From: a virus
DNA: 64,000 nt
IMG/VR virus record: IMGVR_UViG_3300034105_003151
Coordinates: 64,001 to 128,000 of that record
Direction: 5' to 3' (one strand)
How positions within the stretch are numbered: position 1 is the stretch's first letter; each line of letters starts with the position of its first letter. The notes beneath the pieces are model-generated. The model was given only the letters and a program-made list of their open reading frames with translations. It was not told the origin of the DNA and ran no database searches. Of this stretch, positions 1 through 64,000 are shown piece after piece. The position numbers were made by a program, and so were the translations under genes.

Positions 1-1
1 G

Positions 2-775
2 TCGGATAATGAAAAGCAAATCCTGATACAAGACTATTATATTGGTAAACTTATGAGCTTTGCCGAAATAGCAGATTTAACAGATACATATGCTAATAGA
101 ATCAGAAGAGATGCTATAAAACTCAAAATACAAATCAGAAACAAAAGCGAAGCTCAAAAACTAGCTCTAGAATGTGGTCGCCATAAACATCCCACAAAGG
201 GTGAAAAACGATCAGAAGAAGTGAAGCAGAAGATTGGGGCTGGTATAATGCAGTCCTGGGAGAATATGTCCGAGGAGGCATTAAATGGTCGAAAGTTAAA
301 AGCTAAAGAAAATTGGGACAAATTATCAGAGGATGAGAAGGCGAACTTTACTCATAAGGCCAATTTAGCTGTTCGTAAAGCTAGCGACGAGGGAACAAAG
401 TTAGAGAAATACTTACATAACGCCCTATTAAAAGAGGGATATAGGGTTGAGTTTCATAAAGAGCAGTTTCTTTTAACGACCAAGTTGCAAATTGACCTGT
501 TCCTACCTACAATGAACGTAGCAATCGAAATTGACGGCCCAAGTCATTTTTCTCCCATTTGGGGACAGGATGCTCTGGATAAGAATATTAAATATGACAA
601 TAAAAAGAGCGGGTTGATTTTAGGTAAAGGTATGGTTCTTATAAGAATCAAACAACAAAAAGACTTCTCAAAAACCAGAGCCTCCCAAATACTAGATAAA
701 CTATTGATAGAGATTAAACAGATAGAGTTTAAGTTTCCCGAACCTGGGGATAGAAACATAGAAATAGGAGATTGA
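2..775 (+). CDS. NUMOD3-containing Vsr/DUF559-like (PD-(D/E)xK) endonuclease; frame open to the window edge, so probably 5'-truncated
   Basis: NUMOD3-like KGEKRSEEVKQKIG; C-terminal QIDLFLP..VAIEIDGPSHF nuclease motif; no in-frame stop between position 2 and the ATG at 53. Confidence 0.7.
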   Translation, partial: SDNEKQILIQDYYIGKLMSFAEIADLTDTYANRIRRDAIKLKIQIRNKSEAQKLALECGRHKHPTKGEKRSEEVKQKIGAGIMQSWENMSEEALNGRKLKAKENWDKLSEDEKANFTHKANLAVRKASDEGTKLEKYLHNALLKEGYRVEFHKEQFLLTTKLQIDLFLPTMNVAIEIDGPSHFSPIWGQDALDKNIKYDNKKSGLILGKGMVLIRIKQQKDFSKTRASQILDKLLIEIKQIEFKFPEPGDRNIEIGD

Positions 776-778
776 TAA

Positions 779-1489
779 ATGGTTAAAAACAAAACAACAA
801 CAACAGCAGCAGTGGAAACAACAACAGAAGAAAAGAAGATTCTTTCGGTTCATGATGTTGAATGGACTGACTATGTGCTATCTCTATTAACAGAAGATGA
901 ATTCTTTAATGGTAATCCCACAACCGATGGTTTGCGTAGAATATTTGAGAAGGCTCTTGAGGTATTTTTGATAGGTAATGAAACAACTATTATTCAGGTT
1001 CCTACTAAGGAAAATGAAAACCGGGCGTCTGCACAAGTTACTTTAACCTTTGTTCCTAAAGCTGCTATGCATATGTCAGATAAGCCTATTTTCAAAGTCG
1101 TAGGTTCTAGTGATGCTTATTGGGGCAATACTGATAAGCTATATAGAAATCACTTAATTGCTGTGGCCGAAACCAAGGCGGAAGGTCGTGCTTTGCGTAA
1201 GGCACTAAAGCTTAGAAAAACAATTACGGCTGACGAAGCTCCGGTTGATGTTGCAGAAGATAACAGTATCACTTCAACACAGATCGGATTCCTCTCTCAT
1301 AAGTGTTCTTCTTTAGATATAAATGTAAAGAAACTACTTGACAGTATGGGTCTTGATAGCGATAATATAGCGAAGGTTCCTTATTCTGATGCTCAACAAA
1401 TACCCGGAGTATTGTCTAAGTATCAGCAAGATTTAGGTACTATTCCTGAGAGTATTAAAGGTTATGACCCTAATTGGAGAGAAGTATGA
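779..1489 (+). CDS. Putative single-strand annealing protein (Rad52/Sak-like)
   Basis: ASAQVTLTF...G.SDA...AVAETKAEGRALRKAL resembles the Rad52/22 core; GGAG RBS. Confidence 0.55.
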   Translation: MVKNKTTTTAAVETTTEEKKILSVHDVEWTDYVLSLLTEDEFFNGNPTTDGLRRIFEKALEVFLIGNETTIIQVPTKENENRASAQVTLTFVPKAAMHMSDKPIFKVVGSSDAYWGNTDKLYRNHLIAVAETKAEGRALRKALKLRKTITADEAPVDVAEDNSITSTQIGFLSHKCSSLDINVKKLLDSMGLDSDNIAKVPYSDAQQIPGVLSKYQQDLGTIPESIKGYDPNWREV

Positions 1490-1836
1490 AAGTAATTTAT
1501 AACATCAGCGATAAGCTGTCATTTGAAGTTGAGTCAAAAAGCCAAAAGGATCTATTTGGAGAACTAGCAAGTATTCAAGAAATCTTTGGCGAAGATAAGT
1601 GTGGGGTGTGCGGTAATTCTAATTTAAGATTCGTAACACGCGAAGTGGATGGTAATGCATTCTACGAGTTACGATGTGGTAATCATTCTTGTAAGGCTGT
1701 TCTAGGTTTTGGACAGCACAAAAAGAGTGACACACTATTCCCGCAGCGTAAGGACAAAGAAGGAAAGTATCTACCTAATAACGGATGGCACAAGTGGCAA
1801 CCAACAACAGAAGAAAGCAAAGCTCCGAAAAAGTAA
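1486..1836 (+). CDS. Zn-ribbon phage protein
   Basis: CGVC...CGNHSC; ATGA overlap with the upstream gene. Confidence 0.6.
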   Translation: MKVIYNISDKLSFEVESKSQKDLFGELASIQEIFGEDKCGVCGNSNLRFVTREVDGNAFYELRCGNHSCKAVLGFGQHKKSDTLFPQRKDKEGKYLPNNGWHKWQPTTEESKAPKK

Positions 1837-2627
1837 AACTATCGTTCTTTGCTAGTTTATTTTTTCACACGGCGTTCTTGTTGATTCTTTCTTGCATAAT
1901 ACTAAGAGCAGAAACAAAACCTGCTCCGATTCTTAATCTAAATTTTTCAGAAGAAATATCTGTTTTTGAGGATTTAGAAGTATTACCGCTTGAAATAGAG
2001 GTTCTTGAAAATAATCAAGAGATTCATAACGAAGAGTCCGAGACTATTCAGATACAACTGGATAGCTCGGATTTTTCTTTTGATACGCCCGAAATCTTTC
2101 AGGAGACGATCCCTGGGCTTGTTATTAAAGATGAGCCTGCTGAGACTGCCAAAATTAAAACAATGCCCGCACAGTCAATCAGACGGCACGATAGCGGGTT
2201 TGGAAATGGTCCAGAGGAGATGAAATCCAGACTGCGAGTTACCGGAGCTAAAACTGGAGATATTCAAATCTCTATATCTTGGGACAATAGTAATGACATT
2301 GATCTTTGGGTGCATTGCTCGGGTTCTAATTTTGAAGAATATATTGGCTGGAATAATAAGATGGGATTTAGTGGTGGTTGGCTAGATGTGGATGCTAATA
2401 TCTATCCTTATAGTTTAACTAAAACACCTGTGGAAAATATCTTTTGGGCCACCAATTCAGCACCAAGAGCCAGATACTTTGTTTATGTTCATTTTTATCA
2501 AAAATGGGATACCGCAGATACTACCCAGGTTTTAATCAGAGTTCTGCAAAACGGTCGGGAGACTTATAGGAAGGTTAGTTTGAGATTTGGAGAAGAACCC
2601 CGCCAAGTCTTATCTTTTCAACATTGA
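1785..2627 (+). CDS. Membrane-anchored YfaP/DUF2135-like domain protein
   Basis: N-terminal TM (SLFFHTAFLLILSCII), acidic linker, then GDIQISISWD..DIDLWV...GGWLDVDAN...PVENIFW...YFVYVHFY. Confidence 0.65.
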   Translation: MAQVATNNRRKQSSEKVKLSFFASLFFHTAFLLILSCIILRAETKPAPILNLNFSEEISVFEDLEVLPLEIEVLENNQEIHNEESETIQIQLDSSDFSFDTPEIFQETIPGLVIKDEPAETAKIKTMPAQSIRRHDSGFGNGPEEMKSRLRVTGAKTGDIQISISWDNSNDIDLWVHCSGSNFEEYIGWNNKMGFSGGWLDVDANIYPYSLTKTPVENIFWATNSAPRARYFVYVHFYQKWDTADTTQVLIRVLQNGRETYRKVSLRFGEEPRQVLSFQH

Positions 2628-2957
2628 GTTGATCCATATTTCTAGTCTTATGGTCTTATTTAACCACCATTCATTTAACCATTGCTGTCTCGCTGGACAG
2701 TTACATTCTTTTCTGGTTAGTCTATAGATTCGCTCTTTGGTAATTCCGAAGAAAGTTAAAACTTTCTCAATAAGATCACCCAACATAATTTTTGGTAAGA
2801 CTAAACGAATCTTACTTTTAGGCATAGGATTTTGTTTGAGAATCTTTTTGGCAGAAATAGGGCGTGGGGGTTTACAGTTTCTTATTAATGATGGTAAGTC
2901 TGTTTCGTATCCACACACCTCACATCTTCCGTGAATAAATTTGCACAAATTAGACAT
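2610..2957 (-). CDS. Cys-containing hypothetical protein
   Basis: ORF track; C..CEVC and CNC..RQQWLN; last gene of the late operon. Confidence 0.6.
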   Translation of the reverse strand: MSNLCKFIHGRCEVCGYETDLPSLIRNCKPPRPISAKKILKQNPMPKSKIRLVLPKIMLGDLIEKVLTFFGITKERIYRLTRKECNCPARQQWLNEWWLNKTIRLEIWINSMLKR

Positions 2958-4422
2958 TATATGACACCGTAATGTTTAATCCTGTTGGTGGAGTTCCAGA
3001 CCCTATATAGTAATACCAATTATTTTCAGGAGGAATAGGAAGATAGTATGGAATGGTTTTAGAAATACTGAAATCGGTAATTTCATGACATATTCTAGGT
3101 CTGCAATTTGTGTGGCCTTTATAAGAAAAACTCTGACTCCCAAAAGATGGTTTAGCATCCACTTCTATAAAATAATTAACATAATCTCCACTACAGACAA
3201 ATGGGACTCCACTATTATAGCTTGATAGTTTACCCAATAAGGGTGTGACTTTTAATTCTATTAATCTATAATCAACATTATTATCAGTATTAGAGTCAGC
3301 AATTTTAAAAGACCCATACCAAAATCCATATATCCAATCTAGTTCATAACTATTACTTAAGTCTGAAAAATGAGGAACACCACTCAAACTAACAGACACA
3401 ATAATAGGAGCTACGTCGCAAACTACCATATCAACATAACCTCCAGAAAAATCAACTGTATATTCATATGGGTCAAAGTTTGGATAATATGGACTAACAA
3501 CTCTTTCTCTCCAGCATTCAACACACACCTCTTCATCTATAGTACAACCAGGGTCTGCATAAGTAAAAACACCAGATGCTCCGGTATTCATTATTTTACA
3601 CTGACACATATTTAATGGGTTACTTACTGGTTCTGTAGGATAGCGAGTATTGGCTAAACCACTACTATCAAATATATATTGTGATACTTTTTGATTAGGA
3701 TAAATAGTGTATCCAGTTGTAGAGAAAGAAAAATTACAAATAGCATCGCTGATTCCTTCCCCACCACCAAAAGAAGGATCAAAAGGCGCATTATAATTAA
3801 GAGTATCCATTAGTCCGGTCCCGGTATTATCTATGTTTCGAAAATTATCTTTATAACTTAAATATCCACTAGAACATATGGACTCAATCCATTGTTCTCC
3901 TTCATAATGTCCTCCTTTTGTTAAGCTTAATAATCCATATTCAGTACTATAAGATAGATTATCACTAGTCGGAGAATTACCTCCAACATTTGAAAAAGGA
4001 AAACTTACACTGTCTAATTTACCTCTATAATAATAAATATAGAAATTACTAATATCCCATAGATAAGACTCACATCTATTATGTAAACACGTTAAATATG
4101 TACAGATATAGCTATCATAAGAAGGATATGTTGTTTCAACGCTATATAATTTATAGTATCGATATGTTCTAAAGATTGTGTTTGGATCTCTAACATAATC
4201 TATATAGTAATCGTAACCACCATTCTGCTCATAGCCGGTAGGTACTGGATAAGATCCAGTTAGATTTACTAGGAATGTATCAACATTATTAAAACATCCG
4301 TCACATTTACAACAATATTGACATTCTCCACATTTTGAACCTAACATAAATCCACCAGCAACTGTTCCAATAGCAGATAGAGTTTCTATATCGAATAAAT
4401 AATCCATAAATCCTCTTAACAC
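2950..4422 (-). CDS. Cys/Tyr-rich putative virion (tail tip) protein
   Basis: 490 aa, CGECQYCCKCDGC, overlaps neighbours in the tail operon. Confidence 0.5.
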   Translation of the reverse strand: MLRGFMDYLFDIETLSAIGTVAGGFMLGSKCGECQYCCKCDGCFNNVDTFLVNLTGSYPVPTGYEQNGGYDYYIDYVRDPNTIFRTYRYYKLYSVETTYPSYDSYICTYLTCLHNRCESYLWDISNFYIYYYRGKLDSVSFPFSNVGGNSPTSDNLSYSTEYGLLSLTKGGHYEGEQWIESICSSGYLSYKDNFRNIDNTGTGLMDTLNYNAPFDPSFGGGEGISDAICNFSFSTTGYTIYPNQKVSQYIFDSSGLANTRYPTEPVSNPLNMCQCKIMNTGASGVFTYADPGCTIDEEVCVECWRERVVSPYYPNFDPYEYTVDFSGGYVDMVVCDVAPIIVSVSLSGVPHFSDLSNSYELDWIYGFWYGSFKIADSNTDNNVDYRLIELKVTPLLGKLSSYNSGVPFVCSGDYVNYFIEVDAKPSFGSQSFSYKGHTNCRPRICHEITDFSISKTIPYYLPIPPENNWYYYIGSGTPPTGLNITVSYNV

Positions 4423-7400
4423 TCCGCAGCAATTAAATAATAATTTCCATCTTGATGATGACTTATACTACACCATTTACCACTACCAATATTGGCATAG
4501 TTATTGTACGCATACATATAAAATTGTTTACCTAACCAATTATCAGGAATATAACCGCTCGTATTACTATTAAAAAATCCAGTATTTGGTGGTAGTTTAA
4601 TCGCACAAGAATCTCCAAAAGAACAGTTATAATACATATTATCATATCTGCTTAGTGGTAATCTTTGATAAGTTCCTTTGTTCCATATTCCTGTTGTTTT
4701 ACACATTAATGCTGATGTATTATTTACAGATGAAACTACCCACTCATTTCTTATATAGGTAAACATACCCATTTGTCCTGGGATTAAACCAAATCCTAAT
4801 GGATTATTAAAAACACCAGAGATATATCCAGAATAAGCAGAATGACGATAGGGAATATCTCTACTATAACTATCAATTAATAAAACTATACCAGTTTTTG
4901 CTACTCTATATTGTGACCCATTTAAGAAAGGAGTTCTATTTTCTTGCATACTAATATCATATATCATACCAGATGTTGATATGTTATTTCTGCTAATGGG
5001 TTCATAATAGCCTAAACTCTCATCATAATAACAAAGTATTTTAGCACCACTAGGGGCACCATAAGATGCTGTACTGTCTTTAACAAAAACTAATCTTTTT
5101 TCTCCGCTAGGAAGAGGACTTCCGCTGTCAACAACATTTAAATAACCTCTAGCAGCAAAATTGGGTTTAAGATCATCTTCTAGTTTTACAGAAACAAATT
5201 TAGGTTGAGGCGATGACCACACTTTGCGTTCTTGGTTCCATCTTAAATCAACGGGGCCGGCAACCCATGTATCTGGTCTTAATCCCCAACCGCTAGCAAA
5301 TGTATTTTCTTTATAGGCGTCAGTCCATCCTGTGCCGGGAACCCATGTTTGATTTTTACCAAGAATAGTCCCACTAAAAGAAGGATTATAAGATCCAGTA
5401 CTATCTGTTTTAGACGCTATCTTCAATGGATTACCGCTGGCATCAATAGATTTAGGATCACCACTACTATTAGGCACAGGGAATCCTTCTATATCATATC
5501 CCCAGCCATTAATAACAAGTGGTCCCTTTAGTCCTAAAAATCTATAGTTCATTAGGTGAGATGATGGAGTTCTTCCATTTTCTAAATCAAACTGATAACT
5601 ATTCCAGTCTAAATTTGAAGAAGAAGCATTCTGATCCAAATACCCACTATCATCTAACGCTAAATTATCATTAAAAGATAATGATCCCTTCATAGGAACT
5701 AAACTACGACCTACAACATCTATTTGATGAGCATTATAGTCGCCACTTTGAGCGAATCTATTACGAAGCTCCCCCGTTGGCATGATAAAAGGATTTAAGT
5801 CTACATAACTAATTTGTTTACGTCTCATCTGTTCAATAAGACCCGACATTTTAGTTAAATCTCTAATAGTACCAGTATCTGCTTGACTAGATAATAAATA
5901 TACACTACTACTATTATACTTGTCTAATGAACCTGTAGAATTAATTATAGAAGAAGATGATTCACAACTATCACAATATTTTGATATTCCACTTTCTGTA
6001 TACGCCTTAGTACCGTTACATACTGGACAATATGCTGTGATATATTTTTTAAAAGCTGTGGTAGAACCATTAAGTGTTGGATAAAAAGATACTGGAGACA
6101 ATAATCCATCTAGACTCATAATAGCCTTAGATGCATACTGACTATCAAATTCTTGTGGTAATTCTCTAGCATCTTGCAGAGTAACAATAGAGTTTTGTTT
6201 TAGTGAATCTCTTGTCCATGAACCATATTTAAATCTGCCGGGCGACCCAGATGCTTTGGGACTGATATAAGGATAAGAATATCCTACCAAAATACCCATA
6301 GGAGAATATTCATTTAACTTTGATGTTTTATAATTAAAATTATTAACCGTTGGAGAGCTACTTAATGCCAGCATTTTTGCTGCTACATTTCTTACCTTTT
6401 GATTAATATCTCTATTTAATTTGATGGTTGTTCTAGCACTATTTTGTAGCTTATCAGCATTTTCTTTATTAAATAGTGAGAACTTACGAGTAAATGTTCT
6501 AAACGTATATGTTGTTGTTGGTCCCTGCTCACTAATCTGAACTTGAACATTGCTAATTGTAGGACCGTTAAATGTATCAGCCGCCGCTTTTAGTTCATCT
6601 CCCAGTTTTAACAGGGGGAGGCCATAGGTTACTAATTGACCTTCTTCAGTTGTAATATTGTAATTATTTTCAGAACCAACTAATTGCAGGGCTGCTTCGT
6701 CTAGTACTCTCATACCACCATAGTTCCAAGGAACAAGCCCCTCATTAACTTCTACTTTTGTTCCTCCAACTAGGTTTTCCAACCTTGTTACTGCATTATT
6801 AGAAAAGATAGTATTAGCGGCACGATCAGGAGTACTAACCCAGGGTCCATAAACAGAGTTATTGAATTGAATCGGAACTCCAACAAATGCTGGCATAGCC
6901 GCTTTAGGGGCGATACTAATATTGTTATATTGTTTATTTCCAAAGTCTTGAGCAAATGGCGAAGGAGTGCTATTGTTGTTAAACAAAGGAATAAGGGATA
7001 GTATTTTCTTTCCTACAGATGCTGAAACCCCTGTATATTTACTAGCGAGGAATTCTACCGCCGCAGTTGTCACATTTAATGCTTCTGGGTAAACAGGATT
7101 TAGATGAATACCTTCGCTTTTCACTATGACTTTTGCAGTTAGGGCTCCTCCGACATAGTAGGGCACAATATTCTTTTCTACTGTTGCTTTTGTATATAGT
7201 TTGTATCCCGGTATATTGTAAGTACCAAATGCATCAGGAACAGTAGAACCAACACCCACAACATACTGATTATTATCTGGAGTTATACTTAAAGAGGGTT
7301 CATAAAAACTACTTAATGCCGACGATCCGCCAGCAAAACTTAAACCAGCTTTTAGATAAGCATCGTGTTTCCAAAAATTAAACCACTCATTATAGTTTGA

Positions 7401-9935
7401 ATTTCCAGCAGCATTAGCCGTCCACCAATTTTTACCATATGCTTTTTGATAATTAAATTGGTAAGTATAGTTATATCCAATTATTGGCTCAATAGATCCA
7501 TTGTCTTGTGTTAAACTATCCATACTAGCACTACCAACATATAAATGATCGTCTATAATATTGCCCGGTTCTTCCCAGGCAAAATCTGTTGGCTCATAAG
7601 AATAGTATGTTTCTAATGTTCCATCTAATAAATATAATGGATCATTATTAGAGTCTACTCCAACTTGTATTTGAGGGCTAAACTCTCTAGCGTCTGTCCA
7701 ATAAGCTGGTGTTGGAACAGAAACCATAAACTGTTTACCATAATAAGTATTTCCAATATCTCCTAAGAAATTTTGCAGTTTTGTTAAAACGTCTAATACT
7801 ACAGGATTTGCATTATAGTTAGCTTCTCTTCCCATAGGAATAGAACCGTGACCATGTCTTGAATTATTATACTTGTTATAGTTTTCAGAAATACCATTAA
7901 CCATTAATTTGAATGCGCCATTACCCAAAATAGGATATATAATTTTATCCCATAAATCTAAGCACCCACTAGAACTTCCATTAATTTTAGTATAATCTTT
8001 TATTACAGCAGAAATGAATCCTGCAAAAGAGTCTGGCCCCTGCATTGCTGCTCTGATTTCTGTTTCACTAACATTAACAGTAGAGGGAGTTGCGAAAGAA
8101 TAACCTATACCCAGTCCTATTTCAGTATTTGTAAACTGTACTAAATAATCAGCATCAATTGGTTGACTACTAACAGGGTCCAACCCTTCTGCTCTACGAT
8201 AAACTTTTCTTACAGCGCCAGTAATATTATTGGTTCCAAAATATGGACATATAGCATCCGTATCAGATGCCGCATATAGTGCATTCAGTACTTGCCCAAT
8301 TGAACCAGCGACTTTTTGTGTAGCTGAAAAATTACCATAAATAGATGATCCCGTACCCTCCCAATCAGCATCGGAAGTATTAAAGTTTGTTGAATTTGGT
8401 AATTCTACTCGACCGTAATATGTTTTTCCACTATCGTAATTAGTATAATATGATGGGTTTCTCGTACTAGTAATATCTGGGTAGCGATAATAACTATATT
8501 TTGTTTGATGATCTATAGTAACAAATCCACCAGTGATAGAGTTATATCTTAAAGTAGATTGCTTAAGTGCATATTTTGTAAGTTTAACCTGATATAGTCT
8601 TTGTTGCTTCCCACCAATAATCATCGTTCTTACTGGATCAGAAGAATTATAGGATTTACCTTTAGAGTATTCTATAACACTGGTTCCTAGTGATGCAGCA
8701 TATGAGATGAAACTATCGACTGCTCCATCGTATGTTTGACTAAGTGTGGATACAGTATTGACTGTGATGACCGGGGCTATTAATCCAGAAGATATGGATA
8801 GTGATAAACCAATAAAGAATTGTCGGCCTGTACTTGAACAAACTGAACTAATAAAATCCTGTAGGGACATTGTACTTTGAGAAATTCTCATATAAGACAA
8901 TAGTGAAGATATTTCTATATCGCTTAATGCAGATAGATCGACTCTGTATCCTAGTCTGTATTGTCCATAACCATCTTGTTGTGGGTATATTAAACCCATA
9001 TCATAAGAACTAGTAATAACAGAACCATTACTCTTAAGAGTAGGCATTCGTCCTATTATTCTTGCAAAAGGTGAGAACTTATAAATATTATTGTTGGGTG
9101 AGGATGAACTTAATAAAGCGTCCACGGCTGTTATTACATTATTTGCTGGTATGCCTTCTGAATTTCTTCCAGAATATCCATACAAAACAGGAATAGCTTG
9201 AGATAATCCTAGTGCTTCTAAATAACCATAAACATTAATAACATTAGGAGTATTACCTTCTGCTATTAATCCTTGATAGCTTTCTCCAGCAGTATTTCTA
9301 GCATAGCCAGGAAAACCATAAGAATCTCTTGTTCCATTATTATAGATACGAAAAACTGTACCACTATAACTATCTAGAATTAAATTAGTTTGATTTAATA
9401 AGTGAGTGGGCGATTCTATAATAACAGTCCATATTTTAGTTCCTCCCGCACCTCCATTATTACTATAACTCTGCACTACTCCATTGAATTCAAAATTATC
9501 AAACTTAAAATATACAGCAGAACCCAGGATGTCTATATCATTTCCATAAAACCCTGGATCTGCACCATAGTGATATCTAGATATTAAAGAAGACCCGTAT
9601 GGTACATAGTAAACTTTGCCCGGTATGAGTGAGTTTCCATCAGAATCCTTTTGAAAACTATCTGCGGCCCTGCTTACTAAATAATCATTATTTGTACTGT
9701 TTGTAGCTGGTCTAGTTACTGGATTTCCTGCACCATCTGTAAAATAAGGATATTCACAAGAATCTTCTATTATTTCCACTGTTAATCTGCTGGATTCGCC
9801 CGTCCAAGCTAAAGACGAATTATAGCTTTTAACACTGCATCCTAAGAATAATGTTTGAGCATATTTACTTCCATTACATAATACATATGTTCTAGAAGAT
9901 CCACCATTTTGTCCATCTCTGATAATTGTTGTCAT
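4416..9935 (-). CDS. Large tail tip/hub protein (1839 aa)
   Basis: Downstream of the tape measure gene; beta-rich S/G/Y/N composition; internal CPVC..CDSC. Confidence 0.6.
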   Translation of the reverse strand: MTTIIRDGQNGGSSRTYVLCNGSKYAQTLFLGCSVKSYNSSLAWTGESSRLTVEIIEDSCEYPYFTDGAGNPVTRPATNSTNNDYLVSRAADSFQKDSDGNSLIPGKVYYVPYGSSLISRYHYGADPGFYGNDIDILGSAVYFKFDNFEFNGVVQSYSNNGGAGGTKIWTVIIESPTHLLNQTNLILDSYSGTVFRIYNNGTRDSYGFPGYARNTAGESYQGLIAEGNTPNVINVYGYLEALGLSQAIPVLYGYSGRNSEGIPANNVITAVDALLSSSSPNNNIYKFSPFARIIGRMPTLKSNGSVITSSYDMGLIYPQQDGYGQYRLGYRVDLSALSDIEISSLLSYMRISQSTMSLQDFISSVCSSTGRQFFIGLSLSISSGLIAPVITVNTVSTLSQTYDGAVDSFISYAASLGTSVIEYSKGKSYNSSDPVRTMIIGGKQQRLYQVKLTKYALKQSTLRYNSITGGFVTIDHQTKYSYYRYPDITSTRNPSYYTNYDSGKTYYGRVELPNSTNFNTSDADWEGTGSSIYGNFSATQKVAGSIGQVLNALYAASDTDAICPYFGTNNITGAVRKVYRRAEGLDPVSSQPIDADYLVQFTNTEIGLGIGYSFATPSTVNVSETEIRAAMQGPDSFAGFISAVIKDYTKINGSSSGCLDLWDKIIYPILGNGAFKLMVNGISENYNKYNNSRHGHGSIPMGREANYNANPVVLDVLTKLQNFLGDIGNTYYGKQFMVSVPTPAYWTDAREFSPQIQVGVDSNNDPLYLLDGTLETYYSYEPTDFAWEEPGNIIDDHLYVGSASMDSLTQDNGSIEPIIGYNYTYQFNYQKAYGKNWWTANAAGNSNYNEWFNFWKHDAYLKAGLSFAGGSSALSSFYEPSLSITPDNNQYVVGVGSTVPDAFGTYNIPGYKLYTKATVEKNIVPYYVGGALTAKVIVKSEGIHLNPVYPEALNVTTAAVEFLASKYTGVSASVGKKILSLIPLFNNNSTPSPFAQDFGNKQYNNISIAPKAAMPAFVGVPIQFNNSVYGPWVSTPDRAANTIFSNNAVTRLENLVGGTKVEVNEGLVPWNYGGMRVLDEAALQLVGSENNYNITTEEGQLVTYGLPLLKLGDELKAAADTFNGPTISNVQVQISEQGPTTTYTFRTFTRKFSLFNKENADKLQNSARTTIKLNRDINQKVRNVAAKMLALSSSPTVNNFNYKTSKLNEYSPMGILVGYSYPYISPKASGSPGRFKYGSWTRDSLKQNSIVTLQDARELPQEFDSQYASKAIMSLDGLLSPVSFYPTLNGSTTAFKKYITAYCPVCNGTKAYTESGISKYCDSCESSSSIINSTGSLDKYNSSSVYLLSSQADTGTIRDLTKMSGLIEQMRRKQISYVDLNPFIMPTGELRNRFAQSGDYNAHQIDVVGRSLVPMKGSLSFNDNLALDDSGYLDQNASSSNLDWNSYQFDLENGRTPSSHLMNYRFLGLKGPLVINGWGYDIEGFPVPNSSGDPKSIDASGNPLKIASKTDSTGSYNPSFSGTILGKNQTWVPGTGWTDAYKENTFASGWGLRPDTWVAGPVDLRWNQERKVWSSPQPKFVSVKLEDDLKPNFAARGYLNVVDSGSPLPSGEKRLVFVKDSTASYGAPSGAKILCYYDESLGYYEPISRNNISTSGMIYDISMQENRTPFLNGSQYRVAKTGIVLLIDSYSRDIPYRHSAYSGYISGVFNNPLGFGLIPGQMGMFTYIRNEWVVSSVNNTSALMCKTTGIWNKGTYQRLPLSRYDNMYYNCSFGDSCAIKLPPNTGFFNSNTSGYIPDNWLGKQFYMYAYNNYANIGSGKWCSISHHQDGNYYLIAAEC

Positions 9936-9938
9936 ATA

Positions 9939-11660
9939 TTATGCACATCCTGTCGAGTATACCCAAGATATATCCCAGCTAAATCTTCCTTCCATCGGAT
10001 TCCATACTTGATTATTTGAAGTTATAAATACTATTCCTGTATTAGATATACCATAACTACTTGTTGGTGCCAATGTAGCAAACGCAACAGGAGCTATTGG
10101 TTTAAAAGATTCGATCAACTGTGTCAATTGTCTAAATTCTGCCCTGTTCTTGTTTATTACGCAGTCTGGTGACTGTGGATGAGCTTGGTTGTATCCGGTT
10201 GGTGCTGGATAAACGATCTCAACATTCACCCTTCTTTCGCTCTTTGAGTTTCCTACCTTTTCCAATTTTGGTCCTAGTGGGCGACCCAATATAAATGCTT
10301 CTGCTATTTGATCACTAGCAATATTGTCCGTTACTGTTACCACACTAGATAATACCCCGGAAAGCCACGCACCGGGCTTATTATTGTAAGACACATTATA
10401 AGAAATTGTTCCGGCAATAGGATTCAATGTTTCTGAATAACTTACCGGAGTTATATTTAATGGATTAGGAGTTGTTCCAATCCACTGTACAGGCAAACTT
10501 CTGCCCGCTGGAGCAGAGGGATTTGGTACAGAGGATAGGGCTTGACTAGCTCTCTGATATAAGAACGGTTTAACGCCAGAAACATAAGAACCTAGGGCAT
10601 TAAAATACTTATTATTTGAAGATGTTTGATTACTAAAGTTTTTCTTAAACAAGCCTGATATATTTCCTGTCATAGCAACATCGGGAAAAACACTAAAACC
10701 GGCACTAGCTTCTTCTAATCCTCTGATTGTGCCCTGTACTGTTACTGTTTTGATAGTTTTATCGTCTGTACTAATTTCCCAGGTAAAATCTTCAGTATAT
10801 TTGACTCCTGTACCCAAAGCTAACCAAGTATCACTTAGACTATATGTTCCAGCACTAATTGTAGAATCTATAGTTCTCATATGATTATAGAGTCTTAATC
10901 CTTCTGATGTTGCTGCATTATAAATACCTATTCCAGAAGGAGAAGAAGATGATGTATAGACACTATTTGCCTTGTTTAAGACCCATTTTGCCGCTTGTGC
11001 ATATGCTTGTGATCTTGATGATCCTGTATCTAGTGTATGTCCAACGGCACTAATCTTATGACTAATTCTGTATTGCAGGAAATTGGTGATGTTATATCCT
11101 GTTGACAAGATATTCATCTGAGTTAATGAAGGAGGTTGGGCTGTTGATACGCTACTATTATTGAATTCGTATATTCTAGAATTAGTAGTGCTATTATAAT
11201 AAGCAACTTCATCTAAAGGTTCTACTGTCCATGATTCGTCAAATGATTCGATGAGTCCATTACTAACATCTTTTGAATATATGCTTTCTAAAGATAGATT
11301 ATAGGGGATTGTAGTTACCCAATTATTATTACTTTTTTCTGCATTGGCACTACTGAAATATGTACCGCTAAATTCTAATATCAAAGCTGAATCACAATAT
11401 ACTTGAAAAGATTTTCCTTGTTTATTATTATCGCTGAAGAAATCAATAATTCCACTATAAGATTTTAAACATCCACTAGTATTATTGCCAAAAATTAAAC
11501 CATCTAAACTAATAGTACTTTTGTAAGATAAGATATTGCCATCAAAATCCTTTGTAGGATTTGTACTAATAGTCATAAGAGGAGTAGGAGTAGCATTAAG
11601 CACAGAATCTGTGATAACATTAAAAGTTGATCCACCATAATTATATGTGATATTAGCCAT
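9939..11660 (-). CDS. Tail protein (distal-tail position)
   Basis: Immediately after the tape measure gene; beta-rich. Confidence 0.55.
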   Translation of the reverse strand: MANITYNYGGSTFNVITDSVLNATPTPLMTISTNPTKDFDGNILSYKSTISLDGLIFGNNTSGCLKSYSGIIDFFSDNNKQGKSFQVYCDSALILEFSGTYFSSANAEKSNNNWVTTIPYNLSLESIYSKDVSNGLIESFDESWTVEPLDEVAYYNSTTNSRIYEFNNSSVSTAQPPSLTQMNILSTGYNITNFLQYRISHKISAVGHTLDTGSSRSQAYAQAAKWVLNKANSVYTSSSSPSGIGIYNAATSEGLRLYNHMRTIDSTISAGTYSLSDTWLALGTGVKYTEDFTWEISTDDKTIKTVTVQGTIRGLEEASAGFSVFPDVAMTGNISGLFKKNFSNQTSSNNKYFNALGSYVSGVKPFLYQRASQALSSVPNPSAPAGRSLPVQWIGTTPNPLNITPVSYSETLNPIAGTISYNVSYNNKPGAWLSGVLSSVVTVTDNIASDQIAEAFILGRPLGPKLEKVGNSKSERRVNVEIVYPAPTGYNQAHPQSPDCVINKNRAEFRQLTQLIESFKPIAPVAFATLAPTSSYGISNTGIVFITSNNQVWNPMEGRFSWDISWVYSTGCA

Positions 11661-11662
11661 CT

Positions 11663-14600
11663 TTAACTTCCTTCGTTTTGTCTATTTTTACGCATGAACG
11701 ATTCTTCAATCGATTTCTTAACTAATTCCCCTAGTGGTCCTGCTAGAACATTTTGTAATATTGCGGCCCCATTAATAATCACATTAACATCGTGTTTTCC
11801 TTCTACCCCAACACTAGAAGGCAATACTTCCTTCATCTGCTGTACAAAATTATTTAGGGTCGTCGCTAATCCGTCCATAGACTGAGATCCAGCTACTGGT
11901 CCTACTGATCCTCCGTTCTGTCTATATATTACCCCGCCATTAGAATATCCTCTGTTGATATTTTCTAATAGGCCGATATTTTTTTGTGTTGACTTTCTAT
12001 TAACAACATACTCACCCTTACTTAACATTGCTGGAACAGTGTCTGTTCCTCTAGGAATCATACCACCAGTACTCCATCCTTCTATTCTTTTAGCGCCCGT
12101 TCTCATAGTATAATTAGCATTTTTCATTGCTGTTATTCTATTATTATACGCCTCTCCTCTTTGCGTTCTTTGGTTCTTAAACTGATTAGCCCTATCATCT
12201 CTCATCTGCTGTAATTCTTTCATTCTTCTTTGACCTATGCTAAACATACTAACACTATCCCCGTTCATGTTTCTGATATAGGCTTCTTGCATAATGTTAT
12301 AGCCCATTCTAGCAAAATCCAAACTTGACATTTCGTGGATATTTTTATTTCCAAAGAAAGTATTTTGAAGCTGCTGATTACCAGCCACATCTGTTTTAAC
12401 ACCACCTCCAAAGGGCATTCCTCCATTATTTAGATATGATGTCGCCCCTGATCTACCTCTAATATCTATACCAGAACCCCCGTTTGTACTGCCTTTACCT
12501 ACTTCAAACTTTCCAATACGAGGAATCGATCCTCCACCGGCTCTATTGATAGACTTTAATAATGGTAGATGTTTTGATGTCGATTTAGCGTTAACAACAA
12601 ACTCTCCTGGCGTAAGCATCGCAGGAACAGTATCTGTACCCTTGGGTTGGAAATTAATTAATTGTCCTTTTGAAGCATATACCATTCCACCATCAACTTT
12701 ATTGATTGGTTTTTTGTTTTTACTATTATGTTTAGCTTCCATGCCAGCTATATCAATATCTCTTGCTTCTCTTTCTGTTTGTTCCCAGGAGTATTCTTCA
12801 TGGTCATCACGATCTAAATCACCAGCTAATTGATTTCTTTTTACCCAATAGTAAAATAGTCTAACAAGACTTGTCTTTGTTTCGCCACTCTTCCACTGTC
12901 CCATTTTTGCAGTAGTTGTCTTGCTATATAATTCGGGATATTTCTCTTCATATCCGCTACCATAGTTTATATCAGGAAACTCGCCTGTTATTTTTTTCTT
13001 AGGAAAAAATAATTCTTTTGGGACATCGTTAATATGTGCAAATCCATAATCTGTTAGCGCTTGTTTTAAAGATTCTGGAGCAAATTTATTCCATTTATAT
13101 GTACCAGATTTAGTTTTTTCTCCTAAATTATTATATCTTTGAGCAGTAATTGTTTCGGCGTTCCAGTCTACTGCATCTATGCTAGCAAACATACCTCCTC
13201 TTTCTTCTGCTGTTCCGTATCTTTTACCTGTATTTCCTCTTGATTGAAAAAATCTAGGATTAGTTTCTCTACGACCACCAGCAGCATTGGTTTCCACCAT
13301 ATCAAAAGAACCTCCTTGTCCCATAAATTCTCCACCATTTTTTAACATGGAGTCTCTCTTTGAGGTATCTTTATCATCCATTAAGTTTGTAACACCAGTA
13401 GATCTTTTTCCTATATCTCTGGAGTTTTGTAAAGTATAAGCGCTTAATGCTTTACTTTGTTCTACAGCCAATGCTCTTGATTCATAAGAAAGTTTTTTCC
13501 AATTAACTTTAACTATTTGATTATTATCTGCTCGTCTTAAAGCTACCCAAGATAAACTATGATCAACGGGTTCTTCAAGACTAGCCATAACACTAAATTT
13601 TCCAGACTTATCAGTAAATTTTGCTGGTTTTGGTCTACTAATTCTCTCGTCTGATCCTGCAAATCCTCCATCTTTTAAGTAATTTACATCTCCACCTTTA
13701 CTACGATTAATACTGTGTAACAATCCCATATTTTTAGATGCAGATTTAGAATTAACAACAAATTCACCAGGGGTCAACATTGCTGGCACGGTATCTGTGC
13801 CTTTGGGCTTGAAATTAATTAATTTACCTCCTGATGCATATACAACTCCTCCGTTGTTAAATGGTGCTGCTTGAGCGCCACGCATTGCTGCTTGTCTATC
13901 TTCTTCTGCTTGTCTTTTTTGATCTTTAGATTCTATTTCTATACCAAGATTTTCAGAATTAGGCGATTGTGTTCTATTTTGTAAATCCTTTTTTTGCCGA
14001 GCCGCTTCTGCTTCTCTGCGTCCTTGATCAACAATTCCAGCGGCCCATCCCGGCCCAAATTGACCATTAACTGGTTGTACTTGATTTGGTACTTGAGTTT
14101 TTTCTAATCCTCTTTCTGTTGCGGCTCTTGCTAGACTTTCGTTTAGTGATGCCGTAGCGGCATTGATACCAGTAATTAGTTCATTAGCTGTATTTTCCAA
14201 TAGTCTCTTTGACTCATCATCAAGTTTAGCTGCTTCTGTTACCGCCTGTTGTTGCATTGCTCTTAATATTTCGGCTTCTGCTCTTAGGGCTTTAAGTACA
14301 GGATCTCTATCTGCTCTTTGATCTGGAGTTTCTCTTAATTGAGCAATTATATTTTTGAGTATAGGATTATTATTTGTTCCTTGGGCTTTAGCCATAGATT
14401 CAAGCATATTAGCTTTCATATTATCTATGTCTGGCCCACTAACTCCCGCTACCTTAACTAATTCATCAAACATTTGCAATGCGTTTTTATTTTCATTAGC
14501 ATACGCTTGTTGAGCTTCCATAACGGCTTCTTGTACGCTCTTACCATCATTAAGCGCTTGAAAATATGCCTGTTGTGCATCGCTAGATTGTTGTATATTG

Positions 14601-17600
14601 CTTACATTTCCTCTGATGGCATTATTCATAACAACAAAACTACGATTCATATCCATTAATTCTTTAGGAGTACTAGTAACCATTTTTTCTGCTAGTCCTT
14701 GACCAGCAGCTTTGGTAGCTTCTAAAAGTCCTACTCTTTTTTGCATTTCGTTAAATATATCACTGATACTAGCTTCTAAAGTTTGTGGAAGCTTTAAAAG
14801 TTCTTCTTTAGTTCTAGCAATAGCAGTATTAAAGGCTTGAACGTTTTGTGTTAATCTACCGGCCATAGCAAAATTATTATTGTTTAAAGCATTAGTAGCC
14901 TGATTAGCAGCATTGTCTCTTTGGTTCTGCATATCTTTTATTTTTGCAGATAGATTTTGTGGCGTTGCCTGGGCTCCTCCTAGCATAGAGTTACGAGACA
15001 CAGATGCCATACGAGCATTGATTTTTTCTCTATAGTCTACCCTGGACCCCAATGCTTCTTTTTGAGAAAGCCTACTACTAGCTTGCATAGACAATAGATC
15101 ATTTTCTCTATCGAATTTTTTGTATTCAATTTCTACTATACTAGCTGTTATCTTTGATAATGCCGCAAAATTATCAGATACAAGCTTAAGACTTTCTTGC
15201 ATTGCTTTGGAGGCTTTATCGGATACTCCTTTTAATGGGCCTGTTATTTTTTCTAAAACAGCATTCCAATCAACGGCTTGTCCATTTTTTGCTGCTTCGT
15301 CTATAGCTCCACTTATTGAATTATTTAGCGTATCTATTAATCCTCTAGATATATTACCTTCTCCAAAATTAGCAACAATATTAGCCTCTAATGTTCTTCT
15401 GATACTATCACCAATATCTGGATTAGCTTTTCCTTGTTTTTCAGCATTTTTAATAGTTGTAGATGTTAATGAATCTAGAGAATCTCCAAAATTAACTAAT
15501 CTTTCAGCAACTGGACCCATATCTCCTAACAGTTTAGAACCAGACGATACGGCTTTGGCACGATCTTCTTTAGAGTATGCAGATGGATTTTTAAGTATAT
15601 CAATATTTTGCTCTGCTGCTGATGCTCTAACTGTTGTTTTACCCGAAATAATCTCTTCGGCTTTATTAGAAATATTAGCTAAATCAAAAGAAGACTTATT
15701 TAAAGACTGAGAAACTACATCAAATGATGTTTCTATGCTAAGTATAGATTTCTTTAAAAGAATTGCTGCTTGTCTGGCTTCTTCTGCCGCCTTTGCTGTT
15801 TTAATAGTTGCGTCTTCGGCAGCAAAAAGATTAGCTGCTTCTGATGCTAAAAATTCTTGTCTCTTTTTTTCAAATGCGGCCTGGGCTTCATCGGCACCCT
15901 TATCATTTCCTGCATATCTTAAGTTTTCAATATATGAATCCTGAGCAGCTACCATTTGGATGTATTCTTTGCTTGATCTAGCAACTAGCATATTTAGCTG
16001 TTTAAATTCTTCTGGGTCCATAGATGTTGCTAATTCAGCAAAAGTTTTATTAGTGGCCTTCATATCGGCAACTATAATATTTTTAGTTTCTTGTAGAGGC
16101 TTACTGAACTGAGAAGAATACTCTTGAGCAAAACTACTAATATTTTTTTGTATATCAGCTTGAGATCCACTAGTATCAAATTTTTTAGGAGCAACCGTCA
16201 ATGCGAGTCCAGCTACAACATCTCGTTGCATCATGGCATTTTGTCTATTTTCTTCTGTTCTATCAGTAACATAAGCAGCGGTATTTTTAGTTAGTCTTTC
16301 TCCTTGCATTTCTAAATCTTTTTTATTTGCCTCTAATTTAAAAGCTTTGGCAGCTTTTTCTGCTTCATAAAATCCCATCGTTAGTCCTATTAATGCTCCA
16401 GCAGTACCTCCAATAGCTGTTCCTAATGGACCAAACATAGAACCAACAGCAGCGCCTGTAGATCCATAATTAAGAGCATTCGTACCCATATGATTTACTT
16501 GTCTACCAGCGTCTGTAGATTCTCCACCCAAAGCAGAAGAAACACTACTAATAGCCGCTCCTCCTCCCATCATAAGGCCAAGACTAGCTAGTGGGTTTGT
16601 TGGTCCTTTGGGTAATTTCTTAGCTATTCCTGTCATTCCTAATTGGGCGAATAGTCCTCTTAATCCTGTAGTTGCTGGCCCCATACCCTTAAAAGATGTT
16701 GCTGTGTTATTTGCTGCTTGTCCAACATTTTGTAATGCCTGTGCTGTTTTTTGAGCCTGTGCAGAAATACCACTTGTTATCCAAGGATTAATATTTTGAG
16801 GAGAAGCCATTTGCCCGGTTCCTCCTGTCCACGGATTTCCTCCTTGGGCAAATTTTTGTACTCCTCCTCCTTTATTGAATCCCTGAACTTTATCAGCATG
16901 ATTCATTTTATGAAGAGAAGATAGTCCTATGCGACTAGCAGCTTTTTTATTTATAACAAATTCGCCAGGAGTTAGTAGCGCAGGAACGGTATCTTGTGGA
17001 GAACCACCCTTGGCAAATTTTTGAATAGGACCACCAAAATTTCTTGATTGAATAATTCCTTGCTGTCTTAAAGATTGGAATGCTTGTAAATCCTTTTTTT
17101 GCGTACTACTCAATATTTCATTATTTTGAGACTTATCAAATATACTCCAAAGATAATCTTTTCTCTTAGGGCTAATCTTTGTTTCTTCTCCACCTCTTTG
17201 TCTATTTTTTACTATTCCTAATTCATTATTAATCTGTCTCTGAGCTTTGGCTTGTAATGATCCATCTCCTGTAAACTGCGCACCGTCAAAAGAAGCTTTT
17301 GCATCTACCCACTTTTTTGGTAAATTACTATAATTATCTTTTAATTGTGATGGTAATCCATCTGGAAAATCAAAAGGTCTTTGAGCTTCTGTTTGTCCAA
17401 AAGGACCAGCCTTCATTGTTCTTAGAACGTCTTCAAATAGGTTTCCTCTGGTTCCTTCATTAATACCACTTAAGAAAGAATCTTGATCTTTTTTATTGAT
17501 TTTAGTTGCTGGAACACCTAAATCTTTAGATAATAAACGAGTAGCATAATTGACCCCTCTAATAACACCCTCATTTATAGCAGCCATAAAAGATTGGTTG

Positions 17601-19468
17601 GTTTCTTTATTTAAACCTTCTTTTATTCCTATTATTTCTTTGGTTTCATTGCCCAGGGTAACTCCAAAAGTTTTTGAAGATGGTTTCTGCCCATATTCTA
17701 ATACGGCAGCACCAACTCTAGGATCTCTTTTTAGATCATCAACAATTCCTCCATTAGCATACTTATTCATTCCTGCTAGTTTATCCGCACCAATAGCCTG
17801 AACAGCTTTTTTACGAATAACAAATTCGCCAGGAGTTAACATAGCAGGAACAGTATCGCCGTTTCCTTGACCGGGAACAAAACCTCCACTAGCAAATCTA
17901 GGAATTGATCCTCCTTCATGGCGACGTAATCCGCCCACAAATCCTCTACCAAAACTAACAGCAGCACCAGCACCTCTAATAGTTCCAATAGCTAACAATG
18001 CTGGCATAATTCCCTTGGCAGCATCTGCTAGTTTGATTAGTGAGCTAGTTAAATCTAGTGTTAATTTAATAAATGTTTGAAATCCTTGGCTTTCACCAAT
18101 AGATCTAACTAAAGCAATAAACTCTTCACGAACCTTAGTCATCTTATTAGCAACACTCTCTTGAGCAATCGCGGCATCTTTTGCAAGAGAACCTTGACCC
18201 TGTTGGGCGACCTTAAGAGCTTCCTGGGCAGTTGCAAATTGTTGAATAAGAGGAATAACCTTACCAATTTGACGGAATCCACCAAGTTCTTCTACTATTT
18301 GACTAAACTTTAGATCTCTTGGGTCTAGTTTGCTTAATCCTTCGCTTAGTCTACGAGAAGCTTCATATGGCCCAACGAACTTTCCTTCTAAGTCCGTTAA
18401 TACAACTCCGAATTGTTTTAGGGCATCGATGGTATCTTTTCTCTGTAGTCTAGTAAAGATGGTTCTTAGGCCAGTAGAAATTGTTTCAGCACTTTCACGG
18501 GTAGTTGCTCTGATACTTGTGAATACTGCAATAAACTCATTAAGAGCATCCTTACCTTCACTAACACCTTTACTAGCTGTTGCGAACACACCTCCCGTTC
18601 TTTGAATAGCTGTAATAATGTCACCGGCTTCTACAGCGAACTTAGCAGCAACAGCATTAACACTACCGAGCGCACCTTCAAGATCACCGGCTCCAATATT
18701 AAACTGTCTCATAAGAGCAATAGAGCCTTCTACCGTATCATTCAGGCTATCGAACGATGGAGCAAGGGCACTAAGGGCAAGAGCTTTTAGGGCTTTTTCA
18801 GTATCGCGGGCACTTAGACCGGCCTGAGCTAAAGTACTAGATACTTTAATTAAGTCATTAGAAGCCACACCAAGATTAACTGATAATCCAGTAATCTCTC
18901 TTACCAATCCATCAAGTCCAGATAAACTAGTATCAGTAACCTGTGCTACTCTAACTAATTCTTTGTTAAATTCAACGAATTCTTTAGTAGCAGAATCTAG
19001 AGAATTACCAAACTTATATATGATACTAGTAACAGTTGCCATAGCAGCAAATCTTCTAACAGCTATAGCACTTTGGCGACCAAATTCTTCAAATTGATTA
19101 CCGCATTGTTGAGTATTTCTTCTAAGTGCTGTTAGACTAGTAGCTAATTGACCAGCAGCAGTGGCATTATTTTGTAGATTCTGTTGTAGGTTATTTAATG
19201 GATTATTAGCTTGACCGATTGCTTGACCCAAAGCTCTAATAGCTTGAGCGGCACTATTTGCATTTGTTGATGTATTATTAAGTACGCTATTTAAATTAGT
19301 TAGCGATGATGTTAGTTTAGTTATGTTTCCCGTAGTATTATTACTTACATTAACATTTACGTTAGCATTAATATTCCCAATCTGCTGCTTAATATTTTTT
19401 ACAATACTAGCAACGTTGGTTGGTCCTTGTAGATTTAGTTGTGCTGTTAAATTAAATCCAGATGCCAT
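11663..19468 (-). CDS. Tail tape measure protein (TP901-type core) with five DTVPAMLTPGEFV repeats and an SHD1-like insert
   Basis: 2601 aa, Ala/Gln/Leu helical; TMP core motifs (LAQAG.SA..., ETISTGLRTIFTRL, GGFRQIGK); repeated GG...DTVPA(M/L)L(T/S)xGE(F/Y)V. Confidence 0.9.
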   Translation of the reverse strand: MASGFNLTAQLNLQGPTNVASIVKNIKQQIGNINANVNVNVSNNTTGNITKLTSSLTNLNSVLNNTSTNANSAAQAIRALGQAIGQANNPLNNLQQNLQNNATAAGQLATSLTALRRNTQQCGNQFEEFGRQSAIAVRRFAAMATVTSIIYKFGNSLDSATKEFVEFNKELVRVAQVTDTSLSGLDGLVREITGLSVNLGVASNDLIKVSSTLAQAGLSARDTEKALKALALSALAPSFDSLNDTVEGSIALMRQFNIGAGDLEGALGSVNAVAAKFAVEAGDIITAIQRTGGVFATASKGVSEGKDALNEFIAVFTSIRATTRESAETISTGLRTIFTRLQRKDTIDALKQFGVVLTDLEGKFVGPYEASRRLSEGLSKLDPRDLKFSQIVEELGGFRQIGKVIPLIQQFATAQEALKVAQQGQGSLAKDAAIAQESVANKMTKVREEFIALVRSIGESQGFQTFIKLTLDLTSSLIKLADAAKGIMPALLAIGTIRGAGAAVSFGRGFVGGLRRHEGGSIPRFASGGFVPGQGNGDTVPAMLTPGEFVIRKKAVQAIGADKLAGMNKYANGGIVDDLKRDPRVGAAVLEYGQKPSSKTFGVTLGNETKEIIGIKEGLNKETNQSFMAAINEGVIRGVNYATRLLSKDLGVPATKINKKDQDSFLSGINEGTRGNLFEDVLRTMKAGPFGQTEAQRPFDFPDGLPSQLKDNYSNLPKKWVDAKASFDGAQFTGDGSLQAKAQRQINNELGIVKNRQRGGEETKISPKRKDYLWSIFDKSQNNEILSSTQKKDLQAFQSLRQQGIIQSRNFGGPIQKFAKGGSPQDTVPALLTPGEFVINKKAASRIGLSSLHKMNHADKVQGFNKGGGVQKFAQGGNPWTGGTGQMASPQNINPWITSGISAQAQKTAQALQNVGQAANNTATSFKGMGPATTGLRGLFAQLGMTGIAKKLPKGPTNPLASLGLMMGGGAAISSVSSALGGESTDAGRQVNHMGTNALNYGSTGAAVGSMFGPLGTAIGGTAGALIGLTMGFYEAEKAAKAFKLEANKKDLEMQGERLTKNTAAYVTDRTEENRQNAMMQRDVVAGLALTVAPKKFDTSGSQADIQKNISSFAQEYSSQFSKPLQETKNIIVADMKATNKTFAELATSMDPEEFKQLNMLVARSSKEYIQMVAAQDSYIENLRYAGNDKGADEAQAAFEKKRQEFLASEAANLFAAEDATIKTAKAAEEARQAAILLKKSILSIETSFDVVSQSLNKSSFDLANISNKAEEIISGKTTVRASAAEQNIDILKNPSAYSKEDRAKAVSSGSKLLGDMGPVAERLVNFGDSLDSLTSTTIKNAEKQGKANPDIGDSIRRTLEANIVANFGEGNISRGLIDTLNNSISGAIDEAAKNGQAVDWNAVLEKITGPLKGVSDKASKAMQESLKLVSDNFAALSKITASIVEIEYKKFDRENDLLSMQASSRLSQKEALGSRVDYREKINARMASVSRNSMLGGAQATPQNLSAKIKDMQNQRDNAANQATNALNNNNFAMAGRLTQNVQAFNTAIARTKEELLKLPQTLEASISDIFNEMQKRVGLLEATKAAGQGLAEKMVTSTPKELMDMNRSFVVMNNAIRGNVSNIQQSSDAQQAYFQALNDGKSVQEAVMEAQQAYANENKNALQMFDELVKVAGVSGPDIDNMKANMLESMAKAQGTNNNPILKNIIAQLRETPDQRADRDPVLKALRAEAEILRAMQQQAVTEAAKLDDESKRLLENTANELITGINAATASLNESLARAATERGLEKTQVPNQVQPVNGQFGPGWAAGIVDQGRREAEAARQKKDLQNRTQSPNSENLGIEIESKDQKRQAEEDRQAAMRGAQAAPFNNGGVVYASGGKLINFKPKGTDTVPAMLTPGEFVVNSKSASKNMGLLHSINRSKGGDVNYLKDGGFAGSDERISRPKPAKFTDKSGKFSVMASLEEPVDHSLSWVALRRADNNQIVKVNWKKLSYESRALAVEQSKALSAYTLQNSRDIGKRSTGVTNLMDDKDTSKRDSMLKNGGEFMGQGGSFDMVETNAAGGRRETNPRFFQSRGNTGKRYGTAEERGGMFASIDAVDWNAETITAQRYNNLGEKTKSGTYKWNKFAPESLKQALTDYGFAHINDVPKELFFPKKKITGEFPDINYGSGYEEKYPELYSKTTTAKMGQWKSGETKTSLVRLFYYWVKRNQLAGDLDRDDHEEYSWEQTEREARDIDIAGMEAKHNSKNKKPINKVDGGMVYASKGQLINFQPKGTDTVPAMLTPGEFVVNAKSTSKHLPLLKSINRAGGGSIPRIGKFEVGKGSTNGGSGIDIRGRSGATSYLNNGGMPFGGGVKTDVAGNQQLQNTFFGNKNIHEMSSLDFARMGYNIMQEAYIRNMNGDSVSMFSIGQRRMKELQQMRDDRANQFKNQRTQRGEAYNNRITAMKNANYTMRTGAKRIEGWSTGGMIPRGTDTVPAMLSKGEYVVNRKSTQKNIGLLENINRGYSNGGVIYRQNGGSVGPVAGSQSMDGLATTLNNFVQQMKEVLPSSVGVEGKHDVNVIINGAAILQNVLAGPLGELVKKSIEESFMRKNRQNEGS

Positions 19469-19485
19469 ATGTTTTCCTATTTCTT

Positions 19486-19519
19486 AAAAAAAACGCCATG
19501 CTGCGAGAACAACATGGCG
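19486..19519 (-). terminator. Rho-independent terminator between the tail chaperone and tape measure genes
   Basis: Minus strand CGCCATG..stem..CATGGCG followed by a T run. Confidence 0.65.
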
Positions 19520-19554
19520 ATTCTAAATAATACCACTAGCTTTTAATACACTAA

Positions 19555-20388
19555 TTAGTCTTGTTTTTGTTCTGATTTTACCTCTTCAACCTTGGCCGGT
19601 TTTTCATCAAAAACCACAGGTTTTCCATCATCGTCTAGGAATGGTTGCTCGTCTACTAGAAATTCACCATCTTTAGTTAGTAGATTACCAAACTTATCAA
19701 TTCTACGATTATCAGTATCTACATAAAACCCGTCTTTATCTACTAGCTTGCCATCACGATCTGTTAAATGGCCTTCTTTATTAACAAAGTGTAGATCAGT
19801 ATTTACGAACTTATACTTTAGTAAGAACTTGTTTTCTGGTAGATTTTTTTCATAACTACTATCTAGGCCATAAAATAGTTCCGCATAATTACGAGCAGCT
19901 TCAGCAGCTAGGGGTTCTGATCCTCTGTTGAGATAATCTTCTAGATTTTCAAAACACTTAGAATTATCTGACTTTTTAAATGCACAAGCAGATACCAGAT
20001 AATCAAACTGAGCATTATCAGCCTGACCTTCCGCACTGTTAGAATCTAGAGAATTTCTCGACATTAACAAATCTCTAATAGACTTGCGACTATCAGCAAT
20101 TTCTAGGGCTAGGGCGCGAGCTTCTGATAATTTAATACCACCCCTAGCAAGTCTCTTTTCTTGAGAGGTGAGATTTTTTTGAAGGTTCTTTAGTTCATTT
20201 TCCTTCTCATCACTCCACATTCCCTGCTTAATCAATACGTCATTGATCTTTCCCCTAACAATTGCTCCGCTACTAATAGCATCAGCAAAAGCAGAGTTAT
20301 ATATCTTCTTGGCTTCTTTTTGATCAGATAGTGTTGCAGAACGAACATAGTACTGAACATCGTCAATTGTAAAATCTTTCGTTTTCAT
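19555..20388 (-). CDS. Putative tail assembly chaperone
   Basis: Position between tail tube and tape measure genes; charged helical protein. Confidence 0.5.
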   Translation of the reverse strand: MKTKDFTIDDVQYYVRSATLSDQKEAKKIYNSAFADAISSGAIVRGKINDVLIKQGMWSDEKENELKNLQKNLTSQEKRLARGGIKLSEARALALEIADSRKSIRDLLMSRNSLDSNSAEGQADNAQFDYLVSACAFKKSDNSKCFENLEDYLNRGSEPLAAEAARNYAELFYGLDSSYEKNLPENKFLLKYKFVNTDLHFVNKEGHLTDRDGKLVDKDGFYVDTDNRRIDKFGNLLTKDGEFLVDEQPFLDDDGKPVVFDEKPAKVEEVKSEQKQD

Positions 20389-20699
20389 TCTCTATTCTCC
20401 TTGTCCTTGTTTATAACGGGAAATCTGTAATTATATCGGGTGTTTTTACTACCGGATAGTATTTTAGTTAAATCTTCTTCCAATAGTCGTTTCTGTTTAT
20501 TTCCATGATTTAGGATATTATTCCTAACATCTTGCCACATATTATCAAAATACCCCTCTTGCTCTGTCAATTGATCTGCATTATCTTTATAGTGCGCCCA
20601 CAGATAACCAAAGACATTTTCAAACTTTGACAATGAACCAATCATCGTTGTTTCTAATGCTTTGATCGCCCGCTGAACACACTCTTCTGTATTGTTCAT
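20385..20699 (-). CDS. Hypothetical protein
   Basis: ATGA-coupled ORF in the tail operon. Confidence 0.6.
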   Translation of the reverse strand: MNNTEECVQRAIKALETTMIGSLSKFENVFGYLWAHYKDNADQLTEQEGYFDNMWQDVRNNILNHGNKQKRLLEEDLTKILSGSKNTRYNYRFPVINKDKENRE

Positions 20700-21730
20700 T
20701 TTTTCCTCTGGCTATTTAGTTGTTGTAATAGGTCTGATTTAACATCCGGCAAATCTATTACATTAATCCCTTGTTCGTTATTCTTAATCAAGTTCTCTCT
20801 TTGTTTTATTATTCTTTGAGATTCTAAAGAATTCAATCCAATAATTTCCGATGCAGATTCTCTATCTGCTACAATAAACATTTCTTTCGCGTTCCTATGT
20901 TTATCATATACACTATTTGCTTCATTTTCTTTCTTTTGTGCATCATTTTTTTGTTTTTGATATAACATCCAACCATCTAACATATCATCATCAGCGATTA
21001 TTTTTTCATCTGGACACTCAGGATGTTCATAAATCCTGTCATACATCATAGATAGGTTAATTAGACTTTTTTGTTCTTCAGTTAGTGAGGTGGGAGATTT
21101 TCCAAATACATTACTTTTGTCACAATTCCAAATTGATTTCCAATGTTCGCTTCTTGCTACTTCTTTCAATTCGTTATTAGTAATATTGTAGGAATGAATA
21201 CAAGATATCAATAGGTTAAAAAAATGCTGATCATTAGCTTCTAGATTTTTAGAAAACACTCTTTTTTTTGAGAGCTTATCATATAAGGTATTGATAATGA
21301 CGAATTCTGTTTTTCGGGTTTGAGCATAATCTTCTAGAGTTAAATAGTCTAAGCTATGCTTATTTTCATATAGAGATATTAGTGATTCCTTATATACTTC
21401 AAGATCCTTTCGAATAATTTTAATCCTATTGGCATTCAATCTACTAGAATACAAGTCCAACTTAGTCTTATCTATAGTCTTTTCTAATTGTGTTATTTGT
21501 TTATCATTGTCTTGATTCCATAACTTTAGCTTTCTCAACCAGTATTCGGCGTCTGGTCTTCTCATTACATCAGAAAATTTATTGTTCTCTAAAATTGAAC
21601 TATATAATCTTTCTGCTTCATATTTTATGGATAATGAAGGACATTTGAGTATATACTCTTTATTATCATGTTCAAAGTATAGTTTTTCTGAACAGATTCT
21701 ATAAATTAAATAAGAAACATTAGATTCCAT
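20696..21730 (-). CDS. Putative tail assembly chaperone-like protein
   Basis: YEHPECPDEKIIADDDMLDGW motif; location in the tail operon. Confidence 0.5.
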   Translation of the reverse strand: MESNVSYLIYRICSEKLYFEHDNKEYILKCPSLSIKYEAERLYSSILENNKFSDVMRRPDAEYWLRKLKLWNQDNDKQITQLEKTIDKTKLDLYSSRLNANRIKIIRKDLEVYKESLISLYENKHSLDYLTLEDYAQTRKTEFVIINTLYDKLSKKRVFSKNLEANDQHFFNLLISCIHSYNITNNELKEVARSEHWKSIWNCDKSNVFGKSPTSLTEEQKSLINLSMMYDRIYEHPECPDEKIIADDDMLDGWMLYQKQKNDAQKKENEANSVYDKHRNAKEMFIVADRESASEIIGLNSLESQRIIKQRENLIKNNEQGINVIDLPDVKSDLLQQLNSQRKK

Positions 21731-21879
21731 TAAGATACAACTGTTTTATTTTCCTGTAGTTCTCTGATGATATTATCTTTTTCGGATAATTTCTTTTGTA
21801 AAGAATCTATTACAGACTGAAGGGAAACGATATCTAAGTAAAGCTTCCCAACAGTCATGTATAGTTTTTCGGGGTCCAT
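21730..21879 (-). CDS. Small coiled-coil protein (49 aa; not in the ORF track)
   Basis: MDPEKLYMTVGKLYLDIVSLQSVIDSLQKKLSEKDNIIRELQENKTVVS*; TAATG coupling to the next gene. Confidence 0.6.
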   Translation of the reverse strand: MDPEKLYMTVGKLYLDIVSLQSVIDSLQKKLSEKDNIIRELQENKTVVS

Positions 21880-21893
21880 TGTTAATCCAATCC

Positions 21894-22976
21894 TTAGAGA
21901 ATATTATTGACACCACTTACAGAGAAGGAGTTAAATGTTTGGTAACTATAAGAAACTTCTACGTTACCACCACCAGTATCTCCACCTGTTTGATTAGCAC
22001 TTGTTAATCTATTAGTTGTTCCTAGATCAAACACATAAGCCGTACTAGTACTGTTAGGATCACAAATACGAATAACGATAGGCAAGTTAGTCAAGTTACC
22101 AGCGGCACTAGCAGAACATCCAACTTGAGTGCTAAAGTCATCTGCGTTTACTTGCGCACCGCTAACGGCTGTCACAGAAAATTCACTAGTAACTTCTACA
22201 GGGAAGTTGATATAGCGATAATATGGGGCTCTTACACCTAGCTTATTGATAGATTCACGACCAATATTACAATTAAGGGTAATACTATTGATGTGAACAG
22301 TACCAGCGGTTGCTGTTAGTCCAGCAATACCTCCACCAGAACCAGTTGGTAGAACACTAGTAGTAGTATCTAGTGACCATCTACGAGCAATTCTCTTGAC
22401 TTCATTTCCTGGTAGACCAGAATTAAAGCTAGTAATTCCACCACCAGTAGAAGGTTGCCATCTTAGATTGTTACTAACTAATGTTAGATCTTCTGTAAAA
22501 TTACCATCACTATTAAAGTTAAAAGCAATACTGCTTACATATGTTCCGCTACTAACAGCATACGCCTGTGCTGCTCCATTTGTTGTAATAACAGATTCAT
22601 CCCAAATACCAAGAGCAATATCACATCTACGATCAGAGATTTGAGTTAAACCTAAACCATTACTAAGAGAAGGTCCGGTCATTGATGATCCTGAAAGAGT
22701 ACCACTACCATCTAAACATAAGTTATATAACAGTCTTGTTCCGTCTAGAATACTATTAAGTGTAATTTCAACGTCTGGTACTTCTTCAATATTTGAATAC
22801 AGACCAAGCTGACCTAATTGATAAGCTTGTTCTAGATTGAAGTTTGTATTCATACCTATACTTTGAACTCCTCTAGCAACAACTTCGCTACCATAAATGT
22901 TATTTCCAGCAGCATTTGCTTGACATGGTCTAATCTTTACGGCTTGAACAGCATAGAAAATACGATTATTTGGCAT
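21894..22976 (-). CDS. Major tail (tube) protein
   Basis: Position after the neck genes; GVQSIG..FNLEQAYQLGQL; beta-rich, 360 aa. Confidence 0.65.
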   Translation of the reverse strand: MPNNRIFYAVQAVKIRPCQANAAGNNIYGSEVVARGVQSIGMNTNFNLEQAYQLGQLGLYSNIEEVPDVEITLNSILDGTRLLYNLCLDGSGTLSGSSMTGPSLSNGLGLTQISDRRCDIALGIWDESVITTNGAAQAYAVSSGTYVSSIAFNFNSDGNFTEDLTLVSNNLRWQPSTGGGITSFNSGLPGNEVKRIARRWSLDTTTSVLPTGSGGGIAGLTATAGTVHINSITLNCNIGRESINKLGVRAPYYRYINFPVEVTSEFSVTAVSGAQVNADDFSTQVGCSASAAGNLTNLPIVIRICDPNSTSTAYVFDLGTTNRLTSANQTGGDTGGGNVEVSYSYQTFNSFSVSGVNNIL

Positions 22977-22995
22977 TTGAAGAACCCCTATAAGG

Positions 22996-23937
22996 TTAGA
23001 AAATAATTTCGGTAGTTAATCTAACAATACACCAAAACAAAGTTGACGATACATTTTGTTGTGCGTCTATAAATGATACATCTTTAATAGACATTGTATT
23101 CCATAATAAATCATCTCTGCTAATAAGTTGACCGTAATTTAATCCTGAAGGATTACGAGATCCATTTCTATTTAACCCATCATAATTTCCCACGGCTACT
23201 TTATTAATATCATAAATTTTAAGATATTTTTCTTCTTGTAGTTTTAAGATATCAACTATATTTTTTCTTTGAGCATCAGATTCTGTATAAATATGGGCTA
23301 AGATATCTTGATTACGATAACAAACTAAAGACCCTAATTCGTATGGTTCTGCATTTGTTCTAGCAATAGACTCTATTATAATACATGGTAGCGGAAGAGA
23401 GTGGTTATTTTCCACGCTAGTATTAATATTTTTATAATTTAAAGTTTGTAATATTCTTCTACCTTCATGATCACTAGAGTTCAATACTTTGCACCATTTA
23501 TAAGCATAATTCATAGATACAGAAGTTGTTGGAGAAACAGCCTTGTCAAAAACTACTTGACTATTATTATAGTCTAGAGTATATGTCACTGCTCCGCTTC
23601 CCGATGGCCCTGGATAAAAAACATTATTTACAGTTAGTCCACTAATTTGTATAGGGGTTTGCGTATTATAAGATATTCCTGTTTCCCAGACCCATGGTGA
23701 TTTATGAGTTCCCCAAACAATATTTTCTTTATATGCAGGATCTTTTATTGGTTTTAGTTTATTAAGACTATTATTGTATAAACCACTTGCTGGAGCGACT
23801 ATATTTACAAAACCCCCAATATTTAAAAAACCATAGTCTATAAAATTTCGTAGATTTTCTTCTACAGAATTAATATAGAATGTGTCCGATAAGCTCGTCA
23901 CAAAGTTAAATTTTCCAAAATCATTATTGACGCTCAT
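22996..23937 (-). CDS. Tail terminator/completion protein
   Basis: LPLPCIIIE...PYELGS motif; synteny. Confidence 0.5.
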   Translation of the reverse strand: MSVNNDFGKFNFVTSLSDTFYINSVEENLRNFIDYGFLNIGGFVNIVAPASGLYNNSLNKLKPIKDPAYKENIVWGTHKSPWVWETGISYNTQTPIQISGLTVNNVFYPGPSGSGAVTYTLDYNNSQVVFDKAVSPTTSVSMNYAYKWCKVLNSSDHEGRRILQTLNYKNINTSVENNHSLPLPCIIIESIARTNAEPYELGSLVCYRNQDILAHIYTESDAQRKNIVDILKLQEEKYLKIYDINKVAVGNYDGLNRNGSRNPSGLNYGQLISRDDLLWNTMSIKDVSFIDAQQNVSSTLFWCIVRLTTEIIF

Positions 23938-24590
23938 ATATTACTCTTTATTGTAGACTGTATAATTGCAACTACTTGTTTTTCGCATGTACTTAATGCT
24001 CTTGTTATCCAGTTATTAGTGATCGTTCCTGCGTATTGAGGAGGAACTCTCCAATTTGTATTAGAACGTTTCATTAATGCACCACCAGTTCTTGAATAGG
24101 TGCTAGGTTCAAGAACCACTTCATAATTTTTTACAATGGGCGAACTACCTTCAAATAACAACCATTCTAACCAAGGTAATGAATACTGTCTTTGTAAATC
24201 GATTACTCTAGCATTAGAAGATAATGTAATTGCTTGTAAATCCTGCTTACCTATCATCTTATATACAAAACCTCCACTTATTCCATAGTTTGTAATTTTA
24301 GTATTTTTATTATCTATCTGACCAGTCTCTACCAGGGCTTGTACCAGCTCATCTATACTGTTTGGATTTGCTATACCAAGTTCATATCTAAGGGTTCCTG
24401 TTTTAAGTGAAAGATATTCGGGTTCGTCTCTTAATGCTTTAGCTACTATTTTTTGAATACTCAGATTAATAATAGGTAAACTTTTTTGAATTGTTTTATT
24501 CACTTCTGATAATAAAGAATTAAGAATTAAAGTCCTAACTTGTTTATCACTTTCTAGTATTTTAGCAGATATTCTCACGGTAGGGTCCAA
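23934..24590 (-). CDS. Neck/tail completion protein
   Basis: LPWLEWLLFEG...NWITRAL; synteny. Confidence 0.45.
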   Translation of the reverse strand: MDPTVRISAKILESDKQVRTLILNSLLSEVNKTIQKSLPIINLSIQKIVAKALRDEPEYLSLKTGTLRYELGIANPNSIDELVQALVETGQIDNKNTKITNYGISGGFVYKMIGKQDLQAITLSSNARVIDLQRQYSLPWLEWLLFEGSSPIVKNYEVVLEPSTYSRTGGALMKRSNTNWRVPPQYAGTITNNWITRALSTCEKQVVAIIQSTIKSNI

Positions 24591-25084
24591 TTAGTTAATA
24601 AGTAGTCTTGATTACCAAATCCTAAAGGAGTAGGATATCCAGATTTTGTATATAGATTGTTATTAGTAGGTAAAGAAGAATTAAGAACTGCTTGAGTACA
24701 ATTTTCTAATTTATTAAGCAGAGATATCGGGCATAGTGTTTGTGCTGCCATATTAGGAATGTTAACAAATTTTGGCCCCCAGTTCATCCAATATTTACTA
24801 TCAATTATAACTGCCATATATACTGTTTCTTGTGAGTCATAATCTACCTTACCAAAACCACCACAAACGGGACACAAACTACCTTCTTGAAAACTTACTG
24901 GTCCAGAATTATTATACTTATTTAGTGATTGATTTAATATTGTGTCATACACACAGTTATTGCAAAACTTATAATTTGTAGAATTATATTTTAATATACA
25001 AGGTACTGTTAATCCATCTTGTGCTAAAATCATATCTATATGAGTATTAAATAATGCTTTTAGTTCTGGAGTAATTAGGTTCAT
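24575..25084 (-). CDS. Head closure/stopper-like protein with Zn ribbon
   Basis: CNNC...CPVCGGFG; synteny. Confidence 0.45.
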   Translation of the reverse strand: MNLITPELKALFNTHIDMILAQDGLTVPCILKYNSTNYKFCNNCVYDTILNQSLNKYNNSGPVSFQEGSLCPVCGGFGKVDYDSQETVYMAVIIDSKYWMNWGPKFVNIPNMAAQTLCPISLLNKLENCTQAVLNSSLPTNNNLYTKSGYPTPLGFGNQDYLLTNWTLP

Positions 25085-25596
25085 GAGTAAAAGTCTCTAC
25101 TTCTAGCGAGATTAGTACGAATACTTCTTGGATCAAACTTATTACCAACGAACGGAGAAAGAACAGCACGAACAGCAGTTGCTTCTTTTACGTCCCAATG
25201 ACTTGTTAATTCGTCATAGAATGCACACGGTCCCTGTTCTATAATTAACTTAATTCCAGTGAGATTTCCAGCAACACTTAATTGTGCCGGTCCTAGAGAG
25301 GCTCTAATGCCTTCGCTAGCGGCTTTTGTTCTTAATGTACTCTGATCTACTAAACACGCAGCTTTAAGACTTACTAGCATAACAAAAATATTGTCATTGC
25401 TAATAGATGGATCAGGAGTAATATTTGGATCAACAACATTTATTTCGTATGGTGTTTCAAGATTAACATCAAACTCTACTTGTTTTGCAGCAACTGTGAT
25501 GACCTGAAGTAGTCTTTCGTCGCTATATGTGGGACTATCTGATAAATCATTAATTAGTGTTCTAACAATAATAGGTATTTCAATATTCCAACTCAT
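25081..25596 (-). CDS. Head-tail adaptor
   Basis: VRTLINDL...YSDERL helical adaptor-like start; synteny. Confidence 0.5.
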   Translation of the reverse strand: MSWNIEIPIIVRTLINDLSDSPTYSDERLLQVITVAAKQVEFDVNLETPYEINVVDPNITPDPSISNDNIFVMLVSLKAACLVDQSTLRTKAASEGIRASLGPAQLSVAGNLTGIKLIIEQGPCAFYDELTSHWDVKEATAVRAVLSPFVGNKFDPRSIRTNLARSRDFYS

Positions 25597-25638
25597 ATAG
25601 GTTTCTCCGATAATTTAATTTTTACAATAACAAATACA

Positions 25639-26184
25639 CTAAATACTGGACCCTTCTATAAAAGCTCGGTCAAGATCACTTGCTGATAATCCTAGCTGAA
25701 AAGCCAGAGAGTTTATCCACTGATACGATCTTTCGATATATGGAGCATATTCCCATTCTGTTCGTATACTTTCTCTTAAGACCGGATCTTCTATAGAGTC
25801 TATAACAGAATTTATCATATTGAGATCAATACCATTATGAATTAGCCACAATCTAGCTTGTCTAGCACTAATCCTCTCCCCAGGAACAACAGTCTCTAAA
25901 GAAACTAATTTTTCATTCATGTCAGAAACTTTTTTGTCTAAAACGGATACTGGAGATGCTGGGTCAATTGTGATTAATGGATTTTCCCCAGGGTTTCGCG
26001 GTGTCAGTCCTAGATCTAAACACGCCTGAACGTATTCCTGATGATTTGTGCCTATCCAATACACTGTAGTACCAGCACCAACTGTTGTAACACAATTAGA
26101 GGGAGTTAGTCCGTCATAATAAGACACCCCATCTGATAGTATCCAGTATGTTGGCTCTTTTGGAAAAATAATCTGAGAAGTCAT
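25639..26184 (-). CDS. Fibre-associated protein
   Basis: ISARQARLWL...WEYAPYIERS...LGLS..DLD.AF domain seen next to phage fibre genes; start taken at the ATGA overlap. Confidence 0.55.
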   Translation of the reverse strand: MTSQIIFPKEPTYWILSDGVSYYDGLTPSNCVTTVGAGTTVYWIGTNHQEYVQACLDLGLTPRNPGENPLITIDPASPVSVLDKKVSDMNEKLVSLETVVPGERISARQARLWLIHNGIDLNMINSVIDSIEDPVLRESIRTEWEYAPYIERSYQWINSLAFQLGLSASDLDRAFIEGSSI

Positions 26185-29177
26185 GCTTGAAACCCTCCAT
26201 CGGTAATCGTCCATCCGTAGTTTACTAGTCGCTGTCTAGCACCGGAGCTAGCGGCGGTATATTTAGCGGTGCCAAAGTTTACGTTTATTCCTGTGGCCCA
26301 GGGCTTTATTGGATTTCCTGTGGAAGTAGTGGCCCATGAATTCAATAATAAGTCATAGTTGCCACTTCCAATATTAGTATTTATCATGAAATTATTAAAA
26401 TTGGTACAATTACATAGATTCCAACCAGTTAACGATACTTGTAGACTACTACAGTTTGTGAACATATTGCTGACTGTTGTTATTCCTGTAACATTCCAAT
26501 TGTTCAAGCCGTTTCCTATAAATGATGCGGCACCGAAAAACATATTAGAACAGACATTATTTCCTTGAAAAGTCCAGTTTGAAAAATCACCAGAAGTCAT
26601 AAGATTTCCACCAAACATATTGATACAATCTGCACCATTTGGTATAGTCCATCCAGTAATCCCGACCTTCAACGAGCCGTTAGTAAACATAGAAGCAAAA
26701 GTCACACTTTTACTAATGTTCCAATTGCTTAGTCCTGAGCCTGCAAAACTAGTACAACCACCAAACATATTAAACAACGTATTTTTGGTAGTATTCCAAT
26801 TGCTTGCATCAAAATTTAGATTAGCGTTGTTAGTAAATATACTATTCATATTACTTATTCCGCTAGTATTCCAAGATTCCAATCCAACTCCTCTAAAATT
26901 TGTACATCCATTAAACATATTGGTACAGTTGATATTATTCCCATTAAAGATCCAGTTTGAAAAATTACCAGAGTTTATGTTAGATGCCCCCTGAAACATA
27001 CTAGTGAGATTAGCTCCGCTTGCTATAGTCCAGCCACTAATACCAACTGTTGACGAATTAGTATTATTCAAAAACATATTGCTAAAGTTTGTGCATTTGC
27101 TTACATTCCAGTTGCTTAATCCACTTTTTGCAAAATTATTAGCTGTTTGAAAAGCATTTGCCATTGTAGTAACATTAGCAACATTCCATCCACTCAAATT
27201 GTTATTAAAATTAGTGTTGCCCAAAAACATATTAGTCATGTTGCTGATACCACTAGTATTCCAATAGTCCAATCCAATTCCTCGGAAGTTTGTACATCCA
27301 TTAAACATACTAGTGCAATTGATTCCGCTTCCATTGAAGGTCCAATTTTGAAAATTAGCAGAATTTATAGCAGTAGAACTTTGAAACATACTAGAAAGAT
27401 TTGCATCACTAGCTATAGTCCAACCGCTAATTCCAACAGCTAAAGGATTGACTTGGTTCATAAACATACTGCTAAAATTTATACACTTATTTGGCCTCCA
27501 ATTACTTAATCCACTTCCCGCAAAGGAATTAGCCCCTCGAAACATATTAGCCATATTTGTAACATTGCTAGTATCCCAACCACTAACATTAGTATTAAAA
27601 TTCCCGCATAACAAAAACATACCACTCATATTGGTAACATTGCTAGTATTCCAATTGCTTAAATTTCCAACAATCATTGTTGAGTTTATGTTTTCAAACA
27701 TTCGATTCATATCAACAATTCCGCTGGTATTCCACGAGCTAAGATCAACATTTAAACTATTGAATGCCGCCGGATAATTAAAACCTGCAAACATTCTAGC
27801 AGTACTACTATTTGAACCAAAAGTCCATCCTGATAAGGAAATAAATTTACTTGCATATGTATCTCCAAACATTCCTAAGCAATTAGCTCCACTTGCTATA
27901 TTCCAGTTGTCTATTCTTATAGAAGCATTTCCTCCAGCATTTAGACCAACAGATCTTAACATAAAATACTGAAAATTGGTTACTTTGCTGACATTCCAAT
28001 TACTTAAATCAGCAACCATAAAATCACTACCAAACTGAAACATACTGCTCATATTTGTAACACCGCTCACATTCCAATCGTTTAATCCACTCTTCGTTCC
28101 ATTCACACCGTAGAACATATTGTTAAGATTTGTTACCCCTCTTAAATCCCAGCTTGGCATATACAAATTAGTTACGCTAGCGGGGGCACTAGTTCCCGCA
28201 TTAAACATACCATTTGCAAGTGATGTTAATCTCCATCCTGAAAGGGTGCAGTTGTTTAATGTGGCTCCAAGAAACATATTTATAGTATTATTTCCGCTCC
28301 AATTTATAAAAGAACAATCGTTTATATTCGAAAAAGAGAACATCGACGGAGCCCCATTACACGCCCATCCACTAAAAGTAATGTTTGACAGTCTGGTATT
28401 TGTAAATGCATTTCCGAAATTCACCACCAGATTAGTATTCCAATTCCAGTCTCCATTAACGGTAATATTACAATTTTGAAAAGATCTTCTCATATCAATA
28501 ACATTCGAAGTGTCCCATTGGGTAAAATTACTGGTATTAAGATTTGAACATCCATTAAAACAATCGGCCAAATTTCTTCTAAAAGGGGCACCAGCAGCAG
28601 GGTCCGTGGGCTTGATATAAGGAGGAACACTCAAAAGACTAGCTCCGCAAGCAGAGTGATTCACGACGGTGGTGATCGTAACTAAATCCCCATAAGATAA
28701 AATAGCAACCGTTGCCAATCCAGCATGTGGAACATTAGTAATCGTATATCCCATTATTCCTTTAATAACAACTGTGTATATACCATGTTTAGGATAAGTA
28801 TGAGACACAGTAAAGAGACTTATAGAAAGTGCAGTTGGCTCAAATCTTGTTTCATAACTTCCAGGTCTTCTAATCTGAGTTGTTCCCGCCGGAATAAGTC
28901 CTCCACTCGTACCGTCTCCCCAGAATATCTCTATAACAGATCCTTGAAGACTTATTCCCATAGATAAAACAATAGTTGTTGATCCACCCTTAGTAGTATC
29001 TATTACCATCACAAAATCTTTACTACTAAAACCATCATTGTTTCCAATCCTAAAGTCATCAATTTTAGGATAATGATAAGGAGTCGGGACTGTTTGCGGA
29101 ATTCCCAATAAAGGTTTTATTCCAACAAGGTCTGTGGCGACAGAAAAATTTGGAGTACCAAGTATGCCGTTATTCAC
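26181..29177 (-). CDS. DUF285/BspA-like repeat surface (receptor-binding?) protein
   Basis: Many tandem ~25-aa repeats: LSNWNTSNVTNMS.MF. Confidence 0.85.
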   Translation of the reverse strand: MNNGILGTPNFSVATDLVGIKPLLGIPQTVPTPYHYPKIDDFRIGNNDGFSSKDFVMVIDTTKGGSTTIVLSMGISLQGSVIEIFWGDGTSGGLIPAGTTQIRRPGSYETRFEPTALSISLFTVSHTYPKHGIYTVVIKGIMGYTITNVPHAGLATVAILSYGDLVTITTVVNHSACGASLLSVPPYIKPTDPAAGAPFRRNLADCFNGCSNLNTSNFTQWDTSNVIDMRRSFQNCNITVNGDWNWNTNLVVNFGNAFTNTRLSNITFSGWACNGAPSMFSFSNINDCSFINWSGNNTINMFLGATLNNCTLSGWRLTSLANGMFNAGTSAPASVTNLYMPSWDLRGVTNLNNMFYGVNGTKSGLNDWNVSGVTNMSSMFQFGSDFMVADLSNWNVSKVTNFQYFMLRSVGLNAGGNASIRIDNWNIASGANCLGMFGDTYASKFISLSGWTFGSNSSTARMFAGFNYPAAFNSLNVDLSSWNTSGIVDMNRMFENINSTMIVGNLSNWNTSNVTNMSGMFLLCGNFNTNVSGWDTSNVTNMANMFRGANSFAGSGLSNWRPNKCINFSSMFMNQVNPLAVGISGWTIASDANLSSMFQSSTAINSANFQNWTFNGSGINCTSMFNGCTNFRGIGLDYWNTSGISNMTNMFLGNTNFNNNLSGWNVANVTTMANAFQTANNFAKSGLSNWNVSKCTNFSNMFLNNTNSSTVGISGWTIASGANLTSMFQGASNINSGNFSNWIFNGNNINCTNMFNGCTNFRGVGLESWNTSGISNMNSIFTNNANLNFDASNWNTTKNTLFNMFGGCTSFAGSGLSNWNISKSVTFASMFTNGSLKVGITGWTIPNGADCINMFGGNLMTSGDFSNWTFQGNNVCSNMFFGAASFIGNGLNNWNVTGITTVSNMFTNCSSLQVSLTGWNLCNCTNFNNFMINTNIGSGNYDLLLNSWATTSTGNPIKPWATGINVNFGTAKYTAASSGARQRLVNYGWTITDGGFQA

Positions 29178-29572
29178 AGATCTGCCCCTAGTGCTATGAT
29201 ATTAAAACCTTGAGCCGGCCCTACGCTATTAGTAGCACTTAAAATCTGGCCACTCATTAATACAAGGTTATTGTAGGTTGTACTAATTCTTGTGGCCTTA
29301 ACGCTCGCGGAGGGAGCGGCTACTGCGATAGTTATTTCATCAAATAATGGATTACCAACAATTCCAACTCCAGAGATATAAACTCTAGCTAGACCAGCAA
29401 CGGTTGTTCCTGTTGCCTGAATAACAATTTCGGCTATTCTTGTGCCATTACTTGCCCCACTGGCAAATGGAACGTATCCAGACCCTGAGATTCCATCTCG
29501 GTTGTTATTTAGAATCGTTACAAAACCATTTCCAATTTCTGGAATTACTGCAAATGCCGGATTATCAGCCAT
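29174..29572 (-). CDS. Small beta-rich virion protein
   Basis: ORF track; between fibre genes. Confidence 0.55.
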   Translation of the reverse strand: MADNPAFAVIPEIGNGFVTILNNNRDGISGSGYVPFASGASNGTRIAEIVIQATGTTVAGLARVYISGVGIVGNPLFDEITIAVAAPSASVKATRISTTYNNLVLMSGQILSATNSVGPAQGFNIIALGADL

Positions 29573-29583
29573 GTTATTTTCCT

Positions 29584-31809
29584 TTATCTATAAGTTGACC
29601 ATAAGAATAAATTTTTCCCATTGTTCACATTTACACCATTGATAAATAACGAATTATTACTAAAGGTTAATCCGCTTTGACCAATTATGCCCGAGCTTGT
29701 TCCGTCTGAAACTAATACTCTTCCAGAGCCTGGATCGGATACGGAAACACTGCTTCCTCCACCCCCACCAGAAGCGTTAATTGTATAAATTCCGCTAGTA
29801 CTAGTGATAGTTACATTATTACCGGGGAGTAGTTCCTTAACTGGCAACAGCCCGCTGACTCCGCTATCAAAATTTGAAATATCAGAAACTAAATGGGTGT
29901 GTCCACTTAAGCTAACACCCGTATTATTTAGTCTTAGATAATTAAAAACATTCAATCCACTAGATGCAGTACCACTTGCAAAACTTAAACCGTATGTTAC
30001 AAGCATATTAGGTACTATAGCACCTACAAGCGGATTATTATTTCCAATAGAAGTGTTTCCATCTTCGTCCACATTAAAGCTAGGAGTGTTACAGACAAAG
30101 AGGGTATCTACATATAAGTTATTAAATACGGCATCGTTTAACTGAGCATAAGGAGTTAGTAATCCACTAACACTGCTATTAAAATTACCAATATCTGAAC
30201 TTGTTATTCCGCTGTTACGCCAAAGCGATCCGTCATATTTCAAAAATTGTCCACTAATCGCTCCGGTTGTTGCAACATTATGTAGTTCTTCTAGTTCAAA
30301 ACCATTTTGTATAGAAACCTCTATGATCCCTTGATTAACGTGATTTCTAACTATTTTGCCGACAACTACCATATGATTTGGGGCAGTTGGTTTTATGGCT
30401 GTTAAGTTGCCAGAAACACTCGGGCTTAGATATAGAGTACTGCCCTCCACAGCACCAAACTGGTCAGTATTAACATCAATCAATTCTCCAAAAACAACAA
30501 CATCTCCAGCACTATTATTATTTATCTGACTAGCGGTAATGCCGTAAGTTTTACTAGATCCAGCTTCACTAGAAGCGATAGATTTTTGTATTGTTGGCCT
30601 ATTCCCATGACCTCCATTAATATAAACCACAGTCATCTTTGGTAAAGTAGATCCGGTCCTATTTTCGCATCTTGTTATTAATGAAGAAGCACTACTAGCA
30701 GCAACACCATATGCTGTCACAGTATAAATTCCAGAAGTCACCCCTATCTGTATTCCAGAACCGGCGAGAATGTCTTTTACAGAAATAAGATTATTAACCG
30801 ATGTATTAAAGTCTGTTATTTGCGAGCTAGTATGAGTATGCCCGCTTAAACTTACAGGAACTCCGTTTACCCGCAGGGTTATAAAGTTGCCACTATTTAA
30901 TAAAGCATAGGGAGTTAGCAGTCCACTTACTGATGAATTAAAGTTTGTAATATCGCTTGAAGTATGATTATGTCCTACTAAGCTGTAATTGCCACTTGGC
31001 TGTAAACCTGTTACAGAAACAGAGAATAGTCCGGTTGTTGAAACGATATTAACATATCCACTACCAATCACATTTTTAACTGGTATTAATGAGCTAACAC
31101 TAGAGTTAAAATCTGTTATTTGTGAGCTAGTATGCGTATGTCCACTTATGCTATAGTTTCCACTAGGCTGTAATCCCGTGACCGATACCGTAAAAACCCC
31201 TCCAGAAGACGCTACAGAAGCGTATCCGCTGCCCAATATATTTTTTACTGACAATAGTCCACTTACGCTAGAATTAAAATCAGTTATTGCTGAAGCTGTG
31301 TGGGAGTGTCCGCTGATGCTAACAGGAGTTCCGCTTATAGACAGAGAATTAAAATTACCTGTACCAGATATTACGTTTATGGATACTCCACTATTTAATA
31401 GACTCTGTATCTGAGAACTACTAAGACCGAATGTTCCGGTTGTATATATTGTGTATAAATTTCCATTTTGACTTACAGAGATACCGCTGGTTCCTGAAAG
31501 AGTAATATTTTGAGCAAGAGCATTTATAGTTATTGATCCGTCTAGTCCAGAAGCAAATACTATTCCCGATCCAGAATATAATCCACTCACTCTATTTATA
31601 GGTAATAATCCTGTTGTATAACTTATAGGATAGGTGTCTGGAAAATCACTAGGAAGTATTTTATCTCTATTACTAATTTCTAAGTAAACACCACCAGAAG
31701 TAATTATTTCTATAGAAGGAACATCTGTGCCACTAGCCCCAACGGCTACTTCTAAAGAATAAGACGGTTGTTCTATTATTTCAATATTAAAATCTGTCAT
31801 ATTTGACAC
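29584..31809 (-). CDS. Fibre protein with His-pair repeats
   Basis: About 6 repeats of SGHTHTSSQITDFNSSVSGLL; Gly/Ser-rich. Confidence 0.7.
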   Translation of the reverse strand: MSNMTDFNIEIIEQPSYSLEVAVGASGTDVPSIEIITSGGVYLEISNRDKILPSDFPDTYPISYTTGLLPINRVSGLYSGSGIVFASGLDGSITINALAQNITLSGTSGISVSQNGNLYTIYTTGTFGLSSSQIQSLLNSGVSINVISGTGNFNSLSISGTPVSISGHSHTASAITDFNSSVSGLLSVKNILGSGYASVASSGGVFTVSVTGLQPSGNYSISGHTHTSSQITDFNSSVSSLIPVKNVIGSGYVNIVSTTGLFSVSVTGLQPSGNYSLVGHNHTSSDITNFNSSVSGLLTPYALLNSGNFITLRVNGVPVSLSGHTHTSSQITDFNTSVNNLISVKDILAGSGIQIGVTSGIYTVTAYGVAASSASSLITRCENRTGSTLPKMTVVYINGGHGNRPTIQKSIASSEAGSSKTYGITASQINNNSAGDVVVFGELIDVNTDQFGAVEGSTLYLSPSVSGNLTAIKPTAPNHMVVVGKIVRNHVNQGIIEVSIQNGFELEELHNVATTGAISGQFLKYDGSLWRNSGITSSDIGNFNSSVSGLLTPYAQLNDAVFNNLYVDTLFVCNTPSFNVDEDGNTSIGNNNPLVGAIVPNMLVTYGLSFASGTASSGLNVFNYLRLNNTGVSLSGHTHLVSDISNFDSGVSGLLPVKELLPGNNVTITSTSGIYTINASGGGGGSSVSVSDPGSGRVLVSDGTSSGIIGQSGLTFSNNSLFINGVNVNNGKNLFLWSTYR

Positions 31810-32198
31810 TCTAAAGCGGTTGTGCTTTGACTAAATCTCTTAACTATAGTAATAACTCCATAGAGTATTCTTTCTGTAAAAAATCCTCCATTAGTATAGA
31901 AATTATCTGGACTTTGTAATTCAAAGTCATATTTTGCAGTATTAAATAGGTAGCTGTTGGTAGTGGTTGCGGGCCATAATAAAGTGAATTTTCCATTAGG
32001 AGCATCTAAAGTAAATTTGTAATCTGGTCCATTATGTCCTGTTTGAAAAATTATTGTATCATTACTATTAGTTTTGCAAATAATTCGACCACACCAATCT
32101 GTTAGATCAACAATATTACCATCAGCATCCTTATATACTAATACTAAGCTATAAGAAGATCCTTGTTCTATATTAAAATCATATTTTGCTGCTGCCAT
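31797..32198 (-). CDS. BppU-like N-terminal domain virion protein
   Basis: IEQGSSY...D.DG.IVDLT...AKYDFEL...RILYG.ITI. Confidence 0.6.
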   Translation of the reverse strand: MAAAKYDFNIEQGSSYSLVLVYKDADGNIVDLTDWCGRIICKTNSNDTIIFQTGHNGPDYKFTLDAPNGKFTLLWPATTTNSYLFNTAKYDFELQSPDNFYTNGGFFTERILYGVITIVKRFSQSTTALECQI

Positions 32199-32253
32199 AA
32201 TTGATCTTTCATAGTTTTAGATAAAAGTACTAGATAATAATACACCTTGATAT

Positions 32254-32289
32254 AAAAAAAAGAACCGCACCTTTTTAGGGATGCGGTTC
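32254..32289 (-). terminator. Rho-independent terminator after the major capsid gene
   Basis: Minus strand GAACCGCA..TGCGGTTC followed by a T run. Confidence 0.7.
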
Positions 32290-32318
32290 AGAAAAGTTTT
32301 AACTTTTAGTTAGAGATA

Positions 32319-33317
32319 TCAGATAGCACCCAAGATAACTCTACGGTTATCTAGAACAGCAAAGCCTTGTTCTGCCCATCCGTAAAAACCGGCTCTCTTT
32401 TGACGATGTAGAGTATCGTCTTCAAAAATCTGAACCTGTTCACGAATTGGCATTATGAAACTATCACGCTTACGAAGATCCAATCCAACGATTAGCTCAC
32501 TCTTAGTACCAACAGATCCGCTCAAGGCGTTTAGATAGTATAGTTGATATTCTTGACCTTCGCCCAACTCGTCTAGGTCGTGTAGGTTAACACCGAAGAT
32601 ACGATTAACAGTACCGTCAGCAGCAGTATAGATTTCTCTACGAGTAAATTCATCGATTTGATCAACGTTCCAGTTACGCATATCTTCCATAGCTTCTGGA
32701 GAAACGTAAAGGTCTGTTAATAGTCCACGATTTGTACTAGCAGAGTTACCACCACCGTTACGGCGCATAGTTGTCTTAAGAAGAGATACAACTCTCTTGC
32801 TTAATAAACCAGTTGGAGCATCACTATCATATACTAGAATATTACGATCTAGACCAGCGGCTAATAGTGTGTGCCATCCATCATCATTCATTTTCTTTAC
32901 AAATGAACCTTCTAGAACTTCCATAGCGCGTCCGACAACGTCCCAACGGGCGTCACGGGCATACTTTAGAAGATAATCGATACTTGAACCAACGTCATAA
33001 GTAGGAACCATAACGTAGTCAGACTCAACGTGCTTTTCTGGAATATATCCGTGGTTAGGAATAGTAAAAGCAACAAAGTCTTTTTCAGTACCAGGGCTTA
33101 GTAAGTCAAGAGGAAACTCTGGAGTAGCACTTTGAGCTAAAGGAATTGGCTCAAAAATACCGTCAAGAATATTTCCATTTAGAACACCCTGACGTAGAGG
33201 TAGTTCTAGAGCTTTGGCGAATTCTGCATTAGCTGCAAGAGATTCTTCTTTTCTTTGTGAACCAGAACGTACTAGCAAATCAGTTAGTTCTTTTGTTGGT
33301 TGAAATACTTCAGGCAT
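32319..33317 (-). CDS. Major capsid protein (HK97 fold)
   Basis: 332 aa after protease and decoration genes; ends GFYGWAEQGFAVLDNRRVILG; strong RBS and terminator. Confidence 0.85.
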   Translation of the reverse strand: MPEVFQPTKELTDLLVRSGSQRKEESLAANAEFAKALELPLRQGVLNGNILDGIFEPIPLAQSATPEFPLDLLSPGTEKDFVAFTIPNHGYIPEKHVESDYVMVPTYDVGSSIDYLLKYARDARWDVVGRAMEVLEGSFVKKMNDDGWHTLLAAGLDRNILVYDSDAPTGLLSKRVVSLLKTTMRRNGGGNSASTNRGLLTDLYVSPEAMEDMRNWNVDQIDEFTRREIYTAADGTVNRIFGVNLHDLDELGEGQEYQLYYLNALSGSVGTKSELIVGLDLRKRDSFIMPIREQVQIFEDDTLHRQKRAGFYGWAEQGFAVLDNRRVILGAI

Positions 33318-33351
33318 TTTAATTATCTCCCTTTAGTTTTAATTATTAGAA

Positions 33352-33813
33352 TCAAGTGATAACAATTGATAGTTTAGCATAACCATCGGCATCTTTGGCA
33401 CTTAAGAATTGACCAATCTTAGTAGCATTAGTCGAAACAGTACCGATCAAACCGCTATTTCCAACATAAGCATCACTTCCAGCGGTTGGATTAATACCGG
33501 GCACAAGCATATTTGTGCTAACTTGACCGTTGCGTAACAATGTTACCTTACCACCAAGTTGCATTTCATCCTTGAACCAGTTAATGTGCTGACGAGTTAG
33601 GTCATAATTAACAACGTCATTTAGTAGAATACCCATTGGTCTTGCTCCGCTGTTACCAGCAGCATAGGCCACAATAGCATTAGAATCGTCCATTGAAACA
33701 CCGCTATTTGTTTTTGAAGTATCTACAGTAGCAATTCCGCCACGTTCACAAACAGTGTTGCAGAAAAAGCTGATGTCAGTCAATACTTCGATACGATCTG
33801 GTTTTAGAGCCAT
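33352..33813 (-). CDS. Capsid decoration/cement protein
   Basis: Between scaffold and capsid genes; PTAG.DAYV..SG...IGQFLSAKDADGYAKL. Confidence 0.65.
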   Translation of the reverse strand: MALKPDRIEVLTDISFFCNTVCERGGIATVDTSKTNSGVSMDDSNAIVAYAAGNSGARPMGILLNDVVNYDLTRQHINWFKDEMQLGGKVTLLRNGQVSTNMLVPGINPTAGSDAYVGNSGLIGTVSTNATKIGQFLSAKDADGYAKLSIVIT

Positions 33814-33816
33814 TTG

Positions 33817-34479
33817 TCATTCTCCCTTGTTATTAGAATTAGTTTTACTGTTCTTGCCAAATCTAGAAGACATAAAAGCCGATAGTTCTGAGCGAACACT
33901 AGCCATTGCAGAATTCTCAGAGTCTGATCCAACAGATGGAACAAAATCTTCCGTTGTTTCCGCATTATCTAGAACAGAAGCCTTAGTATTTTCTACTGAA
34001 CACTTTGCTTTCACATCGCCAGCTTCGTCTTTTTTATCTTTCTTTTTATTTAGCCAATCTGGCTTTTGGGCAGCTAGTAGAGTTGTCATGGCGCTAAAAG
34101 CTTCGTCATCTAAAGAATCAAACTTTTCAGAAGCAGCTTCTGCTTCGTCAGTAGATGCACCTAGTTCTGTTAGAGAAGCCATTCTCTTCATCTTCTTTTC
34201 TTTCTTCATCATCTCTTCTTCTTTGCCTTTATATGCGGCAATAGTTTCAAGAGCAGATTCTAGTTCAGACTTAACTTTCTTAAATTCTTCTTCTGACTTC
34301 TTCTGGTATTCTTCAGCACTACCAGCTAAAGTAGATTTTTCGCTATTTAGAGTTTCAATAGTCTTTTCATAAGAAAGAATTTTATTTTGTAGCTCGTCAA
34401 CTGTTGCTTGAGTAGTTGCGGCAGTTGCCAAAGTGTCTATCTTGGCTTTCATTTCGGCAACGTCAATTTCTAAACTCAT
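33817..34479 (-). CDS. Nested in-frame scaffold protein (MSLEIDVAEM...)
   Basis: Internal ATG at 34479 with a GGAGAA RBS and an upstream GGTGTATC late motif. Confidence 0.55.
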   Translation of the reverse strand: MSLEIDVAEMKAKIDTLATAATTQATVDELQNKILSYEKTIETLNSEKSTLAGSAEEYQKKSEEEFKKVKSELESALETIAAYKGKEEEMMKKEKKMKRMASLTELGASTDEAEAASEKFDSLDDEAFSAMTTLLAAQKPDWLNKKKDKKDEAGDVKAKCSVENTKASVLDNAETTEDFVPSVGSDSENSAMASVRSELSAFMSSRFGKNSKTNSNNKGE

Positions 34480-35310
34480 AGTTTGGTTCTCCACGTTAAG
34501 GTTTGACTGAGAAATAGATACACCTGAAAAAACAAATTCACTATTTTTTTCTGTTTCTGTTTTAATATTTGGACTAATACTAAAAATTATACTTTCTGGA
34601 TTAGCTGGTTTATCAACAAATCCTTTGCCGGTAAAAGTAATATTTCTTAATACTCTACCTATTTTATAGTTTTGATGATTACCATTTCCACCATATGCTC
34701 TTAGATATTTAGTTAGGTGGGCAGTACTATTATTTCTAGATAATACCTTATAATTCCCCTGAGCATCCATAATACCGTAATCGAAATTTTTGAATAAACA
34801 TTCCATACTAACATATTTACTTTTATTCTCAATAGAACTTATTAAGTCTTTTGCACGAGAAATTAGTTCTGGATTGGTAAAAGCCTTATAGATTACTGAT
34901 CCTGTTAGGATGTGATATTTGGGCGGCAAGTCTGATATGTTAATGTCTTTTGGAATTATTTTGAAGTCTTCTGTTACTGGAGTATTTGAAATAATATGTC
35001 CAACAATAATACTTTCGTCATGATCTAGATTAGTAGGCTTATCTTCTGGTGTGTCCTTAGCCATCCATAGTTCTACGGGATCAAATATATCATCATTTAA
35101 ATTCCAAGAAGAAGTTACCATAATACTATCTGCATAATATAGATCTTTATCATTATAAGAAGCTAAACTCTTAAAATCTGTTTTGATTTTTTCATTTAGA
35201 ATATTATCTGTAGATGGCTCTAATTGACTAGCAATAAGTATTGATGCAGAAGATTGGATCTTATGCTCTAGTCCATCTTGTATTTCTGATAAATATGTTG
35301 GAATTGTCAT
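33817..35310 (-). CDS. Prohead protease fused to a coiled-coil scaffold
   Basis: NLDHD..IVGH, VSMEC, FTGKGFVDKPANPES protease motifs; acidic coiled-coil C-terminus. Confidence 0.8.
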   Translation of the reverse strand: MTIPTYLSEIQDGLEHKIQSSASILIASQLEPSTDNILNEKIKTDFKSLASYNDKDLYYADSIMVTSSWNLNDDIFDPVELWMAKDTPEDKPTNLDHDESIIVGHIISNTPVTEDFKIIPKDINISDLPPKYHILTGSVIYKAFTNPELISRAKDLISSIENKSKYVSMECLFKNFDYGIMDAQGNYKVLSRNNSTAHLTKYLRAYGGNGNHQNYKIGRVLRNITFTGKGFVDKPANPESIIFSISPNIKTETEKNSEFVFSGVSISQSNLNVENQTMSLEIDVAEMKAKIDTLATAATTQATVDELQNKILSYEKTIETLNSEKSTLAGSAEEYQKKSEEEFKKVKSELESALETIAAYKGKEEEMMKKEKKMKRMASLTELGASTDEAEAASEKFDSLDDEAFSAMTTLLAAQKPDWLNKKKDKKDEAGDVKAKCSVENTKASVLDNAETTEDFVPSVGSDSENSAMASVRSELSAFMSSRFGKNSKTNSNNKGE

Positions 35311-35336
35311 ATGTTACTCTTTTGTTATAGGTATTG

Positions 35337-37514
35337 CTATTCTGAATACACCATACTATAAAAAGAAGCTTTAGCCTGTTTCATATCTTCCACAGTTAAT
35401 TGCTTATCTAGATCTACTGCAATATCTTGACAGTATTTTTTAAGATCATCAAAAGTAGCCATTCTAATATTTTGAACTTTTTGGAGTGACTCCTGAACAG
35501 AACCTTCATTAATATTTGTAAAGGGCTGTGTAGCAAACAATATTTTTGTTTTTAAGTCTTCTAACTCATCAGTCTCAGAACTAGCCAAACTTCTTAAATT
35601 CTTCTTGTTATACAGATCTAAAATCATAGGATTTACAATTTCGCTTATTTTATCTTGGGCGTTTACTGCCCAAAGATTTAATGAGGCTCCAGTTCTTGGA
35701 CTGAAAGTTTTAGTTTTGCGTTTTGAGCTATCTTTGCTGGTTTTTGGGCGACCTTGACCGGACACTCCTGGCAAAGATTCTGACGAATCTTTTGCCAACT
35801 TTGTTGGGGAAACAGCCTGACGCATTTCAAGAACCGTTTTTTCTCCAGCTTTCTTTTTATCTAATTCTAATCCAACTTGGCTAGGAGTAGCAGTACCTCC
35901 CTGTAATGCTATTTTCTTTAAAGAATTTTCAATTTGTGGATCAAACCAAGGTCCAGTTTTTCTAACCATTCTATTGCTCTTACGTTCGCGTGTCTCTCTC
36001 ATTAATCTAGCTTTTTCCATATCTGGATCAAAACCAAATTTCTTTTGTAGTAATTCATCGCTAATTACATTTCTATCAGCTAATTGAATTAATAGAGCCT
36101 TTTCTGTATCTTCATTACTTAGATCCATTCTATCAAATTCTATTTTAGCCGGGTGTTGAAAACCCATAGCTTTTTGTACTAATTCAAATTCCTTTTCCCA
36201 AAATTCTATAACTAAATCTCTACCATACTGTAGTCTTTGTGTCATAGTTTTTAGACTTATGAAATTATTGGTTGTTCCTGCCGCACCAAATGTGCCCGTT
36301 AAAGTTGGAGGAATACCAAGACCAGCATATACGCTATTTAAGTGAGGAATATATTTTGACTCACCTAAAAATTGATGTACACTAGTTTTACTTTCTATAA
36401 GTTCTAAGTCTGGTCCCCAGATCAAATCCATAGTACCACCACCAACATTATTGCCTAGAATCTGTGCTAATTTAGCAACAGCAGCTTTTGTTGGTGCAAT
36501 TTTATGTTCTAGACTACCTAGTTTAAAAATACGAATATTACTAATAGCTCCATCAAGAGCGGCAAGGTCTGCTAGTTTTAATTTTTCTATTATGAAAATA
36601 TCATCCATAATTGCATATATCATAGGATAAGCCCAGCTTTGCCAATCATCTTTCTTGTAATGAAAAACAATAGTTTTTTGAGGATCTAATGGATAAGGCT
36701 TTTTAGCTTTTGCTGCTTCTACTATCTGTGCTGGTAACTGAGCAACAATAGCCTTTTCAGCATCTGTTCTTGGGCTATTAATTAGTTTTCTCATTTGGGC
36801 CGGAATAGTGATCTCATACTGCTTACTCTGTACAAAAGAGGCTAATCCACCAGCAGACATTTGCACACAAATAGGATCGATAAAAGTATACTTCCAAGGG
36901 ATTTCTCTTTTTTCTACCTTTATTTGATCTATACTATCGATATATAAGTCTGGAGATCCCATACTTTTGTATAAACCATCAATGACTTTAACATTTAATT
37001 TTGCCGTTTGACGATTTAATACAACGCTGCCTGTGCGATAGATGTTGTTCAAAAATCTTTCGCTACGATCCTTACCCTTCACTTTTTTAAACCATTGCTT
37101 ATAAAATCTTTCGATACGCTTATTTCTATGAACAGGAGTAATACCTTGTACTGCAAAATCAGCCATAAGATCAATAACGTTTCTAATCAATCCCATTTTT
37201 TGATAGATATCATCTGCTCTACGACAGATTGCTTTTATTTCACGGGGAACAGTTTCATCTGGACGGAAAAATTCGTAATCTGCACGGGTTAGTCCTGGGC
37301 GACCTCCCGTATTTGAGTCTAGATTGGAAAAGTCAACACCGTATCGTCTATCGGCAACAGACTTGTATATTCCAAACTCCTCTAAAGCACTAGCAGAGTC
37401 ATGTAATGCTTTGCTTTTACTTAATAAGTCATCTCCCCAAGTAACATAAGCATCTGCTCCATCATATTGTGCCGCTGCAACGGCTTCACTTTTAGGGTAT
37501 TTTTGTTTAGGCAT
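35337..37514 (-). CDS. Portal protein
   Basis: Between terminase and protease; IRNVIDLMADF, IRIFKLG, GRP C-terminal motif. Confidence 0.8.
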   Translation of the reverse strand: MPKQKYPKSEAVAAAQYDGADAYVTWGDDLLSKSKALHDSASALEEFGIYKSVADRRYGVDFSNLDSNTGGRPGLTRADYEFFRPDETVPREIKAICRRADDIYQKMGLIRNVIDLMADFAVQGITPVHRNKRIERFYKQWFKKVKGKDRSERFLNNIYRTGSVVLNRQTAKLNVKVIDGLYKSMGSPDLYIDSIDQIKVEKREIPWKYTFIDPICVQMSAGGLASFVQSKQYEITIPAQMRKLINSPRTDAEKAIVAQLPAQIVEAAKAKKPYPLDPQKTIVFHYKKDDWQSWAYPMIYAIMDDIFIIEKLKLADLAALDGAISNIRIFKLGSLEHKIAPTKAAVAKLAQILGNNVGGGTMDLIWGPDLELIESKTSVHQFLGESKYIPHLNSVYAGLGIPPTLTGTFGAAGTTNNFISLKTMTQRLQYGRDLVIEFWEKEFELVQKAMGFQHPAKIEFDRMDLSNEDTEKALLIQLADRNVISDELLQKKFGFDPDMEKARLMRETRERKSNRMVRKTGPWFDPQIENSLKKIALQGGTATPSQVGLELDKKKAGEKTVLEMRQAVSPTKLAKDSSESLPGVSGQGRPKTSKDSSKRKTKTFSPRTGASLNLWAVNAQDKISEIVNPMILDLYNKKNLRSLASSETDELEDLKTKILFATQPFTNINEGSVQESLQKVQNIRMATFDDLKKYCQDIAVDLDKQLTVEDMKQAKASFYSMVYSE

Positions 37515-37565
37515 AGTTAATTGAACCGTGATAGGAATGTATTCTGATTAATAAAATGTATTACA

Positions 37566-39623
37566 CTAATTTCGATATATTCCTGTGTAAATATCATCAT
37601 TTCCTCCACCTCCAGTAAACCAATCTGGCCCCCTATACATCTGACCATCATGCTTCACAACGTCCGCTCTGTTATTACCCACAACATCATATTCAATAGG
37701 AGATAGTATTCTATTCATTTGTCTAGCTATCATATTAGCAATTAGTAAAGAACTATAACGGTCTTTTCTAAGTCTTCCTTTTTTACCACCGGGCATTTTA
37801 ACTTCTGGAGTATCCCATCTGTCTCTAGCGTTTGGACCTGTACTAGTTTGTGTCATTACTATGGTAGTTAGTTCATCTTTTAGTTCTTCTATTTCTAGAA
37901 TACACTCACTTAAACTATCATATAATGGACTAAGATCAGTTTCTAGAATACTCAAGTCTTCTCCCTGTAATGCTAAACCTAGAGATACAGGATCGAATCT
38001 TGGAAATAATAATACTTTATCTTCCATATCTTTTCTTAATCCGTGATTAGCTTGACTAGTCCAATCAGACTTGGCAAACTGTACCATTTCTAATATATGT
38101 AAGCCTTGTTGATCATCGGTATCTTTAGCTTTTTCAAAATCTATAATAGGCCATATTAGATGTTCACCTTGTTCTAATTTGCTAGGATCGTGTAGTGCTT
38201 CTTCAATAGCTACTCCTCCACCCTGAGCATCTAATCCAATCCGTTCGCAAGGGAATATTTTCATTAGGTTTCTGATCTTCCTTGCACAAAAGGCATAGAA
38301 GTCATGATCGATAGTAGTTCCTGCTTTTTGACGCTCTTTAAAATTGCTTCTATTTGTTGTCCAACAATAAACCACTCTAGAGTGATCTGGATGGATTTCT
38401 AAAATAACTAAGCTAAAATTATCTTTTTCACTAGCAGGATCGATACCGTAAACATAACGGAGAGATGGTCTGCCTTTAATCATTGGGTCAAATATTACAA
38501 CTTTATTATTAATAGTTATAGGTTTTGTATCAGAAACAACACAACCTTCTATGAGTGTTCTTCTAAAAAATCCTTCACTATCATTAACAAAACACGCAGC
38601 ATATTCCATATTATAAATACCGGCATGAATAGTAGCGCGGGCGCGACTTACTTGCTTATCATCCATAAAACCCTTTGGTATTAACTCATAAGGAATACGA
38701 ATAATACAATAGTCTTTCCAGTTAAAATTCTCTGGAACTTCGCCTTTGAATAATTCGTCTAGTTTATTAGGATCACCCTTACTTTCGATAATAGACTTAT
38801 ATCTTCTCCAATATGAAGCAAAGTGTTTAAATGAATAATCTGCGGTTCCTGAAATAATGGCTTGATTACCCATTTTATATTGTAGTGCTTCTAATTCATC
38901 GTTCCAAATACCAGCCTCAATCATGGCTAGTTTTTTTGCTTCGTCTTTTACATTTTGCATAGGAGATGCACTAACTGACGCGAAACCCGCAACAACTGTT
39001 TCATATATTTCTGGTGAAATTGATGCGAACTCGTCAGCGATAATAATATGCGCTCTTAGACCTCTGATTTTAGTCCCATCACCCATAGGAATAGCAATAG
39101 CCACGCTATCTCCTAGTCTCATTGTCCATCTATCAGTATCTTTACGCATACCATCATTTGATCCGTTAAATATGGATCGAAGTATCGGAGAGCCATTCCA
39201 AATAGTTTCCATATACTCTAGAACCAATTTGCTTTGTCTAAAACCCGCTCCTACTACAACTATTTTAGTTCCTGGCTTTAGTATGCATCTGAGGATACAG
39301 TATAGAGCCATAAGAAAGCTCTTACCGAATCCACGACTAGCAATATACATTGGAAAAGCCCTAATCCAGAACTCTTGCAAAATTGCCACCTGCATTGGGT
39401 GCAGTTCTATATTGAATAGTAATTTACAGGTTGTTCCAAAATATAATGGATTACTCAATAGTCTTAGTAAATGGCGATCTGGATATTCAATATCATATTC
39501 TGATCGATCTACCAGCGCACTACGAAGAGAGTCTATAAGAGATGTGTCGCCCAGACCTAACCAAGCATCATCATATGGAGTTATTATTTTTTTATTGGGC
39601 TTTATTATTGTACTCAAGTTCAT
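37566..39623 (-). CDS. terL: Terminase large subunit
   Basis: Walker A ASRGFGKS, IRGLRAHIIIADE Walker B, YGIDPA nuclease motif, KDRYSS. Confidence 0.95.
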   Translation of the reverse strand: MNLSTIIKPNKKIITPYDDAWLGLGDTSLIDSLRSALVDRSEYDIEYPDRHLLRLLSNPLYFGTTCKLLFNIELHPMQVAILQEFWIRAFPMYIASRGFGKSFLMALYCILRCILKPGTKIVVVGAGFRQSKLVLEYMETIWNGSPILRSIFNGSNDGMRKDTDRWTMRLGDSVAIAIPMGDGTKIRGLRAHIIIADEFASISPEIYETVVAGFASVSASPMQNVKDEAKKLAMIEAGIWNDELEALQYKMGNQAIISGTADYSFKHFASYWRRYKSIIESKGDPNKLDELFKGEVPENFNWKDYCIIRIPYELIPKGFMDDKQVSRARATIHAGIYNMEYAACFVNDSEGFFRRTLIEGCVVSDTKPITINNKVVIFDPMIKGRPSLRYVYGIDPASEKDNFSLVILEIHPDHSRVVYCWTTNRSNFKERQKAGTTIDHDFYAFCARKIRNLMKIFPCERIGLDAQGGGVAIEEALHDPSKLEQGEHLIWPIIDFEKAKDTDDQQGLHILEMVQFAKSDWTSQANHGLRKDMEDKVLLFPRFDPVSLGLALQGEDLSILETDLSPLYDSLSECILEIEELKDELTTIVMTQTSTGPNARDRWDTPEVKMPGGKKGRLRKDRYSSLLIANMIARQMNRILSPIEYDVVGNNRADVVKHDGQMYRGPDWFTGGGGNDDIYTGIYRN

Positions 39624-40071
39624 ATACCTTTTTCATTAGAGTAATAGCAATTTTGGAAGCATTTGAGGGATCTCCGCAAAAAAGCACATGAATATTATGT
39701 TTGAGTTGAAGTTCTAAGAGATTCTTTAAAATAAATCCCGATGTAATCTTTAGCTTATCCCACATTCTTTTAGGTACATTAGACCCTATTGGATATCTAT
39801 AAATATCTTCTAGACTAAATTCTAGTATCAAATAAGAGTACTTATATGTTTTCATCCTATCAATAACGTCTTTGAATCTTTTTTCCGTTATATTATTAGC
39901 TATTTCACTAACACTCTTTTTTCTCTCTACACACAATAAATGCTCGTAGCCCTCAACACTATAATCACCCGTATCTAGTTTTCTATTAGCATAAGCCACC
40001 CTATCAAATTCCCAGGGTTGTTGCTCTCTAGTATCTATGATAACTTTAAAATTGTTATAATCTACGTTCAT
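39592..40071 (-). CDS. ERCC4-domain nuclease
   Basis: IIDTREQ, LDTGDYS, VERKK. Confidence 0.85.
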   Translation of the reverse strand: MNVDYNNFKVIIDTREQQPWEFDRVAYANRKLDTGDYSVEGYEHLLCVERKKSVSEIANNITEKRFKDVIDRMKTYKYSYLILEFSLEDIYRYPIGSNVPKRMWDKLKITSGFILKNLLELQLKHNIHVLFCGDPSNASKIAITLMKKVYELEYNNKAQ

Positions 40072-40337
40072 TTTTTCTTCCCTGCTAATATTTTAAAAAA
40101 CACGGCAGCATATATGGTTTCTAGTCCGCTAATCATTTTATGATGAGCATAACAAAGAGTGATTCCATTTTCGACAACAAACCGCAATGCTGGACTATCA
40201 GCCCATCTAACAATATGATGAGCGTTTAACCGCTTTTTAATATTACACCCAGGCCACTGACAACAGTGATTATCTCTTTTGTATACTTCCTTACGCCACT
40301 TTACATATAGTGGATCTTTAAACCAACGTTTGGTCAT
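40068..40337 (-). CDS. HNH endonuclease
   Basis: RD..CCQWPGC..LNAHHI...NGITLC..HH. Confidence 0.9.
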   Translation of the reverse strand: MTKRWFKDPLYVKWRKEVYKRDNHCCQWPGCNIKKRLNAHHIVRWADSPALRFVVENGITLCYAHHKMISGLETIYAAVFFKILAGKKK

Positions 40338-41397
40338 AAGATACCATCTCTTCTACTAATTGTTCAAAGCTAATTTCTGGTTTCCACCCTAGCTGCATAG
40401 TAGCTTTAGTAGGATAACCTCTTAGATAATCCACCTCTGCTGGTCTATAGAACTGGGGATCGATAACTATAAAATCTTTATAATCAAGATCAAACTTACT
40501 AAAAGCAATCTTTAAAAAGTCTTCTACGCTGTGAGTTTCGCCCGTTGCTACTACAAAGTCATCAGCCTCTTTTGCTTGCAACATCATCCACATTGCCCTT
40601 ACATAATCCTTTGCATGACCCCAATCACGGTAGGCTTTAATGTTACCTAGACGTAGTTTTGGAAATGCTATTGGGCCACGACTTGTTGGTTTTCCATAGT
40701 AAATAGTATCAGACTCATCAGGATCAAAAAATCTTCCAATTGTTGCAAACTCTTGATCGCCCCATTTATTAAACTCGCCCAGCCACTTAGTAATCTTGCG
40801 AGTAACAAACTTCTCGCCCCTACGAGGACTCTCATGATTAAATAAAATTCCTGAGCAAGCAAAAATACCATATGCCGAGCGATAGATTCTTACCAAGTTA
40901 TGAGCAGCTAACTTAGCCACCCCATAAGGACTTTGAGGAAGCATTGTTGTCTTTTCGTCTTGGTATGGATTTCCATTTAAATCTTTATCATAATTAAAAC
41001 CAAACATTTCACTAGTACTAGCTTGGTAGAATCTTGTCTTGGGCGAACATTGACGAATAGATTCTAAGATATGTAAAACACCCAAGGCATCCATCTCAAA
41101 TGTAGATACTGGTTGTTCAAAACTAGTACCAACATGACTCTGAGCAGCTAAGTTATAGAATTCATCTGGCTTATATTTATTGACTAAGCTAAAACAACCT
41201 GATGAATCTGTAAGATCGAATTCCTCAAGGGAAAAATTGGGATTGTTTTGCAGAGAAAGGATTCTGCTTTGTGTGTTCGTACTTGACCGGCGATATAGAC
41301 CCACTACTTTATAACCCTTTTCCAAAAGTAATTCGGCCAAATAGCTTCCGTCTTGTCCTGTTATTCCACTTACTAGTGCTGTTTTTTGTTTAGTCAT
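40318..41397 (-). CDS. gmd: GDP-mannose 4,6-dehydratase
   Basis: GITGQDGSYLAE, LAAQSHV, FYQASTSE, SPYGVAK, ILFNHESPRRG..FVTRKIT, RDWGHAKDYV. Confidence 0.97.
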   Translation of the reverse strand: MTKQKTALVSGITGQDGSYLAELLLEKGYKVVGLYRRSSTNTQSRILSLQNNPNFSLEEFDLTDSSGCFSLVNKYKPDEFYNLAAQSHVGTSFEQPVSTFEMDALGVLHILESIRQCSPKTRFYQASTSEMFGFNYDKDLNGNPYQDEKTTMLPQSPYGVAKLAAHNLVRIYRSAYGIFACSGILFNHESPRRGEKFVTRKITKWLGEFNKWGDQEFATIGRFFDPDESDTIYYGKPTSRGPIAFPKLRLGNIKAYRDWGHAKDYVRAMWMMLQAKEADDFVVATGETHSVEDFLKIAFSKFDLDYKDFIVIDPQFYRPAEVDYLRGYPTKATMQLGWKPEISFEQLVEEMVSYDQTLV

Positions 41398-42235
41398 TGG
41401 TTTTAGTCTCCTGATGGTCTTCTTTTACACTGTCTGCTGTTAAAAATGGTCTGTCCACTGTTCCATCTATGTATTGATGATAAGCGTGTAGTTTGGTTTC
41501 TTTTACTTTGTTAGTAGCCAACTTGTATAACTCCATCTCTCGCCCCTCTTTCTCTCTGATCGCCTCGTCCTCTAACATTTTCACAAGCCCCGTCCAACTA
41601 CTCTTACCATCTTCGATTCTTTTGATTCTTTGTTCTCTTGTGGCTTTTAGATCCTTACTAATGTTTTGGGCTTCTTTAGATAATTTAGTCCATTCATTAG
41701 TATAGTTAGATAGGGCATTTCGGGCAAAGCTCAACTGGGTTTCCATACTAGTTAATCGGGGCAAGTCTCTCTGATCTTCTGTTTTTTCATATTCTTTATC
41801 AACACCCTTTTGCAATCTATCTATTTCTTTAACATGACGCTTGCGGTCTTCCATACATCTGTTGAGCAGGATTTCAAGGGTGATGTATTGTTTGATCTGG
41901 AGTTCTTCGGCGGGTAACACATCGTCTTTAAACTGCTTAATAAGACCAATCCATGTATTTTCAAATAGAGTTAGTTCGCCGTTCTCTTCGTCAAACTGTT
42001 TTAAGATTTCGGGCCAGAAGGTTTTACTATGAAGCATCAAACGAATCATTTCTTGCTCTTTGCGAGTTTCTTCGTTAACCAGTAGGGCGTTTTCAGTAAT
42101 AAATCTTCTGATGGGGGCTTCTGTTCTATTTAAAGCCTCCGCTATTTGTTCCATACTTAATTCGTTAACATTGTCACGAATAAAACCCTCTTCATCCAGA
42201 CTCAACTGGCCCCTTTTCTTATTAGCGCTCATCAT
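41390..42235 (-). CDS. HTH/coiled-coil protein (terminase small subunit candidate)
   Basis: N-terminal HTH (SMEQIAEALNRT), long coiled coil, upstream of terL. Confidence 0.4.
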   Translation of the reverse strand: MMSANKKRGQLSLDEEGFIRDNVNELSMEQIAEALNRTEAPIRRFITENALLVNEETRKEQEMIRLMLHSKTFWPEILKQFDEENGELTLFENTWIGLIKQFKDDVLPAEELQIKQYITLEILLNRCMEDRKRHVKEIDRLQKGVDKEYEKTEDQRDLPRLTSMETQLSFARNALSNYTNEWTKLSKEAQNISKDLKATREQRIKRIEDGKSSWTGLVKMLEDEAIREKEGREMELYKLATNKVKETKLHAYHQYIDGTVDRPFLTADSVKEDHQETKTND

Positions 42236-42851
42236 TTTCCCCCATAAGTTCTTTTATATGCTTGCGTAATTTTTTAATTAGTACTGTACTAACTCTGGCC
42301 CCGTTCTTTAGTTTTAAGTAGATTTCTCTAAATTCTGGCTTAGTAATATTAGAATCTAAAAAGTCTATAATTTCTTTTGATCCTATTAAATTAGATGGGT
42401 CATCGGGGGTTGTGCAGGAGTCGGAGATATGTTCTATGCTCTGGGGCACCATGATATTTTTTTTACTTTCATTCCGGCGACTCCATCCAGCAAATGGTTC
42501 ACATTCATTTTTGTCGGGAAATTTTTCACACTGGTTACTAGATTTTAAACAGTGGGCGTCATAGAGAGGACAGCTTAAACAAGGCTTGTCGGGGCGCTGG
42601 TAGTTATTTCTTTTATAATTAAAGAGGCGATTTCTAATGTGGGTCCATAAGAAATTAGCAAGGGGGCGCTTATTATCATATTTTTCTAGCGCTTCTATTC
42701 CGAAGGTAACACCCAATTGCTTCATATCAGCTTCTTCGTGATAGCCGAATCTGAATTTTTTAGCTAATCGGGGCATTACCTTATCTATAGCTTCTAGAAA
42801 ATCAGCTTCTGTCACCCCGTTCGGCATCGTCGCCTTCTTCTGTTTGCTCAT
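42222..42851 (-). CDS. Phage sigma70-family sigma factor with a Cys-rich insert
   Basis: Region 2: EADMKQLG...IEALEKYD.KRPLANFLWTHIRNRLFN; insert CLSC...C...C...C. Confidence 0.75.
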   Translation of the reverse strand: MSKQKKATMPNGVTEADFLEAIDKVMPRLAKKFRFGYHEEADMKQLGVTFGIEALEKYDNKRPLANFLWTHIRNRLFNYKRNNYQRPDKPCLSCPLYDAHCLKSSNQCEKFPDKNECEPFAGWSRRNESKKNIMVPQSIEHISDSCTTPDDPSNLIGSKEIIDFLDSNITKPEFREIYLKLKNGARVSTVLIKKLRKHIKELMGENDER

Positions 42852-42969
42852 CTAATAATTCGGAAATGCTTTTTCCGTCCTGTAGTTCTAAGTCTTGTGT
42901 AACATTAACGCTTCCTACGCAACGCACCTCTAGTACGCTATCAACTAATTCGGGTGTATCATTATTCAT
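42802..42969 (-). CDS. Small acidic hypothetical protein
   Basis: AAGGAG RBS upstream of ATG 42969. Confidence 0.4.
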   Translation of the reverse strand: MNNDTPELVDSVLEVRCVGSVNVTQDLELQDGKSISELLDEQTEEGDDAERGDRS

Positions 42970-43028
42970 ATCAGCTCCTTGCAAAATGTGGTCAACATAC
43001 TATTATAAAGGGGTATACACTTTTGTCA

Positions 43029-43277
43029 ATGTTTTTACAAAGGAATCTTATGAAAAGTTATAAAAAATGGACACTAAGCGAGCAGGATTTTATTAGAAAC
43101 AACTGTGTTCTTATGCACGATGCCTTGTTGGCTAGTAAGTTGAGCCAGATGACGGGCCAGAATATTAGTGCTGAAATGGTTCGCAACCAGAGACGAAAGC
43201 AGCAAATTGTTAAAAAGGCGGGACGGCCAACAAAGTCGGGAGTTAAGCCATTAGATAACGAGGGGAAAATCGGCTAA
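43029..43277 (+). CDS. Small HTH/AT-hook-like DNA-binding protein
   Basis: KKWTLSEQDFIR...LASKL...VRNQRRK...GRP. Confidence 0.55.
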   Translation: MFLQRNLMKSYKKWTLSEQDFIRNNCVLMHDALLASKLSQMTGQNISAEMVRNQRRKQQIVKKAGRPTKSGVKPLDNEGKIG

Positions 43278-43370
43278 TTTGTTTAGGGAGTGCCTACTTA
43301 TTTTGAACCACCCGGCGTTTTCCTTGACATTCTTGACATTCCCTTGACAATTGAAAAAACCCCCCCCTTC

Positions 43371-43416
43371 CACCCCGCCCGATTCGTCATAAGTCTTTAC
43401 GCAGTAAGGGTTTAGG
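43371..43416 (-). repeat. Box-linker repeat, half copy 1 (reversed)
   Basis: Reverse strand CCTAAACCCTT-actgcgt-AAAGACTTATG then acgaatcGGGCGGGG. Confidence 0.8.
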
Positions 43417-43581
43417 TCGAGTGTTGACGCAAGTGGTGTGCCGTGTGTGGATGAGGAAAAAAAGATTGTGGTTTGGTATGGAAAATTATTTTGAGATTTT
43501 CTAGATTTTTCTCTTGACGCTGTCGATAAAAATGGTATAATAGAAGCACAAGAGAAAACGAAGGATAGCGGAGAGAAGATC

Positions 43582-43797
43582 ATGAAGAACTACTTTGGCA
43601 AGGCGATTGCCCCTAACGCTGACGTTCAGCGACACAACGAACAGATCGCTCACCTGCGTGAACAACTTGCTAATGCAGAAACTAACAATGATGGGAGTCG
43701 TTGTGCCAAGATGGAAATCGAAGCCTATCAAAACTTCCTTCGTATCGCTCTGGAAAGCAAGGCCAACGTTGCCTCTACCATGTTCAAGAGGAAGTGA
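43582..43797 (+). CDS. Early hypothetical protein
   Basis: TTGACG-16-TATAAT promoter and GGAG RBS. Confidence 0.7.
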   Translation: MKNYFGKAIAPNADVQRHNEQIAHLREQLANAETNNDGSRCAKMEIEAYQNFLRIALESKANVASTMFKRK

Positions 43798-43890
43798 GAA
43801 ACCTTACGATTTTGTAAGGAAACTTTCTCATTGACAATCCCTTTCCTAGACGATAAAATACAAGCACAAGAGAACACAAAGGAAAAAGAA

Positions 43891-44055
43891 ATGACTACAC
43901 TCTATCGGGTTGAATTGCATTCGGAAGGCTCTACGGTCTATCTTCTCACGAATAAGGGTTGGGCTGATATCGTCCATTTCAAGGAAAATGCCGAATATCG
44001 TGCCAACGCTTGGGTGAAGAATCAAGAGCGACTTGACCGAATGGACAATGGCTGA
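43891..44055 (+). CDS. Early hypothetical protein
   Basis: AAGGA RBS; own promoter. Confidence 0.65.
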   Translation: MTTLYRVELHSEGSTVYLLTNKGWADIVHFKENAEYRANAWVKNQERLDRMDNG

Positions 44056-44138
44056 ACCTTACGGAATTGTAAGGAAAGAAAGCTGTTGACATCCCCACAC
44101 AAAGACGATAAGATACTAGGACACAAAGGAAAAAGACA

Positions 44139-44312
44139 ATGAAGACTTTCTATATGTATGAGGCTGTTGGCAACGAGTACCGATATTGGGGTACGTTGTT
44201 TGCCGACAACTGGGTTGATGCTAGGGCTACAGCGGTTAGCCTTTGGGGTATCTCCTTTGGCAACATTGTTGCTGCTAGTACTCGCCTTCCCTTCTCTATG
44301 GTTACGGAGTGA
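44139..44312 (+). CDS. Early hypothetical protein (57 aa; not in the ORF track)
   Basis: MKTFYMYEAVGNEYRYWG...; AAGGA RBS. Confidence 0.6.
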   Translation: MKTFYMYEAVGNEYRYWGTLFADNWVDARATAVSLWGISFGNIVAASTRLPFSMVTE

Positions 44313-44316
44313 ACAG

Positions 44317-44505
44317 GTGAATAGGTTTGATGGTTACGATACGATAGAGTTGGGTAAGAGGCTTGTGCAGTTCCAGGCTGCTCTGGAGAAGTGTACGCCT
44401 GAACAACCTAACGCTCGTACATATATCAGAGAGATGATTCGTGCTATCGCCCGTGAACTACTGTATAGGTATCGTCAAGAGACTGAGCTACTGTACAGTA
44501 AGTGA
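44317..44505 (+). CDS. Hypothetical protein, paralog of 46425-46607
   Basis: YDTIELG.RLVQFQ...ARELLYRYR. Confidence 0.7.
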   Translation: MNRFDGYDTIELGKRLVQFQAALEKCTPEQPNARTYIREMIRAIARELLYRYRQETELLYSK

Positions 44506-44539
44506 TCATATGTACACTCATAAGCACCTAAGACCTTGA

Positions 44540-44621
44540 CGTAAAGCCTTACTGCATAAGGACTTGCGACAAGGCGGGCGGGCCGCATTTGACGTAAACC
44601 CTTGTGGCGTATAGACTTACG
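44540..44621 (+). repeat. 82-bp box-linker-box repeat, copy 2
   Basis: cgtaaagcctt-7-aaggacttgcg, 24-bp GC linker, cgtaaaccctt-7-atagacttacg. Confidence 0.92.
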
Positions 44622-44775
44622 ACTGTACTATCTAAATTACGCTACTAGAGCCCTGCTTGGCACGGTATTTGCACATCGAAAATATTTTGGATTTTCTTGG
44701 ATTTTTCTCTTGCAAGAGGTCGATAGAGTATGTATAATGCACTCACAAGAGAAACGAAGGAAAAAGGAAAAGAAA

Positions 44776-44952
44776 ATGCGAGACATCAAAGTTGGCGAGC
44801 GGGTGGTTTTGGTGGAATCCGATTGGCTGTATGATGACGGTCAAGAGCCGCGTGGTGTGGTCGTTCGAGATTTGGGTCAAGGTGGATTTGTGATCCTGTG
44901 GGATGATGGTGAAGAGGGATCGGTTTCGGAAGAACAACTGGCTCACGAATAA
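44776..44952 (+). CDS. Small SH3/KOW-like protein
   Basis: IKVGERVV...GVVV...ILWDDG. Confidence 0.6.
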   Translation: MRDIKVGERVVLVESDWLYDDGQEPRGVVVRDLGQGGFVILWDDGEEGSVSEEQLAHE

Positions 44953-45034
44953 AAAAGAAAAAAGGCTATTGACAGCGGTGAAAAAAGTCGATAAAATACT
45001 AGAACAAGAGAACGAAGAACAAAGGAAAAAGAAA

Positions 45035-45175
45035 ATGTACGCTGTCAAGAATGTCGATTGCAAGTGGGTTGTGGTGGCTGGCAAGGTTGAGTTGGCCTCT
45101 TTCGCCACGGAGAATGAGGCTAACCGCTATGCCGATTATATGGATCGGATGGATCGTCGGGACAACGGTCGATAA
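45035..45175 (+). CDS. Early hypothetical protein
   Basis: AAGGA RBS; F.TE.EA motif; DRMD..DNG C-terminus like 43891-44055. Confidence 0.6.
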   Translation: MYAVKNVDCKWVVVAGKVELASFATENEANRYADYMDRMDRRDNGR

Positions 45176-45252
45176 TTCAAAAAAGCTGTTGACAGATTCG
45201 GATTCGGACGATAAAATCCTAGCAGATCGATAACCCCAAAAGGATTCTGAAA

Positions 45253-45435
45253 ATGGACAACTTCACGGGCGAGATGTTTGCCGATTTTGATGTCTATCAA
45301 GCCAGAATGGAGAATGAAGCCATGCCTTATGAGGATTGCGAAACTTATGACCCCATTATGGGGGGTGATGAGGATTGGACCGAAACGGACGATGATTTTG
45401 CCGCCGATTATTACGGCGAAGAGGAGTTTGCCTAA
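45253..45435 (+). CDS. Highly acidic small protein
   Basis: Asp/Glu-rich, no Lys; own promoter. Confidence 0.65.
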   Translation: MDNFTGEMFADFDVYQARMENEAMPYEDCETYDPIMGGDEDWTETDDDFAADYYGEEEFA

Positions 45436-45448
45436 AAGGGCAACTTGA

Positions 45449-45501
45449 CCTAAACCTTTGCCTCGTAAAGACTTACGGCGAGGCGGGCGGGCCGATTTTT
45501 T
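45449..45501 (+). repeat. Box-linker repeat, half copy 3
   Basis: cctaaaccttt-7-aaagacttacg + gcgaggcgggcgggccg. Confidence 0.85.
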
Positions 45502-45672
45502 TGGCACGGTATTTGCATTTAGCAAACGGTGTGCCAATTACCTCGCCAATTTTCTTTTCTGTTTGGCATGGAAAATAATTTCAAATTTCTTGGATTTTTT
45601 TCTTGAAACTCAAGTTTGTCTCTGTATAATGTCGATAGATAAGAGAGAAACGAAACCCAAGAGGATACGATC

Positions 45673-45900
45673 ATGCGAGCCATCGAAAACGCTAACGTCA
45701 AGGAAAACACCTATTACGAAATCAGCATCGCCTCCCCTATCTGTGGTACTTATACCATACGGGGAATGTTTTTCTTCGTTGACGTTGATGCTAACAAAGT
45801 GGGAATTATTCCCGCATGGAACACCAATATCCTGCTCAACTACGATGCTGATTGGATTGTGAGTGTTGACGGTGTTGACGGAGACACGAAGGGGGATTGA
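45673..45900 (+). CDS. Early hypothetical protein
   Basis: GAGGA RBS; promoter. Confidence 0.65.
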   Translation: MRAIENANVKENTYYEISIASPICGTYTIRGMFFFVDVDANKVGIIPAWNTNILLNYDADWIVSVDGVDGDTKGD

Positions 45901-46024
45901 TATTCCCCACAAGGGGAGGAAGAAACCTTACGGAAATGTAAGGAAACTTTCTTGTTGACACTCAATTCCTACCCTGTATAATGTCGATAGATTCACAAGA
46001 GACACAAGCCCAAAGGAAAAGACC

Positions 46025-46192
46025 ATGCACCCCACAATCCCCAAGCACTTCGAAGCTCGATTTGTTCTCCAGTATGATTCTTCTTTTAATGTCTACAACG
46101 TTTATGAGAAAATGAATGGTGGGGGAGTGCAGATTATCGCAGGTTTTCCTACTTTTTCGCAAGCTGTTCGATGCATGGAACAGAATGAATGA
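46025..46192 (+). CDS. Hypothetical protein (55 aa), related to 61217-61432
   Basis: YEKMNG...IIAGFPTF.QA vs IEKWNG...IVAGFPTLEEA. Confidence 0.55.
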   Translation: MHPTIPKHFEARFVLQYDSSFNVYNVYEKMNGGGVQIIAGFPTFSQAVRCMEQNE

Positions 46193-46424
46193 AGGCGAAC
46201 CTTACGAAAATGTAAGGAAAGTTTTCTGTTGACAACCCTTCCCCTAGACGATAGAATACAAACATGACACAACAAATGCAAAACACGCTTAGTCGCCTCA
46301 CCGCTACCCACGGCTATACTCCTACCTTTGTGCAGGATTTGGGCTATGGTATTCATGTGTACAGTATCGGTGGATACTACTACAAGCTTCGCGGCGATGG
46401 TACGATTCTGTGAAAGGGAAAACT

Positions 46425-46607
46425 ATGTTTGAAAGCTACGATACTCACGAGCTTGGTTTGCGGATGGTGCAATTCCAAGAGTCTTTGGCTAAGTGTAAGC
46501 CTGAACAGGTGTTCGTCTGTTCATTCCTTCGCCAGATGATTTCCTCTATGGCTAGGGAACTGTTGTACAGGTACAGGCGAGAGACTAAACTTCTGTGCAG
46601 TAGGTGA
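46425..46607 (+). CDS. Hypothetical protein, paralog of 44317-44505
   Basis: YDTHELG.RMVQFQ...ARELLYRYR. Confidence 0.7.
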   Translation: MFESYDTHELGLRMVQFQESLAKCKPEQVFVCSFLRQMISSMARELLYRYRRETKLLCSR

Positions 46608-46621
46608 ACAAAAGTACTCGA

Positions 46622-46703
46622 CGTAAAGCCTTACCACATAAGGACTTACGACTAGGCGGGCGGGCCGCGTTTTTCGTAACTCCTTATCTGGCAACGACTT
46701 AGG
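46622..46703 (+). repeat. 82-bp repeat, copy 4
   Basis: cgtaaagcctt-7-aaggacttacg / 24 / cgtaactcctt-7-aacgacttagg. Confidence 0.92.
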
Positions 46704-46903
46704 TCAAATGCTAACGCAAACCGCGTGCCGTTCGTTTTGGCACGGAAAATGCATTTAGCAAAGAGTGTGCCATTCGTGATGAAAATTGGAAAAAGTTGTG
46801 TCAAAATCTCTTGACAAAAAAATCCAAAAAAATCTCTTGCATTCTCAAGTTGGCGTGGTATAATGTCGATATAAGAGTAAGAGACAAAGAAAGAGAGAAA
46901 AGA

Positions 46904-47056
46904 ATGTTTGAGATTGGTGACCGGGTGATTGTGGATTGCGACGTTGTGGGTCGGATTATCGGATGGAGATATGACGAAGGTAATGTGTGGGCCGTACAGA
47001 TCACCAATGGTGATATCATTGAATGTGCCGACGATTATCTCTCTCCAGCTAAGTGA
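46904..47056 (+). CDS. Small SH3/KOW-like protein
   Basis: FEIGDRVIV..VGRIIG. Confidence 0.6.
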   Translation: MFEIGDRVIVDCDVVGRIIGWRYDEGNVWAVQITNGDIIECADDYLSPAK

Positions 47057-47148
47057 TTCCAATCCTTACGATATTGTAAGGAAACTTTTCCTGTTGACAA
47101 ATCGCACAAAAGACGATAAAATAGAAACACAAGAAAGAAAAAACAAAA

Positions 47149-47475
47149 ATGAGCAAGTTGAACAGTATCACGCTTCGTAAAGATAACAGTATGATTGAGC
47201 ATTACATTCGTGAGGATGGTGTTCAAGATATCTATCGTTTCAAGAATGGTTATGGTGCTAGCGTTGTATGTTCTTGCGGTAGTTATGGTGGTAAACAGGG
47301 ATTGAAAGAGTTGGCAGTTCTTGATAAGGATGGACATATCTGTTATGATACTCCGATTACTGGTGATGTTCTTGGATGGCTGACGGATGAGCAAGTAGAA
47401 GAGTATCTGAGTCAGATTGCGAACCTTCCTACTGAAGTGAAAAAGCTCTCTACCGAAGTTAAGAGACTTACATAG
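47149..47475 (+). CDS. Conserved phage hypothetical protein
   Basis: FKNGYGASVV...SYGG..GL.ELAVL...YDTPITGDVLGWLT motif familiar from phage early genes. Confidence 0.75.
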   Translation: MSKLNSITLRKDNSMIEHYIREDGVQDIYRFKNGYGASVVCSCGSYGGKQGLKELAVLDKDGHICYDTPITGDVLGWLTDEQVEEYLSQIANLPTEVKKLSTEVKRLT

Positions 47476-47527
47476 GTTAGATTAGGACGTTTAGTAAACT
47501 ACAGTTTTTACACAGAAAGAAGAAAAG

Positions 47528-47719
47528 ATGTACAGTTTCATTTGGCTGTGTCGGATGATGCAAGAGCGAACGGAAGTCGTTCTTTTGGGTGGTGATAATA
47601 AGACCTACTATGGTACTATTAATAGTATCGTCATCGATGATGGTAGTGGTAGGAGCTGGGTTGTAACGCTTGCGTTGGTTGGTGGTGGATATAAAACTAT
47701 TCTTGTAAAGGCTGAGTAA
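47528..47719 (+). CDS. Hypothetical protein
   Basis: ORF track; TAATG coupling. Confidence 0.6.
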   Translation: MYSFIWLCRMMQERTEVVLLGGDNKTYYGTINSIVIDDGSGRSWVVTLALVGGGYKTILVKAE

Positions 47720-47982
47720 TGAACGGTTACGAACTGCTTGAACTTTTTGGCCGACAACTGCGTGAGGCTATCGAGGTTCCTAATTCTTGGCTTCCCGAAG
47801 AGTTTAGGGACGAGCGTACCGATAGTGTTACACTTGCCGATCTGGAACATAAGTGTGACATTCGTGATAGTAACAACATGACCGACTACGAATACGAAAA
47901 GGCCGAAAAGGCCAAGCGTATACTGTTGTACACTGAACAGGTGAACAGTGGTGCAGAAGAATTGACCTATCTACAAAAGTGA
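47719..47982 (+). CDS. Hypothetical protein
   Basis: ORF track; stop abuts repeat copy 5. Confidence 0.6.
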   Translation: MNGYELLELFGRQLREAIEVPNSWLPEEFRDERTDSVTLADLEHKCDIRDSNNMTDYEYEKAEKAKRILLYTEQVNSGAEELTYLQK

Positions 47983-47983
47983 T

Positions 47984-48065
47984 CGTAAGTGGTTGTTGCA
48001 TAAGGACTTACGACGAGCGGGGCGGGCCGTTTTTAACGTAAACCCTTATCACCAAAGGACTTGCG
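47984..48065 (+). repeat. 82-bp repeat, copy 5
   Basis: cgtaagtggtt-7-aaggacttacg / 24 / cgtaaaccctt-7-aaggacttgcg. Confidence 0.92.
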
Positions 48066-48247
48066 ACAAGTGTTTTAGCCAAACTACCCAGATGCCGCAC
48101 AGCAAGTCTTGTGCCAAACAGGCCCAAAATAAGGAAAAGTTTTGTCAAAATCTCTTGACAATATTTTTGGGATTTTTCTCTTGCGTTCTCAAGTGGATAT
48201 GGTATAATGTCGATATGAGAGTTAGAGACAACAAGAGAGAAAACCAA

Positions 48248-48430
48248 ATGAACATCGAAACTGACCACATCATCCGACTTCTGACCAGCCTGTTTAATGA
48301 ACGGGAAAAGGAGTCGGTCATGTCTATGGCCTACGCAAAACTGACGGTGGACATCCTGCAAATCGAAAAGATTCTCGCTCATCGTGGTGTCGATGTTGGG
48401 CAAATCTTCTCAAACCTTACGGAAATGTAA
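48248..48430 (+). CDS. Hypothetical protein
   Basis: ATG after promoter and purine-rich leader. Confidence 0.6.
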   Translation: MNIETDHIIRLLTSLFNEREKESVMSMAYAKLTVDILQIEKILAHRGVDVGQIFSNLTEM

Positions 48431-48859
48431 GGAAAGATTTCGCTTGCAATCCTCAAGACCATCGGGTAAAATGTCGATATAGAAGAAAAGAAAGAAAGAA
48501 GAAAATGAGAAAGTTTTACAAAATTTCGGATGATGGATATGATCGTTATAAAGATGATCGTGATGGATATGTTTCTGCTCAAGAACAGCTTGATAGGCAA
48601 GCTGCGTTTGCCAAAGAGATCGGTGATATACAAGCCAAGTCGTTGGCGCTGTTTTGCAAGAAGAATGGATTGAAAGACTGAATATGAGAACTGTATACGT
48701 TTACAAGTGGATTAACCACACTACTGTTTATATGGGAACCGTTAGGATTCCTAGTGATAACTTCCTCGCTCAGTTGAAGGTTATTCACGACACTTTTGGT
48801 GATGATTGTGTGTGGTACAATCGTCCGATTCTTGATCCTCTTGCTCTGAATGGTTGAAT

Positions 48860-49102
48860 ATGACTATCTCTGATTTAAATATGGATGATGTGTGCTGTGT
48901 TACCTACACGGCTCCTCATAGGTTGGTGCCTCATAGTAATTATGTTGGTACTGTTGTACGTCTTGGTAAGGCCGGTGGTGGTCCGATCCGCCCTGGATAC
49001 TCCAGCGATAGTGATGATCATTATGTTATTATCCGACTGAATGATGATACTCACCGTACTCTTTCTCAGAGTAAGGTTATCAACATCTCTCTGTGGGAGT
49101 AA
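48860..49102 (+). CDS. Hypothetical protein
   Basis: ORF track. Confidence 0.5.
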   Translation: MTISDLNMDDVCCVTYTAPHRLVPHSNYVGTVVRLGKAGGGPIRPGYSSDSDDHYVIIRLNDDTHRTLSQSKVINISLWE

Positions 49103-49118
49103 ATAAAAGAAAACTCGA

Positions 49119-49200
49119 CCTAAACCCTTGTCAGATAAGGACTTAGGGCAAAAACGGCGGGCCGCGTTCGCCGTAAACCCTTACGCGGCAACGACTTACG
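49119..49200 (+). repeat. 82-bp repeat, copy 6
   Basis: cctaaaccctt-7-aaggacttagg / 24 / cgtaaaccctt-7-aacgacttacg. Confidence 0.92.
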
Positions 49201-49409
49201 ACAAGTCATGAGGCAAACCGTGTGCTACAAAAAAATATTCTTTGGCATGGAACGTGCATTAGCAAACCCCGTGCCGAACTAGATCAAAATGACCCAAAGT
49301 TTTGTCAAAATCTCTTGACACAAATCCGAGAAGATTTTTCTTGCAAAGTGGATTTTGTCTGGTAAAATGCCGATATACAAGATAGGACACAAGGAAAAAA
49401 GGAAAGAAC

Positions 49410-49601
49410 ATGAAAACGGTCACCCTCACCATCGACACCTACAACAAGAGCTTCGCCCTCCATGCGGCTGTCAAGGGTCGGATCGATCATCTCTCAGAGT
49501 TGCTCTCTAGCAAGGGATTGAGCGGTGAAGTCAAGGACATTTTCCGCAAGGATTTGGCCGAACTTAAGGCTATGCAAAAGCAGTTGGACAACTGGGATTG
49601 A
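49410..49601 (+). CDS. Small helical hypothetical protein
   Basis: AAGGA RBS; promoter. Confidence 0.65.
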   Translation: MKTVTLTIDTYNKSFALHAAVKGRIDHLSELLSSKGLSGEVKDIFRKDLAELKAMQKQLDNWD

Positions 49602-49684
49602 ACCTAACGAAATTGCAAGCTTGACACCGCCGCGACGATTTGCTAGAATCCAATCTCACAAGAAAACTCCAAAGGAAAAAGACA

Positions 49685-50020
49685 ATGACTGATATCCAAA
49701 CCCTCTCGACTCGCAAGCTCATCCGTTACGCCAAGCGTCAAGCTCGCTCTAGCTTCCTTGGCATGGTTACGGAAAGTGAAGATAAGGAAGTCGATGGTAT
49801 TCCTGTGACGGTTCACACTGTTCGCAAGTTCAATCGGAAGGCTCTGCTGAATCCGCCCAAGGTTAAGAAGGATCGTCCCGCTGGTGATGCTAGTATCATT
49901 CGCGTCGGTAATCCCGGTTCGTCTGAGCGTCTGGATGCCTACGCTGCGTTCTACGCTGCGAATGGTTGCGTTAATAATAAGTACGATGGTAACATTTCCC
50001 CTTTTATGGACATGAATTGA
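49685..50020 (+). CDS. Basic hypothetical protein
   Basis: AAGGA RBS; promoter. Confidence 0.65.
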   Translation: MTDIQTLSTRKLIRYAKRQARSSFLGMVTESEDKEVDGIPVTVHTVRKFNRKALLNPPKVKKDRPAGDASIIRVGNPGSSERLDAYAAFYAANGCVNNKYDGNISPFMDMN

Positions 50021-50192
50021 ATATGATCAAGGTTTACATTGTGATGCAGACCAATAGTACTACTGACTATGCTGTTGGTGTGTTTCTTTCGTTGGATTCT
50101 GCCCGAAAATGTGTTGACCAATTGAAGGCTCATCCCAATAATAAGTATCTGCATTTCTGGATTGACTCTAATAACACTTTACAGGATTAACA

Positions 50193-50396
50193 ATGACTGT
50201 TTACCTTGTTTTTACAACTATGCTTGATCAAACCTCTTTTGTGGGTGCTTATCAAACCCGCGAACTAGCCGATGAAACAATCAAGATGCTTAAGAGTGTT
50301 CAGTTCGTTGGTAAAGAATACTGGGTGATCGAAGAACCAGTTGTAACAAAACTGTATGAAGTCGATCCTTGGCTCGGAGCCAATCGAAACACTTAG
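50193..50396 (+). CDS. Hypothetical protein
   Basis: VYLV...VGAYQTRELA...YWVIEE motif. Confidence 0.6.
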   Translation: MTVYLVFTTMLDQTSFVGAYQTRELADETIKMLKSVQFVGKEYWVIEEPVVTKLYEVDPWLGANRNT

Positions 50397-50412
50397 TACG
50401 ATACGAACTTGA

Positions 50413-50494
50413 CGCAAACCCTTGCTGCGTAAGGACTTACGGCGAGGGCGGCGGGCCGCGTTTGACGCAAACCCTTTGGAGGCAACAACTTACG
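50413..50494 (+). repeat. 82-bp repeat, copy 7
   Basis: cgcaaaccctt-7-aaggacttacg / 24 / cgcaaaccctt-7-aacaacttacg. Confidence 0.92.
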
Positions 50495-50854
50495 TCAACC
50501 TTACGGAAAATTCAGAATTGACATTTGAGAAAGTTGTGGTATAATGTCGATAGTGATAGGAGAGGGATGGTTGGAGTAGGACTGTCCAATCTAATCATCA
50601 CCAGTTGGCCCCGTAGTCAGTAGTCAGTGGGCTTGACAAGTAAAGATTTCTTGGTAGAATGTCGATAAAGGAGAAAAGCATGATTCTTGCTCTACAGGTT
50701 GCTGGTCTGTTTTTTGGTATCTGGTTCGCATCTGTGAATATTGCTAATATTATTCATGGATATGCAGTGAATTGGAAGAATATGCTGGTTATGTCTGCGG
50801 CATGGACTTCATTCATTACTGCGACATGGTTGATTTAAAAAAGGGAAAATAATA

Positions 50855-51163
50855 ATGGGACTACAAGCACTGATTAATGCTCTCGCCGCTGCTGACCAAG
50901 ATTACGTCGCTCCGTTTGGGTTTGGATCGCCCGATAGTTATCGTGGTTACTATTTTGACGTAGCTTTCGAACCTGAACGAAATGTGACTGTCGCATCAAT
51001 GCTTGCTCATGCGAAGAGTGCATTGGGAGCAACATTTACAGGATATAAGGGTGGAGAGTATGTGATGGGTCCACATACGGACTGCTATATTGCACAATAT
51101 GGTGAATGTTATGGAGATAAGATTGGCCCCGTCTTGGTTGCTTATCTTACGGGTCAGGCTTGA
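50855..51163 (+). CDS. Conserved phage hypothetical protein
   Basis: P.SYRGYY.DVAFEP...G.TFTGYKGGEY.M motif. Confidence 0.75.
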   Translation: MGLQALINALAAADQDYVAPFGFGSPDSYRGYYFDVAFEPERNVTVASMLAHAKSALGATFTGYKGGEYVMGPHTDCYIAQYGECYGDKIGPVLVAYLTGQA

Positions 51164-51207
51164 CTTTTCTGCGTAGCATGATACAATTATCCAAAAGGAA
51201 AACTTCG

Positions 51208-51423
51208 ATGAAAATCAGTATGTGTATTGGCAATTGGGTTGCTTTCAGAGAGATAAAGCCCAACACTCTTTTCCAATTTTGTGAAAGGACATATCTCAAA
51301 CTTGACGAACAAAATCTATGTGGTGTCAATCTTCATTCTGCCACAATCACTCATTTTGAGGAAGAGGATGTTGTTATCCCGCTAGAGTCCAATATTCTGA
51401 TAGTACATCCAGTTGTAGACTAA
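51208..51423 (+). CDS. Small beta-barrel family protein, copy 1 of 5
   Basis: MKI...VAFREI.P..LF.F....YLK...V.L...F.....V.P. Confidence 0.65.
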   Translation: MKISMCIGNWVAFREIKPNTLFQFCERTYLKLDEQNLCGVNLHSATITHFEEEDVVIPLESNILIVHPVVD

Positions 51424-51440
51424 CAAAAAAGGAGAAAGTA

Positions 51441-51659
51441 ATGATTTTTGAACGAGCAAAGCCAAAAGTTACATCTGTGGAGTTTCGGGATCTCCCCTTT
51501 GGTGCTAATTTCATATATGGGGGCGAACTATTTCTCAAGGTGATTAATCCAACCTCCGATAATAATTCTGTTGGTCTTGAGGCCAACCGCATGTGGTGGT
51601 TTGGTAAAGACATTGTGGTTACTCCCACTAAAGTCAAGATAGTTGAGGTGACAGAATGA
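51441..51659 (+). CDS. Small beta-barrel family protein, copy 2
   Basis: VEFRDLPFG.NFIY...FLK...VGL...V.P. Confidence 0.65.
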   Translation: MIFERAKPKVTSVEFRDLPFGANFIYGGELFLKVINPTSDNNSVGLEANRMWWFGKDIVVTPTKVKIVEVTE

Positions 51660-51821
51660 AATGCTACTATGTTGTTTATAAAGCAACTCCAAATAGTATT
51701 GTCGAGGCGAGAGCCGTCATAACCGAAAATATTGACGATTACTTTCCTACTGGAACAATTATCCTCGATATTTATGAAATGATTAGTATGTCTGATAAGA
51801 CAGGAGTTGTGAAATAATCAA

Positions 51822-52058
51822 ATGAAAAGTATGCTCAAGGTTAGCCACAAAACTGTTATTGAGAATCAGGGGCCGTGCGGAACTGGCTGGGATGATTATT
51901 CTTGGGAGGTAGCATATCATGATGGTACTGATCCATCTTTTACTATCTCATACATTGAAGTATCGGACTACAAGAACAATCAGCACAACAATATGACAGT
52001 GGAGGAAGCCGTCCAGATTGCCCGTGCTATCCTTAGAATGGTGGGAGAAAAAGAATGA
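51822..52058 (+). CDS. Hypothetical protein
   Basis: ORF track; stop abuts repeat copy 8. Confidence 0.6.
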   Translation: MKSMLKVSHKTVIENQGPCGTGWDDYSWEVAYHDGTDPSFTISYIEVSDYKNNQHNNMTVEEAVQIARAILRMVGEKE

Positions 52059-52059
52059 A

Positions 52060-52106
52060 CGTAAACCCGTGTGGCGTAAGCACTTACGTCAAATCGGGCG
52101 GGCCGC
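52060..52106 (+). repeat. Box-linker repeat, half copy 8
   Basis: cgtaaacccgt-7-aagcacttacg + tcaaatcgggcgggccg. Confidence 0.85.
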
Positions 52107-52208
52107 GAAAATCGTGCCAAAGAATTTTGCGATTTTGCAGAAAGATTTCTCTAGATTCTGCTTGACGGTGCCGATAAATATGGTATACTTAGAGCATCAC
52201 AAGGAGAA

Positions 52209-52511
52209 ATGAAAGTGGAACATAACGGATTCAAGAACAAAGCAACGTGGCTCGTCTCGCTCTGGCTGAATAACCAAGAGCATATCTATACCCATTGGCG
52301 GAATGTCGCCCACACCATTGGCAGACAATATCCTCCTATGAATGAGGCTGTGGTTCGGCTCGCGGATCGATTGGAAGATTGTTTTCAGAGTATGGCCGTT
52401 GATGCTCTTGAAACCAATCCAATGTTTGTCGATATTCTTCAATCGGCTCTGGCCGATGTTGATTGGAAAACGATTGCTGGACATTTCATCGATGCGGCAG
52501 CGGGTGCTTGA
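52209..52511 (+). CDS. Conserved phage hypothetical protein
   Basis: NG..N..TW.V.LW..N...VDW..IA motif; AGGAG RBS. Confidence 0.75.
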   Translation: MKVEHNGFKNKATWLVSLWLNNQEHIYTHWRNVAHTIGRQYPPMNEAVVRLADRLEDCFQSMAVDALETNPMFVDILQSALADVDWKTIAGHFIDAAAGA

Positions 52512-52557
52512 CAAACTCTTTTCGTGTGTTAGAATACGGATTCACAAGGAGAAAATC

Positions 52558-52731
52558 ATGCGGGACTTTGATGAAATCAACTTGATTCTTGACCAGCTTC
52601 ACGCCGAAGGAATGGTAGAGCCGGTAGTCGAGCCTATTGATGATCCTTCCCTCCAAATTGACTTTTACGATTGGGCAGAAATCGTGGGAATTGATGTTGA
52701 CGAATGGGCACCGGAGGAGTACAATGCCTGA
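52558..52731 (+). CDS. Acidic small protein
   Basis: AGGAG RBS; Asp/Glu-rich. Confidence 0.6.
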   Translation: MRDFDEINLILDQLHAEGMVEPVVEPIDDPSLQIDFYDWAEIVGIDVDEWAPEEYNA

Positions 52732-52800
52732 ATCATTTCTGGTCTTTGGTTTCTGGATCATGGTTTCAATTATGTTTCTAACCTACAAGGAATAAATATC

Positions 52801-52953
52801 ATGGGTTTTAATGATCATGACAACACGGAACACGATTCCGATTTCTACGATTCCGTGGGCGATGTAATGGACGGAGATCACGATTCCGCCATGCGTGATG
52901 CGGGATGGGGGACGGACGAGGATTATGGATTTTTCGGTGGCGATGACGATTGA
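52801..52953 (+). CDS. Highly acidic small protein (50 aa; not in the ORF track)
   Basis: MGFNDHDNTEHDSDFYDS...AGWGTDEDYGFFGGDDD*. Confidence 0.6.
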   Translation: MGFNDHDNTEHDSDFYDSVGDVMDGDHDSAMRDAGWGTDEDYGFFGGDDD

Positions 52954-53020
52954 CAAAACGTTTTGTTGTGGTATACTTCGATAGTTGTTTGGATTTTCTT
53001 TCACAAAGGGATTTTTTAGT

Positions 53021-53452
53021 ATGAATAATGTCAGTTTTTCTGTTGCTCTTTTTGTTGTCGCTCTTGTTGGTGCGGTGGTTGGTTATCTGGCCTATAACAG
53101 TGCATATGGTGGACTCAAGTATAGGCTGAATAAGGTTAGTCTGACCAATGCCCAAAAGGGTGAGGTTTATAACTTTACTTATTGCCAGCCTCTTAGTGGA
53201 AAGCGTGAACGTTATCTGGCAAGGGTTGAGAATGTTAATCTGCTGACTGCACAACAGATCAGTAGACTTAATACTCATAGTAATTATCGTGCTAATGATC
53301 CTTCATTTGAGCGTAGTAGCACTCTTGTTACTGTTCGTACTTATGATGGTCAGATTCGGAATGTGTATGCTGAACGTTGTGTAAATGTACGCAAGCCTTA
53401 TCTTGGACAAAAGCTGTTTGGTATGCCCAAGGTTGCGGCATATCTGCTCTAA
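53021..53452 (+). CDS. N-terminally membrane-anchored protein
   Basis: TM VALFVVALVGAVVGYLAY, then a beta-rich domain. Confidence 0.65.
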   Translation: MNNVSFSVALFVVALVGAVVGYLAYNSAYGGLKYRLNKVSLTNAQKGEVYNFTYCQPLSGKRERYLARVENVNLLTAQQISRLNTHSNYRANDPSFERSSTLVTVRTYDGQIRNVYAERCVNVRKPYLGQKLFGMPKVAAYLL

Positions 53453-53472
53453 AAACGAGCAACGCTACTCGC

Positions 53473-53554
53473 CGTAAACCCTTTGTGCGTAAGCACTTAG
53501 GGCACGGCGGGCGGGCCGTTTTTGACGTAAGTCTTTATGCAGTAAGGGGTTGAG
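53473..53554 (+). repeat. 82-bp repeat, copy 9
   Basis: cgtaaaccctt-7-aagcacttagg / 24 / cgtaagtcttt-7-aaggggttgag. Confidence 0.9.
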
Positions 53555-54076
53555 TCGAGTTTTTTTCTAAAGGTTCGTGTTGACACTGGACGATAAGATG
53601 GTATGATTCGTAAACGGAGGCTGACCAATGAGTTACGTTTGGTGGGTGATTGTGGGATGTAGGAGAGTTGGGTATGTTGAGAGTCCTAGTGAAATTGGGG
53701 CGACTAGGGCGGCAAAAGAGAAGTTTGGTGATTCCGCCTGGGTTGAGAGGTACTCGGATATGAATGTGTGTAACTTCTAAACCCTCCTGTTTGTGCCGCT
53801 GTGCGTTAGTCAGTTAAAGACTATGGGGTTGACAGGTCGATAAAACGATGGTAGAATGGTGGAAAAGAGGATAAAATGAGAACATTTGCTCAATTTGAAC
53901 AATGGGCCAAAAGTATTGGCTACGTTGTAGAGAGGGTTGGTCGGCGTATTGAATGGTATCATAAGGATAATCATAGTATTATTGGAGTGTGTTCTACTAT
54001 CCAACAAACTATTGATGAAATCTGTGATGATATTCTAGCTTGACAAAAACGAGATCTGGTGTATAATGGAAGACAC

Positions 54077-54147
54077 GGGCTTGTAGTACAATGGGAGTAC
54101 ATTCGGCTTGCATCCGAAAAATGAGGGTTCGATTCCCTTCCTGTCCA
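54077..54147 (+). tRNA. tRNA-Ala(TGC)
   Basis: Cloverleaf, G3:U70; acceptor stem has mismatches. Confidence 0.75.
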
Positions 54148-54152
54148 CTTAT

Positions 54153-54223
54153 GCGAGTGTAATACAATGGTAGTATGTCTGCCTTCCAAGCAGAACATGG
54201 GAGTTCGATTCCCCCTACTCGCA
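54153..54223 (+). tRNA. tRNA-Gly(TCC)
   Basis: TCTGC-CTTCCAA-GCAGA. Confidence 0.85.
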
Positions 54224-54235
54224 CTTGATGATTTT

Positions 54236-54306
54236 AGGTGAATAGTATAATGGTAGTACCGCCGTCTCCAAAGCGGCTCGCGTGGGTTCGATTCCTACTT
54301 CACCTG
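54236..54306 (+). tRNA. tRNA-Trp(CCA)
   Basis: GCCGT-CTCCAAA-GCGGC. Confidence 0.85.
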
Positions 54307-54316
54307 CTTTAGTTAT

Positions 54317-54389
54317 GGTCCGTTGGCCTAGCGGTTAAGGTATCTCGTTTACACCGAGAGGATCGGGGGTTCGAATCCCTCACGGACTA
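54317..54389 (+). tRNA. tRNA-Val(TAC)
   Basis: TCTCG-TTTACAC-CGAGA. Confidence 0.85.
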
Positions 54390-54435
54390 CTTAGAAATGG
54401 TGTATAATTTTGGTATAACAAGAAAGATTATACCA

Positions 54436-54780
54436 ATGACAAAATACACAGAAAAAACTTGTAAGAAACATGGGATTTGTAGATTTGTATTAGAAGGAAG
54501 TGGGTACTACAGGTGTACAAAATGTAGATCTACTGCTGTACATAATAGGCGTAAAAAAGTAAAACTACTATTAGTACAGTACAAAGGTGGTAAGTGTGAA
54601 CAATGCGGCTATAATAAGTGTGTAGCAGCATTAGAGTTTCATCACTTGGACCCTACACAAAAAGACTTTGGTATTGGTGCTAATGGTCATACTTTGGCAC
54701 TAGCAAAATTGAAACAAGAGGTAGATAAATGTATTTTGGTTTGTTCAAATTGTCATAGAGAGATACATGATGCGGGATAG
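54436..54780 (+). CDS. HNH endonuclease inserted in the tRNA array
   Basis: KGGKCEQCGY...LEFHHLDP...KCILVCSNCHREIH. Confidence 0.9.
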   Translation: MTKYTEKTCKKHGICRFVLEGSGYYRCTKCRSTAVHNRRKKVKLLLVQYKGGKCEQCGYNKCVAALEFHHLDPTQKDFGIGANGHTLALAKLKQEVDKCILVCSNCHREIHDAG

Positions 54781-54842
54781 CATAACGGTAATGCGCCAAC
54801 CTGTTAAGTTGTCAGATATAGGTTCGATTCCTATTCCCGTAG
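54771..54842 (+). tRNA. tRNA-Asn(GTT)
   Basis: CAAC-CTGTTAA-GTTG; overlaps the HNH stop codon. Confidence 0.8.
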
Positions 54843-54852
54843 TTTTTAATTT

Positions 54853-54926
54853 GGGCTTGTAGCATAACTGGATAATGCCCCCGACTGTCCATCGGGTGAT
54901 TGCGGGTTCAAATCCCGTCAGGCCCG
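54853..54926 (+). tRNA. tRNA-Asp(GTC)
   Basis: CCCGA-CTGTCCA-TCGGG. Confidence 0.85.
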
Positions 54927-54932
54927 CTTTTT

Positions 54933-55004
54933 GTTGCTCTGGCTGAATGGCAAGGCGAGGGACTGCAAATCCCTTTTTTGTGGGTTCGAATCCCACGGGC
55001 AATT
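54933..55004 (+). tRNA. tRNA-Cys(GCA)
   Basis: AGGGA-CTGCAAA-TCCCT. Confidence 0.85.
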
Positions 55005-55020
55005 CTCAAAGGATAGAATA

Positions 55021-55176
55021 ATGGGAATTAAAACCAATCAATCTATAAAAGCTATCAAAGATTTATGCTTCATGGGCTGCACAACCCGCTGGGCTAAGAA
55101 TCATTCTAATCGCATTTCTAGACGCGATGCTAAGAACGAAATTCGTAAGGAAATACAGTATAAGGTTGAAAATTAA
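55021..55176 (+). CDS. Small basic hypothetical protein
   Basis: AGGA RBS; WAK..SNR..RR.AK. Confidence 0.55.
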   Translation: MGIKTNQSIKAIKDLCFMGCTTRWAKNHSNRISRRDAKNEIRKEIQYKVEN

Positions 55177-55179
55177 AGT

Positions 55180-55225
55180 CGGCCCGCCGGTTTTGACGTA
55201 ACTCCTTATGCAGCAACAACTTACC
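55180..55225 (-). repeat. Box-linker repeat, half copy 10 (reversed)
   Basis: Reverse strand ggtaagttgtt-7-aaggagttacg + tcaaaaccggcgggccg. Confidence 0.8.
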
Positions 55226-55297
55226 TCAAGCAAATAATTTCTCATGCTATGGGCTTGACATGGCCGATACCTATGGTAGAATGAACGAGTAAGACAT

Positions 55298-55397
55298 GGT
55301 GAAGGTAGCGTAGTGGTAGCGTGAGAGAAGTTCCGAACTGCGATAGCAGAGTAGGCAAGCAAATGCTCTTGTGATGGTTCGATTCCATCCCTTCACC
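55298..55397 (+). ncRNA. tRNA-like RNA with an expanded anticodon region
   Basis: GGTGAAGG/CCTTCACC acceptor, D-loop AGTGGTA, T-arm GATGG-TTCGATT-CCATC; ~38-nt insert in place of the anticodon loop. Confidence 0.65.
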
Positions 55398-55429
55398 CCT
55401 TGACAAACACGCAAAGCGTGATACAATTC

Positions 55430-55573
55430 TCGTGGACGAATGCGGTTAGATTGGAGTAGCCTAATACTGATGAACTGTGGCAGGGGATAGAACCCTGGTA
55501 GTCATAGTCTTACTGTTTGCTACGCAGAGTCAGTACTTAGCCAATCTACGGGGAGGTCGCGTCCCCGCCACGA
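55430..55573 (+). ncRNA. Structured ncRNA candidate A
   Basis: Own TTGACA-16-TACAAT promoter; nested helices tcgtgg/ccacga, tagattgg/ccaatcta, tactga/tcagta, cgggga/tccccg. Confidence 0.55.
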
Positions 55574-55696
55574 TTCATACACCCTGCGGGTTCGTAGGTT
55601 GTCCTCAAGGGGGGAGGATGTAAAAGACAGTGGGATAGTACTATAGCTCTATTGTTCCATACCCCCACCATACAACTCGTTAGAAAAGGAAAAGAT

Positions 55697-55897
55697 ATGA
55701 AAAGATTGACAATAAACGAAAAACAGGCGGCAAACCTAGTGCTTTGGGTGCAATGGACAAAAGAAGATATGGAGAAGATAGAACATCGATATCGATATAA
55801 TTGTAGTATTGGTGCTAGAGATGGTGATCCAAACGCATTCAAAGAAATGATTGATTCTGTTCTGGAATTGGCTGGAAGCCTTGACATTCTCGCGTAG
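55697..55897 (+). CDS. Hypothetical protein
   Basis: AAGGA RBS. Confidence 0.55.
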   Translation: MKRLTINEKQAANLVLWVQWTKEDMEKIEHRYRYNCSIGARDGDPNAFKEMIDSVLELAGSLDILA

Positions 55898-56104
55898 TGT
55901 GGTAGAATAGCAGAAAGAAAACAATGCTTATCCAAACCAAAAATCCCGATCTGTATAGGCTATGGATCGAATACTATGATGCTTTTCGTCCCGACATGAG
56001 AGGATATGAAAAGAGAACCTACGCCTTTTTTAATAGCGAAAAGGGCATTTATCCGGGTTGACTCTCACGCAAAGCGTGGTAGACTTGTAAAAAAGGAGCC
56101 AAAG

Positions 56105-56323
56105 ATGAAGATGAAGATTAAGCGTAGAGGAGAAGAGGAGCAGAGAGTTTCATTTGAGTCTCTTGAACCGGGACAGCTTTTTGAATACGCTAATAGGCTA
56201 ATGATCAAAATGGGTCCATATGAAGATGATGATGCTTTTGATATTGATAACAATATCACATTAATCATTTATCGACTCACTCAAGTACTGCCCCTTAACG
56301 CCACACTAACCATAGAGGAATAA
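56105..56323 (+). CDS. Small beta-barrel family protein, copy 3
   Basis: VSFESLEPGQLFEY...IK...V.P.NATL.I. Confidence 0.65.
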   Translation: MKMKIKRRGEEEQRVSFESLEPGQLFEYANRLMIKMGPYEDDDAFDIDNNITLIIYRLTQVLPLNATLTIEE

Positions 56324-56324
56324 G

Positions 56325-56552
56325 ATGAAGATTCAAGAGAATGAGAAACCCAAGATGGTTCCTTTTCGTGATATTGAACGTGGAGGTGTTTTTCGATATG
56401 CAAATGACATTATCATGAAGACTGATATCTATACGGTTGCAATAGGAACTCTTAAAGCGATCCGTTTGACAGATGGAGCGGGATTCGTATGTGTCTTTGA
56501 TGATGAAAAAACTCTTGTTGAGCCTCTTGACACTACTCTGGTGATTAACTAG
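56325..56552 (+). CDS. Small beta-barrel family protein, copy 4
   Basis: VPFRDIERGGVFRY...MK...AIRL...VEPLDTTLVI. Confidence 0.65.
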   Translation: MKIQENEKPKMVPFRDIERGGVFRYANDIIMKTDIYTVAIGTLKAIRLTDGAGFVCVFDDEKTLVEPLDTTLVIN

Positions 56553-56563
56553 GAGAATTGAAC

Positions 56564-56782
56564 ATGAAGATTACCAAAAAAAAGCGGGATTGGGTTAATT
56601 TCAAAGATATCCCGGTAGGTCAAACCTTCCGTGATGTGGATGAAGAGCCTTGTCTCAGAATAGAAACGACTGATTCAGGACATAACGCCATTTCCCTCTC
56701 AATTAATCGTGCTTATGAGTTTAGGGAAAATAATCTGGTGACTCCTATTAATGCAGAGTTGATTGTTGATGATCATCAATAA
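56564..56782 (+). CDS. Small beta-barrel family protein, copy 5
   Basis: VNFKDIPVGQTFR...NAISL...VTPINAELIV. Confidence 0.65.
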   Translation: MKITKKKRDWVNFKDIPVGQTFRDVDEEPCLRIETTDSGHNAISLSINRAYEFRENNLVTPINAELIVDDHQ

Positions 56783-56949
56783 GTACCGGGAGTAAGTATG
56801 ACTTACAAGTGGCTTGACGAAGCGGCAAAAGAAATCCTTGATAAGTTCACTATTGATCCAAATAGCAAGGTGGAGAATGGACTGACCGCGAAAGAAAGAA
56901 TGATTAGTTATATCCTAGCAGCTATTGACAATATCGAAAGGGAGTTAGA

Positions 56950-57210
56950 ATGACTATCGGTCAACTAATCGAAAAAATTGGTAATCTTCAACAGTACAAA
57001 CCTTGTATCAATCATGATTCAGGGTTTCCTTGGGCGGGTATGGAAGAATCTACTAAGGATGGATTTATTTTCGCGGCTGATCTCAAAAACATTCTAGAGG
57101 AGTTTCTTACAGGCTTGACTCTGGAAGCGATTGAAACCGTAATCAACTCTCCTAATAAGAATAAGCCTAAGATTGAACCTAAACTCTTGCCCGGTAAGGA
57201 CTTAGGGTGA
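56950..57210 (+). CDS. Hypothetical protein; 3' end runs into repeat copy 11
   Basis: GGAG RBS. Confidence 0.55.
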   Translation: MTIGQLIEKIGNLQQYKPCINHDSGFPWAGMEESTKDGFIFAADLKNILEEFLTGLTLEAIETVINSPNKNKPKIEPKLLPGKDLG

Positions 57211-57259
57211 ACCGGGCCAGCCCGATGTGTCGTAACTCCTTACGCAGCAACGACTTGCA
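57178..57259 (+). repeat. 82-bp repeat, copy 11 (divergent linker)
   Basis: cctaaactctt-7-aaggacttagg / 24 / cgtaactcctt-7-aacgacttgca. Confidence 0.85.
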
Positions 57260-57382
57260 GCAAGTTGTCAGAACTGACACTTATCCCCCCAAAACAGCCA
57301 TAAATTGCCAGAAGTGACACTCAAGATTTCGCTCTTGACAAGACGATATTGGGGTGTAGAATGATAGAACAAGGAGAGGATT

Positions 57383-57775
57383 ATGTATCGTGTTCGTTTT
57401 CATCTTCAATCTGGCAAAAACTACAAATGCTGGCAGATTTGTCAGATGAATGGTAGTCGGCGTGTCAAAGAAATCTACTACGACCCATCAAAGGTTCAGC
57501 TAGAACTAGTTGAGTGCAAGTTGGTCAACAAGGTTAAGATTGCTCGCAGGGTTCATGCCGAAGGTGTCAGGGATGTGGCAGGATGGGTTGAGTGCTTGGA
57601 AGTGAAAATCTCTGAAAATCCAGTTGACGGTCTTGAGAGATTATTTTACAACCCAATTCTCGATCCAAATTGGCGTAGAGATGGAGACAATGGGGAGTTT
57701 GTGTGGGACGATAGCGAATACAAAACACTGGTTACACAGGGCAAACGGGTTTATATTCTTGAAGAAAGGGTTTGA
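57383..57775 (+). CDS. Hypothetical protein
   Basis: RVRFHL..G.NYK.WQI...YNP; strong RBS. Confidence 0.7.
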   Translation: MYRVRFHLQSGKNYKCWQICQMNGSRRVKEIYYDPSKVQLELVECKLVNKVKIARRVHAEGVRDVAGWVECLEVKISENPVDGLERLFYNPILDPNWRRDGDNGEFVWDDSEYKTLVTQGKRVYILEERV

Positions 57776-57776
57776 A

Positions 57777-58169
57777 ATGATTAGTATTGAAATGACCGTT
57801 GCAGAGATTCTCGATCTTTATCGCAATTGCGATGTGAATTACAAGCTTAAGGAGCGTCTTGTTGCTGCTCTGGAGAAAGCTGTTGCTGTTAAGGGTATGG
57901 GTAATAACTATACATTCACTTTTTACTCACTGCGAAATCCAGAAAACTTCATTAACTGCATTAAGATCATCCGTCTTCACACAAAGATGCATCTTAGAGA
58001 CGCTAAAGAGTTTATGGATGTGGTTCGTGGGACGTTGTCTTATGATAATGTCTATCGTGGAGGCACTTCAAAGAATCTCACTGGTTATAGTGAAGATATC
58101 TGTTCTAAAATTGTGAGCGACCTTCGTGATATTGGCGAATGGGATATTAATTATACTCCATCTACTTGA
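57777..58169 (+). CDS. Protein with a ribosomal L7/L12 C-terminal-like motif
   Basis: INCIKIIRLHTKMHLRDAKEFMD resembles bL12 CTD I.VIK.VR..TGLGLKEAK..V. Confidence 0.5.
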   Translation: MISIEMTVAEILDLYRNCDVNYKLKERLVAALEKAVAVKGMGNNYTFTFYSLRNPENFINCIKIIRLHTKMHLRDAKEFMDVVRGTLSYDNVYRGGTSKNLTGYSEDICSKIVSDLRDIGEWDINYTPST

Positions 58170-58177
58170 TCGCTCTT

Positions 58178-58259
58178 CCTAAGTCCTTTCCCCGCAAGGG
58201 GTTAGGGCCGGGGCGGCGGGCCGCGTTTGACGTAACTCCTTATCCCACAACCTCTTACG
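58178..58259 (+). repeat. 82-bp repeat, copy 12
   Basis: cctaagtcctt-7-aaggggttagg / 24 / cgtaactcctt-7-aacctcttacg. Confidence 0.9.
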
Positions 58260-58459
58260 TCAACTACTCACAGCAAATCCCATGCCAAAGATTTTTTCAA
58301 GAAGAGGTGTTGACATGGACGATATAAGAGGTAGAATACAACAGTACGAGCAAGGAAACAGGGACGAGCAAAAAACAAAATCGACCAACTGCCCTTGACA
58401 AGTACACTTTGCGTTGTATAATTTTGGAAATGGTTCTAACACTTTTGAGGAATATAAAA

Positions 58460-58762
58460 ATGGATAAGATCAACGTTTGCGAGTTCAAGGTTAGTGTTTC
58501 GGGTGTTTCTGAGTCTTTCGACTATGCCGATGTGGTTGATACGATCAAGGCCGCTCTTGTCGAGGCACTGCCGGATAGCTACGGTGTTTATGCCCGTGCA
58601 GAGCAGATTCGTGAGATGACGCACCAGGGTTGGCTGAATTGCCGTGCCCGTGTGTACAACGTGACTGCTGTGGAAGCCGGTGACGGTAAGAGTGCCAGCA
58701 AGGTTATCAAGCTGACAGGAAAGAAGGTCAAGGAAGAGGAGACTGCTACGGCTACCGCCTGA
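58460..58762 (+). CDS. Hypothetical protein
   Basis: GAGGA RBS; promoter. Confidence 0.65.
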   Translation: MDKINVCEFKVSVSGVSESFDYADVVDTIKAALVEALPDSYGVYARAEQIREMTHQGWLNCRARVYNVTAVEAGDGKSASKVIKLTGKKVKEEETATATA

Positions 58763-58798
58763 CTTGACAAACTCGACCCAGCGAGTATAAACAGCTTT

Positions 58799-59010
58799 TA
58801 GGCTGGGTGCGGTGGAACAGTAACCATCCTGTTCCGCGTAAGGATTATCGGCGTGGGATTCGCCGGTCTAGTAGAGTCTAACCAACTGATAAGACAGTGG
58901 TACTCGTTGAAGCGGCTTGCTACTAGTATTATAATGTGGTAAAGTAGTCGCACCACAAAACCGTTAGCCCTCACGGGACGCCGTGGGGGCTTGCGGCATT
59001 AGTAGACCTA
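58799..59010 (+). ncRNA. Structured ncRNA candidate B (~210 nt)
   Basis: Promoter TTGACA-16-TATAAA; helices ggtgcg/cgcacc, gtggaacag/ctgttccgc, cggcg/cgccg, ctagtag/ctactag, gccctcacgg/ccgtgggggc. Confidence 0.6.
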
Positions 59011-59027
59011 ATAAACTGGAGAAAAAA

Positions 59028-59186
59028 ATGGCAAAGTCAAAGAGTTATGATCCTAGTACAAAGTTGACAAAGTGTACTTGTAAGCACGCTTTTCAGGATG
59101 CTGAGTATGGCGAAGATATTCGTCTCATGAATAAGAAAAAGGCCGGTGGTTTTTGCTGCACTGTTTGTGGTAAAGACAAGGTATAA
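59028..59186 (+). CDS. Small Zn-binding protein
   Basis: CTCKH.FQD..YG...CTVCG; GGAG RBS. Confidence 0.65.
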   Translation: MAKSKSYDPSTKLTKCTCKHAFQDAEYGEDIRLMNKKKAGGFCCTVCGKDKV

Positions 59187-59326
59187 TCAATAATAATATG
59201 ACGATTAAAGTCGAACGTAATCGTTGAAAGTCGGAACAAAAAAGCTAAATAAAGACTAGTGAGTTAGCCTCCTCCTAGTCTGGTACACCTAATCTACCCA
59301 ATTAGCAAACAAAATCCGACATAAGT

Positions 59327-59408
59327 CACAAGTCCTTATACAGCAAGTACTTAGGGCTGGGCCGGCGGGCCGCGTTCGCCGTAAGTCCTTATCTACCAAC
59401 ACTTTACG
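59327..59408 (+). repeat. 82-bp repeat, copy 13
   Basis: cacaagtcctt-7-aagtacttagg / 24 / cgtaagtcctt-7-aacactttacg. Confidence 0.9.
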
Positions 59409-59524
59409 AGTTGTTTCGCCTTCTGCAACAACTGCAAATATCATGCCAAAGATTTTTCAAAGATTTACCCCTTGACTTGCCGATAAGATATTGTAGAATG
59501 ACAGGACACAAGGGAGAATGAAAA

Positions 59525-60244
59525 ATGAAGATTGCTGATGGTAACGATAAGCTCGGCAAGAATTGTATTGTGGTGTCGCGTCCGGTTGGCGATACTTGTC
59601 CAATCGAAGGATCAGACCGTCCGTGTGCCTTTTTTAATAACGGATGCTATGCGGAAGCTACTGAAAATCAGTATAAGAATGCCCGCACTGCTGGTTTTGC
59701 CAATGTGATTACAAAAAAGAATCTTATTCGCTCTATGATTCTTGACGCTATTAAGCGTAAGAAAAGCATTCGTTGGCATGAGCGTGGCGATTTCTTTATT
59801 GACAATAAACTCGATACCGATTATGTTGACAATATAACCTGGGCTTGTGAGAGCGTGTTGGCCGATGGTATTAAATTGCCTAAGATGTGGTTTTATACCC
59901 ATATCTATGACCCTGCTCTGGTCGCGTTAGGTAAGTTTATGAGTGCTTATGCTAGTGTTCATAATGATGATGATATGAATGCTGCTAAGGCTGTTGGTTT
60001 TACTAAGTTTGCGTGGTGCGATAGTGATAAGAAAATTGCCCCTAAGCGTCCTAAGAGTAAGGCTAAGGCTGATGCTTGGCGTAAAGAGTTGCCAAAGTTT
60101 GTTATCCTGAACAACGAGCGTTTTGTTACTTGCCCTGAGATTCGCAAGGGACGAACGTTTGTTACTTGTAGTGGTAGTAAGGATAGTCAAGCGTGTGATA
60201 TGTGTATCAATGGTCGTGCTAGTGTCTTTTTCCCCTGTCATTGA
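59525..60244 (+). CDS. Gp88-like Cys-rich (radical-SAM-like) phage protein
   Basis: GN.KLG, TCP...C....CYA, IRWHERGDF, WFYT, CP...TC...C..C. Confidence 0.7.
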   Translation: MKIADGNDKLGKNCIVVSRPVGDTCPIEGSDRPCAFFNNGCYAEATENQYKNARTAGFANVITKKNLIRSMILDAIKRKKSIRWHERGDFFIDNKLDTDYVDNITWACESVLADGIKLPKMWFYTHIYDPALVALGKFMSAYASVHNDDDMNAAKAVGFTKFAWCDSDKKIAPKRPKSKAKADAWRKELPKFVILNNERFVTCPEIRKGRTFVTCSGSKDSQACDMCINGRASVFFPCH

Positions 60245-60253
60245 GGATTTACA

Positions 60254-60433
60254 ATGAATAAGTGGATTAAAATTGATGATGAAAAGATTCTGCACTTGTG
60301 GCAGTGTGCGGATTGTAATGAAACTCGCTATGTTTATCCTTGGTTCTATTCAGAAATGGGCGAACCCTGTTGTGAAGGATGTGATGGAGATATGGAATAC
60401 ATTCATACAGAGATGGAGGTTGACAATGGCTAA
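60254..60433 (+). CDS. Small Zn-ribbon protein (59 aa; not in the ORF track)
   Basis: WQCADC...PCCEGCDGDM; GAGGA RBS. Confidence 0.6.
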   Translation: MNKWIKIDDEKILHLWQCADCNETRYVYPWFYSEMGEPCCEGCDGDMEYIHTEMEVDNG

Positions 60434-60671
60434 GTACTATGTTAACTGTGGTTCGGTCAAGGTAATATATGATATGGGACCAAAAGGAAAGCATATGGAC
60501 GCGGCAGTTAGGGCTTTTCTAGATACTAATAAGGATGATAAACTGGACAACTATATGATTGTAAGCGAGCAAGGATTCCGCGATCAATTTGATATGATGC
60601 CCGTACATGATATGGCATACAGTATTACAAAAGTACAAAGAGTGGCAGAGAAAAGACAACGAAAGAAATAA
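60426..60671 (+). CDS. Hypothetical protein
   Basis: GGAGG RBS; MAKYYV..G...VSEQGF. Confidence 0.6.
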   Translation: MAKYYVNCGSVKVIYDMGPKGKHMDAAVRAFLDTNKDDKLDNYMIVSEQGFRDQFDMMPVHDMAYSITKVQRVAEKRQRKK

Positions 60672-60676
60672 CTCGC

Positions 60677-60758
60677 CGTAAACCCTTGCCACTAAACGAC
60701 TTAGGGCGAGGGCGGCGGGCCGGGCTCCTCCTAAACCCTTATGCAGCAAGTACTTAGG
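60677..60758 (+). repeat. 82-bp repeat, copy 14
   Basis: cgtaaaccctt-7-aacgacttagg / 24 / cctaaaccctt-7-aagtacttagg. Confidence 0.9.
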
Positions 60759-60808
60759 TCAAAATATTTTTTCTCAAGGTTCGTCCTGGGATTGGTCGAT
60801 AAGGGTGT

Positions 60809-61192
60809 ATGGCAGTTCAGTTGACAAGGAGAGAAAAGATGATACAATGGGTAGGGTTGGGTTTGGCTATTATTGGTTTTCTGTATAATGGCTTTAAAGA
60901 TTACCAAAATGGGGTAATTAAAGTTGCCCCCTTGACAACCCAAAATCAGACTGTAGAATATCCTAAGCAAGAGCCGATAAGATACTATCAAGCGGCCTTC
61001 AATCCCAATACTGGAAAGATTTACTTTCTCTATCCTGACGGACAATGGTATGAGCAAATCCCGCAAATACGAACCGATCAAACTCAATATCCGGCCAATA
61101 TGGCAGTTGGGCAAGGGACACAACAGCCATCTGTCGGGCAGCGGATCGCACAACAGCCTGCCCAAACGGCAAAGAACCCGTGGTTCCAGTAA
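60809..61192 (+). CDS. Membrane-anchored Gln/Pro-rich protein
   Basis: TM WVGLGLAIIGFLY. Confidence 0.6.
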   Translation: MAVQLTRREKMIQWVGLGLAIIGFLYNGFKDYQNGVIKVAPLTTQNQTVEYPKQEPIRYYQAAFNPNTGKIYFLYPDGQWYEQIPQIRTDQTQYPANMAVGQGTQQPSVGQRIAQQPAQTAKNPWFQ

Positions 61193-61216
61193 TAGGAAGG
61201 CTATGGAGGATCAGTA

Positions 61217-61432
61217 GTGTACGTTATCGAAAAGTGGAATGGTTTGATGTGTAATGGCTATACACACATTGTTGCTGGTTTTCCAACCCTAGAAGAAGCA
61301 AATATTTGGTGTCATCAACAATCGCCTACTAATGACTATGGCGAGCTTATGGATATGAAGAAAGCTTTCGATATCTATCGTGTTGAAGGCAAAACCGTGA
61401 CCTTAATTCCTTATCCCTGGGAGGATCAGTAA
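61217..61432 (+). CDS. Hypothetical protein
   Basis: GGAGG RBS, GTG start. Confidence 0.6.
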   Translation: MYVIEKWNGLMCNGYTHIVAGFPTLEEANIWCHQQSPTNDYGELMDMKKAFDIYRVEGKTVTLIPYPWEDQ

Positions 61433-61623
61433 TGGATCTTGACAAGTTAGATAGAATTAATATTGAAATGAAGGACGGTACGGAATGGATTGGAGTAAGA
61501 TTTATCAAAGATGTAACCGATGCGAGTGATAGACTCCTCTCATTTGAGCATAACGTCTTTGGGATGGTGGTCGTGAACTGGAGCGATGTTAAGATTGCTT
61601 ACTTCTATGAGGGAGAAGACTAA
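61432..61623 (+). CDS. Hypothetical protein
   Basis: TAATG coupling. Confidence 0.6.
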   Translation: MDLDKLDRINIEMKDGTEWIGVRFIKDVTDASDRLLSFEHNVFGMVVVNWSDVKIAYFYEGED

Positions 61624-61811
61624 TGAGTCTAGATAAAGGAGTAGAATATGGTAAGGAACGCCGTAGGGACTATCAGGGAAGTAAAAGATTTGATAGGTCA
61701 TGCCGTAATCATGGTTCCTGTGGTTATTGTCGTACTGGTCGTGAACATAGTGGTAAAAAGCGTCAATTGTCTGCTATGGAAAAAATGAACGATTACGAAA
61801 ATAATGCTTAA
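61623..61811 (+). CDS. Conserved small Zn-binding phage protein
   Basis: SK.FDRSCRNHGSCGYC motif. Confidence 0.7.
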   Translation: MSLDKGVEYGKERRRDYQGSKRFDRSCRNHGSCGYCRTGREHSGKKRQLSAMEKMNDYENNA

Positions 61812-61864
61812 TAACGGGATGGTTTTGGTGTACAATGGGATAATTGTAAGTATGAAGAATAAAT

Positions 61865-61951
61865 GGCTAGGTGGCAGAGCGGATTATTGCATCGGTCTTG
61901 AAAACCGAAGACGCCTCAAAACGTCCGTGGGTTCGAATCCTACCCTAGCCG
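61865..61951 (+). tRNA. tRNA-Ser(TGA)
   Basis: TCGGT-CTTGAAA-ACCGA; long variable arm. Confidence 0.9.
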
Positions 61952-62008
61952 CTTGACACCGGGAGAGTTTTGGTGTATAATGAAGACACGGGTTTTCCCG
62001 GTAAATAT

Positions 62009-62082
62009 AGGTTTGTAGTATAACGGATTTAGTACACTGGTCTACGAAACCAGAGATTTGGGTTCGATTCCCAACAGACCTA
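62009..62082 (+). tRNA. tRNA-Arg(ACG)
   Basis: CTGGT-CTACGAA-ACCAG. Confidence 0.85.
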
Positions 62083-62093
62083 CTGTTAGTTTT

Positions 62094-62180
62094 GCCCTAT
62101 GTTCCACACGGCTGGCTGTAAACCAGTTGACATTAATTTGTGTGGTGGTTTGTCAAGTAGTTCGATTCTTCCATAGGGTA
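62094..62180 (+). tRNA. Atypical tRNA-Tyr(GTA) lacking a normal D-arm
   Basis: GCTGG-CTGTAAA-CCAGT; acceptor GCCCTATG/CATAGGGT. Confidence 0.6.
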
Positions 62181-62185
62181 CTTTT

Positions 62186-62256
62186 GCCTGCATAGTTCAA
62201 CGGTAGAACAGTGGTTTTGTAAACCTCTAATGTCAGTTCGATTCTGACTGTGGGCT
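62186..62256 (+). tRNA. tRNA-Thr(TGT)
   Basis: GTGGT-TTTGTAA-ACCTC. Confidence 0.8.
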
Positions 62257-62269
62257 CTGGCTGATTTAT

Positions 62270-62344
62270 CTAGGTATAGCGAAGTCTGGCTATCGCACCT
62301 GCTTTGGGAGCAGGGGATCGGGGGTTCGAATCCCTCTACCTAGA
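62270..62344 (+). tRNA. tRNA-Pro(TGG)
   Basis: CCTGC-TTTGGGA-GCAGG. Confidence 0.9.
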
Positions 62345-62355
62345 CTGTTAGTAAT

Positions 62356-62443
62356 GGAAACGAGTTAGATATTGGCTTTGCTTTACCTCTTTGCTAAAGA
62401 GGGCCGGTTAATCCCGGTGAGGGTTCGATTCCCTCCGTTTCCG
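62356..62443 (+). tRNA. tRNA-Ser(GCT)
   Basis: CCTCT-TTGCTAA-AGAGG; long variable arm. Confidence 0.8.
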
Positions 62444-62445
62444 CT

Positions 62446-62522
62446 GTGACTATAGCATAGTGGTATTAATGTGATCGGCTGTGAACCGATAGAGACGAGT
62501 TCGAATCTCGTTAGTCACCCCA
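62446..62522 (+). tRNA. tRNA-His(GTG)
   Basis: ATCGG-CTGTGAA-CCGAT; C73 plus CCA. Confidence 0.85.
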
Positions 62523-62523
62523 T

Positions 62524-62596
62524 GGGACAGAGGATGATGTGGTCAAATCGCTAGTCTGAAGAACTAGTAATGTCGGTTCGATTCCGACCTGTCCCG
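62524..62596 (+). tRNA. tRNA-Phe(GAA)
   Basis: CTAGT-CTGAAGA-ACTAG. Confidence 0.8.
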
Positions 62597-62635
62597 CTTG
62601 ACAAAGTAAAAACGTACTGTATAATGAAATAACAC

Positions 62636-62708
62636 GCGGGCGTAGCTCAACGGATAGAGCAACAAGTTTCTACCTTGAAGGTTGGGGGTTCGAATCCCTT
62701 CGCCCGTA
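62636..62708 (+). tRNA. tRNA-Arg(TCT)
   Basis: CAAG-TTTCTAC-CTTG; A20. Confidence 0.8.
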
Positions 62709-62734
62709 CTGGTTTGGTGTAGATTAGATTTAAT

Positions 62735-62815
62735 GCGGAAGTGGAGTAATGGCAGCCTCGCGGGTCTTAGAAGCCCGTGCCGAAAGGCGTGTGGGTTCAA
62801 GTCCCACCTTCCGCA
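62735..62815 (+). tRNA. tRNA-Leu(TAG)
   Basis: CGGGT-CTTAGAA-GCCCG; long variable arm. Confidence 0.9.
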
Positions 62816-62821
62816 CTTTTT

Positions 62822-62892
62822 CCTCGCTTCTGCTAGTGGTAAGCTGTAACTCTGATAAGGTTATAACGGTAGTTCGATTCTACCAGCGAGGA
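62822..62892 (+). tRNA. tRNA-Ile(GAT)
   Basis: TAACT-CTGATAA-GGTTA; compact D-arm. Confidence 0.7.
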
Positions 62893-62893
62893 C

Positions 62894-62964
62894 TCAGGGA
62901 TTGTGTAACGGTAGCACGGAAGGCTTTGAACCTTCTTGTCTGGGTTCGAATCCTAGTCCCTGAA
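62894..62964 (+). tRNA. tRNA-Gln(TTG)
   Basis: GAAGG-CTTTGAA-CCTTC. Confidence 0.9.
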
Positions 62965-62975
62965 CTTTTGATTTT

Positions 62976-63047
62976 GACCCCATAGTATAGCGGTTAGTAC
63001 CACTGGCTTTCAACCAGTAGACCGGAGTTCGACTCTCCGTGGGGCCA
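62976..63047 (+). tRNA. tRNA-Glu(TTC)
   Basis: ACTGG-CTTTCAA-CCAGT. Confidence 0.85.
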
Positions 63048-63048
63048 T

Positions 63049-63122
63049 TGTGGAGTAGAGTAGTCTGGCAACTCGTTAGGCTCATAACCTAAAGATCGGC
63101 GGTTCGAATCCGTCCTCCACCA
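63049..63122 (+). tRNA. tRNA-Met(CAT), initiator-like
   Basis: TTAGG-CTCATAA-CCTAA; 1:72 mismatch, A11:U24. Confidence 0.8.
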
Positions 63123-63133
63123 CTTGTTAATAT

Positions 63134-63207
63134 AGTGGGATAGAAAAGTTGGCTAATTCAACGGTTTCATAAGCCGTCATGCGTGGGTTCGAATCCCACT
63201 CTCACTA
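63134..63207 (+). tRNA. tRNA-Met/Ile2(CAT)
   Basis: ACGGT-TTCATAA-GCCGT. Confidence 0.8.
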
Positions 63208-63244
63208 CTTGACATCGACAGGACGGTATGTATAATGGATTTAT

Positions 63245-63317
63245 GGGGCGTTCGTCTAATGGTCCAAGACGCAGGTCTTATTAACCTGCTATGGGAGTTC
63301 GATTCTCTCACGCCCTA
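63245..63317 (+). tRNA. tRNA with TAT anticodon (Ile) and U37
   Basis: CAGGT-CTTATTA-ACCTG. Confidence 0.65.
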
Positions 63318-63330
63318 CTGATGATTACAT

Positions 63331-63403
63331 GGCGACGTAGACCAAAGGTAGAGTCAAGGGATTTAAAATCCCTGTAGCGTGGGTTCGACCCCCACCGTCG
63401 CTA
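63331..63403 (+). tRNA. tRNA-Leu(TAA), short variable loop
   Basis: AGGGA-TTTAAAA-TCCCT; variable region GTAGC. Confidence 0.75.
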
Positions 63404-63407
63404 CTTC

Positions 63408-63478
63408 GGAGATAAAGCATTGTGGTGATGTAGCTGGCTCTTAACCAGCACAGTAAGGTTCGATTCCTTATATCTCCA
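63408..63478 (+). tRNA. tRNA-Lys(CTT)
   Basis: GCTGG-CTCTTAA-CCAGC. Confidence 0.8.
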
Positions 63479-63488
63479 TTAGGAATAT

Positions 63489-63561
63489 GCCCAATTAGTA
63501 TAGCGGTTATTATAGCGGACTTTTAATCCGACAGACCTCCGTTCGAATCGGAGATTGGGTA
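63489..63561 (+). tRNA. tRNA-Lys(TTT)
   Basis: CGGA-CTTTTAA-TCCG. Confidence 0.8.
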
Positions 63562-63601
63562 CTTGACAACGGAACCGGATAGGGTAAGATAAAGAAAACT
63601 C

Positions 63602-63674
63602 GGGATGCTAGCTCAATTGGCAGAGCAAGGAGCTTTTAACTCCGAGGTTCAGGGTTCGATTCCCTGGCGTCCCA
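63602..63674 (+). tRNA. tRNA-Lys(TTT), second copy
   Basis: GGAG-CTTTTAA-CTCC. Confidence 0.9.
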
Positions 63675-63691
63675 CTAAAAGGAAAAGACTA

Positions 63692-63856
63692 ATGCAAGAA
63701 TATGAGTTTAACTACAGTATACTTGCAGAGGATGCCGATGATCTGTTGGTGGATTGGGAAGAGAACGAAACGGTTTTTGATTATTACTTTCACAAATTGG
63801 TAGAGGAGATTTGGGATGGCAACGAGGGAAAAGATCAGGAATGTGCCCAGTATTGA
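63692..63856 (+). CDS. Acidic small protein
   Basis: AAGGA RBS; Asp/Glu-rich. Confidence 0.55.
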   Translation: MQEYEFNYSILAEDADDLLVDWEENETVFDYYFHKLVEEIWDGNEGKDQECAQY

Positions 63857-64000
63857 GGAGCTTCGAAGGGATAAGTGGAAGGTAAGAGTTTATCATGCCA
63901 GAGTATGGTTTGATCATTATGAAGCTGTTGATTATCTAATGAGTATGAAAGAAGCGAAGAAGCTACTTTCTGATTCCACTTCTACTGTGCTATTGAGTCT

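Follow-up and report, generated by a model that had tools for sequence, protein, structure and literature searches.

The early region of a large lake phage carries repeated copies of a rigid 82-bp DNA element which looks like the docking site of a DNA-binding protein, not like an RNA hairpin or a recombination site. With a probability of about one half, the sequence suggests that a multimeric DNA-binding protein uses it as an operator or enhancer-like site upstream of the promoter. The initial annotation of the 64-kb window (the whole stretch of DNA that was analysed) had proposed a fixed-geometry protein–DNA system in general terms, and this remains the best-supported reading, given the rigid spacing, the independence of the half-sites, the lack of covariation, a phasing of ~11 bp relative to promoters and the retention of the element at orthologous genes.

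The pattern C(G/C)TAA-N4-TT-N7-AA-N4-TTA(C/G)G forms 24 true boxes in the window, as many as first counted, and all of them lie between 43.3 and 60.8 kb. With at most one mismatch, 21 matches are found against 0.07 expected (0/100 shuffles reach that number); with at most two, the 24 boxes are recovered together with one likely chance match at 53609. The boxes make up 10 full and 4 partial elements. A full element (82 bp) consists of box 1, a 24-bp linker and box 2; its four 16-bp half-sites, of consensus TTGACGTAAGTCCTTA, are paired as two dyad-symmetric boxes around a GC-rich centre, about which the element has pseudo-twofold symmetry. The ten full elements start where the initial annotation placed them, each with its 24-bp linker. 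The elements and their neighbours, in window coordinates unless otherwise indicated, are:

43050..43277, + strand, candidate binding protein, a 75-aa HTH protein, first gene before the array
43364..43416, + strand, partial element that opens the array: linker with flipped C-rich core and box 2 (43388-43416), no box 1
43514, promoter after this first partial element
44540..44621, + strand, full element (box 1, 24-bp linker, box 2)
45449..45501, + strand, partial element: box 1 and linker, with a TGGCACGGTATTTGCA / AGCAAACGGTGTGCCA palindrome in place of box 2
46622..46703, + strand, full element
47984..48065, + strand, full element; box 1 directly adjoins the stop codon of the ORF upstream
49119..49200, + strand, full element
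50413..50494, + strand, full element; a consensus TTGACA-16-TATAAT promoter starts 24 bp downstream
52060..52112, + strand, partial element: box 1 and linker only
53473..53554, + strand, full element, box 2 with 2 mismatches; promoter starts 26 bp downstream
55144..55225, + strand, element with degenerate box 1, flipped GC core and intact box 2 (55197-55225); promoter starts 30 bp downstream
57178..57259, + strand, full element with divergent GC core; the upstream ORF ends within it
58178..58259, + strand, full element; antisense sigma54-like motif 13 bp downstream
59327..59408, + strand, full element upstream of a GP88/DUF7227-like gene
60677..60758, + strand, full element, last in the window
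genome 128638-128719 and 130136-130217, two more full elements past the window, flanking a DUF932 gene

The geometry is nearly invariant. In the pooled set of related loci, adjacent boxes are exactly 53 bp apart in 182 of 187 pairs, and the core spacer is 7 bp (11-7-11) in 527 of 531 boxes, while the sequence of the 7-bp cores differs between copies (~0.1–0.5 bits of information); fixed spacing around differing cores had been noticed from the window. The GC core GGCGGGCCG, which had been described as directional, is found in both orientations (G-rich on the sense strand in 58–74% of copies), inverted exactly about the centre of the element, while the boxes keep their polarity. The partial elements do exist; since the core flips and the boxes do not, the two that had been taken as reversed half elements, 43388 and 55197, are actually forward copies in which the core is flipped and box 1 is degenerate or missing. 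The element was also considered as an intrinsic terminator and rejected: the GC hairpin in its linker has at most 4 bp, followed by 3–5 T, and copies with a flipped core do not have this T run.

The whole phage genome is 151,300 bp long (CheckV completeness of 100%). A whole-genome box scan finds no element between 0 and 107 kb, save one chance match with two mismatches, which confirms the absence of elements from the 43-kb structural part of the window; in total, the other ~125 kb of the genome are devoid of them. Related uncultured lake phages, whose TerL is 54–75% identical, carry hundreds of copies of the same element. The carriers are large siphovirus-like phages, not T4-like. In each of five relatives the elements form a single block of 17–23 kb, located 4–8 kb from TerL. 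One relative has direct terminal repeats, and its array, at 57.8–74.4 kb of 199.9 kb, is internal; the proposal of loading or decoy sites on first-injected DNA is therefore not upheld.

The stop codon of the upstream ORF is most often at or inside box 1, and a sigma70-type promoter lies within 300 bp downstream in 213 of 239 elements. This agrees with the initial description, except that only ~14 of the ~40 strong + strand promoters at 43–64 kb are preceded by an element (about two thirds are without one). Orthologous promoters occur both with and without an element, which indicates that they work without it. In 177 of 184 cases (96%) the orientation of the boxes corresponds to the side on which the promoter lies, and the −10 box lies at distances from the element that peak at 41, 51, 62, 72 and 85 bp. 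This phasing, with a period of ~11 bp (Rayleigh R of 0.44 for 133 sequence clusters, reached by 0/2000 null sets), is replicated by 180 further elements (83 clusters, R of 0.40 at a period of 11.5 bp, 0/2000); it is a family-wide tendency, not evident among this genome's own 13 spacings, and, as the copies are related, some of the peak pattern might stem from a small number of ancestral promoter modules. An element is kept 79–105 bp before the ATG in 22 of 23 GP88-like orthologues and 11 of 12 DUF932 orthologues, the proteins of which are only 49–71% identical, and these orthologous elements differ in their cores, upstream neighbours and GC-core orientation. The element thus accompanies the promoter and gene that follow it rather than the gene before it.

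The start of the element at or inside the upstream stop codon leaves no room for a separate terminator, and the region, with its ~40 strong promoters, has few predicted canonical terminators. A bound protein could then serve as a roadblock to transcription or as a barrier to supercoils between dense strong promoters, instead of as a regulator of the next one; it might be a host nucleoid protein or DNA gyrase, which is reported to bind the BIME-2/REP repeats of E. coli, and a symmetric enzyme or complex would tolerate the pseudo-twofold symmetry and a core that flips without loss of the element. However, a boundary function appears unlikely, considering that the element follows the downstream gene, that a pure barrier predicts no ~11-bp promoter phasing, and that there is no topoisomerase domain among the Pfam matches listed for the phage. 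Activation could also concern other promoters: the motif TGGCAYG-N4-TTGCW is present 11 times in the genome (~1 expected), always beside elements, and in relatives it lies at fixed offsets (+89 to +96) and points into the element. The boxes, which resemble the UAS pairs of NtrC or DctD type (dyad sites a whole number of turns apart), would then be sigma54 enhancers, recognised by a host enhancer-binding protein that activates nearby −24/−12 motifs. But the motif is found within 90 bp of only 46 of 239 elements, mostly antisense; a UAS would need a sigma54 promoter in its own direction 70–150 bp further on, and forward motifs follow only 11 of 239 elements and are unphased. The offsets of the motifs are half a turn apart, and no Sigma54_activat (PF00158) match occurs in the phage, so that we consider a sigma54 enhancer highly improbable. 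Upstream ORFs run into the element, which is therefore transcribed, and its palindromes might fold into RNA hairpins acting as terminators, as 3′ stabilisers or as RNase III sites, like those that lie between T7 early genes. Indeed, one copy folds well (z of −3.9 on the + strand, and −6.3 on the − strand, where A·C mismatches become G·U pairs), and positions 2 and 28 of box 1 are associated (Fisher p about 1e-5). Yet the other copies fold no better than shuffles (z from −0.05 to −1.9), and 249 unique copies show no compensatory changes in the arms: under every plausible scheme, within and across boxes, the variable positions make Watson–Crick pairs at or below the rate expected from independence, and mutual information comes chiefly from neighbouring columns, that is, from different types of half-site. 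RNA or single-stranded DNA hairpins are thus not supported. Moreover, the wobble preferences imply opposite strands for box 1 and box 2, there is no conserved U-tract (and it is lost when the core flips), the exact loop and linker lengths are atypical of RNA hairpins, and helical phasing is not explained by an RNA function, which is very unlikely overall. No family of Rfam 15 matches the element at gathering score; the matches in the window are tRNAs and a Pistol ribozyme only.

The elements also mark places where these genomes change. Whole cassettes are gained, lost, replaced or tandemly duplicated between elements in otherwise syntenic relatives, and 16% of homology-block ends fall within 30 bp of a box, against 6.7% at random, a 2.4-fold enrichment of mosaic breakpoints. 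The idea of cassettes as units of gain, loss and duplication is therefore borne out, and one may ask if the boxes are sites of an integron-like or Xer-like site-specific recombination system, as the initial annotation envisaged: their 11-7-11 geometry resembles the core sites of tyrosine recombinases, and orthologous elements differ by inversion of the GC core, as though it had been flipped between the inverted arms. This is extremely unlikely, because the 151-kb genome has no match to tyrosine (PF00589) or serine (PF00239) recombinases (the positive controls worked), to Y1 transposases (PF01797) or to a TnpB-type domain, the cores differ among all copies, which would block strand exchange between sites, hairpin covariation as in attC is absent, and contigs from four other lake samples contain no well-supported box junction. 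The phage encodes RecA, RuvB and endonuclease VII, which can explain the gain, loss and duplication of cassettes at the boxes, and also a PD-(D/E)XK nuclease. With such genes, an intergenic repeat that is mainly recombinogenic or selfish (comparable to T4-type PeSLs, REP/BIME or MITEs) could be kept by spreading or by shuffling cassettes, with no dedicated binder, and the clean-edged presence/absence polymorphism at orthologous promoters fits this scenario, as do the cassette changes and the block ends. PeSLs are documented as mediators of cassette shuffling (PMC2839356, PMC4122927). However, homologous recombination needs no strict 16-bp half-sites, no 53-bp spacing and no 7-bp core, no transposase was found in the genome, and confinement to one block, co-orientation with promoters, phasing and retention at distant orthologues all argue against a mere repeat, which we regard as quite unlikely.

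If the element is a protein-binding site, the option of an IHF- or HU-like ligand, raised in the initial annotation, is not supported. The half-site TTGACGTAAGTCCTTA has only AA-N4-TTR in common with WATCAANNNNTTR: the WAT part is missing, and where WATCAANNNNTTR has its conserved C, 88% of box 1 copies and 98% of box 2 copies carry T. A search for HU/IHF (PF00216) found no match in the phage genome, while a host protein could still serve. A candidate binder is the product of the conserved HTH/AT-hook gene heading the array (43050..43277). This protein has a C-terminal GRP/AT-hook-like tail, and its AF2 model is a three-helix HTH; the predicted fold resembles the DNA-binding domain of GcrA, the N-terminal domain of TerS and Myb domains, in matches which are not statistically significant, and a homologue reaches the Pfam AT_hook cut-off. 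In 80 loci centred on this gene, 477 boxes are downstream and 2 upstream. At E ≤ 0.01 the gene has no match in two box-bearing genomes, G005 (complete, with terminal repeats) and G004 (95% complete), and it is also present in 14 of 60 loci without boxes.

A close likeness is to the PeSLs of T4-type phages (PMC2839356, PMC4122927), which are also short composite intergenic repeats adjoining strong early promoters, confined to plastic early regions, and which bound cassettes inserted, deleted or replaced by homologous recombination. The elements do lie at the boundaries of indels and replacements, like PeSLs, but they do not have a terminator-like stem-loop coupled to an early sigma70 promoter: a PeSL combines a terminator stem-loop and a promoter, whereas the element is a double palindrome of 82 bp, rigid and built around a GC core, which shows neither selection for pairing nor a U-tract and is followed, in helical phase, by a separate promoter. 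A distinct mini-palindrome in the region, CCTTACG-N4-TGTAAGG, located 28 bp before a −35 box, is more PeSL-like.

Dispersed operator arrays, such as the stoperators of mycobacteriophages L5 and Bxb1, the C1 operators of P1 and the KorB sites of RK2, consist of single 13–17-bp sites for a known repressor that exerts global control. Like the element, they occur in many copies, in short intergenic gaps near stops and promoters, with an orientation biased relative to transcription; the element differs by its four half-sites in a fixed 82-bp frame, its conserved GC centre and a binder that is putative. Promoter-phased upstream activator sites include the Fis sites and UP element of rrnB P1, class I CRP sites, those of phi29 p4, which activates or over-stabilises RNA polymerase, and the K-boxes of ComK, paired boxes bound by a dimer of dimers. 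These too are dyads upstream of the UP element and −35 box, an integral number of turns from the promoter, but the element, known from sequence alone, has no sequence similarity to them, and has a 53-bp spacing and a conserved GC core. The REP/BIME repeats of enterobacteria are found genome-wide, are linked to RAYT transposases and are reported to bind gyrase or IHF. They share with the element paired imperfect palindromes with a linker, a position just after stops and conserved mismatches in the arms, whereas the elements are restricted to one 17–23-kb block (six genomes), lack a Y1 transposase and have a fixed polarity towards promoters.

On the preferred reading, the 82-bp element would be a site in double-stranded DNA coupled to the promoter that follows it, which is a strong early promoter of sigma70 type with an UP element; the site would most likely be bound by a multimeric sequence-specific protein, e.g., a dimer of dimers. 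Since the element is a whole number of ~11-bp turns away from the promoter, a complex bound to it would be presented to RNA polymerase on one side of the helix, and this complex could modulate the promoter, by activation or by timed shut-off; we infer binding, binder and sign of the effect from the arrangement of the DNA. As a side effect, the repeats may provide boundaries for the gain, loss and duplication of whole cassettes by homologous recombination. A bolder and unlikely proposal is that the four half-sites and the GC centre nucleate, over 82 bp, a previously undescribed twofold-symmetric nucleoprotein complex which organises the whole early region, being at once a phased promoter regulator, a docking partner of the sigma54-type sites, which are directed into it from either side, and a boundary that allows early-gene cassettes to be exchanged. 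If this were true, such a complex would organise the early region across a large clade of freshwater phages, on promoters of the host RNA polymerase.

The box, a 29-bp palindrome of the form C(G/C)TAA-N4-TT-N7-AA-N4-TTA(C/G)G (arms 11-7-11), matches the window 21 times against 0.07 expected, which bears out the enrichment claimed in the initial annotation. The ten elements described there as two boxes joined by 24 bp all have this layout (82 bp, with a GC-rich centre in the linker). The boxes are restricted to 43.3-60.8 kb of the window, where they form 10 full elements and 4 partial ones (without one intact box). Two more full elements lie beyond the window, at genome positions 128638 and 130136, and the remaining ~125 kb of the genome contains nothing comparable; the absence from the structural part is thus confirmed. 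The source record is an IMG/VR virus of 151,300 bp, with completeness rated 100%, and its genes are arranged as follows (genome coordinates are those of the whole record):

Genome 0-66.6 kb, rightward: replication and nucleotide metabolism (DnaE, DnaB, SSB, RecA, RuvB, RNR, PhoH, ligase, endonuclease VII)
Genome 66.6-106.8 kb, leftward: structural module (TerL, portal, tape measure)
Genome from 107 kb, second rightward block: very small ORFs and 26 tRNA genes

The tape measure has 2601 aa (window 11663-19468, minus strand), which implies an unusually long tail. The 209-aa ORF that opens the leftward, late block (window 42222-42851, minus strand) gives a weak match to Sigma70_r2 (E 0.09) and another ORF, in 0-34 kb, matches Sigma70_r4 (E 3e-9); judging from these domain matches, the phage probably encodes sigma-like factors of its own.

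IMG/VR was scanned with a core-plus-box pattern and the fetched loci were then scanned for boxes. Dozens of contigs, 20-244 kb long, carry arrays of the same element. Five whole relatives, which are uncultured lake phages with TerL 54-75% identical, have 9-25 boxes apiece. The boxes form a single block of 7-17 kb in all four relatives with positions listed, and the three of them with TerL identified have this block 4-8 kb away from it. In the relative with direct terminal repeats the block has an internal position, at 57.8-74.4 kb of 199.9 kb. A scan of host genomes had been proposed at the outset: the five matches in prokaryote genomes are all in freshwater MAG bins, from unrelated phyla, and are probably mis-binned phage contigs, so that no host can be assigned from them. 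None of 50,697 cultured-phage records is matched (megablast, blastn), and the nearest cultured-phage TerL, from Bacillus phages, is merely 25% identical. The phage DNA was found again in lake-water metagenomes of 17 studies; among the public runs listed, no RNA data carry it. A literature search on the box sequences returned unrelated primers alone, and no Rfam family covers the element. As far as these searches show, the rigid double-palindrome elements are a real and previously undescribed family.

Two collections were made, one of 249 unique double elements and a later, independent one (n=180). In pooled related loci, adjacent boxes are spaced by 53 bp in 182 of 187 cases, and the core between the arms is 7 bp long in 527 of 531 boxes. 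The palindrome reaches further outwards than the box, with a pooled half-site consensus TTGACGTAAGTCCTTA. The conserved patches are ~9 bp apart (box positions about 2, 11, 19.5 and 28.5) and would therefore occupy approximately the same side of the helix. Preferences differ among the four half-sites (AAACCC for the left half-site of box 1, AAGTCC for the right one of box 1 and the left one of box 2, AAGTCG or AAAGTG for the right one of box 2), which gives the element a polarity, and this polarity agrees with the side of the nearest promoter in 177/184 elements. The linker core is not directional as had been claimed: the GC-rich centre is found in either orientation, flipped exactly about the element midpoint, even among orthologous copies; in 58-74% of copies the sense strand is the G-rich one. 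A PWM scan for extra half-sites inside the promoters found none, and orienting the coding strand by ORF length was uninformative, the genes being too tiny.

The upstream ORF usually ends with a TGA immediately 5′ of box 1, or with a TAA or TAG within box 1, and 213 of 239 elements precede an A/T stretch of UP type and a promoter close to the consensus (TTGACA/TGnTAGAAT); the placement at a stop codon and before promoters therefore stands. Distances from element to -10 fall into several modes, which peak at 41, 51, 62, 72 and 85. Phasing is maximal at a period of ~11 bp (Rayleigh R = 0.44, 133 sequence clusters, 0/2000 uniform nulls as high) and recurs in the independent set (R = 0.40 at 11.5 bp, 0/2000 nulls, the null being uniform and the copies related), while the 13 spacings of this genome alone display no visible phasing. 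DNA-looping experiments in vivo give a helical repeat that matches 11-11.5 bp. The element is dispensable for the promoter as such, since the strong promoters at 43-64 kb of the window number roughly 40 and about two thirds have no element, and orthologous promoters are known with and without it. These near-consensus TTGACA/TATAAT promoters, all on the plus strand of window 43000-64000, reach an extreme density (~40 in 21 kb); many have a TG extension and UP-like A/T tracts, and almost every small ORF has its own.

Several other roles were considered for the element. A three-frame stop was rejected, as all three frames are closed in just 58% of elements. The readings of the box as a sigma70 promoter (TTGACG plus -10) and of box 2 as a DnaA box were dropped after by-eye checks against column frequencies. 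The palindromes might form an RNA hairpin, but the folding energies vary between copies, there is no conserved U-tract or Rfam family, and no selection for pairing is seen. Indeed, mutual information is mostly between neighbouring columns, which corresponds to alternative half-site types, and Watson-Crick frequency at variable positions does not exceed the independent-column expectation within boxes, across boxes or in the central stem (e.g., 0.26 versus 0.38 for positions 6:24). The sole association among the tested pairs is at box 1 positions 2:28. The G.U-type preference concerns the minus strand for box 1 and the plus strand for box 2. Perfect complementarity of the arms seems, if anything, to be avoided, which would fit a double-stranded protein site under pressure against cruciform extrusion.

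The element lies 79-105 bp 5′ of the start codon in 22/23 GP88/DUF7227-like and 11/12 DUF932 orthologues, whose proteins are just 49-71% identical. These are the two most conserved array genes:

Window 59525-60244: GP88/DUF7227-like gene
Genome 129092-130060: DUF932 gene

Alignments of orthologous loci keep the half-site positions; the 7-bp cores, the orientation of the GC core and the upstream gene, which is sometimes a tRNA and sometimes one of several unrelated ORFs, all vary. On these alignments, the element is assigned to the downstream unit. DUF932 is common in leading regions of conjugative plasmids, a hint of host-takeover or anti-defence functions in the cassettes.

When loci were cut at the elements and the pieces clustered, gene order was mostly conserved, with whole-cassette insertions and replacements, as well as tandem duplications. 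The suggested comparison with relatives places 16% of internal homology-block ends within 30 bp of a box versus 6.7% at random, and single alignments terminate at boxes. An integron-like array of recombinase sites could behave in this way, but domain searches of the phage genome found neither a recombinase (tyrosine or serine type) nor a Y1 transposase or TnpB-type domain, and this reading is very unlikely. The search for rearranged junctions, in Logan contigs of four lake metagenomes aligned on the array, gave none that is well supported: these contigs are short unitigs with few, weak joints with 20-36-nt sides, and the joint 48016/50457, both sides of which are repeats of box and linker, probably arose in assembly. 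Since the phage encodes a homologous recombination kit, cassette behaviour is less like that of an integron than like shuffling mediated by PeSLs, the promoter-early stem-loops of T4-type phages (PMC4122927).

A candidate for a protein that would bind the element is encoded at the head of the array:

Window 43050-43277: 75-aa HTH/AT-hook ORF, which opens the rightward block and immediately precedes the first element

It is kept at the same junction in 3/5 relatives, with 47-51% identity (51-57% over matched segments). Its AlphaFold model is a three-helix HTH (pLDDT about 90 at residues 11-50), whose nearest folds, none with a significant E-value, are the small terminase N-terminal HTH, Myb domains and the GcrA DNA-binding domain; the RGRP tail of a homologue attains the Pfam AT_hook cut-off. 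In 80 IMG/VR loci centred on this head gene, 477 boxes are downstream and 2 upstream. Boxes are absent from 14 of the 60 loci with enough downstream sequence, and the head gene has no match in two whole relatives, G005 (complete, with boxes) and G004 (95% complete). The predicted protein is a lead only. Pfam searches of 70 small right-arm ORFs found no classical regulator. Some box-less head-gene loci carry another palindrome family (TGGCAGAAA, GC-rich 6-8 bp, TTTCTGCCA), found downstream of the HTH gene in two related contigs without CGTAA boxes, L183 (10782, 11437, 12235, 16592) and L200 (18329); this family may have taken the place of the element in particular lineages.

Other motifs accompany the array. 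A sigma54-type -24/-12 motif, TGGCAYG-N4-TTGCW, is present in 11 copies versus about 1 expected, all next to elements and some in head-to-head palindromic pairs:

Window 44658, 45502, 46738, 49243, plus strand: sigma54-type motifs
Window 45521, 46757, 48101, 49261, 58272, 59433, and genome 128732, minus strand: sigma54-type motifs

In relatives, antisense copies follow the element at fixed offsets (+89 to +96) and forward ones precede it by 20-50 bp, so that the motifs point inwards from both sides; such a motif accompanies only ~19% of elements. Seven promoters within cassettes are preceded by a mini-palindrome, CCTTACG-N4-TGTAAGG and then AAACTTT, whose start is always 28-29 bp from the -35:

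Window 43803, 44058, 45927, 46201, 47065, 48416: mini-palindromes

Its arms resemble the box arms in reverse order, and it is the more PeSL-like unit of the region (stem-loop plus early promoter). A bipartite motif, C[TC][AC]AAG-N17/18-CGATA(A/T), is conserved at 43-64 kb of the window and in related loci, overlapping sigma70-type promoters. CGATA takes one of two registers, which differ by 21 bp: it precedes the -10 start by 13 bp or follows it by 8 bp. The motif may represent a second class of promoters, used by a phage sigma factor, or else an operator. Between two early ORFs is a Pistol self-cleaving ribozyme (RF02679; window 58771-58843, plus strand; 55.2 bits, cut-off 34.5). Directly 3′ of an element, with its own promoter at 55255, is a 99-nt tRNA-like sequence (window 55299-55397, plus strand) that scores 41.3 bits with the Rfam tRNA model and is not called by ARAGORN.

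The element is best read as a predicted protein-binding upstream module of early promoters, which is also a cassette seam. If a protein binds it, the element would give ready access to the control of early genes in lake phages of 95-244 kb, an abundant clade that is uncultured: hundreds of site variants exist in nature, all of one geometry, as does a series of promoter distances in steps of about 11 bp. Such an element would also add a new architecture to the few dispersed operator systems of phages, a regulatory repeat that doubles as a seam for swapping host-takeover or anti-defence cassettes, such as those with the DUF932 and GP88-like genes. The element is, moreover, a simple sequence signature by which the clade, along with its early region, can be recognised in metagenomes.

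Follow-up and report, generated by a model that had tools for sequence, protein, structure and literature searches.

Sigma-54 (RpoN)-dependent transcription is viewed as a bacterial route for stress and metabolism, and the transcriptional programmes of phages are accounted for by sigma-70 or by sigma factors and polymerases that the phages encode; to our knowledge, the sigma-54 route has hardly been studied in phages. The DNA specificity of sigma-54 is conserved, and classical promoters such as glnAp2, pspA, and nifH have a -24 TGGCAC and a -12 TTGC element 10 bp apart, their conserved GG and GC being separated by exactly one helical turn, with an A/T tract upstream, an arrangement that includes divergent pairs sharing one upstream activator region. 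Classical enhancers lie about 80-150 bp upstream, and an IHF site between enhancer and promoter is frequent but not obligatory. We know of no description of overlapping face-to-face pairs. The published consensus is TGGCAC-N5-TTGCT (PMC12316311). A sigma-54-like promoter attributed to host sigma-54 is recorded for Pseudomonas phage YuA (Ceyssens et al. 2008, as cited in bioRxiv 10.1101/2023.10.13.562163), and our literature search found no precedent beyond single sigma-54-like promoters such as this one. Intragenic, antisense, and repressive sigma-54 sites have been mapped in E. coli and Salmonella (PMC4591121, PMC4551910, PMC3844500), where many sites have no downstream gene, the holoenzyme can be bound in an inactive state, and competition with sigma-70 promoters is documented. 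A promiscuous activator without a DNA-binding domain is able to fire sigma-54 promoters from solution (PMC3844500). T4-type phages carry promoter-early stem-loop (PeSL) cassettes, and shuffling at these repeated regulatory modules has been documented (Arbiol et al. 2010, PMC2839356).

We analysed 64,000 nucleotides (the window) of the 151-kb genome of an uncultured phage in which clusters of sigma-54-like sites lie at the borders between early gene cassettes. The sites share with classical promoters both elements, the 10-bp distance, the secondary base preferences, and, for most of them, the upstream A/T tract. Unlike classical promoters, they occupy a phage early region rather than a bacterial regulon, no activator gene lies nearby, no IHF consensus was found beside them, and most copies in this genome are directed away from genes. 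Whereas the 58.7 kb of YuA contain only one relaxed motif match and neither arrays nor pairs, and the E. coli and Salmonella sites are scattered singles in chromosomes, the sites described here are clustered, form pairs of fixed geometry, and occupy one place in a repeated intergenic module. As in PeSL cassettes, the small orphan genes of a plastic region are kept apart by small repeated units, each combining a stem-loop with a strong sigma-70-like early promoter, but PeSLs contain no sigma-54 element, and the stem-loop here is a 90-nt box-linker-box hairpin in an unrelated long-tailed phage of lytic type. A T4-type identity was ruled out for this phage, as its terminase shares about 25% identity with Bacillus siphophage terminases.

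Sigma-54-like sites in the early region

Our analysis showed that the sites are confined to the early region of the window, at 43.4-59.5 kb. The exact pattern TGGCAY-N5-TTGC occurs seven times in the window, compared to 0.21 expected from whole-window shuffles and 0.05 from a first-order Markov simulation of 43-61 kb alone, and there are no exact matches in 1-43 kb. The relaxed pattern YGGCAY-N5-WTGC gave 11 matches against 0.18 expected, again with none in 1-43 kb. A weight matrix built from the phage family identified 12 sites in the window, and degenerate copies at 43429 and 49213 bring the number to 13-14. The first-pass annotation of this DNA had listed thirteen sites, nine of them antisense, and all of its coordinates and strands were correct, with nine sites on the minus strand (antisense) and four on the plus strand (sense). 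It had also placed every site close to a box-linker element, and we found each site to begin at -6 to +55 nt relative to where such an element ends.

At the border of the two gene arms, a degenerate copy (CGGCAC-N5-CTTGC, 43429-43443, minus strand) adjoins an inverted half box-linker element. The sense site TGGCACGGTATTTGCA (44658-44673, plus strand) lies 30 nt past a box-linker-box, with a sigma-70-like -35 hexamer 37 nt further on. A face-to-face pair at 45502-45536 consists of a sense site (45502-45517) and an antisense site (45521-45536), while alternating triples occur at 46715-46772 (weak antisense 46715-46730, sense 46738-46753, antisense 46757-46772) and at 49213-49276 (degenerate antisense 49213-49227, sense 49243-49258, antisense 49261-49276). 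Counting the 16-nt motif, the face-to-face pairs 45502/45521, 46738/46757, and 49243/49261 are separated by 3, 3, and 2 bp, in agreement with the 2-3 bp reported before. The other antisense sites, all on the minus strand, are TGGCACAAGACTTGCT (48101-48116), which is directed into a box-linker-box 30 nt away; a site with a weak -12 element (TTCGC, 52104-52119) that overlaps the end of a half box-linker element; TGGCATGGGATTTGCT (58272-58287), which is 7 nt from a box-linker-box; and TGGCATGATATTTGCA (59433-59448). In the last two, 22 and 23 nt, respectively, separate the -24 end from a sigma-70-like -35 hexamer.

All of these sites belong to boundary modules with a common order, namely a long hairpin element, one to three sigma-54 sites, an A/T tract or palindrome, and a strong sigma-70 promoter. 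The hairpin element comprises two imperfect palindromic boxes flanking a GGCGGGCGGGCCG linker, as at 46621-46709, and folds on either strand into a single long hairpin. Between 43 and 61.5 kb we counted 14 box-linker-box elements and 25 plus-strand promoters with at least 11 of 12 consensus matches, but only nine of the 14 elements in the window bear a site (other site-bearing copies at 44539-44627, 45442-45499, 47983-48071, 49118-49206, 52053-52110, 58177-58265, and 59326-59414). A further homologous module is found at 64733, just beyond the window. The sigma-70-like early promoter of the cassette that follows a module is exemplified by 48181-48208 (plus strand; TTGCGT, 16 nt, TATAAT), with equivalents at 44710-44738, 45603-45630, 46837-46864, 49341-49368, 52162-52189, 58310-58337, and 59472-59499. 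A promoter of this kind lies between site and gene for all four sense sites of this phage. On the minus strand, T-rich runs follow the hairpin element in four to six of the eight antisense modules. The distance from antisense site to hairpin varies from -6 to 55 nt, and there would therefore be no conserved RNA 5' end relative to the hairpin.

Motif identity and conservation

The check in relatives that the first-pass annotation had proposed showed conservation of the sites in about 30 related contigs, and in 22-kb loci the early-side flank of the terminase gene holds 46 of 47 sites. Among 44 non-redundant related loci, only the 5-nt spacer is enriched between the -24 and -12 halves, with 65 sites compared to 1-13 for any other spacer of 1-10 nt. 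The matrix from 115 sites of the family reads TT-TGGCA[CT]-[GA][GA]N[AG]T-TTGC-[TA], with T at -27, G/A at -20, a purine at -19 in 94 of 115, TTT ahead of the GC, and, in 105 of 115, T/A behind it. Both dinucleotides, GG and GC, are fixed in 114-115 of the 115 sites, although these conservation statistics are partly circular, as the motif itself was used to collect the sites. A single site is asymmetric (TGGCAC vs TTGC, 10 bp apart) and matches sigma-54 at 11 of 11 core positions. The family matrix equals the published sigma-54 consensus, including its secondary base preferences, namely a pyrimidine ahead of TGGCAC, G or another purine behind it, TT ahead of the GC, and W behind. The purine and W preferences are reportedly those of the extended consensus of Barrios et al. 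from 1999.

Information content falls to near zero just outside the 18-nt motif and within its spacer. In copies with homologous flanks, the GG, the A, and the GC are constant, while spacer positions differ in 44-72% of pairs, and in relatives the motif is accompanied by quite different boxes and linkers. Orientation across the whole family is almost even (64 antisense vs 51 sense). Many sites are solitary, and where sites are paired the gaps are 4-5 bp for convergent pairs and 6-7 or 16-18 bp for divergent ones.

The motif is also present in phages that are not related to this family. At least 120 viral contigs, with GC contents of 30-68%, contain the face-to-face composite, against a chance expectation of about one, and only 12 of these contigs share sequence with this phage family. 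No common neighbouring gene was found among them except terS, terL, and portal. Some unrelated phages carry arrays of alternating sites that repeat at regular intervals of about 41-44 bp, near the packing limit of the holoenzyme, and the densest packing, with sites about 20 bp apart, is too close for a holoenzyme at every site. Because of the strict spacing, the consensus match, the conservation in relatives, and the recurrence in unrelated phages, the identification of these sites as sigma-54 -24/-12 elements is well supported at the sequence level. Since the same motif occurs in phages of such different GC content that share no neighbours beyond packaging genes, its reader is probably a universal host factor.

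Upstream repeats and site orientation

The polarity of the sites relative to upstream repeats is directly visible in the relatives. Triple GCATTTTGC arrays lie upstream of sites in a ratio of 20:0, at about -84 to -170, a ratio obtained by counting arrays of at least two GCAAAATGC units, which occur upstream of 20 sites and downstream of none. In L027, divergent sites have three GCAAAATGC units between them, and relative to either inferred start these units fall at about -84 to -170, which resembles the placement of classical enhancers. These GCAAAATGC arrays are absent from the genome of this phage. It carries an 18-bp palindrome, TGTCAA-N6-TTGACA, a member of repeat family D12, at 46799-46816, 48143-48160, and 49303-49320, in each case 42 nt (centre to centre) upstream of an antisense site (46757, 48101, and 49261, respectively). 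The palindrome is upstream of the site in 12 of 12 cases, with a centre-to-centre distance of 42-43 nt in 11 of them, and its position at about -61 for the three antisense sites here is nearer than that of classical enhancers. It is a candidate site for a regulator or activator between the divergent sigma-54-like and sigma-70-like promoters, and palindromic boxes upstream of the sense sites are other candidate upstream elements in this genome.

In eight relatives, an ATG preceded by a ribosome-binding site follows a sense site at a distance of 32-58 nt, and the interval contains no sigma-70 promoter. Taken together with the polar repeats, these sense sites before otherwise promoterless genes give a layout as in real enhancer-dependent promoters, and the orientation of the sites appears to matter. 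The IHF-like boxes that had been proposed to adjoin the sites did not hold up, as the consensus WATCAANNNNTTR is not enriched (10 copies vs 6.8 expected) and only one copy is in the early region.

We found no genes for an AAA+ activator, sigma-54, or sigma-70 in this phage or its four complete relatives, in which PF00158 matches nothing but a RuvB homologue, and no HU/IHF gene in the phage itself. Related contigs were placed in two genome bins, Rickettsiales and Flavobacteriales, with rpoN present in one and absent from the other; both placements are probably binning artefacts and poor evidence of the host.

Possible functions of the sites

Our preferred, tentative explanation is that these are genuine sigma-54 elements that would be read by host sigma-54 polymerase and would serve as oriented, activator-gated promoters within the cassette-boundary modules. 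As the -12 GC is invariant, the polymerase is expected to wait in a silent closed complex for the action of an activator, which may come from the host, as an enhancer-binding protein, or be a phage factor that has escaped recognition. Sense copies would provide a second, gated promoter upstream of the sigma-70 promoter of the cassette. Antisense RNA from the nine minus-strand sites, which the first-pass annotation had also proposed, is a live option, in which these copies would fire back into the hairpin element and produce short RNAs of about 100-130 nt; such RNAs may be complementary to transcripts of the preceding cassette at their 3' end, or the firing itself may collide with read-through transcription. 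Both sites of an overlapping face-to-face pair cannot be occupied simultaneously, and these pairs would be compact either/or bidirectional units. The closed complex could also act as a competitor or insulator beside sigma-70 promoters, an effect of occupancy that would be a by-product. Points that we counted against this explanation are the lack of an activator gene, the missing GCAAAATGC arrays in this phage, the near-balanced orientation, the variable hairpin distance, the mutually exclusive pairs, and the sigma-70-like promoter behind all four sense sites.

If true, sigma-54 sites at each early-cassette boundary throughout a phage family would represent a new layer of phage gene timing or, alternatively, a new means of disarming a host factor, and the same palindromic pair in more than 100 other viral contigs strengthens this significance. 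It is possible, though doubtful, that the arrays and face-to-face pairs are a widespread and unrecognised phage device, used by phages with many different lineages and hosts, none encoding an AAA+ activator, in control regions that are either early or inter-arm. A host activator triggered by infection, or a novel phage factor, might unlock an otherwise idle pool of sigma-54 polymerase and give rise to a separate temporal class that includes antisense RNAs switching off early cassettes. Alternatively, palindromic units may keep the holoenzyme as a switchable bidirectional gate.

The first-pass annotation had read the sites as an RpoN decoy or roadblock array, and of this the sigma-54-type identity is borne out by sequence and comparison, while the decoy or roadblock function is not favoured. 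We consider it unlikely that sigma-54 polymerase is bound and never activated, its occupancy serving as a holoenzyme trap, an insulator or roadblock, or a damper of sigma-70 early promoters. The failure to find an activator gene in the phage or four relatives would fit such a role, as would the near-even orientation and the overlapping pairs, which look orientation-independent, and the arrays near the packing limit in unrelated phages. In three modules, the -24 end lies over the UP-element zone of the sigma-70 promoter, 22-23 nt from its -35 hexamer, and the invariant -12 GC is consistent with tight activator-dependent closed complexes and with the sigma-54-dependent repression known in E. coli (PMC4551910). 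However, polarities of 20:0 for the repeat arrays and 12:0 for the palindrome would be unexpected if orientation were irrelevant, sense sites occur directly before genes with no other promoter, and the sites are fixed to one module position rather than scattered. For a sponge, sites that do not overlap would add capacity, whereas in the commonest pairing one site excludes the other, which would be wasteful. A pure decoy is therefore less likely than activator-gated promoters.

It is also unlikely that the motif is an operator of another phage or host DNA-binding protein whose likeness to sigma-54 is coincidental, with the pairs as dimer or tetramer sites regulating early promoters. Palindromic pairs with fixed gaps are typical of oligomeric regulators, packing at about 20 bp is too dense for holoenzymes at every site, dozens of small orphan proteins are encoded in the early region, and scanning very many windows will occasionally yield a chance mimic of a known consensus. 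Many abundant freshwater hosts lack sigma-54, and a host without rpoN, for example a freshwater actinobacterium or cyanobacterium, would require this reading; rpoN is absent from Actinomycetota (PMC12316311). Against it stand the asymmetric site with its full core match, spacing, and secondary preferences, the many solitary sites, the lack of any sigma-54 DNA-binding domain encoded by the phage, and the recurrence across phages of 30-68% GC, which would be expected of a universal host factor more than of a phage-specific repressor.

Finally, it is very improbable that the sites are functionless passengers of a boundary cassette shuffled by recombination in the manner of T4-type promoter-stem-loop cassettes (PMC2839356), for although they lie inside repeated modules (families D1-D4 and D12) whose common descent could explain the fixed distances of 42-43 nt and 64 nt, the core has stayed fixed while spacer and flanks diverged, information drops right outside the motif, and the motif recurs beside quite different boxes and linkers in relatives and in unrelated phages.

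Sigma-54-like sites at early-cassette boundaries

The boundaries between early cassettes of this phage carry sites that resemble the -24/-12 element of sigma-54 promoters (TGGCAY-N5-TTGC). A first-pass annotation had listed 13 of them as a possible decoy or roadblock array for RpoN, and every site that it quoted was recovered in place. The exact motif occurs 7 times in the window, compared with 0.21 expected from whole-window shuffles (0.05 for 43-61 kb alone in Markov simulations), and is absent from 1-43 kb; a relaxed form gave 11 occurrences against 0.18 expected. The window holds 13-14 sites when a matrix built from the phage family is applied and two degenerate copies are added. The strand split of the 13 sites first listed (nine minus-strand, four plus-strand) was confirmed, as were the three face-to-face pairs, in which 2-3 bp separate the convergent 16-nt motifs. 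The IHF-like boxes suggested next to the sites were not confirmed, as the IHF consensus is not enriched.

Each site begins at -6 to +55 nt relative to the end of a box-linker-box element, and 9 of the 14 such elements bear sites. The element is about 90 nt long, with two imperfect palindromic boxes flanking a GGCGGGCGGGCCG linker, and folds into a single long hairpin about alike on both strands (-317 vs -319 kcal/mol, summed). The resulting boundary module runs from a stop codon through the hairpin element, the sigma-54-like site or sites, an A/T tract or palindrome, and a sigma-70-like promoter to the gene. We also considered the hairpin element as a minus-strand small-RNA gene, which was rejected as a firm claim given the equal folding energies of the strands and the variable distance between site and element. 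The boundary boxes co-vary as palindromes across the family, because in some relatives they change to TGCCA-N3-TGGCA palindromes (L032:1083-2100 and L062:435-2650, where the G-rich linker is retained). Separate CCTTACG-N5-TGTAAGG hairpins lie 3' of internal early genes, about 10 nt ahead of the next sigma-70-like -35 hexamer (window 43800-43822, 44055-44077, 45924-45946, 46198-46220, 47062-47084, and 48413-48435), and in relatives a sense sigma-54-like site stands 5-6 nt ahead of such a hairpin.

The modules resemble the PeSL cassettes of T4-type phages, but those cassettes are without a sigma-54 element (PMC2839356). No array accompanies the single sigma-54-like promoter of phage YuA, and our literature search found no paper on phage sigma-54 arrays or face-to-face pairs.

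Conservation of the motif in relatives

The sites are kept in relatives: across 44 non-redundant related loci (673 kb), we counted 65 motifs with a 5-nt spacer and only 1-13 with each other spacer of 1-10 nt. Refinement on 115 sites gave the matrix TT-TGGCA[CT]-[GA][GA]N[AG]T-TTGC-[TA], with near-zero information content inside the spacer and beyond the motif. Barrios et al. reportedly found in 1999 that sigma-54 sites prefer a purine after TGGCAC and W after GC. Judged by its letters, the family matrix equals the sigma-54 consensus, these purine and W preferences included; it was derived from the phage family's own sites, and the external comparison is with the published consensus string, TGGCAC-N5-TTGCT (PMC12316311). 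In copies with homologous flanks, the GG, A, and GC positions are constant and the spacer positions differ in 44-72% of pairs, a test that is partly circular because the motif itself was used to collect the sites. Of the 47 sites in loci that reach 10 kb to either side of the terminase, 46 fall on its early-gene side. At the sequence level, the sites can be classed with sigma-54 promoters.

Orientation, spacing, and upstream elements

Family-wide, 64 sites are antisense and 51 sense to the early genes. The gaps between neighbouring sites are fixed, at 4-5 bp for convergent and 16-18 or 6-7 bp for divergent sites. Antisense sites have A/T-rich DNA upstream and the GC-rich, structured hairpin element downstream, while sense sites show the reverse. 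The commonest layout, seen in the closer relative L019, consists of the hairpin element, an antisense site, an 18-nt A/T spacer, a sense site, a CCTTACG hairpin, and a sigma-70 promoter. In eight loci of relatives, a sense site stands 32-58 nt ahead of an ATG; each has a ribosome-binding site and an upstream A/T tract, and none has an intervening sigma-70 promoter.

Twenty sites have an array of two or three GCAAAATGC units (palindrome TAGCA-N3-TGCTA) in the 200 nt upstream, and no site has one downstream. A second palindrome, TGTCAA-N6-TTGACA, lies upstream of the site in 12 of 12 cases, with a centre-to-centre distance of 42-43 nt in 11 of them, including three copies in the window. Homologous copies were counted in these tallies and in that of the eight loci, so none of the counts represents independent events. 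The three window copies of the 18-bp TGTCAA-N6-TTGACA palindrome (46799-46816, 48143-48160, and 49303-49320) are each halfway between a sigma-54-like and a sigma-70-like promoter that diverge (positions of about -61 and -65), a layout that resembles a CRP/FNR-type or FleQ-type dimer site. The GCAAAATGC arrays were not found in the phage record itself (G000). In the related locus L027, divergent sites, one facing a gene and the other the hairpin element, enclose three units at positions of about -84 to -170 relative to each inferred start, which looks like a textbook enhancer arrangement. Triple TAGCATTTTGC(TA) arrays in relatives (L027:2779-2853, and also in L046, L049, L059, L061, L024, and L085) are candidate enhancers for an activator: they invariably precede sigma-54-like sites, in some cases with divergent sites on either side, and G000 has no such arrays. 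The upstream repeats that a protein may bind are GCATTTTGC in relatives; in G000 they would be TGTCAA-N6-TTGACA and the boxes. Together, the ATG-proximal sense sites, the upstream arrays, and the polarity of the palindrome in relatives point to real promoters.

The face-to-face composite in other phages

The exact 35-nt composite of G000 had no match in viral contigs, but its degenerate form (TGGCAY-N5-TTGC-N3-6-GCAA-N5-RTGCCA) matched at least 120 of them, with an estimated chance expectation of about one. Among the matches listed, the contigs span 30-68% GC; 67 of them have at least four sites, and sequence shared with the present family is limited to 12. The two halves are most often 4 bp apart. 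The control region between divergent arms houses the composite in 61 of the listed contigs, where terS, terL, and an SU10/P22-type portal gene follow 0.4-1.4 kb downstream; these 61 have no other gene in common. The terminase of this other phage group has no close cultured relative. In L094-L213 (for example, L108:6999-7034), composites are often part of alternating arrays that repeat regularly, every 41-44 bp or so. The composite was absent from 401 bacterial genomes sampled from one phylum, which says little because only about 3 would be expected at the viral rate.

Possible functions of the sites

We tentatively lean towards real, activator-gated sigma-54 promoters that are built into the boundary modules. 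Sense copies would supply the cassette with a second, gated promoter, antisense copies would fire into the hairpin element, and face-to-face pairs would act as either/or bidirectional units. Because 4-6 of 8 antisense modules have T-rich runs after the element on the minus strand, it is plausible that the antisense copies yield short RNAs antisense to the 3' end of transcripts from the preceding cassette. The -12 GC is invariant, and therefore the enzyme should wait as a closed complex. At modules 58272, 59433, and 64733 this complex would cover the UP-element zone of the sigma-70 promoter, so that competition between sigma-54 and sigma-70 promoters, as shown in E. coli (PMC4551910), may come along. 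In principle, a sigma-54 promoter can be activated even if it has no enhancer dedicated to it (PMC3844500).

It is rather doubtful that the sites serve through occupancy only, as a decoy, insulator, or competitor. The first-pass annotation's reading of the motif is well supported by the match of matrix to consensus and the strict spacer, but the polarity data speak against a pure sponge, as do the overlapping pairs, which would waste capacity. We regard it as unlikely that a different DNA-binding protein uses the sites; a motif kept across such different phages is easier to explain by a universal host factor than by a repressor specific to one phage. That the sites are functionless passengers in a shuffling cassette is highly improbable; the motif seems to be a selected one rather than a repeat fragment.

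Phage factors and host

No match to sigma-54 DNA-binding or core-binding domains, sigma-70 region 2, or HU/IHF was found in the phage, and ten early proteins searched against Pfam had no transcription-related domain. The only phage AAA+ protein that touches the sigma-54 activator profile, here and likewise in four complete relatives, is a full-length RuvB homologue (G000:C1:16067-16960, before the window), with RuvB_N (1e-42), lid, and winged-helix domains.

Related contigs occur in two genome bins, Rickettsiales and Flavobacteriales, of which only the latter has rpoN; both are probably binning artefacts. Sigma-54 is missing from some abundant freshwater hosts (PMC12316311). An atlas search with the GDP-mannose dehydratase was uninformative as to host, returning mostly viral clusters, an exact-protein look-up matched only another assembly, and the cyanobacterial HIP1 motif is absent. 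The early region has 25 plus-strand sigma-70-like promoters (at least 11 of 12 consensus matches), and Shine-Dalgarno-like sites precede its genes; with these sites and canonical TTGACA/TATAAT early promoters, a Bacteroidota host was judged unlikely.

Genome layout

The source record in IMG/VR totals 151.3 kb, of which the window covers bases 64001-128000. Searches with 8-20 kb of the window found no DNA similarity to cultured phages. No cultured phage has a terminase closer than about 25% identity, the level seen with Bacillus siphophages; IMG/VR contains 376 relatives of the terminase at 71-77% identity, chiefly from lake and estuary samples. Minus-strand packaging and tail genes, including those for the terminase, the portal, a 2601-aa tape measure protein, and a DUF285 fibre protein, fill the left 43 kb, and dozens of small plus-strand genes and two tRNA clusters follow from 43.4 kb onwards. 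Besides tRNAs, a search of Rfam found only a Pistol self-cleaving ribozyme (RF02679) between early genes (58771-58843, plus strand; 55.2 bits vs a gathering score of 34.5). GC content rises from 33-38% in the structural arm (window 1-43000) to 41-46% in the early/tRNA arm (43000-64000), and the sign of the GC skew flips at about 42-44 kb. Where the packaging arm (minus strand) meets the early arm (plus strand), at 43324-43372, three TTGACA hexamers spaced 12 nt apart in tandem precede an A6-C8 run.
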